Assembly: GCA_965655095.1 (NCBI GenBank)
Contig: OZ296649.1
Coordinates: 87,792,001 to 87,856,000 of the forward strand
Source of the DNA: Haplodiscus bocki
Taxonomy: Eukaryota
Length of the DNA: 64,000 bases
Direction of reading: 5' to 3'
Shown here: positions 1-64,000 of the stretch, piece after piece
Position numbering within the stretch: position 1 is the stretch's first letter
Layout: each line of letters starts with the position of its first letter
The notes under the pieces: generated by a model
Database searches by the model: none
Told to the model about the DNA's origin: nothing
Seen by the model: only the letters and a program-made list of their open reading frames with translations
Made by a program: the position numbers and the translations under genes

Positions 1-2498
1 TTTAGCACATCTAAACCTCGCAATTGGGTGCTGTTAGGCTCCGGAGGCCTCTCACTAAAGATGTTGAAGGTGTACCAAAAGGTTCAACATGTTTGGCAAG
101 AAAAAAACTGCGTTTTGAGCCAAAATACGTCAAAAAAATGGGTTGTTTGGGGCACTAAGGTCTGCACTACAACGCTTCGGAATTTTACTGTAAGACCCCA
201 ATGATGGTCAAACTCACAGAATAGCCTTCCAATTGGATGTGCAAGATGCTGCGTTTTTAAAACAGGCAACTTTATGCGGAAAAAAATTGCTTTCTGAGCC
301 GGAAAACGTCAAAAAATTGGGTTTTTTGGGGTCCTCAGGTCTGCACTAAAACGATCGGGAATTTTACTGTAAGACCCTGATGATGCTCAAACCCACTGGA
401 TAGCCGCCCAATTGGATTCGCAAGGTGTGGCGCCAAGAAAAGAGAACCTTACAGATAAAAATCGCTTTTTGAGCCAAAAAACTTCGAAAAAAAACTGGTT
501 TTCTAGTTTCTTTAGACATTACCCCAGTGAAACCCTTCGTAAATTCACTGTACTGCTCCGATCGCGCTAAAACTCAGAGGATAGCCACTAATTTATTAGT
601 AGAACGTGTTCCTGCAATAAAAAGGTAAATTACTAATCATTCAACTCGAAGAAATTTGCAAAGAGGAACTTTAGGGCTAAGCCTATTCGCTCCTTAAAAA
701 TGAATCTGCAGGCAAGACCGCAACAACGTCTAAACGTTCTCAAACCCATATATTGAGTAAATATATCCTTTATAAAGATATTCAGGTATCTGCATGCAAA
801 TTTTCAGCTCAAAAACATCATTTTTCGTGACGTACGAAAGCTTCCAATTTGGACAAGTTGGCCCGCTAGGGCCCTTTTGGAAATGCGTGTTTTAGCACAT
901 CTAAACCTCGCAATTGGGTGCTGTTAGGCTCCGGAGGCCTCTCACTAAAGATGTTGAGGGTGTACCAAAGGTTTCAACATGTTTGAGTAGAAAAAACTGC
1001 GTTTTGAGCCAAAATACGTCAGAAAATTGGCTTTTTCGGGGCACTGAGGTATGCACTAGAACGCTTCGAAATTTACTGTAAGACCACAATGATGGTCAAA
1101 CTCACAGGACAGCCTTCCAAAAGGATGCGCAAGGTGATGCGATTTTAAAATAGGCAACTTTATTTCGAAAAAAAAATAGCGTTTTGAGCCGGAAAACGTC
1201 AAAAAAATGATTTTTTTGGGTCCTAAGGTCTGCACTAAGACGCTTCGGAATACTACTGTATGGCTCGAACAATGATTAAACTCGCAAGATAGGCGCCCAA
1301 TTAGTTGCACAAGGTGCATAAAAAAAGGCTACTTTTGTCAGAAAAAAAATACGTTTTGGGGCAAAAAACCTCGAAAAAACGGGTTTTCTGACATTAGCCC
1401 AGTAATATCTTCGTAATTTTGCTGTATTGCTCCGATCGCGCTCAAACTCACAAGATAGCCACTTTTTTGATATTAGAACGTGTTCCTGCAATAAAAAGGT
1501 AAATTACTAATCATACAACTGGGGGAAATTTGCAAAGAGGAACTTTAGTGCTAAGCCGGCTACCTATTCGCTCTTTAAAAATGAATCTGCGGGCAAGACC
1601 GCAACGACGTCTAAACAATCTCAAAACCATAAATTGAGTAAATATATCCTTTATAAAGATATTCAGGTATCTGCATGCAAATTTTCAGCTCAAAAACATC
1701 ATTTTTCGTGACGTACGAAAGCTTCCAATTTGGACAAGTTGGCCCGCTAGGGACCTTTTGGAAATGCGTGTTTTAACACATCTAAACCTCGCAGTTGGGT
1801 GCTGTTAGGCTCCGGATACCTCTCACCAACGATGTTGAAGGTGTACCAAAAATTTCAACATGTTTGAGTAGAAAACTGCGCTTTGAGCCAAAATACGTAA
1901 AAAAAATGGGTTTTTTGGGGCACTCAGATCTGCACTAAAACACCTCGGAATTTTACTGTAAAGCCCCAATGATGGTCAAACTCACAGGACAGTCTCCCAA
2001 TAGGATGCGCAACGTGATGCGATTTTAAAAAAGGCAACTTTATATCGAAAAAAATTGCGTTTTGAGCCGGATAACGTCAAAAAAATGGGTTTTTTTGGGG
2101 TGCTAAGATCTGCACTAAGACGCTTCGGAATTTCACCGTATAACTCCGATGATGCTCAAACTGACAGGATAGCCACCCAAGTGGATGCGCAAGGTGTTGC
2201 AACAACAAAAAAGGCAACATTATGCAGAAAAAAATTGCGTTTTGAGCCAAAAACCGTAAAAAAATGGGTTTTTCAGGGTATTCAGGTCTACACTAAGACG
2301 CTTCGGAATTGCACCGTATTACTCCGATGATGCTCAAACTCACAAGATAGCCAGTCAAGTAGATGCGCAAGGTGTTGCAACAATAAAAAGGCAATTTTAT
2401 GCAGAAAAAAATTGCGTTCTGAGCCAAAAACCGTTAAAAAAATGGGTTTTTTGGGGTAATCAGGTCTACACTAAGACGCTTCGGAATTTCACCGTATT
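1..2498. repeat. Satellite array S1: ~179-bp monomers in ~890-bp higher-order repeats
   Basis: Monomer core AATTTTACTGTAAGACC..GATGATGCTCAAACTCAC recurs at ~181, 360, 541, 1069, 1248, 1948, 2129, 2308. HOR marker TTTAGCACATCTAAACCTCG recurs at 1, 891 and ~1772. Confidence 0.95.
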
Positions 2499-2501
2499 TC
2501 A

Positions 2502-3575
2502 CTCTTTTGTTTAATCATAAGAAAGTACCCTAAAAGTTGTGCCTTATATCAAAATTTGAGGTCAAAATTTTACAAATTCAGCTTACACCGGCTCTCTGAA
2601 TGTCACTCAAAAGGCCGAAAAAAGGTGAAAAAACGGTGTTTCTCAGGCCCGTCGCAGACCTCACTGACTCGCACCAAAGGGCTGAAAACCCACTCCGAAG
2701 ATCTTTGTTCAAAGCCACGCACAAAAAAGGAAGTTTTTGGCCCAAAAGACAGCCCGTCATGTGATTTTAGTTGTCTGAGTGAATAACCCAAGAAAAGGCA
2801 GTCGAAAACAAAGTACAGGTGCTCGTAAACCCATCCTTTTAGGCAACTGTTCCAAAAAAAGCTTCTAACTAGTTGGAACCAACAATCAGCTAGATTCTGA
2901 CACTTTTATTTGATCCTAATTGTTAAACTATGCAAATAATGATGAATTTCATTGAAAAAACACGATTTTTCACACCTTCTTCGTGTCAAGTTAAGGACCT
3001 TCTCATCAAAATCTGGGCTTCCTCAGTACAATTTCAATTTGTTCACACAAAAGTACATACAAAGCGGTGTCCACTCCGTTTTTTTTGACAACCTTCGGGC
3101 TTCTGGTCGAAAAATACGGCTCTCCTGATTTTTTCCAAAAATACACTCAAATATCTTTTGGTGATCGTTTCGGTGCAAAAAACAGCATTTTTTTCGACGC
3201 GCGCAAAATAGATTAAGCCGATCATTCAACCATATAGTAGAGCAAATTTTGACGACTTTTTAATGTCCAAATGCAAAAATTCGAGAAATGGCGCGCTCTT
3301 GAAAAACGCCAAAAAAAGCGATTTTCGCGATTTCTGGCTACTTTGGGACTGCCATATTCGATTTTGATGATAGTTAGGTCTCTTTTGTTTAATTCATGTG
3401 AAAGTCCACCAAAAGTTGTACCTTATGTCAACCTTATGTCAAATTTTCAGGTCAAAATACTAAAAATCAGCTTAGACGGCCCCTTCGAATTTCACTCAAA
3501 ATACCAAAAAAAGGTGAAACAAAGGTGTTTTTCAGGGCAGTCGCAAATCTTACTGAAACATTCCAAGGAGCTCAA
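2502..3575 (+). repeat. Diverged ~180-bp direct repeat pair (about 2502-2690 and 3380-3575)
   Basis: CTCTTTTGTTTAAT..GAAAGT..AAAAGTTGT.CCTTAT.TCAA..AGGTCAAAAT..TCAGCTTA..TCACTCAAAA..AAAAAAGGTGAAA occurs twice, ~880 bp apart. Confidence 0.8.
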
Positions 3576-4660
3576 AAACAACCAAAAGTCTCATCTGCCG
3601 GATGGCTAACGGGTTTTATAGCCTTGAAAGTACTGGTCAACTGTTTGGGCCAAAATTGACACCTGTGAACACTCATTTTGAAAAAACACTCACTTTTTGA
3701 CATTCAAATTGAAATTACTTCTCACATATTTGAGTTACTGCAAAGTAAATCATGTTGTCAAAAACGCTTTCGCAAGTGCTTTTGAACGTTAGGAGAGTGT
3801 TTTTACCGTCAGACAACGACAAAACCCCTTTTTTGTGACTGTGTTTTCGAGGTAGTCCCAAAAACAGCCATTTTAGCCATCTGACTGAAAATGACTTCCC
3901 TCACTCGTTCCAGTTCACCCAGAAGCTTTATTTGCGGTGCCCATCAGAATCCTCCATCATTTGGAGCTGAATTCTTGAGTTGGCAAGTTGCTAAAGTTTT
4001 GACCTATGAAATCTTGGTATACCTCATCGTAAAAAAGTTTAAATGGAATAACTCGATGCACAGTAATGGGGAAGTAGGGCGGTTTTCAGTGACTCAAAAT
4101 ATAGTGGATAGAGATTATTCATGCCAGAAATTAGCACGCTACTGGCAAGAATCGCGAAATGCGGGACCTTCAAATATGGTCAAAAAACACGGTTTTCAGA
4201 AGTAGAGCATTTTTGGGGGTGAAAAAAAAGATATGTTCCACTTGGGTTACCATCATCAAAATTTACCAGCAGGTTCCCCATGGATAGTAATTGCCGGGAA
4301 TGTGCTATTTATTGGTATCCCAAGCTTGAATGAGGAGAAAGAAACGCCGGGAGACATGAAAAAGCGACTTTTGGCGATTTTCCGGACCTTCTCACGACAA
4401 CCGCATGTGAAATAGGGGTCTCAAACTTTGCCAAAAAATACCGCTGCTAGTGGCCATCTTGCGTGCTAAAAACAAAAAGGCTCAACTAAAAGAGAAAAAA
4501 ATCGATTTTTGACTCAAAACTGTTAATCGGATCAAAAAGTTGCTGTTTCCGACCAAAATGTCGGGCGACCGCAATTTTTGAGAAAAAAACATCTGATTTG
4601 AAATCGGTTTTCTTTTCTGGGGTCCTGGGCACCTTTTCAAAGGCTTAACAGAATCAAAAA

Positions 4661-4747
4661 TCCGGTAACCAGTAAATTTAGCACTCAAAAATGTTTTTTT
4701 TCCGGCAACCAAAAATCAATGAAATTATCGTTTGTTTTCCAGTAACC
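4661..4747 (+). promoter_or_regulatory. Three TCCRGYAACC motifs upstream of the structured RNA region; candidate promoter elements
   Basis: TCCGGTAACC 4661-4670, TCCGGCAACC 4701-4710 and TCCAGTAACC 4738-4747 (spacing 40 and 37 bp). Function is inferred from position only. Confidence 0.35.
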
Positions 4748-5080
4748 CCGAGCCGATTTACGACCGGCTGGTCTCTTTGGTTGCTCTTTTTTTTCATTGA
4801 GGACGTTTTGCGCGTCCAGTAGGACGGTTAAAACCAGTTGTAGGCGTTTTGCGAACCGTTTCTGCTTTAGCCACCTAGCCACTACTGTTTGAGTCACTGC
4901 ATGGTGTGCCGAAAAGAACATCTTCGGAGGTTCTCTTTGGCATCACCTAGTGTGTTGTATGTTTGTTTGCGAGGGTGCTCCAGTCTCCTTTTTTCTCTCA
5001 CCTTTTTCCCGTTTTTTCGTTAGTTTCCCTTTCCTTCCCCTGTCGTGTGTTTGCTAGGCGGACTGCAAAAATGCAGAGAA
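4748..5080 (+). other. Structured, ETS-like leader upstream of the 18S-derived RNA
   Basis: Hairpin GGACG-ttttgcg-CGTCC (4801-4817), a long hairpin 4902-4947 capped by a C(UUCG)G tetraloop, and a pyrimidine tract at ~4983-5041. Confidence 0.45.
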
Positions 5081-6122
5081 GATCTGAAAAAGATCCCGCT
5101 GGTGGGGGCTACTTGCACCACCGGTCGCAGCTTGAAATCAAAAAGTTTGATGTTTTATGGTAGAGATGGCCTCATTCTCTTACCTTCTAGGTCAGAGAGT
5201 GATTGCATCTAGACCACAAAGCCTGAAAATCTTTGATGTCAAGCCCCAAAATAACCTTAGTAGGAATAAGCATAGGGCCTACTTTCATAAACTCTCTCTC
5301 AGCGCCGTGGTTGGGGCAGGGAGATTACACGTTTCGGCGTTGAAGCTCCCTGTCGGTCAGGGTATCGGTTACCTGTTTGAGAGTTTATGAGGGTGCGGTG
5401 CAGAGCTTATCTCAGGAGAAATTGGTGCTGTGAGCCAGACACACCCAATTTCATCTGGAGGGCGATGCAACGTTTGGGCCGCGGTATATTCATCCAGAGC
5501 TGCACCTGGGACCTGCCTTGTTCTGCTGTCCCGGCTTGAGCGGCGCTTGTACACTTCCCAGGAACTGAAAGGCGAACTGATTTGTGAAGCATTGATCTAG
5601 CATTCAATATCATAATGCATACTGCTTGTCATAGGAGTCATTGTCAACTGAAAACCAAAACTGTACAAATGCTATTTGAAGTTAAGAGTTCTTGGAAGTG
5701 TATAGGTTAGCTTGGGTTCCCTAGGGTGTTTCGCCATTTCCTCGGAAATGGGTTAACACTGGGCTGTGTGAACAAGTTGATGTAAGTATGGTTGGTGTCT
5801 GGCACAGCTTGCGTTCTGCTCTGCAGAACACCCCCAGTCTGAGGGTCTCCGGAAGGGCTCCGACTTGCCGGGTTAGTCAAGAAGGAGAACGAGGCTTTCT
5901 TCAAATGCAAGCTGTCACCCTAACCTGATGGTTAGCCGCGCAACCTGAGGGAGGGAGACACTCCTTGGTGAGTGGGGCCATACGACATCGTCGTGGGCTG
6001 GCTCTGGCGTAAGCGTGTCTCATACGCTTTTGATGATGAATTCCTAGGACCAAGTGCTAAAGACGGGTCGCGCCCGAACTCACAAAGTGCAATTGCCTAC
6101 GCCTTTTGACGGGGTCTTTTTT
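5081..6122 (+). ncRNA. Highly diverged, shortened (~1.04 kb) 18S/SSU rRNA-derived structured RNA lacking the 3' minor (decoding) domain
   Basis: Collinear matches to remembered eukaryotic 18S: ATCTGaaaaaGATCCcGCtgGTgG 5082-5105 (TATCTGGTTGATCCTGCCAGTAG); ATGGTAGagaTGGCCT 5157-5172; aAGCCTGAaAA 5219-5229; TGGAGGGC..GCCGCGGTA 5456-5486 (h18); GgCGAACT..TGtGAAGCATT 5571-5593; GGTTGGTGtcTGGC 5790-5803; TTGcCgGGTTAgTC 5865-5878; GAACGAGgC 5887-5895; CGCGCaACCTGAgGGAG 5937-5953; CGTCGTG 5989-5995; GCTtTTGAtGAtGAATTCCTAG 6026-6047; GCCtTTTG-AC 6101-6110. Many intact stems with G-U pairs favour the + strand. Ends in T6 at 6117-6122. Confidence 0.75.
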
Positions 6123-6144
6123 GCCCCCAAAAGTGGGAAAAACT

Positions 6145-6186
6145 TCGGTATACCTGGAAAAAATTAACGTCGGTATACCTGGAAAA
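6145..6186 (+). terminator. Twin 17-bp direct repeats just downstream of the T6 run; candidate terminator or protein-binding boxes
   Basis: TCGGTATACCTGGAAAA at 6145-6161 and 6170-6186, each containing the palindrome GGTATACC. Role inferred by analogy to Pol I terminator layout. Confidence 0.4.
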
Positions 6187-7630
6187 CCGAGTTTCGGATC
6201 CCGAAGTTTGATGCTTTTGAAAACAAAGTAAAACTGTAGAAACTCCTCAATTTTTGGAAATCTTTGGAGCCTAGGGATTTGCAGAGTTTGTCTTTTTGCG
6301 ATAGTTGTGGAATGAACAAAAAAAATTAGACAAAAATCAACAAAAATTTTGCAAAAACCACCGCCAATATACGGTTGTGTGGGATCTTTTGCCTAAACTA
6401 ATCTGTAGTATTAGCTTGATTTAAAACTGCTGTTTTTTGGAACTCAGTGTCAACCCAAGGATCGGACATAAATTATTATGGGGCTTCTAAACACTCGTTA
6501 CAACAAAAAAAACTAATTTTGGGAGAAGATTTGAGCGTTTGAACAAGTCTGAATTGCGGGTTTCAGGTCCAACTAAGTAACGTCACTAAAAGCTTTTAAA
6601 ACAAGTGACAGTTCCTAGTTTTTTGGAAATCTTCTGTGCTTGTTCAGGCATTAAAGCTGTCAAAAAGCAATTTGTTTCAAAATCCTACACAAAAAATATT
6701 AAATTCGTGAAAAAACTGCTGAAACCAGCGTTCAAACTCTGTTATCTCGGAAATTTTGCGTTAACTTTTTTAGTACTTTGGAATTACACTAACCAGCTGG
6801 TTTTTTGCTTCCAACGCAAATCCAGAGACTTGAACTAACGTGTAAAGGTGCTTTTTGGTACCCTACAAGAAAAAAATGTATTGATAAAAAAATTTCAACG
6901 TTTGAGCAAGTCTGAATTGCGGGTTTCAGGTCCAACTAAATAAAATCGCTAAAAACTTCTAAAACAAGTGATAACTCCTGGTTTTTTGGAAATCTTCTGT
7001 GCTTATGAATGTATAATAGCTGTCAAAAAGAAACTCGTTGCAAAAAACTTGACAAAACTTATTAGATTCCTGAAAAAACAGCTGAAGCCAGTGTTCAAAC
7101 TCTGTTATCTCGGAACTTTTGCGTTATCTTTTTCAGTACTTTGGAACTTTGGAATTACACTAACCAGCTGGTTTTTTTGCTTCCAACGCAAATCCGGAGA
7201 CTTGAACTAACGTGTAAGGGTGCTTTTTGGTACCCTACAAGAAAAAAAAAGTATTGATAAAAAAATATCAACGTTTGAGCAAGTCTGAATTGCGGGCTAC
7301 AGGTCCAACTAAATAACAACGCTAAAAACTTCTATAACAAGTGATAACTCCTGGTTTTTTGGGAATCTTCTGTGCCTATTAAGGTACAAAAGCTGTCGAA
7401 AAGAAATTCGTTGCAAAATACTTACAAAAAATATTAAATTCGTGAAAAAAAACTGCTGAAGCCAGTGTTCAAACTCTGTTATCTCGGAACTTTTGCGTCA
7501 ATGTTTTCAGTACTTCGGAATTAGGCTAACCAGCTGGTTTTTTGCTTCCAACGCAAGTCCGGAGACTAGAACTAACGTGTGAGGACGCTTTTGGTACCCT
7601 ACAAGAAAAAAGTATTGATTTCAACGTTTC
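6187..7630 (+). repeat. Tandem ~360-bp repeats: three conserved units plus a diverged first unit
   Basis: CGTTTGARCAAGTCTGAATTGCGGG at ~6537, 6899 and 7272. Units share TTCAAACTCTGTTATCTCGGAA and TTTTGGTACCCTACAAGAAAAAA. Confidence 0.9.
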
Positions 7631-7930
7631 AGAATTCAATAAAAAAAATAACTTTTTTGTTTTTTTCCTGCAGTAATTGAGAAAACATAGCTGTGAAAAG
7701 CAAAACGAAGAGAATAGCAGCAAACACGGACAAAAAGAAAAAAGAAGTTTGACTTAGATCAGCGTTCAAATGAGCAAATGAGATTTAATGAAAAAAAAAT
7801 ATGCGTCGAATCTGTTGGAAAATTATGGTGGAAGACATTCAAAAGCAGTGTTGCTTCCTGAGTTTTTGCTTGTCCAGCTTTACTGATCTCCAACTTGTGA
7901 AATCGAAAAACATCTGCACCAGCTATAATC

Positions 7931-10900
7931 ATGCCTCGTGAAAACTTCAGAATTCTTCCCTATACCTCTGAAGTGTACTCCTTCAACGAAGTTGATGAGA
8001 ACGATGAACGCTGCGGTTAGGTCCAATTCCATTCCTTCTCTTCCGCCAATAAAGAGCAAAAGATTCTTTCGATGTTTTAAATTTCATTTGCATAATAGGC
8101 AAACTATTTTAAGACCTCTTCAACTCTGAATTAACTGTAATGTTTACCAAAAAGAATCACACGAAATGCTGAAATAGCTTCTGAAAAGAACATTTTTGGT
8201 TGTATGGAAATCTTTAGGAGCCCCCCTTGTGGTACCACCGTCAAGGAACATGTCACCCGATGATGCCATCATCGACTCCGAGAAAAGATCCAAGCGCGGT
8301 CAAAAGAATGTGGAGGAATGGCAATATCTGTACCAAGACCAGAAAGGTTTTGAAAAAGCCTTCATTAGCCAGGAGGAAGGCTATGGACTGGTGGCAACGC
8401 GCTTCTTTGAGAAGGGCTCCTTTCTATTGTTTTACAGAGGACGACGGATCAGTAGACGCGAAGCTGACTTGAAAATAGCCGTAAGATTCGAGGAAGCTTT
8501 GATTTGATTACTTTCGCAAAGCATATGAATAAAAACTGTTGCAAAAATGATTTTTTTAGGAGGGAAAAAACGAATACATCTATTCAGGTGAGAAGAGTAA
8601 TCTTCTCATTGATGCTTCCGATGAGGACTCTGGGCCTGCGCGTTTCATGAACAACGCAAATAAAAAAGCGCACGTGAAGGCTGGGCCATATAGAGATGGC
8701 GGTTAGTTTCATTTATCTAAATTATTTAAACTAGGAGTAAAAAACGTAAAATTATGTTTACGTTGTAGCTGGAGTTGAACGTGCGTTTCACAGCATTGCG
8801 CGACATAAACAAGGGAGAAGAGTTGGTTTACGACTACAATGGCGTAGGTCTCTTTTGGCGAGTCAAGAACCAAAACAGGGTTTTTTGAATAAAATTACTG
8901 ATTTGAAATCTTTGATGAATTAATCATTCAAATATTCCAGGGATATCAAGCCAAAATATCTGGAAGTGTCCCAACCTGAAACGTAAATTTCCCCGTTTTT
9001 TAAATTATTAATGAAACATCGCAAGCAGTATCTTTCCAGACTGAACTTTTTCCAAGACTCCTATTCAAAGTACATGCGTCTTTAGTACTAAGTAAGTTTT
9101 CTCTTGCAGTCGAAATTACGAAAGCAAGTCGAAGTTCAATTCTTCGTGTGTTTTCTCTTCCAGAGCCCAGGCGGTCCGAAAATTGATAAGCGAAGACGGA
9201 GAAAGTTCCCAAGCAGAAAATGAAGAACGCTTTCAAATTTACACTAAGAAGAAGCAATCATGCACAGAAACCCGTAAGCAAAATACTTTTCCGGATAAAA
9301 CAGTATTATAGAGCTGTCATATTCAATACTTTCTGTGTTTTAGGGGTTTTGCAGGACATAACCAACAATGAGAGCGAAAACTTCGTTGAAACTGTTTACC
9401 TTTCTGACAGTTAGACATTTTTTTCTTTGACTGACCTGAAAAAGCAATTTGGTCACGAACGAGATTTTTTCCCCTTTTTAGCAAGTCTGCCGGAAGACAG
9501 TCTCTACAGAGTTCCAGATGAGCCCATGTCGAATGTGTTTTTTTGAAGTACAAGCGGCCATCGAAGGCAAGGACAAACTGATTGCTCAAAGACAGTTAAA
9601 TTCCCAACGGTAACAATCACTCATCTCTTTCCTTGCAAGGCAAAGCATGTAGAGACGCATCCTGATTTGCAGCCTGAAAAACCTCGAGAATGAACGTCGC
9701 AAGAAAATGAAAGCTAGATCGGAAATGGGTTTTTCGCAACCCGAACCAACAACCGAAAACAATGCCAGAGCCAGGGAGGAAAGCGACTGCGAACAGTAAG
9801 TCACAAAAACAAAATGTTACCTGGGAAAAATTGAAAATTTTAGAAAAAACCAGCACTCAATCGACAGACACACTCCGCCCCAACAACCTGTCAGCTTCTC
9901 TAGGCATAAGTAACCATTTCTGGTAGGCATTTTTGATTATAATGTTGCTAGAGACCAATACGTAAAAACGCCTTTTCTCCAGCGAACCTTCGAAATCAAA
10001 AAAGAGGCACGAGATGTACAGCCCCTTCTTCATAGCGAGCACAGAAGATGAGCCAAAAATTCACAGCAAACGTGGTCAAAAGATGAAGCCACGACGAAAA
10101 CAAGGGAAGTGTCTGCGAGTTTTCAAGACGAAAAACTCCCGAAACTTAACTTCTCCAAACATAGAAAACAGGTTCTTTCGAGTTTCGTTGAAAAGTTGAT
10201 ATTTTACTAACAAACCTAAATAACTAAACGGATTTTTCCAGTCCGCATGCAAAAATTGCAACCTGCGACGAAGAACACAAAACGCCAACTGCTCTGAAAC
10301 AGCATATAAATCGGTTTGGTGTCTAAATTGTCTCACGTAAAATATTCTAAAATTTCTATTTGAGATACAGTTGGTTTTTTTTCACAGACCGCTTGCTGAC
10401 GTGACGAATCATCCAGCCCTAGACAAAGCTGCTGTCGATAGCCCGGAGTGAGTTTTTTAAATCATTATATTAAATAATTCCCCTTCTAGCGACAGTTTGA
10501 AGCACTTGCACGATTTTTAAGATATGAGGACTTTGAGAGGGACAGGAGAGAGAAAGTGAAGTCGAAAAAACCTTTGCCAGCTGAACTTCTTCCAATTCCC
10601 CAACTCAGTGAGAGTGAAGCCCTTCTTGATTGTGCCGAGTGAGTACTTATATCGACAAACTTCTTTTGCTTCCAGCCAGAAGCAACATGAGTTGAACCAA
10701 ACCAAAATTTCGATTCAGTTAGTCGCCGAAACCCAACGTAACTCACTTGACGACAGAAGAATGGAGTGAAATGATGGAGAAGCTTACTTGCTTGCCAGTT
10801 TGGACAGAGAATAGGTTCGTGTGAAACGGAGTTTAACCTCGGAAAAATGAAGCTTTTCATTGGACAGGCAAGCTGCAAATCTAATGTGCTTCAATTTTTT

Positions 10901-13900
10901 AAGGTGCAAGAAGAAAGCAATGCAAGTGGATTCTGATTACTTACAGGAATCGAGCTCAACGGAAAGTGAAATAGGTTCTGGCTGTGACGAATTTACAACG
11001 GACGTGGACCACAGTCCCTCCGAGCTTGGAAACTCAACCAAAGGCTTGGTCCCTCAACAACAGGGAAAAAGCAAAAAGTATATTGCGATCGTTTTTGAAT
11101 GTTTTCACTGCCTAAATTCTTATGTTTCGAAAGTTTATTCTGTGATGGCTAGAAGAAAAAGTAAACATGCTGTACAAATTAAGAAAGAGGACTCGCAAAA
11201 AAATTACCGGAAAAATCGATTTCGCAAAGAAATATTTTTCGATCGCTAATGAATGTTTTCACTGCAAATTTTTTTTTGTTTTCTGAAACTTCGTTCTTTG
11301 ATGCCTAGAAGGAAGACTAAACATCCTGTACAAATTAAGAAAACGGGCTGTCAAAAAAAGCTGAGGGTGAGTAATAAAAAGCACAAAATTAACGTTTTCG
11401 TTCTACAAGTTCCCCAAATGAATTCGAAAGTGTTTGTTTGTGATTTCTGTTGCCGCATGGTTTGTCACAAAAAAATACACAACAAGAGCATTAAGCGCCA
11501 CGTCCAGAGAAATCAACAGCAAATCTGGAAAAACAACGTTGTCGATGTTGTGGTCAAATTGTCGCTCTTTTTCTCCAGAGAGCAGAGGGGCAAAAAGTAT
11601 GTGTGCGCAGTTGAAGACTGCCTGAAAACAACTTCTAGAAAAAAGGAGCACCGGTGCCACTTGCAGGACCTTGTGCTGGTCAAAAAGAGAAGTGACCTGC
11701 CTCTGAACATCTCCAATATAATTTTCCCACCACCAATAGACGGTGAGATGCTAAATTGCTTCACTATGTTTTGCAAATTTGGAAGACAACAGATGTGTAG
11801 AAGACTTAGTTATAATTTTTTTCTTCTGAAACAACAGGACTTTAAAATCGAAATAAATATGTGTTGTTTTCCAGACGCCTCCAATGAGTTTGGGAAGTTT
11901 ACAAATTGGGGAGTTTGGGAATTGGGCAAATTGCCGACTTTAGAAAAATCATTGACGGCTACATTGCCAACCGAACTCAACTCTTCAAGCGCGGTGCTGA
12001 ACGTTATAACGAGAAGGCGCTCAACCTGCAGGTCAAGAGGATTAAGGAGTTCATCTTGGCATCGGATGAACTCACCAATGCCTCAGTTTTCCCCGTTTTC
12101 TTGGCCAGCCTTCAAAATGTGCACGCGCCCAAAAGCTGTCAAAACGTAGCCAACAATATCAAAGAGTTCCTGAACTTGGTTGAGCGTTTTGGGTCTGACG
12201 GACCAGGAATGAGGACAGCAGTCGAACCTGAAAGCATTAAGGCACAACTTACCCCCTATAAGCAAACTCTCGATAAACCTGCCCGCCAGTGGCGGAACAC
12301 CCAAGTCCTGCTTGATTTTCAAGGAATGCCTTCTCAGACTGAGCTGAAGGAAGTACGATCAAAAGTCATCAACTTGACTGAAACTTTGATAGAAAAGGGC
12401 TTGAACAGAGGACATTTAGTAGATGAGGACTTTTGATGCTTCTGAAGGGTTTGGTCTGCCTTGTGGTAATGAGAAACGCATGCAGAGTTTCCTCTGGAAT
12501 TTACATCAAGAACGAGCATTACATGTTTCGTTGTAAAGGCCCACAATGGAAGAACTATAAAAGTCCACTCTGCCCTCCGAACCAGATTGTGAGGAAACCG
12601 TAAGATTTTTCGAACTAACTTTTTGCCATTAATGATATTGAACAACTTGCCACCAGTTGCTTATTGCAAAATCAGTTTTTGGGCAAACTTAGGTCTCGAA
12701 CACGGGAAATTGTTTATGGGGGAGTTTTTTACGAAAAGAGACAGTTTTGTGTCAGGGAAAGTCACTGAGCAAATTCAAACGTAACGCAAAGTTTGAACAT
12801 TTTTTCAGTGATGAGAAGAAGTGGCAGGCAATTGAACGGTGGACAGAAGAAGGGAAGGAGAGCAATAAAAACTATGACACAGAAGCCCTAACTGTTCTCT
12901 CGCTCTCAACCGAAGAAGTTGCAATCTTCGACCGCTTCGCAAAACTTAAGAAAGAACTGGGACTGGGACGTTTGAAAAAAATATTACTTCAATTTTTTCA
13001 AAAACCCAGAAGGGAAGCGGCCTTACATTTCCCTTAAAAAATTCGATCGAGATCTCGGAAAGCAGTTAAATATTACAATCAGATTTAATTCAACCATCTT
13101 CCGAAAGAAAATGCAGACTCTTTGGAGTCAAAAAGTCCAGCATCCCAAGGACTTGCAGACGATTAATACTGCAATGGGCCAGGGTTGGTGGACGGGTTTG
13201 ATGCATTACACTTTCCAAAACAAATATACTGCCAGTGAATTCGTCTGTCAAACTGTGGAGCTGAACGTGAGTCCTTTTCCTCAGCGATAGAAAAAAATTA
13301 ACCAACTAGTTAAGGTAATTTGAGAAATAATAAAATATATTTTTTCTAGAATTATTTAATGGTATCTTACATTGTATACTAAATTTCCCAAAAAATTAAA
13401 TTAAAAAATAAGAAAGCAAAAAATTTGAAATATATGTTTTAGGACAATGACTATCTGCCGGAGATTGGCGGCCCTCAAACTTCCAGCTTACACAGAACCA
13501 TCACAACTGTAACTTAAAAGCTGACACTATAATTGATTAGCAAATATTCGATTTTTTTTTGTGTTCTCCAAAGTAATTATTTTTGTTCCAGAGCTCTGTC
13601 GCACCTCTTGAAAACTCTTCCGACGACTGTTCCGAAGATCAGTGCAGCAATGGCTCACAAAGTGAAGATCTGATGGTATTGCTTTTGTAAAAGAACAAAT
13701 GAAATTTAGTTGAGCTTAAAGCCTTCGATACTACTATATTTTAGCAGGAAGATGAGACAACAGATTTTGGAACCGTACAGTCCACAGATCAAGTGGGTGT
13801 GATCGACTTTTCTGAAAAGTTTGCTCAAATTTTGGATCAGATATTGAATTTTCTGAACTTTTACACAATTCAACATCATAAATTGCTAACTGCACCAATT

Positions 13901-14425
13901 CCGGATTCAGAAAAGGAATGCTCGGAAAGTTCCGACGAGAGTGAAGAGGTTATACTTCGCTCATTTGATTTTGTTCTCCAGTTGAGTTGACGTCATTGAG
14001 AATTATCTTTTTTCCCAGAAAAAGCCCGCGCCAAAAAAGAGGAGATACTTCGGTGGCTCAAAGCAGAGTGTTCAAATGGAGGCCGAATTTACTTTGGTAC
14101 TGGTTTTAAATTTCACATTTACTGAAGTAAAATCTTCACTTATGGCTCATCATGTCTTCAAACTTTTTTGCAGATCAGTGAGTCAAGCGCAGCCCTGGCA
14201 ACTGAGTATTTGAAAAACAGAGGGAATTGAGGAAGAGAAACTGCCCCAATTCCAGATGAAATGATCGCGATGGTTGTGGACCTCCTCATGAAGGAATTGA
14301 GAAACGTGCACTTTATTCCGGGAGAGATCCAAAAAATCTATTTCAGAAACCACAAGTACGAAACACTGAGAAATCAACTAAGACTCCTCCGCATTTGGCG
14401 GGAGAGAGGTTACCAGTCCGGTTGA
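7931..14425 (+). pseudogene. Multi-exon SET-domain + tyrosine recombinase locus, copy 1 (one gene or two adjacent genes; frameshifted)
   Basis: Phase-compatible exons 7931-8015, 8218-8480 and 8560-8701, then ~8769-8880 (phase of this junction unresolved). They give SET motifs GYGLVATRFFEKGSFLLFYRG, IDASDEDSGPARFMNN and FTALRDINKGEELVYDY. A C-x4-C..HRCH zinc-finger-like motif lies at ~11600. YR motifs: NACR ~12475-12486, STIFRKK ~13091-13111, AMGQGWWTGLMHY ~13171-13209. Lesions include a small duplication at ~11900 and a missing T at ~12431. Last exon ends ..RERGYQSG* at 14425. Confidence 0.75.
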
Positions 14426-14939
14426 TTTGTACACGGATAACTGTGAAACCAAGAAAGAAACAATGATGTTGCTAGCGTATTATTTGAGAATTTTCAATAT
14501 TTTATGGACTTGTCGTATCTTGCTTTGTGATTTGTAAATTTTCATTAATATATAAACTTGTCGAACTTTGCCTTACCTTTCCATTGGAACAAAAAAAAAA
14601 TGAAAGCTCAGAAGAGAAAACAGAAAAGAACAGCGAGACAGAGAATAAAAAAAACAATCATTGCATTGCGTTCTTGCTGAGAGAAAAAAGAAATTGATAA
14701 GGAAGAAACAAAAAAAAATTGGGGCCCAGATAGCGTGTGTTCTCGTCGCGGCCCTGGGCATCATTCTTCTCAACAGTAGTGGCAAGACCGCTATCAATTT
14801 TTTCTTGTTTCGCTTTCATCCAGTTTCAATCTCAGGCAACTAACCGTTAATATTGCACTATGATATTAAGGATTAGACAAGTAATTATTCTTCCGTGCCT
14901 TCAAAATAGGTGTAGCAAAACTGAAAAGCTCATCTATAA

Positions 14940-16458
14940 GGGAGAAAAATACGTTCTCACCCAAAAACAAACGTCCGAGAAAAAGATTTTTTTCTTGGGG
15001 TTATCAGGGATTACTTGACTGAAACCTTTCGTAATTTTGCTGTACAGCTCCGATTAGGCTCAAACACACAGGATAGCCGCTTAATTCAACGCACAACGTG
15101 AAGGGGTTGCAATGATAGAAAAGCAACTTTATGAATAAAAAAAATTTCAGCCAAAAAAATGGGTCCTCAGGTCTGCACTTAAACGCTTCGCAACTTTACT
15201 GTATGACTTCGATGATGCTCAAACTCACAGAATAACCGCCCAAGTAGATCCGCAAGGTGTTGCGGCATTAAAAATGGCAACTTTACCAAAAACCAATTGC
15301 GTTTTGAGCCGGAAAACGTCAAAAAATGGGTTTTTTGGGGTTCTCACGTCTGCAATAAAACGCTTCGGATTATTACTGTCATACCCTGATTATGCTCAAA
15401 CTCACTGGCTAGCCGCTTAATTGGATGCGCAAGCTGTTGCGACAATAAAAAACAAACCCTTGTGAGAAGAAATTGCTTTATGAGCCGAAAAACTTCGAAA
15501 AAAAACTGGTTTTCTGGGGTCTACTGATATTACCCGAGTGAAACCCTTCGTAATCTCGCTGCACTGCTACGCTCACGCTCAAATTCACAAGATAGCCGCT
15601 AATTTGATAGTGAAACGTGTGCCAGCAATAAAAAAGGTAACTTACTGATCATTCACCTGGAAAAATTTGCAAAGAACGCTTTAGGGCTAAGCCGGTACCT
15701 ATTCGCTCCTTAAAAATGAATCTGCGCGCAAGACCGCAACAACGTCTAAACAACCTCAAAACCATAAATTGAGTAAATAGATCTTTTATAAAGATGTTCA
15801 GGTATATGCATGCAGACTTTCAGCTCAAAAACATCATTTTTCGTGACGTACGAAAGCTTCCAATTTGGACAAGTTGGCCCATTATGGGTCCTTTTGTAAA
15901 TGCGTGTTTTACCACATCTAAACCTCGCAATTGGGTGCTCTTACGCTCCGGAGACCTCTCACTAAAGATGTTGAAGGTGTTCCAAAGGGTTCAACATGTT
16001 TGAGTAGAAAAAAACTGCGTTTTGAGCCAAAATTCGTCAAAAAAGATGGGTTGTTTGGGGCACTAAGGTCTGCACTAAAACGCTTCGGAATTTCATCGTA
16101 TAACTCCGATGATGCTCAAACTGACAGGATAGCAACCCAAGTAGATGCGCAAGGTGTTGCAACAATAAAAAAGGCAACTTTATGGAGAAAAAAATTGCGT
16201 TTTGAGCCAAAAACCGTAAAAAAATGGGTTTTTCAGGGTATTCAGGTCTACACTAAGACGCTTCGGAATTGCACCGTATTACTCCGATGATGCTCAAACT
16301 CACAAGATAGCCAGTCAAGTAGATGCGCAAGGTGTTGCAACAATAAAAAGGCAATTTTATGCAGAAAAAAATTGCGTTCTGAGCCAAAAACCGTTAAAAA
16401 AATGGGTTTTTTGGGGTAATCAGGTCTACACTAAGACGCTTCGGAATTTCACCGTATT
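14940..16458. repeat. Satellite array S2 (same 179-bp family)
   Basis: Monomer and HOR spacer motifs present. 16090-16570 reproduces 2130-2610. Confidence 0.9.
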
Positions 16459-17122
16459 TCACTCTTTTGTTTAATCATAAGAAAGTACCCTAAAAGTTGT
16501 GCCTTATATCAAAATTTGAGGTCAAAATTTTACAAATTCAGCTTACACCGGCTCTCTGAATGTCACTCAATGTACAAAAGCTGTCAAAAAGAAATTCGTT
16601 GCAAAATACTTGACAAAAAGTATTAAATTCGTGAAAAAAAACAGCTGAAGCCAGTGTTCAAACTCTGTTATCTCGGAACTTTTGCGTCAACTTTTTCAGT
16701 AATTCGGAATTAGGCTAACCAGCTGGTTTTTTGCTTCCAACGCAAGTCCGGAGACTAGAACTAACGTGTGAGGACGCTTTTGGTACCCTACAAGAAAAAA
16801 GTGTATTGATTTCAACGTTTCAGAATTCAAAAAAAAATTAACTTTTTTTTTGGTTTTTTTCTGCAGTAATTGAGGAAAAATAGCTGTGAAAAGCAAAACG
16901 AAGAGAATAGCAGCAAACACGGACAAAAAGAAAAATGAAGTTTGACTTAGATCAGCGTTCAAATGAGCAAATGAGATTTAATGAAAAAAAATATGCGTCG
17001 AATCTGTTGGAAAATTATGGTGGAAGACATTCAAAAGCAGTGTTGTTTCCAGAGTTTCTGCTTGTCAAGCTTTACTGATCTCCAACTTGTGAAATCGAAA
17101 AACATCTGCACCAGCTATAATC

Positions 17123-20100
17123 ATGCCTCGTGAAAACTTCAAAGTTCTTCCCTATACCTCTGAAGAGTACTCCTTCAACGAAGTTGATGAGAACGATGAA
17201 CGCTGCGGTTAGGTCCAATTCCATTCCTTCTCTTCCGCCAATAAAGAGGAAAAGATTCTTTGGATGTTTTAAATTTCATTTCCATAAAAGGCAAACTATT
17301 TTAAGACCTCTTCAACTCTGAATTAACTGTAATGTTTACCAAAAGAATCACACGAAATGCTGAAATAGCTTCTGAAAAGAACATTTTTGGTTGTATGGAA
17401 ATCTTTAGGAGCCCCCCTTGTGGTACCACCCTCAAGGAACATGTCACCCGATGATGCCATCATCGACTCCGAGAAAAGATCCAAGCGCGGTCAAAAGAAT
17501 GTGGAGGAATAGCAATATCTGAACCAAGACCAGGAATGTTTTGAAAAAGCCTTCATTAGCCAGGAGAAAGGCTATGGACTGGTGGCAACGCGCTTCTTTG
17601 AGAAGGGCTCCTCTCTATTGTTTTACAGAGGACGACGGATCAGTAGACGCGAAGCTGACTTGAAAATAGCCGTAAGATTCGAGGAAGCTTTGATTTGATT
17701 ACTTTCGCAAAGCATATGAATAAAAACTGTTGCAAAAATGATTTTTTTAGGAGGGAAAAAACGAATACATCTATTCAGGTGAGAAGAGTAATCTTCTCAT
17801 TGATGCTTCCGATGAGGACTCTGGGCCTGCGCGTTTCATGAACAACGCAAATAAAAAAGCGCACGTGAAGGCTGGGCCATATAGAGATGGCGGTTAGTTT
17901 CATTTATCTAAATTATTTAAACTAGGAGTAAAAAACGTAAAATTATGTTTACGTTGTAGCTGGAGTTGAACGTGCGTTTCACAGCATTGCGCGACATAAA
18001 CAAGGGAGAAGAGTTGGTTTACGACTACAATGGCGTAGGTCTCTTTTGGCGAGTCAAGAACCAAAACAGGGTTTTTTGAATAAAATTACTGATTTGAAAT
18101 CTTTGATGAATTAATCATTCAAATATTCCAGGGATATCAAGCCAAAATATCTGGAAGTGTCCCAACCTGAAACGTAAATTTCCCCGTTTTTTAAATTATT
18201 AATGAAACATCGCAAGCAGTATCTTTCCAGACTGAACTTTTTCCAAGACTCCTATTCAAAGTACATGCGTCTTTAGTACTAAGTAAGTTTTCTCTTGCAG
18301 TCGAAATTACGAAAGCAAGTCGAAGTTCAACTCTTCGTGTGTTTTCTATTCCAGAGCCAAGGCGGTCCGAAAATTGATACGCGAAGACGGAGAAAGTTCC
18401 CAAGCAGAAAATGAAGAACGCTTTCAAATTTGCACTAAGAAAAAGCAATCATGCACAAGAAGCCCGTAAGCAAAATACTTTTCCGGATAAAACAGTATTA
18501 TAGAGCTGTCATATTCAATACTTTCTGTGTTTTAGGGGTTTTGCAGGACATAACCAACAATGAGAGCGAAAACTTCGTTGAAACTGTTTACCTTTCTGAC
18601 AGTTAGACATTTTTTTCTTTGACTGACCTGAAAAAGCAATTTGGTCACGAACGAGATTTTTTCCCCTTTTTAGCAAGTCTGCCGGAAGACAGTCTCTACA
18701 GAGTTCCAGATGAGCCCATGTCGAATGTGTTTTTTTGAAGTACAAGCGGCTATCGAAGGCAAGGACAAACTGATTGCTCAAAGACAGTTAAATTCCCAAC
18801 GGTAACAATCACTCATCTCTTTCCTTGCAAGGCAAAGCATGTAGAGACGCATCCTGATTTGCAGCCTGAAAAACCTCGAGAATGAACGTCGCAAGAAAAT
18901 GAAAGCTAGATCGGAAATGGGTTTTTCGCAACCCGAACCAACAACCGAAAACAATGCCAGAGCCAGGGAGGAAAGCGACTGCGAACAGTAAGTCACAAAA
19001 ACAAAATGTTACCTGGGAAAAATTGAAAATTTTAGAAAAAACCAGCACTCAATCGACAGACACACTCCGCCCCAACAACCTGTCAGCTTCTCTAGGCATA
19101 AGTAACCATTTCTGGTAGGCATTTTTGATTATAATGTTGCTAGAGACCAATACGTAAAAACGCCTTTTCTCCAGCGAACCTTCGAAATCAAAAAAGAGGC
19201 ACGAGATGTACAGCCCCTTCTTCATAGCGAGCACAGAAGATGAGCCAAAAATTCACAGCAAACGTGGTCAAAAGATGAAGCCACGACTAAAACAAGGGAA
19301 GTGTTTGCGAGTTTTCCAGAAGAAAAACTCCTGAAACTTACCGTCTCCAAACATAGAAAACAGGTTCTTTCGAATTTCGTTGAAAAGTTGATATTTTAAT
19401 AACAAACCCAATTAACAAAACGGATTTTTCCAGTCCACATGGACAAATTGCAACCTGCGACGCAGAACCCAAAACGCCAACTGCTCTGAAACAGCATATC
19501 AATCGGTTTGGTGTCTAAATTATCTAACGTATAATATTCTAAAGTTCTAAAGTTTCTATTTGAGATACAGTTGGTTTTTTTCACAGACCGCTTGCTGACG
19601 TGACGAATCATCCAGCCCTAGACAATGCTGCTGTCGATAGCCCGGAGTGAGTTTTTTAAATCATTATATTATATAACTCCCCTTCTAGCGACAGTTTGAA
19701 GCACTTTCACGATTTTTAAGATATGAGGACTTTGAGAGGGACAGGAGAGAGAAAGTGATGTCGAAAAAACCTTTGCCAGCTGAACTTCTCCCATTTCCCC
19801 AACTCAGTGAGAGTGAAGCCCTTCTTGATTGTGCCGAGTGAGTACTTATATCGACAAACTTCTTTTGATTCCAGCCAGAAGCAACATGAGTTGCACCAAA
19901 CCAAAATTTCGTTTCAGTTAGTCGCCGAATCCCAACATAACTCACTTGACGACAGAAGAATGGAGTGAAATGATGGAGAGGCTTACTTGCTTGCCAGTTG
20001 GGACAGAGAATAGGTTCGTGTGAAACGGAGTTAAACCTCGGAAAAATGAAGCTTTTCATCGGAAAGGCAAGCTGCAAATCTATTGTGCTTCAATTTTTTA

Positions 20101-23100
20101 AGGTCCAAGAAGAAAGCAATGCAAGTGGATTCTGAATACTTACAGGAATCGAGCTCAACGGAAAGTGAAATAAGTTCTGGCTGTGACGAATTTACAACGG
20201 ACGTGGACCACAGTCCCTCCGAGCTTGGAAACCCAACCAAAGGCTTGGTCCCTCAACAACAGGGAAAAAGCAAAAAGTATATTGCGATCGTTTTTGAAGG
20301 TTTTCACTGCCTAAATTCTTATGTCTCGAAAGTTTATTCTTTGATGGCTACAAGAAAAAGTAAATATGCAGTACAAATCAAGAAAGAGGACTTGCAAAAA
20401 AATTACCGGAAAAATCGATTTCTCAAAGAAATATTTTTCGATCGGTAATGAATGTTTTCACTGGAATTTTTTTGTTTTCTGAAACTTCGTTCTTTGATGC
20501 CTAGAAGCAAGACTAAACATCATGTACAAATTAAGAAAACGGGCTGTCAAAAAAAGCTGAGGGTGAGTATTAAAAACCACAAAATTAACGTTTTCATTCT
20601 ACAAGTTCCCCAAATGATTTCGAAAGTGTTTGTTTCAGTGATTTCTGTTGCCGCATGGTTTGTCACAAAAATACACAACAAGAGCATTAAGCGCCACGTC
20701 CAGAGAAATCAACAGCAAATCTGGAAAAACAACGTTGTCGATCTTGTGGTCAAGTTGTCGCTCTCTTTCTCCAGAGAGCAGAGGGGCAAAAAGTATGTGT
20801 GCGCAGTTGAAGACAGCCTGAAAACAACTTCCAGAAAAAAGGAGCACCGATGCCACCTGCAGGACCTTGTGCTGGTCAAAAAGAGAAGTGACCTGCCTCT
20901 GAACATCTCCAATATAATTTTCCTACCTCCAATAGACGATGAGATGCTAAATTGCTTCACTATGTTTTGCAACATTTGGAAGACAACAGACGTGTAGAAG
21001 ACTTAGTTATAATTTTTTTCTTCTGAAACAACAGGACTTTAAAATCGAAATAAATATGTGTTGTTTTCCAGACGCCTCCAATGAGTTTGGGAAGTTTGCG
21101 CAAATTGCCGACTTTAGAAAAATCATTGACGGCTACATTGCCAACCGAACTCAACTCTTCAAGCGCGGTGCTGAACGTTATAACGAGAAGGCGCTCAACC
21201 TGCAGGTCAAGAGGATTAAGGAGTTCATCTTGGCATCGGATGAACTCACCAATGCCTCAGTTTTCCCCGTTTTCTTGGCCAGCCTTCAAAATGTGCACGC
21301 GCCCAAAAGCTGTCAAAACGTAGCCAACAATATCAAAGAGTTCCTGAACTTGGTTGAGCGTTTTGGGTCTGACGGACCAGGAATGAGGACAGCAGTCGAA
21401 CCTGAAAGCATTAAGGCACAACTTACCCCCTATAAGCAAACTCTCGATAAACCTGCCCGCCAGTGGCGGAACACCCAAGTCCTGCTTGATTTTCAAGGAA
21501 TGCCTTCTCAGACTGAGCTGAAGGAAGTACGATCAAAAGTCATCAACTTGACTGAAACTTTGATAGAAAAGGGCTTGAACAGAGGACATTTAGTAGATGA
21601 GGACTTTTGATGCTTCTGAAGGGTTTGGTCTGCCTTGTGGTAATGAGAAACGCATGCAGAGTTTCCTCTGGAATTTACATCAAGAACGAGCATTACATGT
21701 TTCGTTGTAAAGGCCCACAATGGAAGAACTATAAAAGTCCACTCTGCCCTCCGAACCAGATTGTGAGGAAACCGTAAGATTTTTCGAACTAACTTTTTGC
21801 CATTAATGATATTGAACAACTTGCCACCAGTTGCTTATTGCAAAATCAGTTTTTGGGCAAACTTAGGTCTCGAACACGGGAAATTGTTTATGGGGGAGTT
21901 TTTTACGAAAAGAGACAGTTTTGTGTCAGGGAAAGTCACTGAGCAAATTCAAACGTAACGCAAAGTTTGAACATTTTTTCAGTGATGAGAAGAAGTGGCA
22001 GGCAATTGAACGGTGGACAGAAGAAGGGAAGGAGAGCAATAAAAACTATGACACAGAAGCCCTAACTGTTCTCTCGCTCTCAACCGAAGAAGTTGCAATC
22101 TTCGACCGCTTCGCAAAACTTAAGAAAGAACTGGGACTGGGACGTTTGAAAAAAATATTACTTCAATTTTTTCAAAAACCCAGAAGGGAAGCGGCCTTAC
22201 ATTTCCCTTAAAAAATTCGATCGAGATCTCGGAAAGCAGTTAAATATTACAATCAGATTTAATTCAACCATCTTCCGAAAGAAAATGCAGACTCTTTGGA
22301 GTCAAAAAGTCCAGCATCCCAAGGACTTGCAGACGATTAATACTGCAATGGGCCAGGGTTGGTGGACGGGTTTGATGCATTACACTTTCCAAAACAAATA
22401 TACTGCCAGTGAATTCGTCTGTCAAACTGTGGAGCTGAACGTGAGTCCTTTTCCTCAGCGATAGAAAAAAATTAACCAACTAGTTAAGGTAATTTGAGAA
22501 ATAATAAAATATATTTTTTCTAGAATTATTTAATGGTATCTTACATTGTATACTAAATTTCCCAAAAAATTAAATTAAAAAATAAGAAAGCAAAAAATTT
22601 GAAATATATGTTTTAGGACAATGACTATCTGCCGGAGATTGGCGGCCCTCAAACTTCCAGCTTACACAGAACCATCACAACTGTAACTTAAAAGCTGACA
22701 CTATAATTGATTAGCAAATATTCGATTTTTTTTTGTGTTCTCCAAAGTAATTATTTTTGTTCCAGAGCTCTGTCGCACCTCTTGAAAACTCTTCCGACGA
22801 CTGTTCCGAAGATCAGTGCAGCAATGGCTCACAAAGTGAAGATCTGATGGTATTGCTTTTGTAAAAGAACAAATGAAATTTAGTTGAGCTTAAAGCCTTC
22901 GATACTACTATATTTTAGCAGGAAGATGAGACAACAGATTTTGGAACCGTACAGTCCACAGATCAAGTGGGTGTGATCGACTTTTCTGAAAAGTTTGCTC
23001 AAATTTTGGATCAGATATTGAATTTTCTGAACTTTTACACAATTCAACATCATAAATTGCTAACTGCACCAATTCCGGATTCAGAAAAGGAATGCTCGGA

Positions 23101-23601
23101 AAGTTCCGACGAGAGTGAAGAGGTTATACTTCGCTCATTTGATTTTGTCCTCCAGTTGAGTTGACGTCATTGCGAATTATCTTTTTTCCCAGAAAAAGCC
23201 CGCGCCAAAAAAGAGGAGATACTTCGGTGGCTCAAAGCAGAATGTTCAAATGTAGGTCGAAGATACTTTGGTACTGGTTTTAAATTTCACATTTACTGAA
23301 GTAAAATCTTCACTTATGGCTCATCATGTCTTCAAACTTTTTTGCAGATCAGTGGGTCAAGCGCAGCCCTGGCAACTGAGTACTTGAAAAAGAGAGGGAA
23401 TTGAGGAAAAGAAACAGTGCCCCAATTCCAGATGAAATGATCGCGATGGTTGTGGACCTCCTCATGAAGGAATTGAGGAACGTGCACTTTAATCTGGGAG
23501 AGATCCACAAAATCTATTTCAGAAACCACAAGTACGAAACACTGAGAAATCAACTAAGACTCCTCCGCATTTGGCGGGAGAGAGGTTACAAGTCCGGTTG
23601 A
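17123..23601 (+). pseudogene. SET + tyrosine recombinase locus, copy 2
   Basis: Near-identical to copy 1. Has a TGG>TAG stop in the SET exon (~17510) and the same missing-T frameshift after VDEDF (~21605). Confidence 0.75.
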
Positions 23602-23969
23602 TTTGTACAGGGAAAACTGTGAAACCAAGAAAGAAAAAATGATGTTGCCAGCGTATTATTTGAGAATTTTCAAAATTTTATGAACTTGTCGTATCTTGCT
23701 TTGTCATTTGTAAATTTTCATTAATATATAAACTTGTCGAACTTTGCTTTACCTTTCCATTGAAACAAAAAAAATGAAAGCTCAGAAGAGAAAATTGTTC
23801 TCAACAGTGGTGGCAAGACCGCTATCAATTTTTTCTTGTTTCGCTTTCATCCAATTTCAATCTCAGGCAACTAACCGTTAAATTTGCACTATGATATAAA
23901 GGATTAGACAAGTAATTATTCTTCCGTGCCTTCAAAATAGGTTTAGCAAAACTGAAAAGTGCATCTATA

Positions 23970-26900
23970 AGGGAGAAAAATACGTTCTCACCCAAAAACA
24001 AACGTCCGAGAAAAAGATTTTTTTCTTGGGGTTATCAACGATTACTTAAGTAAAACCTTTCGTAATTTTGCTGTACAGCTCCGATTAGGCTCAAACACAC
24101 AGGATAGCCGCTTAATTCAACGCACAACGTGAAGGGGTTGCAATGATAAAAAAAGCAACTTTATGAATAAAAAAAATTTCAGCCAAAAAAATGGGTCCTC
24201 AGGTCAACACTTAAACGCTTCGCAACTTTACTGTATGACTTCGATGATGCTCAAACTCACAGAATAACCGCCCAAGTAGATCCGCAATGTGTTGCGGCAT
24301 TAAAAATGGCAACTTTACGAAAAACCAATTGCGTTTTGAGCCGGAAAAGGTCAAAAAATGGGTTTTTTGGTGTTCTCACGTCTGCAATAAAAGGCTTCGG
24401 ATTATTGCTGTCATACCCTGATTATGCTCAAACTCACTGGCTAGCCGCTTAATTGGATGCGCAAGCTGCTGCGATCTTAAAAATGACAACTCTACCGAGA
24501 AAAAATTGCGTTTTGAGCCGGAAGACGTCAAAGAATGGGTTTTTTGGGGTCCTCCAGTCTGCACTAAAACGCTTCGGATTTTTACTGTAAGACCCCAATG
24601 ATGGCCAAACTCACAGGACAGTCTTCCAAAAGGATGCTCAAGGTGATGCGATTTCAAATAGGCAACTTTATTTGGAAAAAAAATTGCGTATTGAGCCGGA
24701 AAACGTCAAAAAATGAATCTGCGGGCAAGACCGCAACGACGTCTAAACATTCTCAAAACCACAAATTGAGCAAATATATCCTTTATAAAGATGTTCAGGT
24801 ATCTGCATGCAACTTTTCAGCTCAAAAACATCATTTTTCGTGACGTACGAAAGCTTCCAAGTTGGACAAATTGGCCCATTATGGGTCCTTTTGGAAATGC
24901 GTGTTTTACCACATCTAAACCTCGCAATTGGGTGCTGTTACGCTGCGGAGACCTCTCACTAAACATGTTGAAGGTGTACCAAAGGGTTCAACATGTTTGA
25001 GTAGAAAAAAATGCGTTTTGAGCCAAAATACGTCAGAAAATTGCGTTTTTTGGGGTCCTCAGGTCTGCACTAGAAGGCTTCTGAAATTTACTGTATGACT
25101 TCGACGATGCTCAAACTCACAGGATAGACGCCCAATTGGATGCGCAAGCTGCTGCGATCTTAAAAAAGGCAACTCTACCGAGAAAAAATTGCGTTTTGAG
25201 CCGGAAGACGTCAAAGAATGGGTTTTTTTGGGGTCCTCACGTCTGCAATAAAACGCTTCGGAATTTTACTGTAAGACCCCAATGATGGTCAAACTCACAG
25301 GACAGTCTTCCAAGAGGATGCTCAAGGTGATGAGATTTCAAAAAGGCAACTTTATTTGGAAAAAAATTGCGTATTGAGCCGGAAAACGTCAAAAAATGAA
25401 TCTGCGGGCAAGACCGCAACGACGTCTAAACATTCTCAAAACCACAAATTGAGCAAATAAATCCTTTATAAAGATGTTCAGGTATTTGCATGCAACTTTT
25501 CAGCTCAAAAACATCATTTTTCGTGACGTACGAAAGCTTCCAATTTGGACAAGTTGGCCCATTATGGGTCCTTTTGGAAATGCGTGTTTTACCACATCTA
25601 AACCTCGCCATTGGGTGCTGTTACGCTCCGCAGACCTCTCACTTAAGATGTTGAAGGTGTACCAAAGGGTTCAACATGTTTGAGTAGAAAAAAATGCGTT
25701 TTGAGCCAAAGTACGTCAAAAAAATGCGTTTTTTGGGGTCCTCAGGTCTGCACTGAAAGGCTTCGGAATTTACTGTATGACTTCGATGATGCTCAAACTC
25801 ACAGGATAGACACCCAATTGGATGCGCAAGGTGCTGCGATCTTGAAAATGGCAACTCTACCGAGATAAAATTGCGTTTTGAGCCGGAAAACGTCAAAGAA
25901 TGGGTTTTTTGGGGTCCTCAAGGCTGCACTTAAACGCTTCGGAAAATTACTGTAAGACCCTGATGATGCTCAAGCTCACTGGATAGCCTCCCAATTTGAT
26001 TCGCAAGGTGTGGCTACAATAAAAGAGATTAACTCATGAGGGAAAATTGCTTTTTGAGCCAAAAAAACTTCGAAATAAAACTGGTTTTCTGGGGTCTTCT
26101 GACATTACCCCAGTGAAACCCTTCGTAATATGGCTGCACTGCTCCGATCGCGCTCAAACCACAAGATAGCCAACAATTTGATAGTAGAACGTGTGCCAGC
26201 AATAAAAAAGGTAACTTACTAATCATTCACCTCGAAAAAACTTGCAAAGAACACTTAAGGGCTAAGCCGGCTACCTATTCGCTGCTTAAAAATCAATCTG
26301 CGGGCAAGACCGCAACAACGTCTAAACGTTCACAAAACCACAAATTGAGTAAATAGATCTTTTATAAAGCTGTTCAGGTATCTGCATGCAACTTTTCAGC
26401 TCAAAAACATCATTTTTCGTGACGTACGAAAGCTTCCAATTTGGACAAGTTGGCCCATTATGGGTCCTTTTGGAAATGCGTGTTTTAATACACCTAAGCC
26501 ATGCAATCCGGTGCCGTAAAGCTCCGCAGACCTCTCACTTAAGATGTTGAAGGTGTACCAAAGGGTTCAACATGTTTGAGTAGAAAAAAATGCGTTTTGA
26601 GCCAAAGTACGTCAAAAAATTGCGTTTTTTGGGGTCCTCAGGTCTGCACTGAAAGGCTTCGGAATTTACTGTATGACTTCGATGATGCTCAAACTCACAG
26701 GATAGACACCCAATTGGATGAGCAAGGTGCTGCGATCTTGAAAATGGCAACTCTACCGAGATAAAATTGCGTTTTGAGCCGGAAAACGTCAAAGAATGGG
26801 TTTTTTGGGGTCCTCAAGGCTGCACTTAAACGCTTCGGAAAATTACTGTAAGACCCTGATGATGCTCAAGCTCACTGGATAGCCGCCCAATTGGATTCGC

Positions 26901-29900
26901 AAGGTGTGGCGACAATAAAAGAGATTAACTCATGGGGGAAATTGCTTTTTGAGCCAAAAAACTTCGAAAAAAAACTGGTTTTCTGGGGTCTTCTGACATT
27001 ACCCCAGTGAAACCCTTCGTAATATGGCTGCACTGCTCCGATCGCGCTCAAACCACAAGATAGCCAACAATTTGATAGTAGAACGTGTGCCAGCAATAAA
27101 AAAGGTAACTTACTAATCATTCAACTCGAAAAAACTTGCAAAGAACACTTAAGGGCTAAGCCGGCTACCTATTCGCTGCTTAAAAATGAATCTGCGGGCA
27201 AGACCGCAACAACGTCTAAACGTTCTCAAAACCATAAATTGAGTAGATAGATCTTTTATAAAGCTGTTCAGGTATCTGCATGCAACTTTTCAGCTCAAAA
27301 ACATCATTTTTCGTGACGTACGAAAGCTTCCAATTTGGACAAGTTGGCCCATTATGGGTCCTTTTGGAAATGCGTGTTTTAATACACCTAAGCCTTGCAA
27401 TCCGGTGCCGTAAAGCTCCGGAGACCTCTCACTAAAGATGTTGAAGGTGTACCAAAGGGTTCAACATGTTTGAGTAGAAAAAAATGCGTTTTGAGCCAAA
27501 ATACGTCAAAAAATTGCGTTTTTTGGGGTCCTCAGGTCTGCACTAGAAGGCTTCTGAAATTTACTGTATGACTTCGATGATGCTCAAACTCACGGGATAG
27601 ACGCCCAATTGGATGCTCAAGCTGCTGCGATCTTAAAAAAGGCAACTCTACCGAGAAAAAATTGCGTTTTGAGCCGGAAGACGTCAAAGAATGGGTTTTT
27701 TGGGGTCCTCCAGTCTGCACTAAAACGCTTCGGAATTTTACTGTAAGACCCTGATGATGCTCAAGCTCACTGGATAGCCACCCAATTGGATTCGCAAGGT
27801 GTGTCGACAATAAAAGAGACTAACTCATGAGGGAAAATTGCTTTTTGAGCCAAAAAACTTCGAAAAAAAACTGGTTTTCTGGGGTCTTCCGACATTACCC
27901 CAGTGAAACCCTTCGTAATATGGCTGCACTGCTCCGATCGGGCTCAAACCACAAGATAGCCAACAATTTGATAGTAGAACGTGTGCTAGCAATAAAAAAG
28001 GTAACTTACTAATCATTCAACTCGAAAAAACTTGCAAAGAACACTTAAGGGCTAAGCCGGCTACCTATTCGCTGCTTAAAAATAAATCTGCGGGCAAGAC
28101 CGCAACAACGTCTAAACGTTCTCAAAACCATAAATTGAGTAGATAGATCTTTTATAAAGCTGTTCAGGTATCTGCATGCAACTTTTCAGCTCAAAAACAT
28201 CATTTTTCGTGACGTACGAAAGCTTCCAATTTGGACAAGTTGGCCCATTATGGGTCCTTTTGGAAATGCGTGTTTTAATACACCTAAGCCTTGCAATCCG
28301 GTGCCGTAAAGCTCCGGAGACCTCTCACTAAAGATGTTGAAGGTGTACCAAAGGGTTCAACATGTTTGAGTAGAAAAAAATGCGTTTTGAGCCAAAATAC
28401 GTCAAAAAATTGCGTTTTTTGGGGTCCTCAGGTCTGCACTAGAAGGCTTCTGAAATTTACTGTATGACTTCGATGATGCTCAAACTCACGGGATAGACGC
28501 CCAATTGGATGCTCAAGCTGCTGCGATCTTAAAAAAGGCAACTCTACCGAGAAAAAATTGCGTTTTGAGCCGGAAGACGTCAAAGAATGGGTTTTTTTGG
28601 GGTCCTCCAGTCTGCACTAAAACGCTTCGGAATTTACTGTAAGACCCCAATGATGCTCAAACTCACAGGACAGTCTTCGAAAAGGATGCTCAAGGTGATG
28701 AGATTTCAAAAAGGCAACTTTATTTGGAAAAAAATTGCGTATTGAGCCGGAAAACGTCAAAAAATGAATCTGCGGGCAAGACCGCAACGACGTCTAAACA
28801 ATCTCAAAACCACAAATTGAGCAAATATATCTTTTATAAAGATGTTTAGGTATCTGCATGCAATTTTTCAGCTCAAAAACATCATTTTTCGTGACGTACG
28901 AAAGCTTCCAATTTGGACAAGTTGGCCAATTATGGGTCCTTTTGGAAATGCGTGTTTTACCACATCCAAACCTCGCAATTGGGTGCTGTTACGCTCCGCA
29001 GACCTCTCACTTAAGATGTTGAAGGTGTATCAAAGGGTTCAACATGTTTGAGTAGAAAAAAATGCGTTTTGAGCTAAAGTACGTCAAAAAATTGCGTTTT
29101 TTGGGGTCCTCAGGTCTGCACTGAAAGGCTTCGGAATTTACTGTATGACTTCGATGATGCTCAAACTCACAGGATAGACACCCAATTGGATGCGCAAGGT
29201 GCTGCGATCTTGAAAATGGCAACTCTACCGAGATAAAATTGCGTTTTGAGCCGGAAAACGTCAAAGAATGGGTTTTTTGGGGTCCTCAAGGCTGCACTTA
29301 AACGCTTCGGAAAATTACTGTGAGACCCTGATGATGCTCAAACTAACTGGATAGCCGCCCAATTGGATTCGCAAGGTGTGGCGACAATAAGAGATTAACT
29401 CATGAGGGAAAATTGCTTTTTGAGCCAAAAAACTTCGAAAAAAAACTGGTTTTCTGGGGTCTTCTGACATTACCCCAGTGAAACCCTTCGTAATATGGCT
29501 GCACTGCTCTGATCGCACTCAAACCACAAGATAGCCAACAATTTCATAGTAGAACGTGTGCCAGCAATAGAAAAGGTAACTTACTAATCATTCAACTCGA
29601 AAAAACTTGCAAAGAACACTTAAGGTCTAAGCCGGCTACCTATTCGCTGCTTACAAATGAATCTGCGGGCAAGACCGCAACAACGTCTAAACATTCTCAA
29701 AACCATAAATTGACTAAATAGATCTTTTATAAAGCTGTTCAGGTATCTGCATGCAACTTTTCAGCTCAAAAACATCATTTTTCGTGACGTACGAAAGCTT
29801 CCAATTTGGACAAGTTGGCCCATTATGGGTCCTTTTGGAAATGCGTGTTTTAATACACCTAAGCCTTGCAATCCGGTGCCGTAAAGCTCCGGAGACCTCT

Positions 29901-30440
29901 CAATAAAGCTGTTGAAGGTGTACCAAAGGTTTCAACAAGTTTGAGTAGAAAAAAATGCGTTTTGAGCCAAAATACATAAAAAAATTGCGTTTTTTGGTGC
30001 CCTCAGGTCTGCACTAGAAGGCTTCTGAAATTTACTGTATGACTTCGATGATGCTAAAACTCACGGGATAGACGCCCAATTGGATGCGCAAGCTGCTGCG
30101 ATCTTAAAAAAGGCAACTCTACCGAGAAAAATTGCGTTTTGAGCCGGAAGACGTCAAAGAATGGGTTTTTTGGGGTCCTCCAGTCTGCACTAAAACGCTT
30201 CGGAATCTTACTGTAAGACCCTGATGATGCTCAAACTAACTGGATAGCCGCCCCATTGGATGCGCAAGGTGTGGCGACAATAACAGAGATAACCTTAAGA
30301 GGAAAAATTGTTTTTGAACCCAAAAAACGTCAAAAAAAATGGGTTTTGGGTTCCTCACGTCTGCACTGAAACGCATCGGATTTTTACTGTATGACTTCCA
30401 AGATGCTCAAACTCACAAAAATGCCGTCCACTTGATTCTA
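23970..30440. repeat. Satellite array S3: ~179-bp monomers in ~895-bp and ~683-bp higher-order units
   Basis: HOR spacer CATTTTTCGTGACGTACGAAAGCTTCC recurs about every 683-900 bp. ORF-track repeats start at 24791, 25474 and 28842. Confidence 0.95.
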
Positions 30441-31480
30441 GAAGTTGCAAAATCAGTAATTTGACGATGTATGGATATAAAAATTACATTTTGGGCGCTG
30501 GAATACCTGGGAAAGCATAACCTTTTGTTTCTCGACGATGCCTTACGTAATTCCTCATTTTGCGCATTTGTGGATATTTGTCACCTGTGCTACACACTAT
30601 TGTTCCTTTTCAGCTGTTCAGAGGCCTTCTACTGTGTATTCAGATCAAAACAAGGCTAACCCTGCCTTCCTCTGTCCTTGTAGCTGTATACAGGTATTCC
30701 GGAGTTTTTGGACACTCAAACGGGTATGGCTCGCATTTCCATGCATTTTCGATCATTTCTAGCCATTTACCACCTTTCTATGGGTTTTTAGAGGCTAGCC
30801 CTAATTTGGGACCTTCTGCTCCAGCCGGCTACTTTTTCGTTGTCGAAATTTTTATCGTAGCCATAGGGTTATGTGATTTTTGGGTTTGGCTCGATTAGCT
30901 GAGCTCGCCCTCGTTTTTTATCTTCGGGAGGTAACTAGAACCCGATTTCCATCAGGCTACCTTCTCGAGGGTCACGTGCTACCTTTTCGCTTAACGAAAA
31001 CGTAGCCGAGGGGCCGGCTACCTTTTCGTTTCTTGATCGCCCTGGCTCCGGCTACCTTTTCGCTAGTGTGCTGCGAAAAGGTAGCCGGGAGCATGGCCGT
31101 TTCCCAGATCGACTCCACAATAACAGCATGCTGCCGTTTCATGCAACGGATAGAAAAAAAGCTTGTCTCAGCCATAGTTGGCAGCAGGAGCCCATAGGAA
31201 AAAGATCGCGTTAGAATTTTTTGTAAAAATTATTTGTGGAACTCCAACGGTTTATTTATTCCTTCAGCTTTTTTATTCTTTTATCATCTATTCATGGCCC
31301 CTCAAGAAAGGTTAGTTTATTTAATTATTCATGTCTCAATTATTTAACGGTTAGGCGTTATGTGTAACGCGATAAACATTCGTATGAAGACACCACGACT
31401 AAACAACACATTTATGGATAATTGACAAATTTCGTGTCTATGTACCCTGAGTATTGACTTTCAATTATTTTTTTTCTATC
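30440..31480. mobile_element. Putative element end block, copy A, with clustered GGCTACCTTTTCG motifs and a 16-9-16 inverted repeat
   Basis: Motif copies at 30824, 30955, 30978, 30995(-), 31013, 31048 and 31073(-). The satellite stops at its left edge and a 5'-truncated Gypsy gag begins at its right edge. Exact terminus not determined. Confidence 0.5.
31048..31088. other. Perfect 16-bp inverted repeat with 9-bp spacer; candidate recombinase site
   Basis: CCGGCTACCTTTTCGC-TAGTGTGCT-GCGAAAAGGTAGCCGG, identical at 35096-35136 and 47512-47552. Confidence 0.6.
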
Positions 31481-31502
31481 AATAGAAAAAAACTTAACAG
31501 CA

Positions 31503-32480
31503 ATGGTTATCGATTCAGTTGAAGAAACCGAAGCTTTAGAGAATGAAAACACCAACAGAGAGCTCGAAAGTAGGAAAGCAAAAGCTTCTTCAACGCCTGG
31601 CAAGCAGGCCGGTGGGCCATCAGCTTTTGGCGGTCATTTTCCACAATTATTGGAGGTTGACTAACTTTTGCTCCACCTGTAGCAACCTGCTTAACAGGTT
31701 TCTCACAATCACTTCCGTCATGATTGATGCCAGAACCGTTCAACGGATCGGGAGAATGTGAGGACTACTTGGGTCAATTTAACATTGCCGCATATCTGTC
31801 GGGCTGGTATCGCCAATGTTCACACAATTATCGACCTCAATATTTTGCGCTCCGATTAAAAGGCAATGCACTTCATTTTTTTTTCAACTTTCAGAGGACC
31901 ACCAACATGACTTCCACATTCTGGTGGATGCTTTCCGTCAAAATTACACCACAAACGTAGAAATTTTGAAAGCTCGACCGAAGGCCGCCAGGCAACAACC
32001 TGGACACGACGTCACCACATTTCATTGCAACATTAGCACGTTAGCCCGCAGCGCTCATCGCGACAACCCGCATTTACTTAAACAAATTGTCGTAACTAGC
32101 TTCATTGAAGGCATAAATAACTCTACCCTCTGATCGGAATTGAGAAACCTGAAACCTGAGAACGATGACCATGCCTTGACAAAAGCACCCGAACTCCAGG
32201 CGTACCTGGAATTAGAGGAACGAAACCCCATTGGGACTGCCATCGGCAGTTCCCCTGGTGTGAATCATATGAAAATTCAGTTCCCGATAGCAAAAACACA
32301 GTTATTTTTGACCAATTTGTCCGGTCGCCCCAAAGAGACACCGATAACGTTCCGAAGAATCGCAACCGAGGATCACGCGAGAATTCTCGTGGCGGAGAGC
32401 GAGAAAGAAACGGCTCCATGGACAGAAGCCAGAATGACTCACGAGAGAACAGAAAAAGCAGATAGTAACTGACACGAGAC
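31503..32480 (+). pseudogene. gag: Truncated Gypsy gag fragment, copy A
   Basis: MPEPFNGSGECEDYLGQFNIAAYLSGWY..PQYFALRLKGNA. Same sequence as 47967-48945; breaks into satellite after ..ACACGAGAC. Confidence 0.8.
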
Positions 32481-34490
32481 CCTGATGATGCTCAAACTAA
32501 CTGGATAGCCGCCCAATTGGATTCGCAAGGTGTGGCGACAATAAGAGATTAACTCATGAGGGAAAATTGCTTTTTGAGCCAAAAAACTTCGAAAAAAAAA
32601 CTGGTTTTCTGGGGTCTTCTGACATTACCCCAGTGAAACCCTTCGTAATATGGCTGCACTGCTCTGATCGCACTCAAACCACAAGATAGCCAACAATTTC
32701 ATAGTAGAACGTGTGCCAGCAATAGAAAAGGTAACTTACTAATCATTCAACTCGAAAAAACTTGCAAAGAACACTTAAGGTCTAAGCCGGCTACCTATTC
32801 GCTGCTTACAAATGAATCTGCGGGCAAGACCGCAACAACGTCTAAACATTCTCAAAACCATAAATTGACTAAATAGATCTTTTATAAAGCTGTTCAGGTA
32901 TCTGCATGCAACTTTTCAGCTCAAAAACATCATTTTTCGTGACGTACGAAAGCTTCCAATTTGGACAAGTTGGCCCATTATGGGTCCTTTTGGAAATGCG
33001 TGTTTTAATACACCTAAGCCTTGCAATCCGGTGCCGTAAAGCTCCGGAGACCTCTCAATAAAGCTGTTGAAGGTGTACCAAAGGTTTCAACAAGTTTGAG
33101 TAGAAAAAAATGCGTTTTGAGCCAAAATACATAAAAAAATTGCGTTTTTTGGTGCCCTCAGGTCTGCACTAGAAGGCTTCGGAATTTACTGTATGACTTC
33201 GATGATGCTCAAACTCACAGGATAGACACCCAATTGGATGCGCAAGGTGCTGCGATCTTGAAAATGGCAACTCTACCGAGATAAAATTGCGTTTTGAGCC
33301 GGAAAACGTCAAAGAATGGGTTTTTTGGGGTCCTCAAGGCTGCACTTAAACGCTTCGGAAAATTACTGTGAGACCCTGATGATGCTCAAACTAACTGGAT
33401 AGCCGCCCAATTGGATTCGCAAGGTGTGGCGACAATAAGAGATTAACTCATGAGGGAAAATTGCTTTTTGAGCCAAAAAACTTCGAAAAAAAACTGGTTT
33501 TCTGGGGTCTTCTGACATTACCCCAGTGAAACCCTTCGTAATATGGCTGCACTGCTCTGATCGCACTCAAACCACAAGATAGCCAACAATTTCATAGTAG
33601 AACGTGTGCCAGCAATAGAAAAGGTAACTTACTAATCATTCAACTCGAAAAAACTTGCAAAGAACACTTAAGGTCTAAGCCGGCTACCTATTCGCTGCTT
33701 ACAAATGAATCTGCGGGCAAGACCGCAACAACGTCTAAACATTCTCAAAACCATAAATTGACTAAATAGATCTTTTATAAAGCTGTTCAGGTATCTGCAT
33801 GCAACTTTTCAGCTCAAAAACATCATTTTTCGTGACGTACGAAAGCTTCCAATTTGGACAAGTTGGCCCATTATGGGTCCTTTTGGAAATGCGTGTTTTA
33901 ATACACCTAAGCCTTGCAATCCGGTGCCGTAAAGCTCCGGAGACCTCTCAATAAAGCTGTTGAAGGTGTACCAAAGGTTTCAACAAGTTTGAGTAGAAAA
34001 AAATGCGTTTTGAGCCAAAATACATAAAAAAATTGCGTTTTTTGGTGCCCTCAGGTCTGCACTAGAAGGCTTCTGAAATTTACTGTATGACTTCGATGAT
34101 GCTAAAACTCACGGGATAGACGCCCAATTGGATGCGCAAGCTGCTGCGATCTTAAAAAAGGCAACTCTACCGAGAAAAATTGCGTTTTGAGCCGGAAGAC
34201 GTCAAAGAATGGGTTTTTTGGGGTCCTCCAGTCTGCACTAAAACGCTTCGGAATCTTACTGTAAGACCCTGATGATGCTCAAACTAACTGGATAGCCGCC
34301 CCATTGGATGCGCAAGGTGTGGCGACAATAACAGAGATAACCTTAAGAGGAAAAATTGTTTTTGAACCCAAAAAACGTCAAAAAAAATGGGTTTTGGGTT
34401 CCTCACGTCTGCACTGAAACGCATCGGATTTTTACTGTATGACTTCCAAGATGCTCAAACTCACAAAAATGCCGTCCACTTGATTCTAGA
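32481..34490. repeat. Satellite array S4
   Basis: Duplicate of ~29327-30440 with one extra HOR unit, giving an offset of 4048 bp between end blocks A and B. Confidence 0.95.
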
Positions 34491-35528
34491 AGTTGCAAAA
34501 TCAGTAATTTGACGATGTATGGATATAAAAATTACATTTTGGGCGCTGGAATACCTGGGAAAGCATAACCTTTTGTTTCTCGACGATGCCTTACGTAATT
34601 CCTCATTTTGCGCATTTGTGGATATTTGTCACCTGTGCTACACACTATTGTTCCTTTTCAGCTGTTCAGAGGCCTTCTACTGTGTATTCAGATCAAAACA
34701 AGGCTAACCCTGCCTTCCTCTGTCCTTGTAGCTGTATACAGGTATTCCGGAGTTTTTGGACACTCAAACGGGTATGGCTCGCATTTCCATGCATTTTCGA
34801 TCATTTCTAGCCATTTACCACCTTTCTATGGGTTTTTAGAGGCTAGCCCTAATTTGGGACCTTCTGCTCCAGCCGGCTACTTTTTCGTTGTCGAAATTTT
34901 TATCGTAGCCATAGGGTTATGTGATTTTTGGGTTTGGCTCGATTAGCTGAGCTCGCCCTCGTTTTTTATCTTCGGGAGGTAACTAGAACCCGATTTCCAT
35001 CAGGCTACCTTCTCGAGGGTCACGTGCTACCTTTTCGCTTAACGAAAACGTAGCCGAGGGGCCGGCTACCTTTTCGTTTCTTGATCGCCCTGGCTCCGGC
35101 TACCTTTTCGCTAGTGTGCTGCGAAAAGGTAGCCGGGAGCATGGCCGTTTCCCAGATCGACTCCACAATAACAGCATGCTGCCGTTTCATGCAACGGATA
35201 GAAAAAAAGCTTGTCTCAGCCATAGTTGGCAGCAGGAGCCCATAGGAAAAAGATCGCGTTAGAATTTTTTGTAAAAATTATTTGTGGAACTCCAACGGTT
35301 TATTTATTCCTTCAGCTTTTTTATTCTTTTATCATCTATTCATGGCCCCTCAAGAAAGGTTAGTTTATTTAATTATTCATGTCTCAATTATTTAACGGTT
35401 AGGCGTTATGTGTAACGCGATAAACATTCGTATGAAGACACCACGACTAAACAACACATTTATGGATAATTGACAAATTTCGTGTCTATGTACCCTGAGT
35501 ATTGACTTTCAATTATTTTTTTTCCATC
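34490..35528. mobile_element. Putative element end block, copy B
   Basis: Essentially identical to 30440-31480. Confidence 0.5.
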
Positions 35529-35550
35529 AATAGAAAAAAACTTAACAGCA

Positions 35551-36524
35551 ATGGTTATCGATTCAGTTGAAGAAACCGAAGCTTTAGAGAATGAAAACAC
35601 CAACAGAGAGCTCGAAAGTAGGAAAGCAAAAGCTTCTTCAACGCCTGGCAAGCAGGCCGGTGGGCCATCAGCTTTTGGCGGTCATTTTCCACAATTATTG
35701 GAGGTTGACTAACTTTTGCTCCACCTGTAGCAACCTGCTTAACAGGTTTCTCACAATCACTTCCGTCATGATTGATGCCAGAACCGTTTAACGGATCGGG
35801 AGATTGTGAGGACTACTTGGGTCAATTTAACATTGCCGCAAATCTGTCGGGCTGGTATCGCCAATGTTCACACAATTAACGACCTCAATATTTTGCGCTC
35901 CGATTGAAAGGCAATGCACTTCATTTTTTTCAACTTTCAGAGGACCACCAACATGACTTCCACATTCTGGTGGATTCTTTCGGTCAAAATTACACCACAA
36001 ACGTAGAAATTTTGAAAGCTCGACCGAAGGCCGCCAGGCAACAACCTGGACACGACGTCGCCACATTTCATTGCAACATTAGCACGTTAGCCCGCCGCGC
36101 TCATCGCGACAACCCGCATTTACTTAAACAAATTGTCGTAACTAGCTTCATTGAAGGCATAAATAACTCTACCCTCCGATCGGAATTGAGAAAGCTGAAA
36201 CCTGAGAACGATGACCATGCCTTGACAAAAGCACTCGAACTCCAGGCGTACCTGGAAATAGAGGGACGAAACCCCAATGGGACTGCCATCGGCAGTTCCC
36301 CTGGTGTGAATCATATGAAAAATCAGTTCCTGATAGCAAAAACAGTTATTTTTGACCAATTTGTCCGGTCGCCCCAAAGAGACACCGATAACGTTCCGAA
36401 GAATCGCAACCGAGAATCACGCGAGAATTCTCGTGGCGGAGAGCGAGACAGAAACGGCTCCATGGACAGAAGCCAGAATGACTCACGAGAGAACAGAAAA
36501 AGCAGATAGTAACTGACACGAGAC
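35551..36524 (+). pseudogene. gag: Truncated Gypsy gag fragment, copy B (less decayed; ORF 35904-36509)
   Basis: LKGNALHFFQLSEDHQHDF..LKARPKAARQQPG..SFIEGINNSTLRSELRKLKP. Ends at the same ACACGAGAC breakpoint as copy A. Confidence 0.8.
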
Positions 36525-36878
36525 TCCGATGATGCTCAAACTGACAGGATAGCCACCCAAGTAGATGCGCAAGGTGTTGCAACAATAAAAAAGGCAACTT
36601 TATGGAGAAAAAAATTGCGTTTTGAGCCAAAAACCGTAAAAAAATGGGTTTTTCGGGGTATTCAGGTCTACACTAAGACGCTTCGGAATTGCACCGTATT
36701 ACTCCGATGGTGCTCAAACTCACAGGATAGCCAGTCAAGTAGATGCGCAAGATGTTGCAACAATGAAAAGGCAGCTTTATGCAGAAAAAAATTGCGTTCT
36801 GAGCCAAAAACCGTTAAAAAAATGGGTTTTTTGGGGTAATCAGGTCTACACTAAGACGCTTCGGAATTTCACCGTATT
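36525..36878. repeat. Satellite array S5 (two monomers)
   Basis: Equivalent to 2145-2498 and 16105-16458. Confidence 0.9.
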
Positions 36879-37543
36879 TCACTCTTTTGTTTAAATCATA
36901 AATTACCCTAAAAGTTGTGCCTTATATCAAAATTTGAGGTCACAATTTTACAAATTCAGCTTACACCGGCTCTCTGAATGTCACTCAATGTACAAAAGCT
37001 GTCAAAAAGAAATTCGTTGCAAAATACTTGACAAAAAGTATTAAATTCGTGAAAAAAAAACAGCTAAAGCCAGTGTTCAAACTCTGTTATCTCGGAACTT
37101 TTGCGTCAACTTTTTCAGAACTTCGGAATTAGTCTAACCAGCTGGTTTTTTGCTTCCAACGCAAGTCCGGAGACTAGAACTAACGTGTGAGGACGCTGTT
37201 GGTACCCTACAAGAAAAAAGTGTATTGATTTCAACGTTTCAGAATTCAATAAAAAACTAACTCTTTTTTTTTGGTTTTTTTCTGCAGTAATTGAGGGAAT
37301 ATAGCTGTGAAAAGCAAAACGAAGAGAATAGCAGCAAACACGGACAAAAAGAAAAATGAAGTTTGACTTAGATTAGCGTTCAAATGAGCAAATGAGATTT
37401 AATGGAAAAAAACATGCGTCGAATCTGTTGGAAAATTATGGTGGAAGACATTCAAAAGCAGTGTTGTTTCCAGAGTTTCTGCTTGTCAAGCTTTACTGAT
37501 CTCCAACTTGTGAAATCGAAAAACATCTGCACCAGCTATAATC

Positions 37544-40500
37544 ATGCCTCGTGAAAACTTCAAAGTTCTTCCCTATACCTCTGAAGAGTACTCCTTCAAC
37601 GAAGTTGATGAGAACGATGAACGCTGCGGTTAGGTCCAATTCCAATCCTTCTCTTCCGCCAATAAAGAGGAAAAGATTCTTTGGATGTTTTAAATTTCAT
37701 TTCCATAAAAGGCAAACTATTTTAAGACCTCTTCAACTCTGAATTAACTGTAATGTTTACCAAAAGAATCACACGAAATGCTGAAATAGCTTCTGAAAAG
37801 AACATTTTTGGTTCTATGGAAATCTTTAGGAGCCCCCCTTGTGGTACCACCCTCAAGGAACATGTCACCCGATGATGCCATCATCGACTCCGAGAGAAGA
37901 TCCAAGCGCGGTCAAAAGAATGTGGAGGAATGGCAATATCTGTACCAAGACCAGGAAGGTTTTGAAAAAGCCTTCATTAGCCAGGAGAAAGGCTATGGAT
38001 TGGTGGCAACGCGCTTCTTTGAGAAGGGCTCCTTTCTATTGTTTTACAGAGGACGACGGATCAGTAGACGCGAAGCTGACTTGAAAATAGCCGTAAGATT
38101 CGAGGAAGCTTTGATTTGATTACTTTCGCAAAGCATATGAATAAAAACTGTTGCAAAAATGATTTTTTTAGGAGGGAAAAAACGAATACATCTATTCAGG
38201 TGAGAAGAGTAATCTTCTCATTGATGCTTCCGATGAGGACTCTGGGCCTGCGCGTTTCATGAACAACGCAAATAAAAAAGCGCACGTGAAGGCTGGGCCA
38301 TATAGAGATGGCGGTTAGTTTCATTTATCTAAATTATTTAAACTAGGAGTAAAAAACGTAAAATTATGTTTACGTTGTAGCTGGAGTTGAACGTGCGTTT
38401 CACAGCATTGCGCGACATAAACAAGGGAGAAGAGTTGGTTTACGACTACAATGGCGTAGGTCTCTTTTGGCGAGTCAAGAACCAAAACAGGGTTTTTTGA
38501 ATAAAATTACTGATTTGAAATCTTTGATGAATTAATCATTCAAATATTCCAGGGATATCAAGCCAAAATATCTGGAAGTGTCCCAACCTGAAACGTAAAT
38601 TTCCCCGTTTTTAAAATTATTAATGAAACATCGCAAGCAGTATCTTTCCAGACTGAACTTTTTCCAAGACTCCTATTCAAAGTACATGCGTCTTTAGTAC
38701 TAAGTAAGTTTTCTCTTGCAGTCGAAATTACGAAAGCAAGTCGAAGTTCAATTCTTCGTGTGTTTTCTCTTCCAGAGCCCAGGCGGTCCGAAAATTGATA
38801 CGCGAAGACGGAGAAAGTTCCCAAGCAGAAAATGAACGCTTTCAAATTTACACTAAGAAGCAATCATGCACAAGAAACCCGTAAGCAAAATACTTTTCCG
38901 GATAAAACAGTATTATAGAGCTGTCATATTCAATACTTTCTGTGTTTTAGGGGTTTTGCAGGACATAACCAACAATGAGAGCGAAAACTTCGTTGAAACT
39001 GTTTACCTTTCTGACAGTTAGACATTTTTTTCTTTGACTGACCTGAAAAAGCAATTTGGTCACGAACGAGATTTTTTCCCCTTTTTAGCAAGTCTGCCGG
39101 AAGACAGTCTCTACAGAGTTCCAGATGAGCCCATGTCGAATGTGTTTTTTTGAAGTACAAGCGGCCATCGAAGGCAAGGACAAACTGATTGCTCAAAGAC
39201 AGTTAAATTCCCAACGGTAACAATCACTCATCTCTTTCCTTGCAAGGCAAAGCATGTAGAGACGCATCCTGATTTGCAGCCTGAAAAACCTCGAGAATGA
39301 ACGTCGCAAGAAAATGAAAGCTAGATCGGAAATGGGTTTTTCGCAACCCGAACCAACAACCGAAAACAATGCCAGAGCCAGGGAGGAAAGCGACTGCGAA
39401 CATTAAGTCACAAAAACAAAATGTTACCTGGGAAAAATTGAAAATTTTAGAAAAAACCAGCACTCAATCGACAGACACACTCCGCCCCAACAACCTGTCA
39501 GCTTCTCTAGGCATAAGTAACCATTTCTGGTAGGCATTTTTGATTATAATGTTGCTAGAGACCAATACGTAAAAACGCCTTTTCTCCAGCGAACCTTCGA
39601 AATCAAAAAAGAGGCACGAGATGTACAGCCCCTTCTTCACAGCGAGCACAGAAGAAGATGAGCCAAAAATTCACAGCAAACGTGGTCAAAAGATGAAGCC
39701 ACGACGAAAACAAGGGAAGTCTTTGCGAGTTTTCAAGAAGAAAAACTCCTGAAACTTACCGTCTCCAAACATAGAAAACAGGTTCTTTCGAGTTTCGTTG
39801 AAAAGTTGATATTTTACTAACAAACCTAAATAACTAAACGGATTTTTCCAGTCCGCATGCAAAAATTACAACCTGCGACGAAGAACCCAAAACGCCAACT
39901 GCTCTGAAACAGCATATAAATCGGTTTGGTGTCTAAATTATCTAACGTAAAATATTCTAAAATTTCTATTTGAGATACAGTTGGTTTTTTTTCACAGACC
40001 GCTTGCTGACGTGACGAATCATCCAGCCCTAGACAAAGCTGCTGTCGATAGCCCGGAGTGAGTTTTTTAAATCATTATATTAAATAATTCCCCTTCTAGC
40101 GACAGTTTGAAGCACTTGCACGATTTTTAAGATATGAGGACTTTGAGAGGGACAGGAGAGAGAAAGTGAAGTCGAAAAAACCTTTGCCAGCTGAACTTCT
40201 TCCAATTCGCCAACTCAGTGAGAGTGAACCCCTTCTTGATTGTGCCGAGTGAGTACTTATATCGACAAACTTCTTTTGATTCAAGCCAGAAGCAACATGA
40301 GTTGAACCAAACCAAAATTTCGTTTCAGTTAGTCGCCGAATCCCAACGTAACTCACTTGACGACAGAAGAATGGAGTGAAATGATGGAGAGGCTGACTTG
40401 CTTGCCAGTTTGGACAGAGAATAGGTTCGTGTGAAACGGAGTTTAACCTCGGAAAAATGAAGCTTTTCATCGGAAAGGCAAGCTGCAAATCTATTGTGCT

Positions 40501-43500
40501 TCTATTTTTTAACGTGCAAGAAGAAAGCAATGCAAGTGGATTCTGAATAATTACAGGAATCGAGCTCAACGGAAAGTGAAATAAGTTCTGGCTGTGACGA
40601 ATTTACAACGGACGTGGACCACAGTCCCTCCGAGCTTGGAAACTCAACCAAAGGCTTGGTCCCTCAACAACAGGGAAAAAGCAAAAAGTATATTGCGATC
40701 GTTTTTGAATGTTTTCACTGCCTAAATTCTTATGTTTCGAAAGTTTATTCTTTGATGGCTAGGAAAAAAAGTAAACATGCTGTACAAATTAAAAAAGAGG
40801 ACTTGCAAAAAAAATTACCGGAAAAATCGATTTCGCAAACAAATATTTTTCGATCGCTAATGAATGTTTTCACTGCATATTTTTTTGTTTTCTGAAACTT
40901 CGTTCTTTGATGCCTAGAAGGAAGACTAAACATCCTGTACAAATTAAGGAAACGGGCTGTCAAAAAAAGCTGAGGGTGAGTATTAAAAACCACAAAATTA
41001 ACGTTTTCATTCTACAAGTTCCCCAAATGATTTCGAAAGTGTTTGTTTCAGTGATTTCTGTTGCCGCATGGTTTGTCACAAAAAAATACACAACAAGGGC
41101 ATTAAGCGCCACGTCCAGAGAAATCAACAGCAAATCTGGAAAAACAACGTTGACGATCTTGTGGTCAAGTTGTCGCTCTTTTTCTCCAGAGAGCAGAGGG
41201 GCAAAAAGTATGTGTGCGCAGTTGAAGACTGCCTGAAAACAACTTCTAGAAAAAAGGAGCACCGATGCCACTTGCAGGACCTTGTGCTGGTCAAAAAGAG
41301 AAGTGACCTGTCTCTGAACATCTCCAATATAATTTTCCCACAACCAATAGACGGTGAGATGCTAAATTGCTTCACTATGTTTTGCAAATTTGGAAGACAA
41401 CAGATGTGTAGAAGACTTAGTTATAATTTTTTTCTTCTGAAACAACAGGACTTTAAAATCGAAATAAATATGTGTTGTTTTCCAGACGCCTCCAATGAGT
41501 TTGGGAAGTTTGCGCAAATTGCCGACTTTAGAAAAATCATTGACGGCTACATTGCCAACCGAACTCAACTCTTCAAGCGCGGTGCTGAACGTTATAACGA
41601 GAAGGCGCTCAACCTGCAGGTCAAGAGGATTAAGGAGTTCATCTTGGCATCGGATGAACTCACCAATGCCTCAGTTTTCCCCGTTTTCTTGGCCAGCCTT
41701 CCAAATGTGCACGCGCCCAAAAGCTGTCAAAACGTAGCCAACAATATCAAAGAGTTCCTGAACTTGGTTGAGCGTTTTGGGTCTGACGGACCAGGAATGA
41801 GGACAGCAGTCGAACCTGAAAGCATTAAGGCACAACTTACCCCCTATAAGCAAACTCTCGATAAACCTGCCCGCCAGTGGCGGAACACCCAAGTCCTGCT
41901 TGATTTTCAAGGAATGCCTTCTCAGACTGAGCTGAAGGAAGTACGATCAAAAGTCATCAACTTGACTGAAACTTTGATAGAAAAGGGCTTGAACAGAGGA
42001 CATTTAGTAGATGAGGACTTTTTGATGCTTCTGAAGGGTTTGGTCTGCCTTGTGGTAATGAGGAACGCATGCAGAGTTTCCTCTGGAATTTACATCAAGA
42101 ACGAGCATTACATGTTTCGTTGTAAAGGCCCACAATGGAAGAACTATAAAAGTCCACTCTGCCCTCCGAACCAGATTGTGAGGAAACCGTAAGATTTTTC
42201 GAACTAACTTTTTGCCATTAATGATATTGAACACCTTGCCACCAGTTGCTTATTGCAAAATCAGTTTTTGGGCAAACTTAGGTCTCGAACACGGGAAATT
42301 GTTTATGGGGGAGTTTTTTTACGAATAGAGACAGTTTTGTGTCAGGGAAAGTCACTGAGCAAACTCAAACGTAACGCAAAATTTGAGCATTTATTCAGTG
42401 ATGAGAAGAAGTGGCAGGCAATTGAACGGTGGACAGAAGAAGGGAAGGAGAGCAATAAAAACTATGACACAGAAGCCCTAACTGTTCTCTCGCTCTCAAC
42501 CGAAGAAGTTGCAATCTTCGACCGCTTCGCAAAACTTAAGAAAGAACTGGGACTGGTACGTTTGAAAAAAAATATTACTTCAATTTTTTCAAAAACCCAG
42601 AAAGGAAGCGGCCTTACAATTCCCTTCAAAAAATTCGATCGAGATCTCGGAAAGCAGTTAAATATTACAATCAGATTTAATTCAACCATCTTCCGAAAGA
42701 AAATGCAGACTCTTTGGAGTCAAAAAGTCCAGCATCCCAAGGACTTGCAGACGATTAATACTGCAATGGGCCAGGGTTGGTGGACGGGTTTGATGCATTA
42801 CACTTTCCAAAACAAATATACTGCCAGTTAATTCGTCTGTCAAACTGTGGAGCTGAACGTGAGTCTTTTTCCTCAGCGTTAGAAAAAAATTAACCAACTG
42901 GTTAAGGTAATTTGAGAAATAAAAAAATATATTTTTTCTAGAATTATTTAATGATTTCTTACATTGTATACTATATTTCCCAAAATATTAAATTAAAATT
43001 TAAAATATAAGAAAGCAAGTAATTTGAAATATATGTTTTAGGACAATGACTATCTGCCGGAGATTGGCGGCCCTCAAACTTCCAGCTTACACAGAACCAT
43101 CACAACTGTAACTTAAAAGCTGACACTATAATTGATTAGCAAATATTCGATTTTTTTTGTGTTCTCCAAAGTAATTATTTTTGTTCCAGAGCTCTGTCGC
43201 ACCTCTTGAAAACTCTTCCGACGACTGTTCCGAAGATCAGTGCAGCAATGGCTCACAAAGTGAAGATCTGATGGTATTGCTTTTGTAAAAGAACAAATGA
43301 AATTTAGTTGAGCTTAAAGCCTTCGATACTACTATATTTTAGCAGGAAGATGAGACAACAGATTTTGGAACCGTACAGTCCACAGATCAAGTGGGTGTGA
43401 TCGACTTTTCTGAAAAGTTTGCTCAAATTTTGGATCAGATATTGAATTTTCTGAACTTTTACACAATTCAACATCATAAATTGCTAACTGCACCAATTCC

Positions 43501-44025
43501 GGATTCAGAAAAGGAATGCTCGGAAAGTTCCGACGAGAGTGAAGAGGTTATACTTCGCTCATTTGATTTTGTTCTCCAGTTGAGTTGACGTCATTGAGAA
43601 TTATATTTTTTCCCAGAAAAAGCCCGCGCCAAAAAAGAGGAGATACTTCGGTGGCTCAAAGCAGAATGTTCAAATGGAGGCCGAAGATACTTTGGTACTG
43701 GTTTTAAATTTCACATTTACTGAAGTAAAATCTTCACTTCTGGCTCATCATGTCTTCAAACTTTTTTGCAGATCAGTGAGTCAAGCGCAGCCCTGGCAAC
43801 TGAGTACTTGAAAAAGAGAGGGAATTGAGGAAGAGAAACAGTGCCCCAATTCCAGGTGAAATGATCGCGATGGTTGTGGACCTCCTCATGAAGGAATTGA
43901 GGAACGTGCACTTTAATCTGGGAGAGATCCACAAAATCTATTTCAGAAACCACAAGTACGAAACACTGAGAAATCAACTAAGACTCCTCAACATTTGGCG
44001 GGAGAGAGGTTACCAGTCCGGTTGA
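37544..44025 (+). pseudogene. SET + tyrosine recombinase locus, copy 3 (best-preserved YR domain)
   Basis: ORF 41068-42192 reads through VDEDFLMLLKGLVCLVVMRNACRVSSG (Arg 42073-42075). ORF 42253-42831 has SNKNYD, STIFRKK (Arg 42694-42696) and AMGQGWWTGLMHY (Tyr 42799-42801). GAA>TAA stop at ~42829. Confidence 0.75.
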
Positions 44026-44549
44026 TTTGTACACGGAAAACTGTGAAACCAAGAAAGAAACGATGATGTTGCCAGCGTATTATTTGAGAATTTTCAATAT
44101 TTTATGAACTTGTCGTATCTTGCTTTGTGATTTGTAAAATTTCATTAATTTATAAACTTGTCGAACTTTGCTTTACCTTTCCCTTGAAACAAAAAAAATG
44201 AGAGCTCAGAAGAGAAAACAGAAAAGAACAGCGAGACAGAGAAGAATAAAAAAAACAATCATTGCATTGCGTTCTTGCTGAGAAAAAAGAAATTGATAAG
44301 GAAGAAACAAAAAAAAACAAAAAAAAAATTCGGGGCCCAGATAGCGTGTGTTCTCGTCGCGGCCCTGGGCATCATAGTTCTCAACAGTGGTGGCAAGACC
44401 GCTATCAATTTTTTCTTGTTTCGCTTTCATCCAGTTTCAATCTCAGGCAACTAACCGTTAAATTTGCACTATGATATAAAGGATTAGACAAGTAATTGTT
44501 CTTCCGTGCCTTCAAAATAGGTGAAGCAAAACTGAAAAGCTCATCTATA

Positions 44550-46760
44550 AGGGAGAAAAATACGTTCTCACCCAAAAACAAACGTGCGAGAAAAAGATTT
44601 TTTTCTTGGGGTTATCAACGATTACTTGACTAAAACCTTTCGTAATTTTGCTGTACAGCTCCGATTAGGCTCAAACACACAGGATAGCCGCTTAATTCAA
44701 CGCACAACGTGAAGGGGTTGCAATGATAAAAAAAAGCAACTTTATAAAAAAAATTTCAGCCAAAAAAATGGGTCCTCAGGTGTGCACTTAAACGCTTCGC
44801 AACTTTACTGTATGACTTCGATGATGCTCAAACTCACAGAATAACCGCCCAATTAGATGCGCAAGGTGTTGCGGCATTAAAAATGGCAACTTTACCAAAA
44901 ACCAATTGCGTTTTGAGCCGGAAAACGTCAAAAAATGGCTTTTTTTTGGGGTTCTCACGTCTGCAATAAAACGCTTCGGAATTTTACTGTAAGACCCCAA
45001 TGATGGTCAAACTCACAGGACAGTCTTCCAAAAGAATGCTCAAGGTGATGCGATTCCAAAAAGGCAACTTTATTTAGAAAAAAATTGCGTTTTGAGCCGG
45101 AAAACGTCAAAAAATGAACCTGCGGGCAAGACCGCAACGACGTCTAAACATTCTCAAAACCACAAACTGAGCAAATATATCCTTTATAAAGATGTTCAGG
45201 TATCTGCATGCAACTTTTCAGCTCAAAAACATCATTTTTTGTGACGTACGAAAACTTCCAGTTTGGACAAGTTGGCCCATTATGGGTCCATTTGCAAATG
45301 CGTGTTTTACCACATCTAAACCTCGCAATTGGGTGCTGTTACGCTCCGGAGACCTCTCACTAAACATGTTGAAGGTGTACCAAAGGGTTCAACATGTTTG
45401 AGTAGAAAAAAATGCGTTTTGAGCCAAAATACGTCAAAAAATGCGTTTTTTGGGGTTCTCAGGTCTGCACTAGAAGGCTTCTGAAACTTACTGCATGACT
45501 TCGATGATGCTCAAACTCACGGGATAGACGCCCAAGTGGATGCGCAAGCTGCTGCGATCTTAAAAAAGGCAACTCTACCGAGAAAAAATTGCGTTTTGAG
45601 CCGGAAAACATCAAAGAATGGGTTTTTTGGGGGTCCTCAAGGCTGCACTTAAACGCTTCGGAAAATTACTGTAAGACCCTGATGATGCTCAAACTCACTG
45701 GATAGCCGCCCAATTGGATTCGCAAGGTGTGGCGACAATAAAAGAGATTAACTCATGAGGGAAAATTGCTTTTTGAGCCAAAAAACTGGTTTTCTGGGGT
45801 CTTCTGACATTACCCCAGTGAAACCCTTCGTAATATGGCTGCACTGATCCGATCGCGCTCAAACCACAAGATAGCCACCAATTTGATAGTAGAACGTGTG
45901 CCAGCAATAAAAAAGGTAACTTACTAATCATTCAACTCGAAAAAACTTGCAAAGAACACTTAAGGGCTAAGCCTGCTACCTATTCGCTGCTTAAAAATGA
46001 ATCAGCGGGCAAGACCGCAACAACGTCTAAACGTTCTCAAAACCATAAATTGAGTAAATGGATCCTTTATAAAGCTGTTCAGGTATCTGCATACAACTTT
46101 TCAGCTCAAAAACATCATTTTTCGTGACGTACGAAAGCTTCCAATTTGGACAAGTTGGCCCATTATGGGTCCTTTTGGAAATGCGTGTTTTAATACACCT
46201 AAGCCTTGCAATCCGGTGCCGTAAAGCTCCGGAGACCTCTCAATAAAGCTGTTGAAGGTGTATCAAAGGTTTCAACAAGTTTGAGTAGAAAAAAAATGCG
46301 TTTTGAGCCAAAATACGTCAAAAAATTGCGTTTTTTGGGGTCCTCAGGTCTGCACTAGAAGGCTTCTGAAATTTACTGTATGACTTCGATGATGCTCAAA
46401 CTCACGGGATAGACGCCCAATTGGATGCGCAAGCTGCTGCGATCTTAAAAAAGGCAACTCTACCGAGAAAAATTGCGTTTTGAGCCGGAAGACATCAAAG
46501 AATGGGTTTTTCGGGGTCCTCCAGTCTGCACTAAAACGCTTCGGAATCTTACTGTAAGACCCTGATGATGCTCAAACTAACTGGATAGCCACCCCATGGT
46601 GACAATAACAGAGATAACCTTAAGAGGAAAAACTGCTTTTTGAGCCCAAAAAACGTCAAAAAAATGGCTTTTGGGTTCCTCACGTCTGCACTAAAACGCA
46701 TCGGATTTTTACTGTATGACTTCCAAGATGCTCAAAATCACAAAAATGCCGTCCACTTGA
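44550..46760. repeat. Satellite array S6
   Basis: Same monomer and HOR spacer motifs. Confidence 0.95.
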
Positions 46761-47944
46761 TTCTAGAAGTTGCAAAATCAATAATTTGACGATGTATGGA
46801 TATAAAAATTACATTTTGGGCACTGGAATACCTGGGAAAGCATAACCTTTTGTTTCTCGACGATGCCTTACGTACTTCCTCATTTTGCGCATTTGTGGAT
46901 ATTTGTCACCTGTGCTACACACTATTGTTCCTTTTCAGCTGTTCAGAGGCCTTCTACTGTGTATTCAGATCAAAACAAGGCTAACCCTGCCTTCCTCTGT
47001 CCTTGTAGCTGTATACAGGTATTCCGGAGTTTTTGGACACTGAAACGGGTAAAGCTCGCATTTTCAGTCATTTCTAACCTTTTACTGTCTTTCTACAGTG
47101 TTTCCTGGCAAAGACAAGGCTAACCCTACCCGTAGATGTGTTTGTAGCCGTTCATAGGTATTCCAGGGTTTTTGGACACTCAAACGGGTATGGCTCGCAT
47201 TTCCATGCATTTTCGATCATTTCTAGCCATTTACCACCTTTCTATGGGTTTTTAGAGGCTAGCCCTAATTTGGGACCTTCTGCTCCAGCCGGCTACTTTT
47301 TCGTTGTCGAAATTTTTATCGTAGCCATAGGGTTATGTGATTTTTGGGTTTGGCTCGATTAGCTGAGCTCGCCCTCGTTTTTTATCTTCGGGAGGTAACT
47401 AGAACCCGATTTCCATCAGGCTACCTTCTCGAGGGTCACGTGCTACCTTTGCGCTTAACGAAAACGTAGCCGAGGGGCCGGCTACCTTTTCGTTCCTTGG
47501 TCGCCCTGGCTCCGGCTACCTTTTCGCTAGTGTGCTGCGAAAAGGTAGCCGGGAGCAGGGCCGTTTCCCAGATCGACTCCAAAATAACAGCATGCTGCCG
47601 TTTCATGCAACGAACAGAAAAAACGCTTGTCTCAGCCATAGTTGGCAGCAGGAGCCCATAGGAAGAAGATCGCGTTAGAATTTTTTGTAAAAATTATTTG
47701 TGGAACTCCAACGGTTTAATTATTCCTTCAGCTTTTTTATTCTTTTATCATCTATTCATGGCCCCTCAAGAAAGGTTAGTTTATTTAATTATTCATGTCT
47801 CAATTATTTAACGTTTAGGCGTTATGTGTAACGCGATAAACATTCGTATGAAGACACCACGACTAAACAACACATTTATGGATAATTGACAAATTTCGTG
47901 TCTATGTACCCTGAGTATTGACTTTCAATTATTTTTTTTCCATC
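46760..47944. mobile_element. Putative element end block, copy C, retaining two ~138-bp internal repeat units where A and B have one
   Basis: CAAGGCTAACCCT..AGGTATTCC..TTTTTGGACACT.AAACGGGTA occurs twice in ~46975-47200. Motif cluster and inverted repeat at 47288-47552. Confidence 0.5.
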
Positions 47945-47966
47945 AATAGAAAAAAACTTAACAGCA

Positions 47967-49360
47967 ATGGTTATCGATTCAGTTGAAGAAACCGAAGCTT
48001 TAGAGAATGAAAACACCAACAGAGAGCTCGAAAGTAGGAAAGCAAAAGCTTCTTCAACGCCTGGCAAGCAGGCCGGTGGGCCATCAGCTTTTGGCGGTCA
48101 TTTTCCACAATTATTGGAGGTTGACTAACTTTTGCTCCACCTGTAGCAACCTGCTTAACAGGTTTCTCACAATCACTTCCGTCATGATTGATGCCAGAAC
48201 CGTTCAACGGATCGGGAGAATGTGAGGACTACTTGGGTCAATTTAACATTGCCGCATATCTGTCGGGCTGGTATCGCCAATGTTCACACAATTATCGACC
48301 TCAATATTTTGCGCTCCGATTAAAAGGCAATGCACTTCATTTTTTTTTCAACTTTCAGAGGACCACCAACATGACTTCCACATTCTGGTGGATGCTTTCC
48401 GTCAAAATTACACCACAAACGTAGAAATTTTGAAAGCTCGACCGAAGGCCGCCAGGCAACAACCTGGACACGACGTCACCACATTTCATTGCAACATTAG
48501 CACGTTAGCCCGCAGCGCTCATCGCGACAACCCGCATTTACTTAAACAAATTGTCGTAACTAGCTTCATTGAAGGCATAAATAACTCTACCCTCTGATCG
48601 GAATTGAGAAACCTGAAACCTGAGAACGATGACCATGCCTTGACAAAAGCACCCGAACTCCAGGCGTACCTGGAATTAGAGGAACGAAACCCCATTGGGA
48701 CTGCCATCGGCAGTTCCCCTGGTGTGAATCATATGAAAATTCAGTTCCCGATAGCAAAAACACAGTTATTTTTGACCAATTTGTCCGGTCGCCCCAAAGA
48801 GACACCGATAACGTTCCGAAGAATCGCAACCGAGGATCACGCGAGAATTCTCGTGGCGGAGAGCGAGAAAGAAACGGCTCCATGGACAGGAGAAGCCAGA
48901 ATGACTCACGAGAGAACAGAAAAAGCAGATATGTAACTGACACGGGACAACCGGAATGCATATGTGCCTTCGCGCTATCGACAAGACAACCGTGATGATT
49001 CACTCCACATATATGGCCAAAGACATGACTCTCGAGAGCATAATCCAGGGCAACAGAGTACAACGGTCCGATTTGAGTCACCTCGTAGTGACTTTAGAAG
49101 AAACAACCATCAAACCACAAACTTCCGGAGCCGCAGTAATGAAAACCGACCACAACCACCATATCAAAAGACAACGACTTTGATTCTAAACTTGGACGAC
49201 GAAGCTACAACGGTGCAAACAGGTCCCAAAACCAAACATGCACGCATTGCAAAAGAACAAATCACACTTCCAAAGAATGTATAGCTTGCAATATTTGCTT
49301 GAAATTCGGAAATTTCTGTCATGAATGCCGCACCCCGAGGTCAAGTAAGGTGAACTAAAT
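47967..49360 (+). pseudogene. gag: Gypsy gag with C-terminal zinc knuckles
   Basis: CTHCKRTNHTSKEC (CX2CX4HX4C) at ~49239-49280, followed by a degenerate second knuckle CNICLKFGNFCHEC. Confidence 0.85.
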
Positions 49361-49439
49361 GAGTCTACGCCAGCGGGTCTCCGCGCAGACAACAATTACA
49401 GGAAAGGCCCACAAACAAGTATAACACTTTATGCAGTAG

Positions 49440-52400
49440 TAGATCCTCGTAGTGTTTTTATTGAAAAGAGAATTTGTGAAAAGAAAAATGAAGCAGTCGG
49501 TGATTGCGGCGCAACTGATTCATGTCTTAGTCCTTCAACTTACGACGAATTGAAGCAAACTCACAAACTCGATCTAAAACCATGTCTGAGGAAACTCCGA
49601 GTTGCCAGCGGTTTACCCATTGAGGTAAAAGGTGTCGTCCGTTTACCTGTAGTCATTGGACCGAAATCATATGAGCATGATTTCTGTGATCTTGATAAAT
49701 CAGAAGCGGATTGTTTGCTAGGCTGACTTCCTTGAAACGAATAGAGGTGACCCTTTAAATTCTTGCACGAAATTACAATTAGATTACAACAGCTTTGTTC
49801 CTTTGTATCACAATCTGTTCGAATACGGCCATGATAACGTTTTTCGAGTCATTTCGACTGAGACACTCTGAGTTTCACCTGGTCACGAGGGACTCCCTCC
49901 TGCCCACATAACCAACTGGAAAAGACACCCATAAAAGTCTGCACACTATTCGAACCTAAAGACAAGTTTGGACCAAATAACGAAGTGTATGCACCAAATT
50001 TACTTTTTGATCTTACCGTAGAGGTCATTCCGATACACATTGACAACAAAACTGAAGAAGAGATCAAGACCTACAAAAACACAACACTCGGATTTTCCTA
50101 AATCGTAGCAGAAGCTGTGATAAATAACATTTCGAAATTGCCTAAATCACTACCAGCGCTCATCAAAAATAACATATACGATTTGAACATTTTGAAAAAG
50201 TCCGTTAAGTGTGATGCCACAACGCACCGAATCGAAGTAGAACCTGGATCAAAACCAGTCAAAATTCCCACTCGTAGGATGCCGTTGAATTAAAGAGTAT
50301 CTGCAGAAGAAAATTAATGTTTTTTCTGGAGAAAAAGTTAATAACACCATGTCATAGCCCATACAGTGCACCAACTATGTCAGTCCCCAAAACGAACGGA
50401 TAGCAGCGCCTAGTCGCTGACTATCGTCAGCTGAACGAAAAAACTATTAAATCGACATGGCCTATTCCTTTCATCCAGGAAACATTTGACACGTTGGAAG
50501 GTAGCACTTATTTTACTTCCATTGACATGTCCGTTGGATTTTATCAGGTTCCGATGGAGGAAGCTTCGCTGGATTAAAAAGCTTTCAGTACACCGTCTAG
50601 ATCTTTCAAGTGGCTATGCATGCCGATGGGACTAACTGGTAGCCCGCCAACTTTCCAATGTCTGATGGAAAAGTTCTTGTTGCTTGGACAATTTGTGTGC
50701 CTTATCTGGATGATATATCATATTTTCGTCGTCTCCCGAAGAACACCTCGAGCGATTGCGACTTGTGTTTGAACGATTTCGCGCACACAACTTGAAAATC
50801 AATCCAGACATATGTGACTTTTTCAGGATGAAAGTCCAATTCCTTGATCACATAGTAGGTAAAGACGGATTAGAGGTTGATCCCAGCAAAGTAGAAGCCG
50901 TTCAAAAACTTCCAGTACCGAAAAGTCGAACTGAAGTGAAGTCATTTTTAGGTCTTGCCTCGTATTACCGACGATTTCTCCCAGAGTTTGCAGAAATAGC
51001 CTCTTTTGCACAAAGCTAGTGAAACCGCCGAAGTTTGACTGGAGACCTGCGGCCCAGGACGCAGTTGAGTCTTTGAAACTGATATTAACCTCAACTCCAA
51101 TACTTGATTTTCCTTGTCTCAAAGAACTGTTCATCCTCTACACTGACGCGAGTCAACTTGCCATGGGTGCCGTACTTGCACAAGTGCATGATGGCAAGGA
51201 GCGAGCTATTTGCTATGCTTCCAAGTCACAAAGCACTCCCCTACACGCCGCGAGCTGTTAGCCCTAGTAACTTCCACACATCACTTCCGCCATTATCTGC
51301 TTGGTCGAAAGTTCACAACAGTATTTGATCATAGCGCACTTCAAGCGTTACACAGTTTCAAGGATCCCGACGGAATAATCTCAAAATAGCAACAACAATT
51401 AACAAGAAGTAATCGGCAAGGACTTTGACTCCAAAGACAGTACTGCTCATTGTGTGACAGCCGATTTCAAAATGTCTGCGGGAATAGCCCATTTTAAACG
51501 CCAATTTCCTTTGAAATACCTTTCAATCTTGACCATTCTGTCACTCCTTTATGGCCCCAGTGGTAAGCTGAAACACGGCGTTACCTGTATCATTTAGTCA
51601 AGAAACAAATATACTTCAATAAACCAACGTCTAGCACACATCGGGCTTCCTTGGAGAGAACGCGAGCACACGCTGGAAACAACAGTATCTCCAGAATTAG
51701 CATGCCTTGCATTGGAACGGGATTGGACAAAATAGACTGGGATAAAGTTGAACTACTCATTTAGGGAACATTTCGAACTTCCCCAGTGCAAGTCACGATA
51801 TATATTCTCCCCGTTCCGGAGAACGAAGAGAAAGATATTCCCGTTGACAATAAACCAACTAGTAAGTTTTCACAGGCACAAGAAACCGACGAGTCGTTGA
51901 AACATGTGCATCGTTGGGTTAAACAGAAAATCATTCCTACACATGAAATTCAAGGCCTGCCGCGCTTGGGATGGCAAATCTACAACCAATTGGATAGTTT
52001 GTACATCCAGGATGGCATTCTCTGTTGTGAATTTGACCCCAGGATGGTCGTTTAGCCTATCTCCAGCAAATTCTTCCTCCGTCGTTGGTCCCGGAAGTAA
52101 TCACTTCACAACATAACTCAACGACCGCCGGACAATCGGGTGCTTTTAAAACTATTGACACAAGACGACGCGTTTACTGGTCCAGATTCGAAGACGATGT
52201 AAAACACCATCTTCGCCAATGCAAGAAATGTCAAAAAGGTTCCTCCTCAGAAACATCGACACTCCCTACTTGATTGGAAAATCAGATATCCATTGCATTA
52301 TATTGGCCTAGATTTTTCAGTCCCTTTGCCTACTTCCAACGGGTGTCGTTACATCTCATTGATTGGTGACCACTTCACTAAATGGTATGAGGCTATTCCT

Positions 52401-53780
52401 CTCCCGGATCAAACTGCAGCTACCACCAGCAAAATTCTTCTGGAGCGTTGGATTTGTCGTGGTGATTGACCGTACTGCATCCATACGGACCGCGGTACAA
52501 ACTTTGAGGCCCAACTGCTCGTTCATCTGAAAAAGAAGGAGTACGACAAAAGCAAAACAACCGCTTTCCACTCCCAGTCTAATGTAGTCATTGAAAGAAT
52601 GAACAGAGCTCTCCTTAGCATGCTTGCTAAATGAGTAGATGAGGATCAAAAGAACTGGGCTGCTCAAACACCTTTCGTTTTGATGGCCTATCGCTCCTCA
52701 GTCCACGAGTCAACCGGTTATACTGCTCAATACTTAGTAATTAGCCATGAACTTTGTTTACCGCTTGATCTCAATTATTCGACTCCTCAATCCGCTGAAC
52801 CAGACAGATAACATGACTCGGTGTTGCAGAAACAGAACGCCTCCCGCAAAGCGTCTGAGCTCGTTAGACACAATGCTACTGCTCAGCAACGCCGTAGCGA
52901 CAGTTTGTACAACACATTCTAGTCAAGCACCCGTCAAGTACCAGTCGGAGAAACTTTAAAAACTTTCCAGTGCCTGGCGAGGCCCTTTCCGAATTTCAAA
53001 ATGTTCAAACGACGTGAACTATCAAATCAAAGAACTTACTACCGGCACAGTCCAAGTTGTACATCATGATCGCATTAAACGATATCATGATCTAAAACCA
53101 GTTGCGTCTAATGTTCAGAGACAACCAACTACCACCACTGCCGGATACCAGACACATCCAGTCCCCGAGTTCGATCACTCACAATATGGTCCAATTTTCT
53201 ACCTTAAATTTTTCAACACAAATGCCGTCTCCTGCTCAAGTTAACCTCCGAATTTCTCCTTCAATTCCTTCTACTCCTGTTAAGGAGGTCTTCCCTAATC
53301 GCACCTCTTCTTCCATCCCACATCCTTTCGCCTCATCAGCGCGCCGGTGTAGTCCTATTTTCCAACAGCCACATTTTCCAACAAGGCCTATTGACCACGA
53401 ACGCCGTACTCAGCCAACCACTTCAATAAAGCCCCAATCTAGTTCATCTCCTCGAAAGCTTCAGATCAGCCAATCTCCTCAGGGAAAAACTCTTGTTCCG
53501 ACTCCCTCATGACTTGAATCTCTCATCGATGGAGCTGCACACAATCTCCGTCAGCAACTCTATAGTTCACCACAGTCGAACAGTCCTGAAACATTCCACA
53601 CCTCTTTAGACAAGTCATTGGACATTCAAGCTTCTCCTTCCACTAAGATTTCGAAAATATCCCGATCTTCACATAGTACCACAAAGCAACAACGTAAAGC
53701 TCAACCATTGTTCAAAGCCAAGCCTCCTAGAGATTTATGGGAACGTTCATCGCAAAAGAAGAAGCAACACAACAGCAAAT
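49440..53780 (+). pseudogene. pol: Gypsy pol: protease, RT, RNase H, macro domain, integrase
   Basis: PR GDCGAT ~49500. RT SPYSAP, PMGL and PYLDDI ~50700. RH LYTDASQLAMGAVLAQ ~51136. IN IGLDFSVPLP..GDHFTKWYEAIPL..IHTDRGTNFE..IERMNR at 52300-52610. Low-complexity Ser/Pro tail follows. Confidence 0.9.
51415..51805 (+). other. OARD1/TARG1-like macro domain between RNase H and integrase
   Basis: AHCVTADFKMSAGIA..FKRQFP..YLYHLVKK..ISMPCIGTGLDKIDWDKV..VTIY matches the AHCIS.D..MGAGIA / MPRIGCGLD.L.W signature. Confidence 0.8.
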
Positions 53781-53871
53781 TGTAACATCACTAGCATACC
53801 CTGACCAATCCTGTTGCTTTAATCAAGGAATCCTCCCTCAGCTAGTCGTTTACGTTTCTATGCTTCGTTTA

Positions 53872-56230
53872 GGCTTATTTCGAACCGTGTGACAATGGTT
53901 TTACTACCCCAACCCCTCATCATTGGGACGATGTGAGCCGAAATCCTATTTTCTACCCATTTGAATGACGATTCGGACATACCAGTTTTCAAGAAAGGAG
54001 CCACCTTCGTTTTCAAAAATCAAGCAAAGACGTGAGAGAGTGAGAGCAAAGCACGCGTGTTTTCGCCCTTTCGAAAAGTACCAGAAATCAATTTAACAGA
54101 AGCGTATTCTTTAGTCGCCTAGAGAAGACACAGTGATACCTTAGCAGAAATGAACACAGTGAAACGATGTCAAACCGCTGCATCGGAAAAAGCCTATGAG
54201 TTACTTTTTAATCGCATGGATGAACAATTGACAATATTAGACAAAGGAATTGGCGAAGCCTAAGCAGATCGAGATCGCGTAGTTAAAATTTCCACTTCGT
54301 TTTTGCCCCAGCAATGGATGCTTGCTGTTATTACAGGTAGCCGAAGCCCAAGAGCAATCGGATTAATTGCAGCTGCCGCAGGCGCTGCCGGACTGACCTT
54401 GGGAAACCCAGTCAAAGATGCTGCATGTTCAGCTCTATCTACATTCAGTTTATGTTCAGACAATACGGAACTCAAAACCGATGTCGACAATTTACTTCAG
54501 CAACAAACTGTTTTTCAGAAAACTTTAGAACGAGTCCAAAATAGAAACGACGAAAAATTATTCCAACTGGGAAACGAAATACAGGAAACACAAGAAAGTG
54601 TAGCAATGATTACTGAGGTTGTAAACGACAACCAGCAGAAGCTCGATGTTGAATTACGCGCAATCAAAGGAGTTATCTCCCATCCAGTTGATTGTAATGC
54701 GCATTTGGCGCAGACAATGAATTTTTATCAGCAGTTGCCAGAGTGTATTAGTTATCTCAATCCGTTGTACACACATGTCAAATCGTATCGTGCCGCATTC
54801 TACGCTTACAAAATCGCGCTCCTCGCTACACTATCGTCACTAGCAGCTGGTTATGTAACGCCACAATTCCTCCTTCTTGGTCAACTAGCATCCATTGTAA
54901 AAGAGCTTGCCAACGATGAAATTCTACCAGGCACAAAGCTTTTTCCCGCTATCCGCGTTGGCCACGAAGCTATTTACTACGAAATTCAACTAGTTTTAGA
55001 GGTTACTCTTATATCCAGTGGCCTTCCGGTCGTCCTTGGGATTCCAATGAAATCCAAATCCTCCACTTTTGACATTTGTTTTGCCACTCCTCTTTACCAA
55101 CCTAACGCCGACAGCGACACTGCTTCCTTTTATCAATATACCAACCCCATCTTGGCTATTTCTACTGATAACACACCAGTCTCGGAACTGGGTACATCCA
55201 CTTTGCAACAATGTTCCGGTAAAAACCGCATCAAACTTTGTAGCAAAAGTTCTTCTAATACCGCAGACTAAACTTTACTCTGACTTGTTCCTCTTTCTCA
55301 TAAGTATGATGTTCCGCCCGTTGCAGAGTTGAATCTTTTTTGCTACCTGATGCCCCACAAGCTTTTTATCTAGCTGACAGCATGTATCACGTCGTTTCAC
55401 GCCACTATGCTCTCCGCATGAAAAACGATAGTCGTCTAGCAGGATTTACTATTAGTACACTCACCTGTCAAGCTTGCAACGTCCGACCCAGTTGTAGCAG
55501 TACCCTTTCTTTTGATCAAGGTGGCCTCCTAACACCTGACATGGACTTATAAGAAACACACCCGTTGCCCCTCGTCGTTTTAATTCAATTGACCCCGTCC
55601 CTTGACCAAGCCTTCAGGCATGTTCCGCCTGCTTCAAGTCTTTTTCACGTCTACTCGGAAGCGGAAGCTCGACAGTCCGTTTTAAACAGTGTTCGCATGG
55701 AGTTAGCTGAACTTCCGGACGTCAAGCGCATGTCACGCGACGCATTGGACCAACTCACCAATCCTAGAGCTGATTATTACTCTTCGATTTCGCCAGACAC
55801 TTCTGCCGCTTTGTCCTGTTATTTAACCACTCACACAGCGATTTGTTTCTCTTCGATTACTGTGTCGCTTTTAACTTCTGTGTCAGTTTTACCCCATTTC
55901 GCCGGCAAGGGCGTCGTTTAGTCTCACATCCACAACATTTCGTTCGCGGAACTACTGGTCGCTTCCTTCACATTGTTGAACAATCCCGATCCATATCGCA
56001 TTCTACTAATTCTTCTTTTCTGTAACCTTTCTGAAGCCGAGTTCAGTGCTCTGCAGCAACTGGCTCAAGAAACAATTCGCTCACCTGTTTCTCCTAAAAC
56101 TATTTCATTGACTTACCCTCAGACTTACACAACTACTAACCGTTCTTCTTCCCTCAATAACCACCCTCGCGATTCTGAACGTGTTTACCCTCACATTACA
56201 GCTCCAATTTATCAGGTAACTTCCACCTAA
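53872..56230 (+). pseudogene. env: env-like class I fusion glycoprotein (paramyxo/pneumovirus F-like layout), interrupted
   Basis: ORF 54303-55271 has furin-type RSPR followed by the fusion peptide AIGLIAAAAGAAGLTLG, then a heptad region and a Cys-rich segment. C-terminal hydrophobic TM-like stretch at ~55840-55890. Possible splice acceptor TTTAG at ~53868-53872. Confidence 0.7.
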
Positions 56231-56604
56231 CCTTTATTTCGTTCTCCACACTAACGGCACTGTATTCGGTAGTATTTTTTTAGCCACACAACACTCATCT
56301 TGTATGATGCCCTTAAACACGTTTCCGCGTTTACTCCTTGTCGCTCTCATACTACTGGACCTTCCAGACATCGGCATGTTTCCGTGCCTCCAGTGCTGTT
56401 TTCCTCAACCTAATTTTCCCACTTCACGCACGTGTCCGTGCTCCTCTGACAATTTTCATCACGCCAGTACGCTTACGTACAGTTAATGTTCTCACATACG
56501 TATCCGTACGTTATGCAGGTGAATACGTTCCGTCAGTCAAATTAACCCCCCCCCCCCCCCCCAAACTAACCTAGAACATTATGACCTATTTTTTTCTCTT
56601 TTAG

Positions 56605-57800
56605 ATCTTCGTTTCGATTTCTCGGGACAATACTCTGGCCGTCCCTTCCTCTGGTCGCGTTGCCCATTACTGTTTGCCACACGGTCCCTCTGGTCGAACA
56701 CGTTGGGTACCGGGCGCAGAAACTCTTTCCAGCGGATGGTACCGTCGTCATCCAAAACATTAACACCCGGGATCGCCCCTTCAAACGGTTTATCAGCCAG
56801 ATTTGAGACCCTTCTCCCGCAAGGGTCGATGCAGCTGCTGCCGCTGCGTTACTCTCTCTCTCCCTCTCTCTCTGTGATTGTCCTGACCCTGAACCCCCTC
56901 GTCTTTGGCCTGACACGTCGGACTTTGCAACCCAAGTCGAGATGAAGACATCTACCGCTCACGACACGAGGTGTTCGCTGATGACGGACAACTCCTCCGT
57001 TGAACATCTGCAGCATGCCTTTGACGAAGCGAAATTTGAGGCTCGGACTTATTCTTACCTCAACTCGCAACTCTTGGATGACGTGGCGCAGTCTCAGCGG
57101 CAAGCTAGTGCTGAGATTGCGCAGCTCAGTTCAGAACATGAGGCTCTCCTCACCGACAAAGAACAATGAAAAGCCTCGATGGCCGGTTCGAACGCCACTC
57201 ACAACCAGCTAATGGCGCATTCGTTGGCCCAGCCCGAGCAGATTGCTGCACTCCGTAGCACCCTTCCGGAGCCGATTCTCCGTCTTCATTGCCAACTTCT
57301 CTTTTGACTTTGCCTATTGACTTCGACGAGAAATGACACCTGATGACACCCTATATCACTTCTTATGTAGCTCACCAGATTCCGATGCGGCCACACTCTC
57401 CTCCAATGCTAACCTTTTGTTGTGAAGTTTACACCCCGACAAATCCAGCACGCCCGATGACCTTCTTGTTCAGGCTGCTCGACTCCTTGTTCCTTTGATA
57501 ATTATAATCAAACGCAACCTAACCCCGCCCCTCATCCGTAAGGTCTATGAACATTTTGTTTTCGTTGGGCTACGCCACTTACTATAGTGCTCCCTCCGCT
57601 ACCTCAGGTGCCTTCCTTGTGCCCCTGATGGTGTACCTACGCGGCAAGGTTGATTAGAATACCCCCAATTGCAGCTCTTATTCAGTTACGACGATTGATG
57701 AGCACACACCTTGGCCTCTCTTTTCGCCTGTTTCCTCCCCTCTGTTCCTGTTCCCGCTGTTGGGCCGCTGGACAGGCTTCCTTCCCTCACTCTTTATTTG
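56605..57800 (+). pseudogene. Possible accessory ORF downstream of env with a coiled-coil-like segment, decayed
   Basis: Polypyrimidine acceptor at ~56590-56604. Frame 56942-57169 reads LQHAFDEAKFEA..AEIAQLSSEHEALL and continues past a TGA. Confidence 0.3.
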
Positions 57801-58714
57801 GATTGAGCTGTGGCCGCTACTGGGTAGCTTGCCATGTGACATGTGGTTCTCTCCTTTACAGCAAGTTTGTTTTCAGCCTTTTCGTTGTGGATGTCTTCGT
57901 CTCAACGATGCACATATTTGGAGCCAGTTTGTTTGTCGCCGCTGTTCAGTCCCTCTCTGGCGGTGTTTTTCGCCGTCACCGTCATTCAACAGCATCTCAA
58001 TCACCTCTGCTGAATTCTTTCACAAAACCCTTCAGTTTCAATTCATCACCTACGTTTACAACAAACAGCCAACCCGCCTCCCCTTTTGTAAGTTATCGTT
58101 TGGCACGATGTTATTATTCATTCTTCAAACCCTCACTCTTCCATTTTTCACAACCCCTTATCCCCGCAATCCTTCGTACAAGCACTCTGTGCCCTCCCCA
58201 GTGATTTCCTTGCAATTGTTTAATGCCAGTGGACTGGTTCCCTGATGTTTTTAAATTCCTCCAGCAGTCCTTTCTCGTCCTACAGCCGTCATCTCCTGTC
58301 CCACGGCAAGCAGCATAAGCCCCCCATCGTCCACAAGTACAGTTTATTCCATCTGGACGTTAACATCCAGCTTCAAGTGTTTTTCTTACTTTCCAGCCAC
58401 ATTCGTAATTTGCACTCTCTGACGAAGAAGAACCGTCCTAAGAACGAATGTCGCCGTACCCTATTACGGCGATGACAGCAGCAACAAAAGCCAGCGTCAC
58501 ACCAGTACATGCGATAACAAAACAGCCATCACACTTCCGTGATAGCCCTTGTTAATCTTCCACATTTTCTCCGTGCAGAGCTTCTTCGTCCGCCGGGCCG
58601 CTCTTCATTAGACTCCTTCAGTGGTGGTTTGGGAAGCGTTGCTTGATGGTGTCGGGGTCTTTACACCTCTCTTGTCTTTTTAATTGGGCGGACGCAACTT
58701 TTCAAGGAGGGCGT

Positions 58715-59337
58715 TATAACAGACAGAAGCGGACAAGATTATTAAACAAATAACAAACGAGAGTAGACACGAACATTAAACAAACACCAGACGAAAGAAG
58801 ACACGATTATTAAACAAGCAACCAGTAGCAGACGAGATTATTCAACCAGCAGCCATTAACCGACAGGACTAGACAGAATTATTGAAGACCAGATGGTCTC
58901 AGCCCCAAAGTTAATAAATAAAAACAAGAATGTAAATCCCTTTAAGGAGAATGAAAACTTGTCAAGTGAGTCAAGTACCCTCAACAGAAGGAACGTAAAA
59001 CAATAACTGTTTATGGTCAAGATATCAGTCCTAACAACATAGAGTAAACGTACTTCACCTAAAACTTACATTAAACTGCCCCCATATACACGCTAAGATT
59101 TTTTTGCCTTGCATTTTACTTTTATATTCACTAGCTGCTTTCTCGCTTACATTTAAACGTTTGACTCCCCTGTTTAATTCCTTGACCCTTGTCCGAATTA
59201 TTCAAGTATTACTCAACAGTCGTCGAAAGAGAGCCTGAAGAATTCAACACAACATAACGACAGCAACCGCGTTCTCAAACAGTAACCCTCCGATAGTTTC
59301 AACTTCTGAAATTCTTTTCTACCAGTGCAATAGTACA
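58715..59337 (+). repeat. Probable 3' LTR
   Basis: Purine tract AAGGAGGG at 58704-58711 is followed by TATAAC (degenerate TGTAAC). Internal GATTATTAAACAA-like repeats and an AATAAA at ~58913. The end at ..AGTACA 59337 is tentative because there is no 5' LTR to compare. Confidence 0.55.
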
Positions 59338-62099
59338 TTATTGTAAGTCTACAAATCCATTTAAACCAACTTTATTATTTCATTTCTTGAATAATTTCAA
59401 GTTTTTACAGAAACAATGCCGAGAAAAGAAAAACAACAAACCTACCAAAACAACCGTCCACGCATCCGAGCGATAAAATTAAAAAAACTCTTGTCATGAG
59501 CTTAACTTCACAATCACGGTTGTTAAAGTACTTTAATCTTCGAAACAATGGTCCCTCTGGAAAATCCAGCAGACAATGACTAACCACTTTTACAAAAAAA
59601 AACAATTTTTTACCATTCAAAATTCATAATCTACTTCACTGCATTCAAACAGTTCTACAAAAACTAGTTCACTTTCCACGTGCATAAAAATCAAAGGCAG
59701 ATTACGATAAAAAACTTTAAATTACATCATTCACGTGATTTCGCCCTTATAATTGTTTCTTTTTACCGGTAACTTTTGCGCTTCGACCTCCCACAAATCC
59801 AAAAATCAGAGTCAACCCAGAAGTCAAGGGGGACACTTCTTTGAACGCACAACTGCCTTGAACATTCGGCAAAATTGACCCTATTGCTCAATTAGTAATT
59901 CATTTTCTGTTCAAACTGTAAGGTTTTTTCTTAGTCAATTTCTGTTATCATTCGTCTCTTAAATTAAAAGTATTTCAACAAAATCAATTTTTCAAACTAG
60001 ACCAATCCAAAAAAAGGTAAACATATTACAAAAAACTTTCAAAGCAACCTGCCGCGCGTCCGAGATGTTGCAGCTACCACAGGGACAGAACATTCTCCAG
60101 GTGCAAAGGTTGTTGTTAAATTTCAGGTGTAGGAAATCCAAGTATGAAGTTCTCATCGCTTTGCTCATGGTTGACGGATTTTTTTTGGGAGTGGCAAAAC
60201 AGTTCAGGTGAGTTTGGGTTCCCATGAAAACACCGGAAAAATCTATGACTTAGATACGTAACCTAAAATCATGCCGGCTTAAGGGGCTACATTAATACTT
60301 TTCAGGTCTTGATTGTCTTGTATTTTTCGACGACAGAAGAGTGACTTTGTGTGAGCGGGCAAAAGCTTCAGACGATTGGGTCACAATCCTTTCTATTAGT
60401 TAAAACCACGTTTCAATTATTGAATTATTAGTCTTCTCAGCTGGTTTTTTTATCCTCAGGATTATTTTCCATTAACTAAACATGATGGAAAAAATTACTT
60501 AAATTGTTCATTAAATTACTTGAATCTCAAGGAATTCTAAGCTCTGAATTCAAGTTCAACTGTCCTCAAGTAAGGCATTTTGTTTCAGTACATGACACTT
60601 TCTCCCTGCAAACACTTCTGGCCTGTGAAAAAAGACCATGAAACCGTTGGAGGAAACTAGTGTAGTTGTTGAATTGAAATGACTGAAAGGCCCACGTTCA
60701 GTTGAAAAGACAGCATGAACCCCAAGAATTTCCAAAAAAGGAGCAAGAGTCCCAAGACAAAGGTAGTAAGTTGAATAAAGTAGAGATAGCCAGCACAAGT
60801 ATCCCATTGCCAATATCTGTCACGTCATCTTGTTGTGACGCCGTTGTTTGTGCCAGTCCCAAGTTGTCGAATGCGTCTTGTGTATTTTAGCCAGAATATC
60901 ACTGTACTCATATTGCATTTTATTTTCAACAGAGAAAAATTAAAAATCAGTTCCACTAAAACGTGATCAAACAAAGGAGGCCTGAATTCCATCCAGCGCT
61001 TGAGGATGCGTATACATTTTGAAAGATTTGAATTGATCTGACAAATTGATGATCGGAAAATTGTCGTTTGACACTTTCGATAGTGTCAGTACCTGCTGGA
61101 GTAAATCCAACGGCAGAATTTGCTACGACTGATTGAGCCATATATGTGGCAGATTTCTTTGGGACAGGAAAACCAATATGTTGAGTAAACCGAGAGCGGT
61201 GTCTCAGTTTTTTTCAAGAGCTGGTAAGGCTGCGAGGTCTTCATCGTGAAGATGAACATTTGGTTTAACAACTATTTTTCGATTATCAGCTTTAACCTCA
61301 ATTGGAAACAGTCGTTCTCCAAGATGGAACTTATGATGAACAAACATGAATAGTAGGTGTAATACAGTGCAAACCACAAAAACAATGAATGAAAGTTTAA
61401 AAAGGACAATGGTGTGACCCAGACAAAAGTGTTTCCTCCCAAACATGGTTTTATGAAAGCCACCCCAAAAGTGTTCTTGTACAGCCAGCTCTGTGCCCGC
61501 ACAGCGTGATTACTCTGACACATTACGCAGTAGTAGCGAATTGGGAGGCCTCAAAAAAGGGTGATTTATCTTGACAGAGAGTTGAAATTCTAATGCATTT
61601 GGTTTGCGTAAAGGACACCGGGAGGTAGTTGAGTCACAGTCGAGAGTAGATATCCGAGAGGAAATGACTAATATCGCTGCTGAATACGGATCTTACGACA
61701 TGACAGACTATTTTCATCCGTCGCAAGTTGACAATAGGTAGGCCGATGTCAAGAAAAAGGAAAATTCATCTACGGGACGGTCAATTGTATCGAAGCGGAA
61801 TAAACGCAGACTCAATTTACCAACTAGGGGGAAGGGAATAGAAAAAAAAATTGAGCAGGAAGTAAGTAAAAATTCCATAGAGTAACTTTTCCCATTTACG
61901 GCGCGTTTCTCAGTTTTTGTTCCTTTTCTTTAGCTAATCTGCATAAATGGGTAACCCCACTCATTTTATAGTGGACGGTTGAAAGGAAGGTAGATCTATT
62001 CTTGGGCTGCTACCTGCATGAAGAAACTTCCAAGTCTCATTACTTCCAGTTTGAATTAGAATGAAAAGGTTTGTTGACAAGGAAATATTATATCACTAA

Positions 62100-64000
62100 G
62101 AAGGGAGGTTATAAACAACTGGGCAGCGGCTCAATCGACAGGGACAGAATAGGCGAACAATCTGGCGTTTTTACAGTTTTATTTTCCCAACTTGACCTTT
62201 GGAAATAGGCTTCCAAGGTTCGATTTTTGGTCACTGTCGATGACTCAGAAAAACGCCGATCCAAAATGGGAGGTTTTGAGCATCCAAAACCTTGAAAAGA
62301 TGGACTAAAGGATATACTCGGAAAATCAGACAATTCAGATTTGCGATTGTGTCAAAATGGATCCGAAAAATTAACTTTGAAAGTCACTCAAATTAGAAAA
62401 TTTCTGGTCCATTTTATTTGGGGTTTATGTTCCAAAAACACAGTTGCTGGTTACAAGCTAAGTCTAATGGTACTGAGGCAGTCTGCGCTATTTACAAGGT
62501 TGGTGAATTGTGATTGTAACATGTCAACAAGAAAAACAACTGAAAAAACTGTTGGCCAATGTATTTTATCGTAGCCATGAGTTTAGGAAGAGCAAGGTTT
62601 CGAGCATTACAGCGCTCCAGGAGTTGAATTATTGCTTGGAGGATCAATTCGAGCGTCTCACACAATAGTTTACTAAAAGAGCGTCTTTTTGTCACTGAAT
62701 TGTAGATATAACGCTGATTTTGTTGGTCTGAAAAATCAATTAAAGGGCCGGGAAGAAAGTTGTTCAGAGCAATTTCCCCATTTTCAGTAGCTGAGGATGG
62801 CAAGCTAGTGTGGAAGCTAACCCTTTGCCCATAGCAAAATCAGAGGACACACAGTGTGCTAAACACGTAGCAGCCGTTGAAATATTGGACTGAGAAAAGT
62901 GAAAGTTCGGTTGAACACGTGACTCAATTGCTGCATTCATGTCAATCTGCTTCGATACCTTTTCTGAAGGTTTTTCAAGGAGAACCATTTTTTCATCTTC
63001 CTTCGTCGTTTGAATAACTCAGACGGCGTTTGCTGCTGCAAGGAATGGCAGAGAATTCGGGATGGAAGAAGTAGTTGACGGGTTTGAATTTCTCACGGTA
63101 GCGTTTCGAATTTGTCCACGATTGCGCTCAAGTGACTCAAAAAACGCTTGGCGTTTGTCGGCCCTAGCTCTTATCAGACACTGTTATTTCTCAAAGAAGG
63201 CTGAAAACGTCCACTTGGTGCGAGAGTTCCCTCTCGTTTGAAACGAGTTCCAGAATAATTATTTTTATGTAGGTTTCTTCGGAGAGGGCGGCGTGGAGAA
63301 TGCCGGTTAGTAGTTATTGCCCCAGTTGGTAGTCTTTTCTCAGTTTGAGCGATTCTAAGGGGAGTTTCCGGTAGCGTTCGAGTACCTTGTGAGGTGTGAC
63401 TAGGCAAAGATTCATCAGAACTGTCAGAAAACGAACAACCTGTATAGCATTAAAAGGTCGCTCTAGCGACGGTGGCTCTACCCTTTCAATTTCGACTGGT
63501 TGAGGTAACACCACTGGAGCTAGGGCCAATGCCGCATCAAGTGGGCGTACAGGAGCCGGGTCCGCTGCCAGTCCGACTGGTATGCGCGCTGGAGCGACTG
63601 GAAACAAACAGTTACAGTTGGCGGATCTTCCGTCTCATTTTGTGTTATCAACACTGTGGTGGGAGGTTCAATCAAGGAAAGAATCTTTTCATCAAACAGC
63701 GTTGGTTCAGCGCGAAAATGGCCCATCGAAGGATTGCATTGAAGGTTTCCAAAACCGAAGACAGTGAGATCATCAACTCGACTTTGCGGATTTACAGGTC
63801 GCAGTCTGACGCGATGCACACATTGTGTAAAGTTAGTTCCCACTTTTCGAATTAAAATAATAGAATTTGTCAAGGTTTTTAACACAATAAAGTGGCAGCC
63901 AAACCAAAAACCATTTACCAGCAAAATCAGATTGAGTCATCAATTTAGGATTCAGTAAAAGACAGTATGAAAAGAGAGCCAACGGTTTGAATTCGGCTTT
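62100..64000 (-). mobile_element. Second decayed Gypsy-like element: integrase C-terminus followed by a macro domain
   Basis: 63520-63924 reads LTNSIILIRKVGTNFTQCVHRVRLRP (IN C-terminal VH..RL motif). 62764-62988 reads LAHCVSSDFAMGKGLA, and 62492-62803 reads RYIYNSVTK..LALPKL (split macro domain). Confidence 0.7.

Follow-up and report, generated by a model that had tools for sequence, protein, structure and literature searches.

A satellite-embedded cluster, probably of one Crypton-like lineage, encoding a predicted SET domain joined to a tyrosine recombinase in Haplodiscus bocki

Overview of the locus

The stretch of Haplodiscus bocki DNA analyzed here (64,000 bp, hereafter the window) is probably best described as a satellite-embedded cluster of one Crypton-like lineage, coding for a tyrosine recombinase (YR) and no reverse transcriptase (RT), in which a single gene with short introns joins a SET domain, zinc fingers and the YR (SET–ZnF–YR), and which was multiplied locally. 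Copy 1 (2498 to ~15020, 12.5 kb) displays the full non-coding architecture (Table 1). The module order described in the initial annotation is real and recurs on five further contigs of this assembly (L002-L006) as satellite, spacer, 1.25-kb core, 363-bp repeats, SET–ZnF–YR gene, tail and 178-bp satellite. Left module (spacer, core and repeats), gene and satellite are found together in L002-L006, whereas a more distant element, L007, has no left module. The YR proteins of the five contigs share a mutual identity of only 35-78%.

Table 1. Features of the window, with positions, strand and basis of assignment.
Feature	Position	Strand	Basis or remark
Satellite, 177-180-bp monomer	1-2497, 15018-16457, 24051-30420, 32480-34468, 36523-36877, 44629-46745		TRF, repeat families
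Left satellite: 894-bp units, then 2-3.5 "left-type" monomers	1-2497	+	TRF, repeat families, phase map
Once-only block of 4.9 kb, closing in 363-bp repeats	2498-7620
Spacer A/B, non-coding, internal ~355-bp subrepeat	2498-4877	+	75-92% identity to L002-L006, same position
Highly conserved non-coding core, 1.25 kb	4878-6122	+
Tandem 363-bp repeats, directly preceding the gene	6536-7611	+	2.9 copies (2-7 in paralogues)
Internal deletion of 4.8 kb, common to copies 2 and 3	about 2612-7383
First ~113 bp of spacer A fused to the last 363-bp repeat	16458-16569	+	Alignment
SET/YR copies 1, 2 and 3	7381-15405, 16569-23794, 36987-45016		97% identity
SET–ZnF–YR gene, copy 1, pseudogene	8250-14430	+	23-bp insertion in long exon
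Copy 1 SET exons	8280-8474, 8569-8691, 8787-8882	+
SET–ZnF–YR gene, copy 2, pseudogene	17441-23604	+
SET–ZnF–YR gene, copy 3, best kept	37862-44022	+	tblastn to P0030, P0032, P0024; intron ends
Copy 3 SET exons	37862-38092, 38181-38303, 38399-38494	+	Short GT-AG introns between
Copy 3 open exon, 396 codons: zinc fingers, core-binding domain, Arg I	41002-42189	+
Copy 3 open exon: Arg II and Tyr	42208-42828	+
Tail, 3' non-coding, grading into degenerate satellite monomers from phase ~58-69	44100-44770	+
Longest satellite array	24051-30420	+	One 15/16 copy of end-block 16-mer per 894-bp unit
Tandem duplication of 4,048 bp, satellite and end block	28762-32619 vs 32810-36663
End-block repeats	30627-32480, 34675-36524, 47091-48948		97-98% identity
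End block proper, copy 1	30420-31377	+	Conserved edge of satellite array
End block proper, copies 2 and 3	34468-35425; about 46745-47841
End-block copy 1 motif cluster	30825-31088
Perfect 16-bp inverted repeat, 9-bp spacer, copy 1	31048-31088
Truncated gag fragments, duplicated along with the satellite	31378-32480, 35426-36524
Ty3/Gypsy retroelement	47842-55270	+	Pfam, ORFs
Gypsy gag start	47968
RVT_1	50714-
RT_RNaseH_2	50935-51258
Integrase C-terminus	52960-53241
Coiled-coil ORF in Gypsy region	54264-55268

The SET–ZnF–YR gene

Three SET/YR copies are present, as initially claimed. Their SET and YR pieces align in order (tblastn) to full-length relatives and belong, as exons, to a single gene whose introns are short and of GT-AG type. 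The relatives P0030, P0032 and P0033 show the same fusion as single proteins of 1,094-1,121 aa, in which PF00856 matches the N-terminal part (E 1e-10 to 1e-12) and the YR motifs lie C-terminally; intact relatives consist of a single, intronless ORF, and in L001-L007 the SET domain lies upstream of the YR. The earlier proposal of a YR element with a SET domain is thus borne out, as the element exists, is recurrent and has both domains fused in one protein in relatives.

Concerning the SET domain, predicted to be histone-methyltransferase-like, PF00856 matches the window's SET exon 1 alone with an E-value of 0.008. The GYG and YDY motifs are kept and NN replaces NH (RFMNN); the corresponding His is Asp in the relatives and Asn in the window, a change that, judged from the alignments, is family-wide and not decay. 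The proposed identity with SETD8/PR-Set7 (KMT5A), and hence H4K20me1 writing, is not retained, since among PDB sequences KMT2A (E 1.2e-4) and SETD8 (E 2.3e-4) are tied, both weak, making the domain indistinguishable by sequence from a KMT2A-type SET.

In the recombinase part, Arg I (RNxxRxS), Arg II (WRK/FRK) and Tyr (HY) are kept in all members. Two residues count against our preferred reading: the HxxR-box His is absent family-wide, with Asn or Thr three residues before Arg II, and the His III that precedes the catalytic Tyr is Gln in all three window copies, His III (GHS/GHG) being present in the relatives and in paralogues L002 and L003. The fold was examined on an AlphaFold model of relative P0030 (residues 560-1010, mean pLDDT 63.7, catalytic half poorly modelled), for which VIA-align returned XerH (Z 9.6), XerA (8.8), topoisomerase IB (8.7; rmsd 3.7, 152 residues) and Cre (8.5), the best 25 rows being tyrosine recombinases or type IB topoisomerases without exception (25/25), and Foldseek gave Flp, XerH and Cre as best rows with weak E-values (0.18-1). 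This model agrees with a two-domain tyrosine recombinase fold, composed of a helical core-binding and a catalytic domain.

Neither RT nor DDE transposase was detected in the unit, where 42 ORFs of 60 aa or more, counted over the two strands, gave SET as the only Pfam match, and the YR appears to be its sole mobility enzyme. The unit is accordingly regarded as a Crypton-like DNA element because it has no reverse transcriptase. The YR parts have no Pfam match, DUF3504 (CryptonA) included, so that their sequence does not support placement in CryptonA/F/S/I (DUF3504/DUF3435 type); the nearest named family by protein features is DUF3435 (Starship/CryptonF type), a feature-level neighbour with a score of only 0.79-0.81.

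Conservation of the copies and local multiplication

All recognized exons are open in copy 3 only, whose C-terminal pieces extend to 44022; copy 2 is interrupted by stops in SET exon 1 and in the C-terminal part, and its long exon is frameshifted. That two of three window copies are pseudogenes counts against the preferred reading. The three copies are ~97% identical including the flanking satellite, which points to local duplication and not to three transpositions; the tandem amplification described earlier stands in the number of copies.

These data bear on an improbable reading in which the whole is an old, dead composite of heterochromatin, spread only by segmental duplication and unequal crossing-over in satellite DNA, with recombinase and SET now idle. 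The copies duplicated with their flanks at 97% identity, the 4,048-bp duplication of satellite and end block, the frameshifts or stops of copies 1 and 2 and the His-to-Gln change in all three fit with it, but copy 3 keeps every recognized exon open, including that of 396 codons, the copies show 100% identity in their SET exons, with the family-wide motifs kept, at least six deeply diverged families with intact splice-site patterns occur in one genome, and intact full-length relatives exist.

The left module and its history

The once-only block that forms the left module was largely lost from copies 2 and 3 by a shared internal deletion; contigs built from reads show the deletion junction as a loose end. 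Its core is 93-99% identical in L002, L003, L005 and L006, and the JGI contig L010 carries a core 90.5% identical to the window's. Indels between relatives are not multiples of three. The initial annotation took this region for an 18S-derived RNA unit mimicking rRNA, which finds no support in Rfam: neither SSU nor any other rRNA was matched at gathering threshold (window), at E<=1 (2400-7700) or at E<=10 (4700-6250, where no Rfam family of any kind was hit), nor in the cleaner paralogue L003. The structured RNA that it also proposed is backed by weak signals only, since fold z-scores reach at best -2.3 and -2.4, in two 200-nt windows, and covariation is weak or absent.

Comparison of the modules reveals discordant histories. 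L003 and L006 share 99% identity in the core and 92% in spacer B, and 39% in the YR, while the window and L003 share 94%, 86% and 78%, respectively; by these identities the history of the core disagrees with that of the recombinase. The discordance probably reflects exchange by recombination within shared tandem repeats. The left module is younger than the gene it accompanies and discordant with it, which counts against the preferred reading: it could be a landing pad and not part of the element.

A rather unlikely alternative develops this last point, restricting the mobile part to the ~7-kb SET–YR stretch that starts where the 363-bp repeats stop and reaches to the tail. Spacer, core and repeats, as well as satellite and end block, would make up a repeated unit of their own, belonging to another element or to host heterochromatin, into which several diverged SET–YR families would insert site-specifically, as R1/R2, Pokey and Dada do in multicopy genes. 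It would account for the conflict between left-module and YR trees, for left-module similarity between paralogues reaching no further than the 363-bp array (on this account, to its end in every pair; otherwise to its end or a point inside it), and for L007 without a left module. The relatives L001 and L009 point the same way, as they measure 7.4-8 kb and lie specifically within a tandem repeat. However, a gene-free left module, i.e. an empty site, is seen in 0/6 loci, the tail grades into satellite with no sharp end, and homologous exchange in shared repeats gives the same pattern. Furthermore, L002 and L006 are 72% alike in the SET region and 35% in YR fragments, hence shuffling is not limited to one boundary.

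For the window lineage, neither an empty site nor a circle junction turned up, nor did exact ends of the element, which counts against our preferred reading of a locally multiplied Crypton-like lineage. The available runs behaved like DNA contigs and gave no evidence of expression, which likewise counts against it.

Satellite, end blocks and the 16-bp motif

The long satellite arrays have a period of ~894 bp, made of three monomers and a ~365-bp non-monomer insert. According to the phase map, the left satellite stops at monomer phase 96, which marks the spacer start, and the satellite-to-spacer junction is identical in window copies 1-3 and also kept in L002 (alignment). The tail is kept beside satellite in L003 and L004. 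Across the unit the satellite phase breaks off at 96 and is taken up again at 58-69, in monomers that are degenerate; this discontinuity does not bear out a clean insertion into an array and counts against the preferred reading.

In each end block the 16-mer CCGGCTACCTTTTCGC is present as two perfectly inverted copies 9 bp apart, preceded upstream by five degenerate copies; judged by its arrangement, this inverted repeat is lox-like. Every 894-bp satellite unit contains one 15/16 copy, and 29 matches vs 0.35 expected (shuffles) substantiate the claimed motif link between satellite and end block. No satellite copy of the 16-mer stands beside any of the three units, and this also counts against the preferred reading. 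The left ~950 bp of the end block are conserved together with the satellite junction; in L004, junction and first ~500 bp are ~80% identical (alignment), the last 280 bp are inverted, L004 having a motif of its own, and homology ends at 47841.

The right half of the end blocks is Ty3/Gypsy gag, continued in the third copy into RT, RNase H and integrase (Pfam, ORFs), with RVT_1, RT_RNaseH_2 (E 4e-16) and Integrase_p58_C (E 5e-8) in this order after the gag-like ORF; this half is not part of the SET–YR unit. No LTR pair was found within the window, where 46.4-49 kb is not repeated downstream, so that the Gypsy copy is truncated. Of the three end blocks with inverted repeat annotated initially, the blocks, their left ~950 bp and the 16-bp repeat hold, but their right half is retroelement.

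The initial model saw a single giant selfish unit that runs from the satellite through to the end block, equipped with recombinase, H4K20 writer, nucleosome-length satellite and rRNA-mimic RNA, imitating rDNA or building its own chromatin domain. The recurrent module order, the strongly conserved core and the motif joining satellite to end block speak for it, and satellite, upstream non-coding modules and the left part of the end block are indeed linked in order to the SET–YR gene on several other contigs. Taken whole it is hardly credible, as the core has no rRNA similarity at any threshold and weak folding and covariation signals, the SETD8 assignment is not specific and Gypsy gag makes up half of the end block; the separate module histories show that a single coherent unit is too simple.

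Proposed mechanism

In the preferred reading, the three copies would have been multiplied locally, inside the satellite, either through unequal exchange or by segmental duplication. The element may move as a circle for whose integration the YR uses tandem repeats, in this case the 178-bp/894-bp satellite, as suggested by likeness to the intronless relatives between (CTA)n microsatellite arrays. Of these relatives, L001, L008 and L009 have (CTA)n on both sides, and the ends of the relatives are 73-83% identical vs 67% for the coding part. With its inverted pair in the end block and one half-site per 894-bp satellite unit, the 16-bp motif is a putative binding and crossover site of the ZnF–YR protein. 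The SET domain might modify chromatin where the element integrates or nearby, and the conserved core may serve the unit in cis, as DNA or as RNA, and be no rRNA derivative.

A stronger version, which we consider doubtful, takes the SET–ZnF–YR lineage as satellite-dwelling, using the 16-bp site for integration, excision or rearrangement, with SET marking chromatin and the core as an essential new ncRNA or cis element. If true, the element would both build and inhabit its own satellite/heterochromatin domain, and the core would be exchanged between otherwise deeply diverged elements.

Comparison with known systems

DIRS/Ngaro YR retrotransposons share with the window unit a tyrosine recombinase in a eukaryotic repeat, but have RT, RNase H and inverted or split direct repeats, none of which the unit contains. 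In primates, SETMAR is a SET domain fused to a mariner transposase, likewise SET and transposon enzyme in one polypeptide; it is a single domesticated host gene derived from a captured DDE transposon, whereas the fusion described here constitutes the gene of a YR element family that is multi-copy and diversifying. Transposon-borne satellites, such as the Helitron/Helentron-associated arrays of bivalves, are similar in having a tandem array tied to a mobile element, with which it spreads. They involve another enzyme class, and the window satellite unit bears a half-site of the inverted-repeat motif at the array edge.

From eukaryotes, YRs are known that bear C2H2 and SAM-like domains and have tandem repeats as their integration target (PMC10871703); these repeat-targeting YRs of endogenous nimaviruses, likened to ours by description only, reside in giant viral genomes and have no SET. 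For the active CryptonF-1_cRei, integration at a short site common to element end and target was observed directly, as were Crypton-mediated inversions (PMC9977147). We found no published description of the SET–YR combination, and Kojima & Jurka 2011 list a SET/C2H2 domain for no Crypton group (PMC3212892). Cryptons (CryptonA/I of animals; Goodwin 2003; PMC3212892) resemble the window unit in having the YR as only enzyme and no RT, no evident long terminal or inverted repeats, possible introns and multi-copy, diverged families. In contrast to them, the window unit adds an N-terminal SET and C2H2 fingers, has no conserved HxxR His, is associated with tandem repeats (the 178/894-bp satellite in the window, (CTA)n in relatives) and carries a large conserved non-coding module upstream.

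Organization of the window

The window harbors a Crypton-like element whose tyrosine recombinase (YR) is fused to a SET domain. The element is associated with tandem repeats and, here, is embedded in its satellite and has been duplicated with it. The initial annotation was largely right in what it observed and partly right in how this was interpreted. Tandem amplification had been proposed, and three SET/YR copies and three end blocks are indeed seen. Self-comparison shows that the duplicated segments take in flanking satellite (e.g. 16103-23794 versus 36523-44218, and 28762-32619 versus 32810-36663), hence the triple copy number in the window is due to local duplication. One and the same deletion, of about 2612-7383, is present in copies 2 and 3 and joins the initial ~113 bp of spacer to the last 363-bp repeat. 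The long satellite arrays display a period of ~894 bp, made up of three 178-bp monomers and a ~365-bp non-monomer insert.

Coordinates of the features identified in the window
Feature	Position	Basis or detail
177-180-bp satellite	1-2497, 15018-16457, 24051-30420, 32480-34468, 36523-36877, 44629-46745	TRF, repeat families, self-comparison
Once-only 4.9-kb block	2498-7620	ends in 363-bp repeats at 6536-7611
SET/YR unit, three copies, 97% identity	7381-15405, 16569-23794, 36987-45016	self-comparison
SET domain of copy 3, three pieces in differing frames	37892-38086, 38181-38303, 38399-38494	
End blocks, three, 97-98% identity	30627-32480, 34675-36524, 47091-48948	self-comparison
16-mer CCGGCTACCTTTTCGC, perfect inverted pair with 9-bp spacer	31048-31088, 35096-35136, 47512-47552	in end blocks

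At all three left junctions the satellite halts at monomer phase 96, and it restarts at phase 58-69 with degenerate monomers. These phases mismatch across the unit and therefore leave no signature of a clean insertion into a satellite monomer, a reading that was rejected.

The SET–YR gene

Neither of the ORFs at 41002-42189 and 42208-42828 matches a Pfam family, but they align to the relative proteins P0024 (738 aa) and P0030, P0032 and P0033 (1,094-1,121 aa). In the latter three an N-terminal SET domain (PF00856, E 1e-10 to 1e-12) is followed by an acidic linker, C2H2-type fingers and the recombinase, which carries the motifs RNxxRxS, NTNxWRK and HIGHSxxxxxxHY. The YR part yields neither a Pfam match nor a PDB sequence match, and sequence search with the window YR exon as query gives matches limited to fragments of the same assembly and P0024. 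Nearly all of the closest structures to a model of P0030:560-1010, which is moderately confident only (mean pLDDT 63.7), belong to the tyrosine recombinases or the type IB topoisomerases, with Flp, XerH and Cre in the top Foldseek rows and VIA-align Z values of 9.6 for XerH, 8.8 for XerA, 8.7 for topoisomerase IB and 8.5 for Cre.

The gaps between the three SET pieces are ~85-95 bp long, start with GTAAGA or GTTAGT and end with a pyrimidine run plus AG, while the ORFs of six paralogues end at one common point past the Arg I box, where GTAAGA comes next. Judged by these signals, both the gaps and the break after the Arg I box are predicted introns, so that the "SET" and "YR" loci form a single gene of about 6.2 kb. 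No match to a reverse transcriptase or a DDE transposase was found among the ORFs of the unit, hence it is a Crypton-like class II element, and not a DIRS or Ngaro.

Every recognised exon is open in copy 3; copy 1 has a 23-bp insertion within the long exon, and copy 2 stops and a frameshift. The conserved His preceding the catalytic Tyr is Gln in copies 1-3 but is kept in the paralogues L002 and L003. Concerning the SET domain, the NH motif reads ND in the relatives and NN in the window, with GYG and YDY retained, which is a family trait rather than decay. Its best sequence matches among solved structures are KMT2A and SETD8, in a near tie and both weak, and therefore a SETD8-like assignment is not established.

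Recurrence of the module order

YR fragments are present on further contigs of one ENA assembly, ERZ26859043. Five contigs (L002-L006) share the order spacer A, spacer B, core, "post" segment, 363-bp repeats (2-7 copies), SET and YR, and in four of the five the YR is followed by the tail and then the 178-bp satellite. The satellite-to-spacer junction is kept in L002, the tail-to-satellite junction in L003 and L004, and, by alignment, the satellite-to-end-block junction in L004. The non-coding modules are absent from L007, a more distant element of ERZ26859043, as well as from the relatives L001, L008 and L009 of other samples. The module order first noticed in the window is thus genuine and has been inherited within a single sub-lineage.

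Two of these contigs show additional features. L004:1-7600 is a rearranged tandem pair, in which a truncated SET–YR copy joins spacer B directly and a second, complete gene comes after; most of the core (window 5227-5989) is deleted, hence the core can be lost. In L005:13600-20690 a Polinton/Maverick-like gene set adjoins the SET–YR unit; among its products are a packaging ATPase of the Pox_A32 type (14074-14799) and a capsid-like protein of the double-jelly-roll kind (16875-18167).

The conserved non-coding core

The core (4878-6122) shows 93-95% identity between the window and L002, L003, L005 and L006, reaching 95-100% within 5175-5324 and 5617-5915, and the spacers flanking it show 75-92%. 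L010, a JGI metagenome contig, also carries this core, with 363-bp repeats after it. L003 and L006 share 99% identity in the core and 92% in spacer B, but their YR fragments are only 39% identical; between the window and L003 the corresponding values are 94%, 86% and 78%. High similarity of the left module ends within the 363-bp array or at its end. The histories of left module and YR disagree, hence left modules were exchanged among elements, or elements joined left modules independently.

It is its conservation that indicates that the core matters. A coding function was rejected, as there is no ORF of at least 120 aa and the copies differ by indels of 1, 4, 6 and 8 nt. An 18S-derived, rRNA-mimicking RNA had been suggested for this segment, but even at E<=10 no Rfam family, SSU rRNA among them, gives anything other than chance matches to the core (a 22-nt TMV pseudoknot match, and sRNA, miRNA and snoRNA matches far below gathering scores), and an rRNA origin was discarded. 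A structured RNA was rejected on weak folding energy and a lack of covariation, the covariation term giving the structure no support: fold z-scores (200-nt windows, + strand) average about -1.2 with minima of -2.3 and -2.4, only slightly better than shuffles, and RNAalifold on five core copies, too alike for a fair test, gives 4 compensatory pairs out of 459. A guide RNA was likewise rejected, since no significant complementarity to satellite, end block, 363-bp repeats or tail was found, the best match being 15/16 nt (E 0.37).

The sequencing runs that contain the window stretch, all from two samples of one study, behave as genomic DNA and gave no evidence of transcripts. An exact core copy has a depth of ~36 versus summed depths of 300-700, on contigs of unknown kind, hence the core is multi-copy.

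End blocks

From gag (47968) onward the third end block extends through reverse transcriptase and RNase H to the integrase C-terminus, and the first two break off inside gag, where the satellite resumes. What had been described as one end block with an inverted repeat therefore holds for its left ~950 bp, with the conserved satellite junction and the inverted repeat, whereas the right half is an unrelated Gypsy fragment. Reading the left ~950 bp as the Gypsy LTR was rejected, because no second copy lies downstream, because L004, where these ~950 bp are conserved, has the same satellite junction (about 80% identity from the last satellite monomer to ~500 bp past the junction) without gag-pol behind it, and because homology to L004 stops at 47841, shortly before the Gypsy part.

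A motif linking satellite and end block had been noted and is borne out: the 16-mer occurs in both, with 29 matches versus 0.35 expected. Five degenerate copies lie upstream of the inverted pair, and each 894-bp satellite unit has one 15/16 copy, whose flanks are otherwise unrelated. At the corresponding place L004 carries another motif, GGCGTGATTWTCG, in three copies, and the 280 bp on the right-hand side of the palindrome have the opposite orientation. The whole is laid out like a lox/FRT-type site and its accessory sites, which we infer could be functional.

The junctions between gag fragment and satellite at 32480 and 36524 lie at monomer phase ~98, 2-3 bp from phase 96, and may represent a preferred breakpoint or a coincidence. 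Downstream of the Gypsy integrase, a 335-aa coiled-coil ORF (54264-55268), with a weak DUF4618 match only, may be env-like. Ser/Pro-rich ORFs are located at 53096-53782 and 57629-58242; over 52000-60000 the GC skew lies far below zero (-0.16 to -0.26), and GC content rises at 56-58 kb.

Relatives, tandem repeats and known systems

In the microsatellite-bounded lineage (L001, L008 and L009) element ends are 73-83% identical versus 67% for the coding part. The L001 element is bounded by trinucleotide arrays at about 6094-6233 and 13631-13774. L009, an 8,031-bp contig with a single intact 1,121-aa ORF, has tandem repeats of 63, 40 and 32 bp 3' of the ORF and terminal (ACT)n and (CTA)n arrays. L008:625-11285 hosts two different SET–YR elements head to tail, with proteins 48% identical and almost no microsatellite between them, terminating in (CTA)59; it looks as if one element integrated at the end of the other. 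Two further genes were noted in L001, at 20537-22209 (-) and 1102-3283 (-): a second, different recombinase of Crypton-like type that has C2H2 fingers and the canonical SGHS...Y box, and, separately, a 454-aa protein with a canonical NHSC SET domain, upstream of a zinc-finger ORF. More than one family may thus pair SET with a recombinase. The SET–YR family looks widespread and unannotated; as a lead only, its feature-level neighbours include several Atlas clusters of chordate and mollusc SET proteins, ~1,000-1,300 aa long.

No description of a SET domain with a Crypton or tyrosine recombinase was found in the searchable literature, where reviews mention the terms separately only, and to our knowledge few transposons encode a chromatin-modifying domain. 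The SET–recombinase fusion suggests that the element could modify chromatin where it enters or lives. Its tie to tandem repeats, microsatellite in one lineage and the 178/894-bp satellite here, connects a site-specific recombinase, in a concrete way that is open to testing, with satellite birth, spread and rearrangement. The 1.25-kb core evolves far more slowly than the accompanying protein and appears to be swapped among families, and is therefore a candidate functional element of a kind undescribed for Cryptons. Concerning known systems, active Cryptons integrate at a short site common to element end and target and cause inversions (PMC9977147), and, among endogenous nimaviruses, YRs with C2H2 fingers integrate into tandem repeats (PMC10871703).

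Follow-up and report, generated by a model that had tools for sequence, protein, structure and literature searches.

The question raised by this locus is what the G+C-rich island at 5081-6122 is and whether it could work as an RNA. Within the window (the whole 64-kb stretch of DNA that was analyzed), the island reaches 49% G+C, versus 36 to 42% in the sequence around it, and has a 178-bp satellite on one side (1-2497) and a 363-bp tandem repeat on the other (6536-7611). The initial annotation had considered it a miniaturized RNA derived from 18S rRNA and exapted to another use. The explanation that we prefer, and to which we would give a probability of roughly 0.55, is that a longer segment, 4880-6125, is a degenerating copy of a multi-copy structured non-coding module, carried by a Crypton-like unit embedded in satellite DNA and presumably made as an RNA from the plus strand. 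Judging from the sequence, this module would be specific to its own family, with no detectable relation to 18S rRNA.

The limits originally drawn around the island had to be changed, since the conserved folding block begins near 4880 and extends over ca. 1.25 kb (Table 1). We found no second copy of it within the 64-kb window. The island belongs to a repeat family that is physically linked to a putative tyrosine-recombinase element, and is not a single exapted gene. Alignment of contigs to 4400-6530 at ≥80% identity yielded 169 matching contigs in each of two runs from the source organism, distributed among identity bins of 99% and above, 95 to 99%, 90 to 95% and below 90%. Many of them were internally deleted, and core and flanks were covered alike. 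The sequence is also present in coral, coral-reef and marine metagenomes and in a second named organism. Eight further full or near-full copies were recovered from public metagenome assemblies (L001, L002, L005, L008 to L011, and L012). The first of them, a 2.3-kb contig from JGI metagenomes located by an exact-word scan, is 90.5% identical over 4413-6273. Contigs L002 to L006, all from one ENA assembly, were reached via relatives of the nearby recombinase-like ORF; L004 and L006 turned out to be the window's own locus, L002 and L005 contain full core copies, and L003 has a core without 5228-5988. Another four full copies (L008 to L011), a near-full one (L012) and a fragment (L013) were found via a spurious 89-aa ORF inside the core, the last two in two other assemblies. 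As a separate observation, in L003 (3150-4822) a 220-aa recombinase-like ORF is joined directly to the left module, at the point that matches window position 4152, and this arrangement corresponds to a rearranged tandem of units.

Table 1. Features of the core and of the unit that carries it (window coordinates; alifold columns refer to the RNAalifold alignment)
Feature	Position	Strand	Basis
Structured non-coding core, ca. 1.25 kb, contains 5081-6122	4880-6125	+	Best-conserved block; 424 pairs predicted by RNAalifold
Moderately conserved upstream flank	4756-4879	+	87-97% identity over 4700-4879 in non-window copies; below the core, above the sequence past 6200
Hairpin at 5' end of core	4903-4947	+	Alifold columns 24-68; one-sided changes U-G to C-G and U-A to U-G
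Pyrimidine-rich tract that contains T5-T7 runs, predicted to be largely unpaired	4987-5046	+	Sequence; alifold columns 112-162
Long imperfect hairpin, ca. 115 nt	5130-5244	+	Reverse self-match in every copy; alifold columns 255-369
Helix TCATAAACTCTC/GAGAGTTTATGA around AGGGAG/CTCCCT hairpin	5281-5394	+	12/12 inverted repeat; alifold columns 406-526
Hairpin CAGGAGAAATTGG/CCAATTTCATCTG	5413-5457	+	Inverted repeat; alifold columns 548/587
Helix TACACTTCCCAG/CTTGGAAGTGTA closing a sub-domain	5550-5702	+	Inverted repeat; alifold columns 678-840
Helix ACAGCTTGCGTT/AATGCAAGCTGT around GTTCTGC/GCAGAAC hairpin	5804-5915	+	Inverted repeats; most invariant part of the family
Short hairpin followed by T run, 3' edge of conserved block	6098-6122	+	Sequence; alignment columns 1230-1262
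Left module: 885-bp repeat (2498-3560), second conserved block (3900-4400), core, 363-bp repeats	2498-7600	+	
363-bp tandem repeat, 2.9 copies, between core and gene-bearing part	6536-7611		
Right module: SET-like fragment (8196-8507), tyrosine-recombinase-like ORFs (11253-12149, 11906-12436)	7600-14800	+	
178-bp satellite, higher-order period about 890 bp, flanks the unit	1-2497		

The unit that carries the core is ca. 12 kb long and sits in arrays of the 178-bp satellite, in an organism present in coral and reef metagenomes. Its order is 885-bp repeats, a spacer of ca. 1.3 kb, the core, 363-bp repeats, a SET-like fragment, and the tyrosine-recombinase-like ORFs. At all seven independent loci with enough flanking sequence, recombinase-like ORFs were found 4.1 to 5.7 kb downstream of the core and on the same strand, and four of these seven had been found through the core alone. 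The 363-bp repeats come after the core in L001, L002, L005 and L008 to L011. The left module is colinear with L008 to L011 at 81 to 85% identity and, over most of its length (from window position 3135), with L002 and L005; its ORFs look spurious, with no coding signal. A unit of ca. 7.4 kb (7381-14800) is repeated twice more in the window, at 16569-23800 and 36987-44400, with 92 to 100% identity. These two further units lack 2611-7380, the 4.8-kb segment that holds the core, and the break is within a 363-bp repeat, which led us to reject a clean transposon insertion with target-site duplication as the cause; from the sequence, the gap looks like a deletion or an unequal exchange. Upstream of the second unit, 371 bp (16200-16570) match 2240-2610 at 100% identity, which means that the satellite was duplicated together with the unit.

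The nature of the putative recombinase is a lead and not a result. The SET-like fragment corresponds to the N-terminal part of the domain; its E values, 0.006 to 0.009 for the window and 0.0017 for L011, do not reach the Pfam cut-off. The downstream recombinase-like ORFs had no Pfam match. Their C-terminal ORF gave protein-language-model feature scores of 0.94 to 0.96 to the Phage_integrase and ResT/TelK clusters, and a motif (FNST.YRK...W...INRH.GH...T...Y) is conserved. AlphaFold models of the protein were poor (pLDDT of 57 and 42), and the Foldseek matches were noise. A Pfam search of 40 ORFs of at least about 70 aa, from the window unit and six other loci, found no reverse transcriptase or RNase H, the absence of which separates Crypton-type from DIRS and Ngaro elements. 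The unit looks Crypton-like because its other half carries the SET-like fragment and the putative recombinase; given the missing Pfam match and the poor structure models, the term is used here as a working label. The unit shares with Crypton-type tyrosine-recombinase transposons the putative recombinase ORFs with a box-II-like motif (RK...GH...Y), the lack of a detected reverse transcriptase, and copies embedded in tandem repeats. It differs from them in having a highly structured non-coding module of ca. 1.25 kb that is better conserved than the recombinase, and in that Pfam lends the recombinase no support. No Crypton is known to carry a module of this kind, and a full-text search of the literature retrieved no structured RNA from this class of elements.

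In a comparison with L002, conservation along the ca. 12-kb unit is highest in the core. Among the seven non-window copies, core identity was 95.3 to 98.7%, with 87 to 97% in the 5' flanks and 77 to 98% in the 3' flanks; the window core is the outlier, at 92 to 93.7% to the others. Per 100 nt, the six ENA copies were 81 to 96% identical over 3600-4899, 94 to 99.7% over 4900-6199 (99.7% at 5700-5899) and 70 to 82% past 6200. The recombinase-like ORFs have diverged far more. Between L002 and L005 they reach 47 and 33% protein identity, with no blastn match between their DNA, whereas the cores of the same loci are 95.3% identical and the left modules 88% over about 4.3 kb; compared with the recombinase-like ORFs of the window, identity is 35 to 78%. 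Core and recombinase are also discordant in which copies they relate (L005 and L009, 98.0% in the core and 38% in the recombinase C-terminal ORF; L005 and L010, 95.9 and 91%, respectively). Besides, all four combinations occur at two sites of the core, one an A/G polymorphism (alignment column 223) and the other an insertion of 6 nt (columns 458 to 463). This four-gamete pattern, together with the discordance, shows gene conversion or module shuffling between copies, and such exchange could by itself keep the cores alike without selection. The left module has a further conserved block at 3900-4400 (about 5110-5610 in L010), which is 91 to 96% identical among six copies. This block has an ORF of 70 to 76 aa, open in five copies, with changes at the three codon positions of 8:9:14; most of them alter the amino acid, so that this ORF is probably non-coding.

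Such a contrast between a well-preserved core and diverged recombinases, and the discordance between the two, are what one would see if the core were a multi-copy structured-RNA gene of the host, with repeat-rich spacers, and diverged tyrosine-recombinase elements inserted site-specifically just downstream of it. Mobile elements are known to target multi-copy RNA genes (rDNA in the case of R2, snRNA and tRNA genes in that of Dada elements), and the likeness extends to a conserved, multi-copy, RNA-like core always adjoined by diverged elements and to the signs of concerted evolution in the cores. We still regard a host gene as improbable. No core was seen without a downstream recombinase unit (seven of seven loci), nor was any tandem array made up solely of cores; many copies have deletions or are in decay. 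Moreover, unlike the known insertion targets, the core matches no known RNA family, and no element-free copies were seen.

Evidence for the module as a structured RNA comes from its folding. The inverted repeats described in the initial annotation are where it had located them (5285-5296 with 5379-5390, pairing at 12 of 12 positions; 5413-5425 with 5445-5457; 5726-5741 with 5744-5759; and a palindrome at 5817-5830). Its statement that pairing exceeds chance was also borne out. Against dinucleotide shuffles, 5089-6088 had a z score of -4.17 on the plus strand (minimum free energy, MFE, of -377 kcal/mol versus -334 ± 10) and -2.76 on the minus strand, and 4880-6130 of the window had a z score of -3.1. 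Pairing is stronger in the intact copies than the window alone revealed. The core of L010 folds with an MFE of -493 kcal/mol on the plus strand (-411 ± 9 in shuffled sequences; z = -8.9) and -404 kcal/mol on the minus strand (-347 in shuffled sequences; z = -6.4), versus z scores of -0.6 and +0.3 for the upstream and downstream flanks of the same module and -0.6 for an unrelated stretch of the window. Excess folding of this kind, limited to the element and greater on the plus strand, is what is looked for in a functional RNA. The plus strand is more stable than the minus strand by ca. 90 kcal/mol, through G-U pairs. The window copy has an MFE of -451 kcal/mol versus -487 to -496 in its paralogs, i.e., it is ca. 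40 kcal/mol less stable.

The RNAalifold consensus of eight copies predicts 424 pairs, including the 115-nt hairpin, a closing helix formed by about 4891-4970 with 6085-6112, and most of the helices named in the initial annotation. One of the latter, TCTGGA/TCCAGA, had been placed around an h18 homologue; the pairing is indeed there in the sequence, but it competes with the extended hairpin at 5413-5457, which is favored by a T/C polymorphism of the family at 5454 (G-U to G-C, 4:4). Covariation is nearly absent (double changes in 2 of the 424 pairs and a covariation term of +1.7) because the copies, at 95 to 99% identity, are too alike. In L001, the 5413-5457 hairpin has a double change, from U-A to A-U. 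Loops vary by indels and base changes around stems that remain intact, and the tip of the AGGGAG/CTCCCT hairpin has the insertion TGATGA at columns 458 to 463 in three copies. In L005, the 115-nt hairpin gave weak matches to generic miRNA precursors (E = 0.04), far under the gathering score.

Whether selection has acted on these pairs depends on the copies considered. Our first test, on the differences between the window and L001 (10 pairs broken versus 22 expected; MFE z = -5.3), was discarded as an ascertainment artefact, since the fold had been taken from the window copy and pairs already lost there were scored as unpaired. Once the folds came from other copies, this signal was gone for the private changes of the window, whose 46 to 48 private substitutions break 23 to 26 pairs, versus 23 to 25 expected. 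Being random relative to the pairs, these substitutions indicate that the window copy is decaying; the 26 private changes of L012 are likewise random. Variants among the seven non-window copies break 17 to 21 pairs, versus 22 to 30 expected. The depletion is found in the variants common to at least two copies, which break 9 to 14 pairs versus 18 to 24 expected (P ≤ 0.005 in five of seven reference folds, which are related, so that the tests are mutually non-independent), and singletons break pairs at a nearly random rate on the plus strand. On the minus strand, the test without the split into singleton and shared variants gave no depletion of pair breaking. Older changes that are constrained and recent ones that are not, and this on the plus strand only, are the expectation if the fold matters as a plus-strand RNA in the lineages that propagate. 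The proposal that helices were kept despite sequence divergence therefore stands for the family, in which shared variants spare plus-strand pairs, and falls for the window copy itself.

These results also bear on the idea that the module has no RNA function, with folding as the by-product of a cluster of inverted repeats acting at the DNA level, in recombination or replication, or of a sequence homogenized by gene conversion. Several observations suit it: the minus strand also beats its shuffles (z = -6.4), gene conversion between copies is evident, support from covariation is minimal, and private changes are random in the window copy and L012. However, it leaves aside the extra stability of the plus strand through G-U pairs and the depletion of pair breaking found there, with none in the unsplit test on the minus strand. 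Instead of a few long perfect palindromes, the core has many nested imperfect helices with variable loops, and the flanks of the same module do not share the excess folding. Altogether, we find a purely DNA-level origin of the folding rather unlikely.

Under the preferred reading, a structured module of a Crypton-like unit, the core would be a putative plus-strand RNA either made by the unit or needed by it. Such an RNA could act in cis or in trans, for propagation, expression or silencing of the unit. Selection would keep the fold in those lineages that leave descendants, gene conversion would spread it among copies, and single copies such as that of the window would then decay neutrally. Comparable cases are the structured cis-acting RNAs of mobile elements, such as retroelement leaders, recognition structures in 3' UTRs, or the omega RNAs of TnpB and Fanzor. 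They are also non-coding structures borne by an element, conserved in the propagating lineage while single copies decay. On the other hand, the module is much larger, no adjoining reverse transcriptase or RNA-guided nuclease was found, and it has no above-chance complementarity to a target or to the ends of the unit. The longest words that the core shares in complementary orientation with the satellite, the repeats and the unit ends are of 10 to 14 nt, within the range of shuffled sequences, which leaves a guide-like role without support. A more specific version can be advanced only tentatively: deeply diverged SET/tyrosine-recombinase elements of satellite arrays would have a large, so far undescribed structured RNA (ca. 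1.25 kb, z close to -9) as obligate partner, either as an RNA that the element needs for recombination, targeting, expression or silencing, or as a new multi-copy host RNA gene that is their specific target. Should the module work as an RNA, it would be the first case of a large structured RNA linked to a tyrosine-recombinase (Crypton-like) element in eukaryotes, and one with higher conservation than the enzyme of that element; it would also represent a large new family of structured RNAs. The question would then become whether such an element uses an RNA or homes to an RNA gene. If it is not transcribed, what is left is a non-coding, well-conserved segment of a repeat embedded in satellite DNA.

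The proposed origin from a miniaturized 18S rRNA, exapted as a scaffold or decoy for ribosomal proteins or processome factors, was examined with the Rfam covariance models. Scanning the whole 64-kb window with cmscan against all 4,227 Rfam families gave no small- or large-subunit (SSU or LSU) rRNA match at the gathering score, and with lax filters there was none at E ≤ 10 on 4700-6400 or on 5081-6122. Copies L001, L002, L003 and L005 were equally negative, both at the gathering score and at E ≤ 10. In total, the window and these four other loci had zero Rfam 15 matches at the gathering score, with rows at E ≤ 10 at chance level, and we rejected on these grounds an origin from 18S or any other rRNA. 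Searches of viral contigs with the 18S 5'-end pattern and with two core words gave no matches. The more than 10 ordered 18S motifs listed in the annotation are without statistical support. Chance alone is expected to give two unrelated sequences, one of 1.25 and the other of 1.8 kb, about 8 to 9 exact 9-mers in common (our own arithmetic), so a list of short mismatched motifs carries little weight. Furthermore, the quoted motifs differ among copies. The one assigned to the 18S 5' end, GATCCCGCTGG, matches it at 10 of 14 positions at 5092-5105 but reads GATCCCACTGG in four of eight copies (the segment being ...CCCACTGG... in four of the eight), and RNAalifold places it in a local hairpin (alignment columns 223 to 250). 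The h28 motif, GCCTTTTGAC, is private to the window among eight aligned copies, with GCCATTTTGGC in the seven aligned full copies. The annotation was right in that the 530 loop is incomplete and h44 and h45 are missing; from the universal core motifs, only the invariant 9-mer GCCGCGGTA is present, which matches half of the 530-loop sequence. Like 18S rRNA, its pseudogenes and orphons, the module is long, richer in G+C, multi-copy, and RNA-like with multiple helices. It differs from 18S rRNA in having no covariance-model similarity, decoding site or 3' domain, and in being linked to a mobile-element-like unit and not to ITS, 5.8S and 28S. Since no copy scanned resembles the SSU model, descent from 18S and a ribosomal scaffold or decoy role have no basis, and we judge them highly improbable.

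Some features of the core concern how an RNA might be produced from it. The upstream flank at 4756-4879 is a possible promoter candidate, and the T runs at 4987-5046 would argue against a Pol III transcript starting upstream of them. The T run at the 3' edge of the core has six T residues in the window and seven to eight in the other copies. A scan for bacterial-type promoters and terminators gave nothing informative. The window core has no ORF longer than 78 aa, and no relatives of its 77-aa ORF were found. Other candidates were discarded: coding ORFs of 89 to 161 aa in other copies (no Pfam match and odd composition), and a SINE headed by tRNA, 7SL or 5S or a ribozyme-bearing repeat (ARAGORN and Rfam both negative). 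Just past the core, at 6141-6186, there are two 21-nt direct repeats, AAC(T/G)TCGGTATACCTGGAAAA, one of which is missing in L001, and an inverted relative of them, TTTTCCAGTAACCCCGA, is located upstream of the core at 4735-4751.

The rest of the window is also rich in repeats. The satellite, with a monomer of 177 to 179 bp and a higher-order period near 890 bp, occupies 1-2497, 14800-16500, 23800-30500, 32500-34500 and 44400-46800 and takes up most of the sequence that separates the larger units. Also set within the satellite is a third unit, of ca. 2 kb, repeated in three copies (30453-32500, 34549-36500 and 46778-49000) that are 93 to 100% identical. In L008 (1-4730), the 885-bp repeat is present in at least five tandem copies, each with a 78-aa ORF call that has no family match. 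Finally, 52000-59000 is sequence unique in the window, with a strongly negative GC skew (as low as -0.33) and a G+C content that reaches 51%, and contains a 322-aa ORF (54303-55271) with a weak match to DUF4618.

Follow-up and report, generated by a model that had tools for sequence, protein, structure and literature searches.

What does a compact block of repeated 13-nt motifs do when it closes in a perfect palindrome and lies beside a satellite that carries almost the same word, and to which element does it belong? The question is raised by a 64,000-nucleotide stretch of the 1.5 Gb genome of Haplodiscus bocki (C2:87792001-87856000, hereafter the window; its own numbering is used below, and features lie on its forward strand unless marked otherwise). 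Self-comparison and a tandem-repeat scan resolved four classes of component in the window: a body of ~8 kb, satellite arrays, a 1.85-kb segment and other repeats. The body is present in three copies of 97% identity (A to C; 7381-15405, 16569-23794 and 36987-45016). The 1.85-kb segment also occurs three times (30627-32480, 34675-36524 and 47091-48948; 97-98% identity), each copy starting with the block in question, and the 177-bp satellite arrays are arranged as units of ~895 bp.

Body copy C contains SET-domain exons (37808..38476), which align to the SET part of SET fusions with a tyrosine recombinase (YR) in other assemblies, and a zinc-finger/YR gene (41068..42831) with exon 1 at 41068-42189, a short intron with a GTAAGA donor, and exon 2 reaching 42831. 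Almost all YR copies in the genome are preceded by a 5-kb non-coding region (2500..7400 in the window). Its nucleotide identity is still 77-87% between loci at which YR protein identity has fallen to 35-45%; conservation is thus far higher here than in the coding part (for example at C11:81928914-81933749 and C485:32350-36350).

A seven-site block at the right end of a low-copy element

With up to two mismatches allowed, GGCTACCTTTTCG matched the window 29 times, compared to 1.29 matches expected and a maximum of 5 in 100 shuffles. Seven matches with 0-1 mismatch lie within 30827-31086, five of them forward and two inverted (starts at 30827+, 30955+, 30977+, 30995-, 31016+, 31050+ and 31074-), in agreement with a first-pass annotation of the sequence that had counted at least seven copies in both orientations within 265 bp. 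The word in the window reads GGC-TACC-TTTTCG and follows the general form GGC-NNNN-TTTTCG. Along the block, the sites are ordered as two singles, an inverted 13-5-13 pair (sites 3 and 4; 30977..31007) that is kept in the related loci L001, L002, L004 and L018, another single, and a terminal inverted pair with TTTTCG boxes 11 nt apart. The five extra sites thus all lie upstream of the terminal pair, with a spacing conserved across families. The last two sites, with 11 nt between the 13-mers, form the perfect 16-9-16 palindrome that the annotation had also described, its arms at 31048-31063 and 31073-31088 flanking a 9-nt spacer. Imperfect symmetry of this terminal palindrome (31039..31097) reaches 25-nt arms (31039-31063 and 31073-31097) that are 84% complementary, and its DNA hairpin has a z-score of -5.0.

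The first copy of the block (30824..31096) follows a conserved leader (30627..30823), which was delimited by a MAFFT alignment of five families and by nhmmer and contains a conserved TAGCCCTAA about 25 nt 5' of site 1. The second copy (34872..35144) derives from a 4,048-bp tandem duplication, and the third (47288..47560) lies 3' of body copy C. Four independent public runs of this species yielded contigs that span 30775-31134. At position 31094, a single contig of run X1 (depth 41 of 120) has G for T, giving GCAGGG as at the end of L003; this G could reflect allelic variation, a different copy or simply an error.

The low-copy sequence of the element extends to 31096, 8 nt past the palindrome, and summed contig depth jumps from ~100 to ~100,000 exactly at 31097; loose ends before this position read into LTR-family sequence. 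What adjoins is not element sequence: the final ~280 bp of a 2.3-kb LTR from an unrelated ~17-kb LTR element (31097..31375) are followed by a 1.1-kb dispersed repeat (31372..32464) with >3,500 candidate copies of ~81% identity. The same LTR was seen at L006 2795-5108 and L008 252-2562; its family has many full copies, with LTR pairs 16.5-17.9 kb apart, and the dispersed repeat recurs at 35420-36508 and 47836-48932. The block thus sits at an element end, as the first-pass annotation had proposed. One junction is common to all three blocks of the window, so they represent one end copied by local duplication rather than three insertions.

Alignment of the window with L001-L004 showed that homology ends 7-14 nt beyond the right palindrome arm. 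Both arms, including the family-specific core, were present at 9/9 ends, and element sequence ran ~8 nt further, so the palindrome is not the point at which element and flank are joined. The suggestion that it is a loxP-like integration crossover fails here, for it is split at none of the nine element-flank junctions. A mirror-image cluster at the left end, also anticipated by the annotation, was not found: the left ends that are visible, those of tandem neighbours of L002 and L018, begin with forward sites. In both of these head-to-tail pairs (L002 with an L003-type element, and L018 with its neighbour), the next element starts directly after a CCCT(AA) remnant, and what it begins with is a forward copy of its own site. 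No circle junctions were found in Logan contigs from public runs, a type of contig that cannot show rare forms.

Simple repeats recur just beyond the element end. In the examined loci and the window, (CCCTAA)2-3 occurs only three times, at L001, L003 and L018, each time 10-35 nt past the terminal palindrome and in the same orientation. A genome-wide search for GGAGCANGG followed by CCCTAACCC, with one mismatch allowed, returned 18 junctions, compared to 0 for a control pattern. Two of them lie 27-35 kb from the start of contig C6 (26930 and 35260) and three 13-68 kb from the end of C11 (91754894, 91786473 and 91810085; contig end at 91,823,066), and the end of L020 is joined to a long (CTC)n tract. 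These junctions suggest an element that homes to simple repeats, as Crypton-like site-specific integration would give (PMC9977147). Several junction copies form tandems within tens of kilobases of two contig ends, in the orientation expected of attachment distal to older telomeric repeats. Five-unit CCCTAA tracts have 2,375 matches genome-wide; most are short and interstitial, and they occur on all large contigs.

Conserved geometry and concerted replacement of the four-letter core

Diverged copies of the block, at 70-80% identity, were found by DNA search with the window block, and further loci were taken from the regions downstream of diverged recombinase-like gene copies. The blocks of L005, L018, L020 and L021 were recognised with an nhmmer profile and by direct inspection, most diverged blocks having escaped a generic k-mer cluster finder. 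In total, eight diverged relatives with similar site spacing are present in the same genome (L001-L005, L018, L020 and L021), with YR proteins 29-72% identical. At 8/8 loci (the window, L002, L003, L004, L005, L018, L020 and L021), with or without a satellite, the YR gene is followed at a distance of 2-3.5 kb by a block on its own strand; L004 has no satellite between the two. The cluster is therefore not the property of an unrelated transposable element, which would have undone the annotation's link between block, satellite and YR. Across the genome, 81 YR protein matches fall at roughly 25-30 loci on many contigs, and the flanks diverge just past the palindrome. Each family is found at one locus or a few clustered loci, and head-to-tail tandems are frequent.

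The seven-site layout is common to the window and L001, L002, L003 and L004 in the alignment. Start-to-start distances between sites are 128, 22, 18, 21, 34 and 24 nt in the window, and 130, 22, 18, 21, 34 and 24 nt in both L001 and L002. In L004 they are 129, 22, 18, 21 and 34 nt, the last arm having decayed, and L003 and L005 have the outer distances of the window and nearly the same spacing throughout. Even L020, whose YR is just 29% identical to that of the window and whose word is ATGACGTCTTTGG, shows distances of 130, 44, 18, 35 and 27 nt. The inner pair is always separated by 5 nt. In the terminal pair, TTTTCG and CGAAAA stand 11 nt apart in four families (the window, L001, L002 and L018) and 10 nt apart in L003.

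The four central letters of the site differ from family to family. L001, L002 and L004 have GGC-GAGG-TTTTCG, L003 has GGC-GTGA/GTGG-TT(A/T)TCG, and L005 has GAGA and GAGT cores; the words of L018 and L021 are CGAGGGATTTTCG and GGTGTTGGTTTTTG, respectively. Between the window and L001 or L002, 20/28 core positions differ, compared to 4-5/63 of the other site positions (7%) and 104-107/393 spacer positions (27%). Fisher tests of core against spacer gave p values of 2e-6 to 4e-6 for L001 and L002, and 5e-11 for L003. By these comparisons, the sites are conserved above their surroundings except in the core, which was exchanged at all of them together. Genome-wide, exact TACC sites cluster at the window locus only and exact GAGG sites on C57 and C2:13.18-13.20 Mb only; motif scans found no other TACC cluster in the window and no second TACC locus in the genome. 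Since families with different cores coexist in one genome, the reader of the site should be family-specific and hence element-encoded, and the coexisting cores thus point to a site-reading protein of this kind.

The satellite and the recombinase gene

The element-borne satellite of the window spans 24193..30413, with GCCGGCTACCTATTCGCT sites starting at 26269, 27163, 28059 and 29634. Satellite of the same kind lies at 32477..34461 (sites at 32789 and 33682) and, between body copy C and the third block, at 44770..46743, where one degenerate site starts at 45974. An older, ~83% identical array (1..2497), 5' of the 5-kb non-coding region, has a site with a TACC core at 1558, and a further degenerate copy starts at 15693. 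Each ~895-bp unit consists of three 177-bp monomers without a site and a ~350-bp non-satellite segment, which has a single 18-nt site at its start; the remaining 98% of the unit is other sequence. The satellite site is always single and forward, never an inverted pair. Similarity between unit and block is limited to 17-22 nt, and derivation of the block from a satellite fragment, or the reverse, was ruled out by the lack of homology outside this site.

The flanks of the satellite site are orthologous in the window, L001 and L002, yet its core differs: TACC throughout the window, even in the old 83%-identical arrays (1558 and 15693), but GAGG in L001 and L002; a GTGG core was found in a single satellite unit adjoining a GTGA-type element. 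Between families, the ~350-bp segment is 72-94% identical, compared to 42-66% for the monomers. Monomers of the 177-bp family also follow the gene in distant families (L011, L013, L015, L016, L017 and L020), so the satellite is an old component of these elements, and the site-bearing 350-bp segment is limited to the clade of the window, C57 and C2:13.18. The first-pass annotation had noted that a near-identical word recurs once per satellite unit, which holds for GCCGGCTACCTATTCGCT at one per ~895 bp, and had concluded that the satellite is an expanded array of binding sites. This conclusion stands in part: the satellite site shares the core of the block and co-varies with it, but there is only one site in each unit and the monomers have none. 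Conservation within the unit peaks (87-94% between families) 100-170 nt after the site, at 26330-26420 in the window; this peak contains a small palindrome, TTTCGT-GAC-GTACGAAA, which reuses the TTTCG/CGAAA boxes.

The two YR exons were searched separately. A profile of exon 2 built from seven loci matched the archaeal tyrosine recombinase XerA (5hxy) with E = 8e-4. Of the R-H-R-Y catalytic set expected of a Crypton recombinase, the alignment matched the box-II Arg (T-x-x-R) and the Tyr nucleophile, together with the GH motif; a box-I Arg was recognised in exon 1 by eye. In L011, an intron with the donor GTGAGT occupies the position of the GTAAGA intron of the window. Pfam returned no recombinase match in eight window ORFs or ten ORFs of relatives, a PDB sequence search with single exons gave no match, and an Atlas search provided a weak lead to DUF3435 (0.81). 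Body copies A and B contain stop codons, and most copies in the genome are riddled with them. No RT domain was found in window frames of at least 150 aa or in the long ORFs of relatives.

Relatives of this protein are scarce. A word search found only five close ones, and an exhaustive profile search only 47 among 1.84 billion representatives. The longest include zinc-finger proteins and SET-YR fusions: P0012 (1124 aa) and P0020 (1367 aa), both from other ENA assemblies, each join an N-terminal SET domain and a C-terminal YR-like domain in one polypeptide, so the SET-YR link is conserved outside the H. bocki genome. P0012 aligns both to the SET exons of the window (37952-38476) and to the recombinase exon, and the distant relative P0052 has a weak Phage_integrase match. 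Judged by these matches, the protein belongs to a rare SET/zinc-finger/YR lineage of the Crypton kind. One cluster, P0022 (738 aa), comprises 14 almost identical members spread over different contigs and possibly represents an active family.

A candidate docking array and its alternatives

We propose, with a probability of about 0.6, that the block acts in cis as the right-terminal module of a Crypton-like SET/zinc-finger/YR element and forms a docking array for one of the element's own proteins, most probably the YR. We infer both the identity of the binding protein and the reaction that it would drive from the features described above. An element-encoded, family-specific DNA-binding protein would occupy all seven sites and build one nucleoprotein complex; if this protein is the YR, as seems most likely, it could bind through its catalytic and core-binding domains or through an N-terminal zinc finger. 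By analogy with TnpI/IRS of Tn4430, the terminal inverted pair might serve as the catalytic core, and the one-sided extra sites would be accessory, fixing the geometry and direction of recombination. The reaction would take place on directly repeated or tandem copies, as resolution, excision as circles or copy-number control. The same protein may recognise the site in each satellite unit, in which case the satellite sites would be additional docking points at low density. Several observations weigh against a docking array: the family of the window occupies a single locus, where its three blocks share one junction; the core switch, satellite included, is essentially one evolutionary event that separates the window lineage from its sisters; the box-II His is replaced by Thr across the family; and the YR copy of the window has Gln for the conserved His of the GH motif.

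In the IRS of Tn4430, an IR1-IR2 core is accompanied on one side by DR1 and DR2, copies of the same motif that impose the geometry of the synapse and its direction (PMC2847244). Both systems combine an inverted pair of a motif, bound by the YR in Tn4430 and a putative YR motif in the block, with one-sided copies of the same motif. The IRS, however, packs four motifs into 116 bp in the interior of a bacterial transposon that a DDE transposase mobilises, whereas the block has seven sites in 265 bp and lies at the very end of a eukaryotic element with the YR as its only recombinase. With loxP and FRT, the block shares inverted recombinase arms of ~13 nt around a short spacer, and FRT contains, in addition, a third arm in direct orientation. 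Compared to these sites, the spacer of the block is 9 nt long (11 nt between the 13-mers) instead of 8, five further sites are present, and the site is unsplit at element junctions. By its arrangement, the block would therefore seem to resemble TnpI/IRS more than a simple loxP.

Near their ends, CACTA/En-Spm and Ac elements carry a short motif many times over, in either orientation, to which a protein of the element binds. The likeness to the block lies in these many copies and orientations; CACTA/En-Spm and Ac differ in having terminal inverted repeats, a DDE transposase and motif clusters at both ends, none of which was seen here. The definition of Cryptons rests largely on a lack of recognisable ends, and to our knowledge the cis-acting sites of eukaryotic YR transposons are almost undescribed. 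The H. bocki group resembles Cryptons in its YR gene with an intron, the absence of an RT in the frames tested and its dispersed copies, as well as in likely integration at short sequence-specific targets, comparable to CAYCG for CryptonF-1_cRei (PMC9977147). It differs by the addition of a SET domain, an element-borne satellite, the 5-kb conserved non-coding region and the seven-site module. Described Cryptons have just terminal direct repeats of 4-6 bp and no terminal repeat arrays; in the wider literature on Crypton, DIRS, Ngaro and Starship elements, the published ends are short direct, split direct or terminal inverted repeats, with no multi-site array (PMC3212892; PMC13465315).

The main alternative is that the block acts through nucleic-acid structure, as DNA or RNA hairpins or cruciforms, for example at a replication or nicking origin, at a transcript 3' end or in alternative pairings, and that its sites co-vary to stay complementary. 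The terminal palindrome and the pair of sites 3 and 4 fold strongly, each forward site finds its complement in one of the two inverted sites, changes are compensatory in both arms of each pair, and the block lies on the strand of the YR gene, downstream of it. In principle, forward sites could thus pair with inverted ones, and a pairing constraint would also yield co-variation. Retention of GGC and TTTTCG around four changing letters, however, fits a protein contact surface better than a stem, and hairpins do not need the fixed 22/18/21/34/24 spacing of unpaired singles. Moreover, the satellite site, kilobases away, switched as well, and there is no Rfam match in the whole window. We therefore regard an origin of the pattern in structure as unlikely and prefer the docking of a protein.

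It is quite improbable, in our judgement, that the loci are instead copies of a SET-YR gene cluster, either of the host or domesticated, that segmental duplication has spread, with the block as a regulatory or boundary array. Such a cluster would account for the restriction of each family to one or a few neighbouring loci, often as head-to-tail tandems, and the preservation of the 5-kb non-coding region despite the divergence of the YR suggests selection or gene conversion. The ~25-30 loci are nevertheless spread over many chromosomes, with unrelated flanks that start at the same point past the palindrome; most copies are interrupted by many stop codons; and CCCTAA repeats adjoin 18 of the ends, with (CTC)n at one more. 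A terminal module of a mobile element remains our preferred reading.

We give similarly little credence to the strict form of the first proposal, in which the 16-9-16 palindrome is itself a loxP-like integration crossover and the satellite an amplified array of such sites. Inverted arms of 13-16 nt around a short spacer are the canonical core layout of YR sites (PMC3212892), the box-to-box distance of 11 nt is constant in four families, and the satellite units carry the same word. A crossover in the spacer would nonetheless leave half a palindrome at each junction, whereas both arms persist at nine ends, and a unit with one forward site amid 98% other sequence does not look like an amplified palindrome. 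That the shared cores are a functionless by-product of homogenisation, through gene conversion or repeated re-copying, is very improbable: satellites do undergo concerted evolution and local duplication is rampant in the window, but the sites are islands of 13-18 nt in unrelated flanks, too short for ordinary conversion tracts, their non-core positions changed far less (7%) than the spacers (27%), and the geometry was kept over deep divergence.

If a docking array is the correct reading, the block offers a complete and testable candidate site, with seven positions in a fixed geometry, and the natural swap of specificity among TACC, GAGG and GTGA is a built-in control for binding and recombination assays. 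The co-varying site ties a satellite repeat to a transposon protein, rare sequence evidence that a satellite can be maintained within the machinery of an element. The junctions with telomere-type repeats, some of them near two contig ends, make this a possible telomere-associated element at the DNA level in an animal. Tentatively, and with more doubt than confidence, we suggest that these loci may represent hitherto undescribed animal DNA elements, which would combine a histone-methyltransferase-like SET domain fused or linked to a YR, a nucleosome-length satellite of their own seeded with recombinase docking sites, and a terminal recombination module of seven sites. A joint switch of the four-letter specificity core, in protein and sites alike, would have made sister families mutually incompatible. 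Insertion would be directed to simple repeats, among them telomeric TTAGGG tracts and the ends of chromosomes.

Two loci have additional genes beside the element. At L014 (C11:82093500-82103490, minus strand), ORFs at positions 39-5422, 3' of the YR and on its strand, encode a Pox_A32-type packaging ATPase (E = 3e-8) and a double jelly-roll capsid domain (E = 5e-12), and look like a Polinton/virophage-like insert. These capsid and packaging-ATPase genes were rejected as part of the element, being absent from L016, whose YR is 94% identical, and from all other copies. At L003 (C2, ~13.155 Mb), a 310-aa frame on the reverse strand (5088-6017), directly after the element end, appears MATH/TRAF-like by eye.
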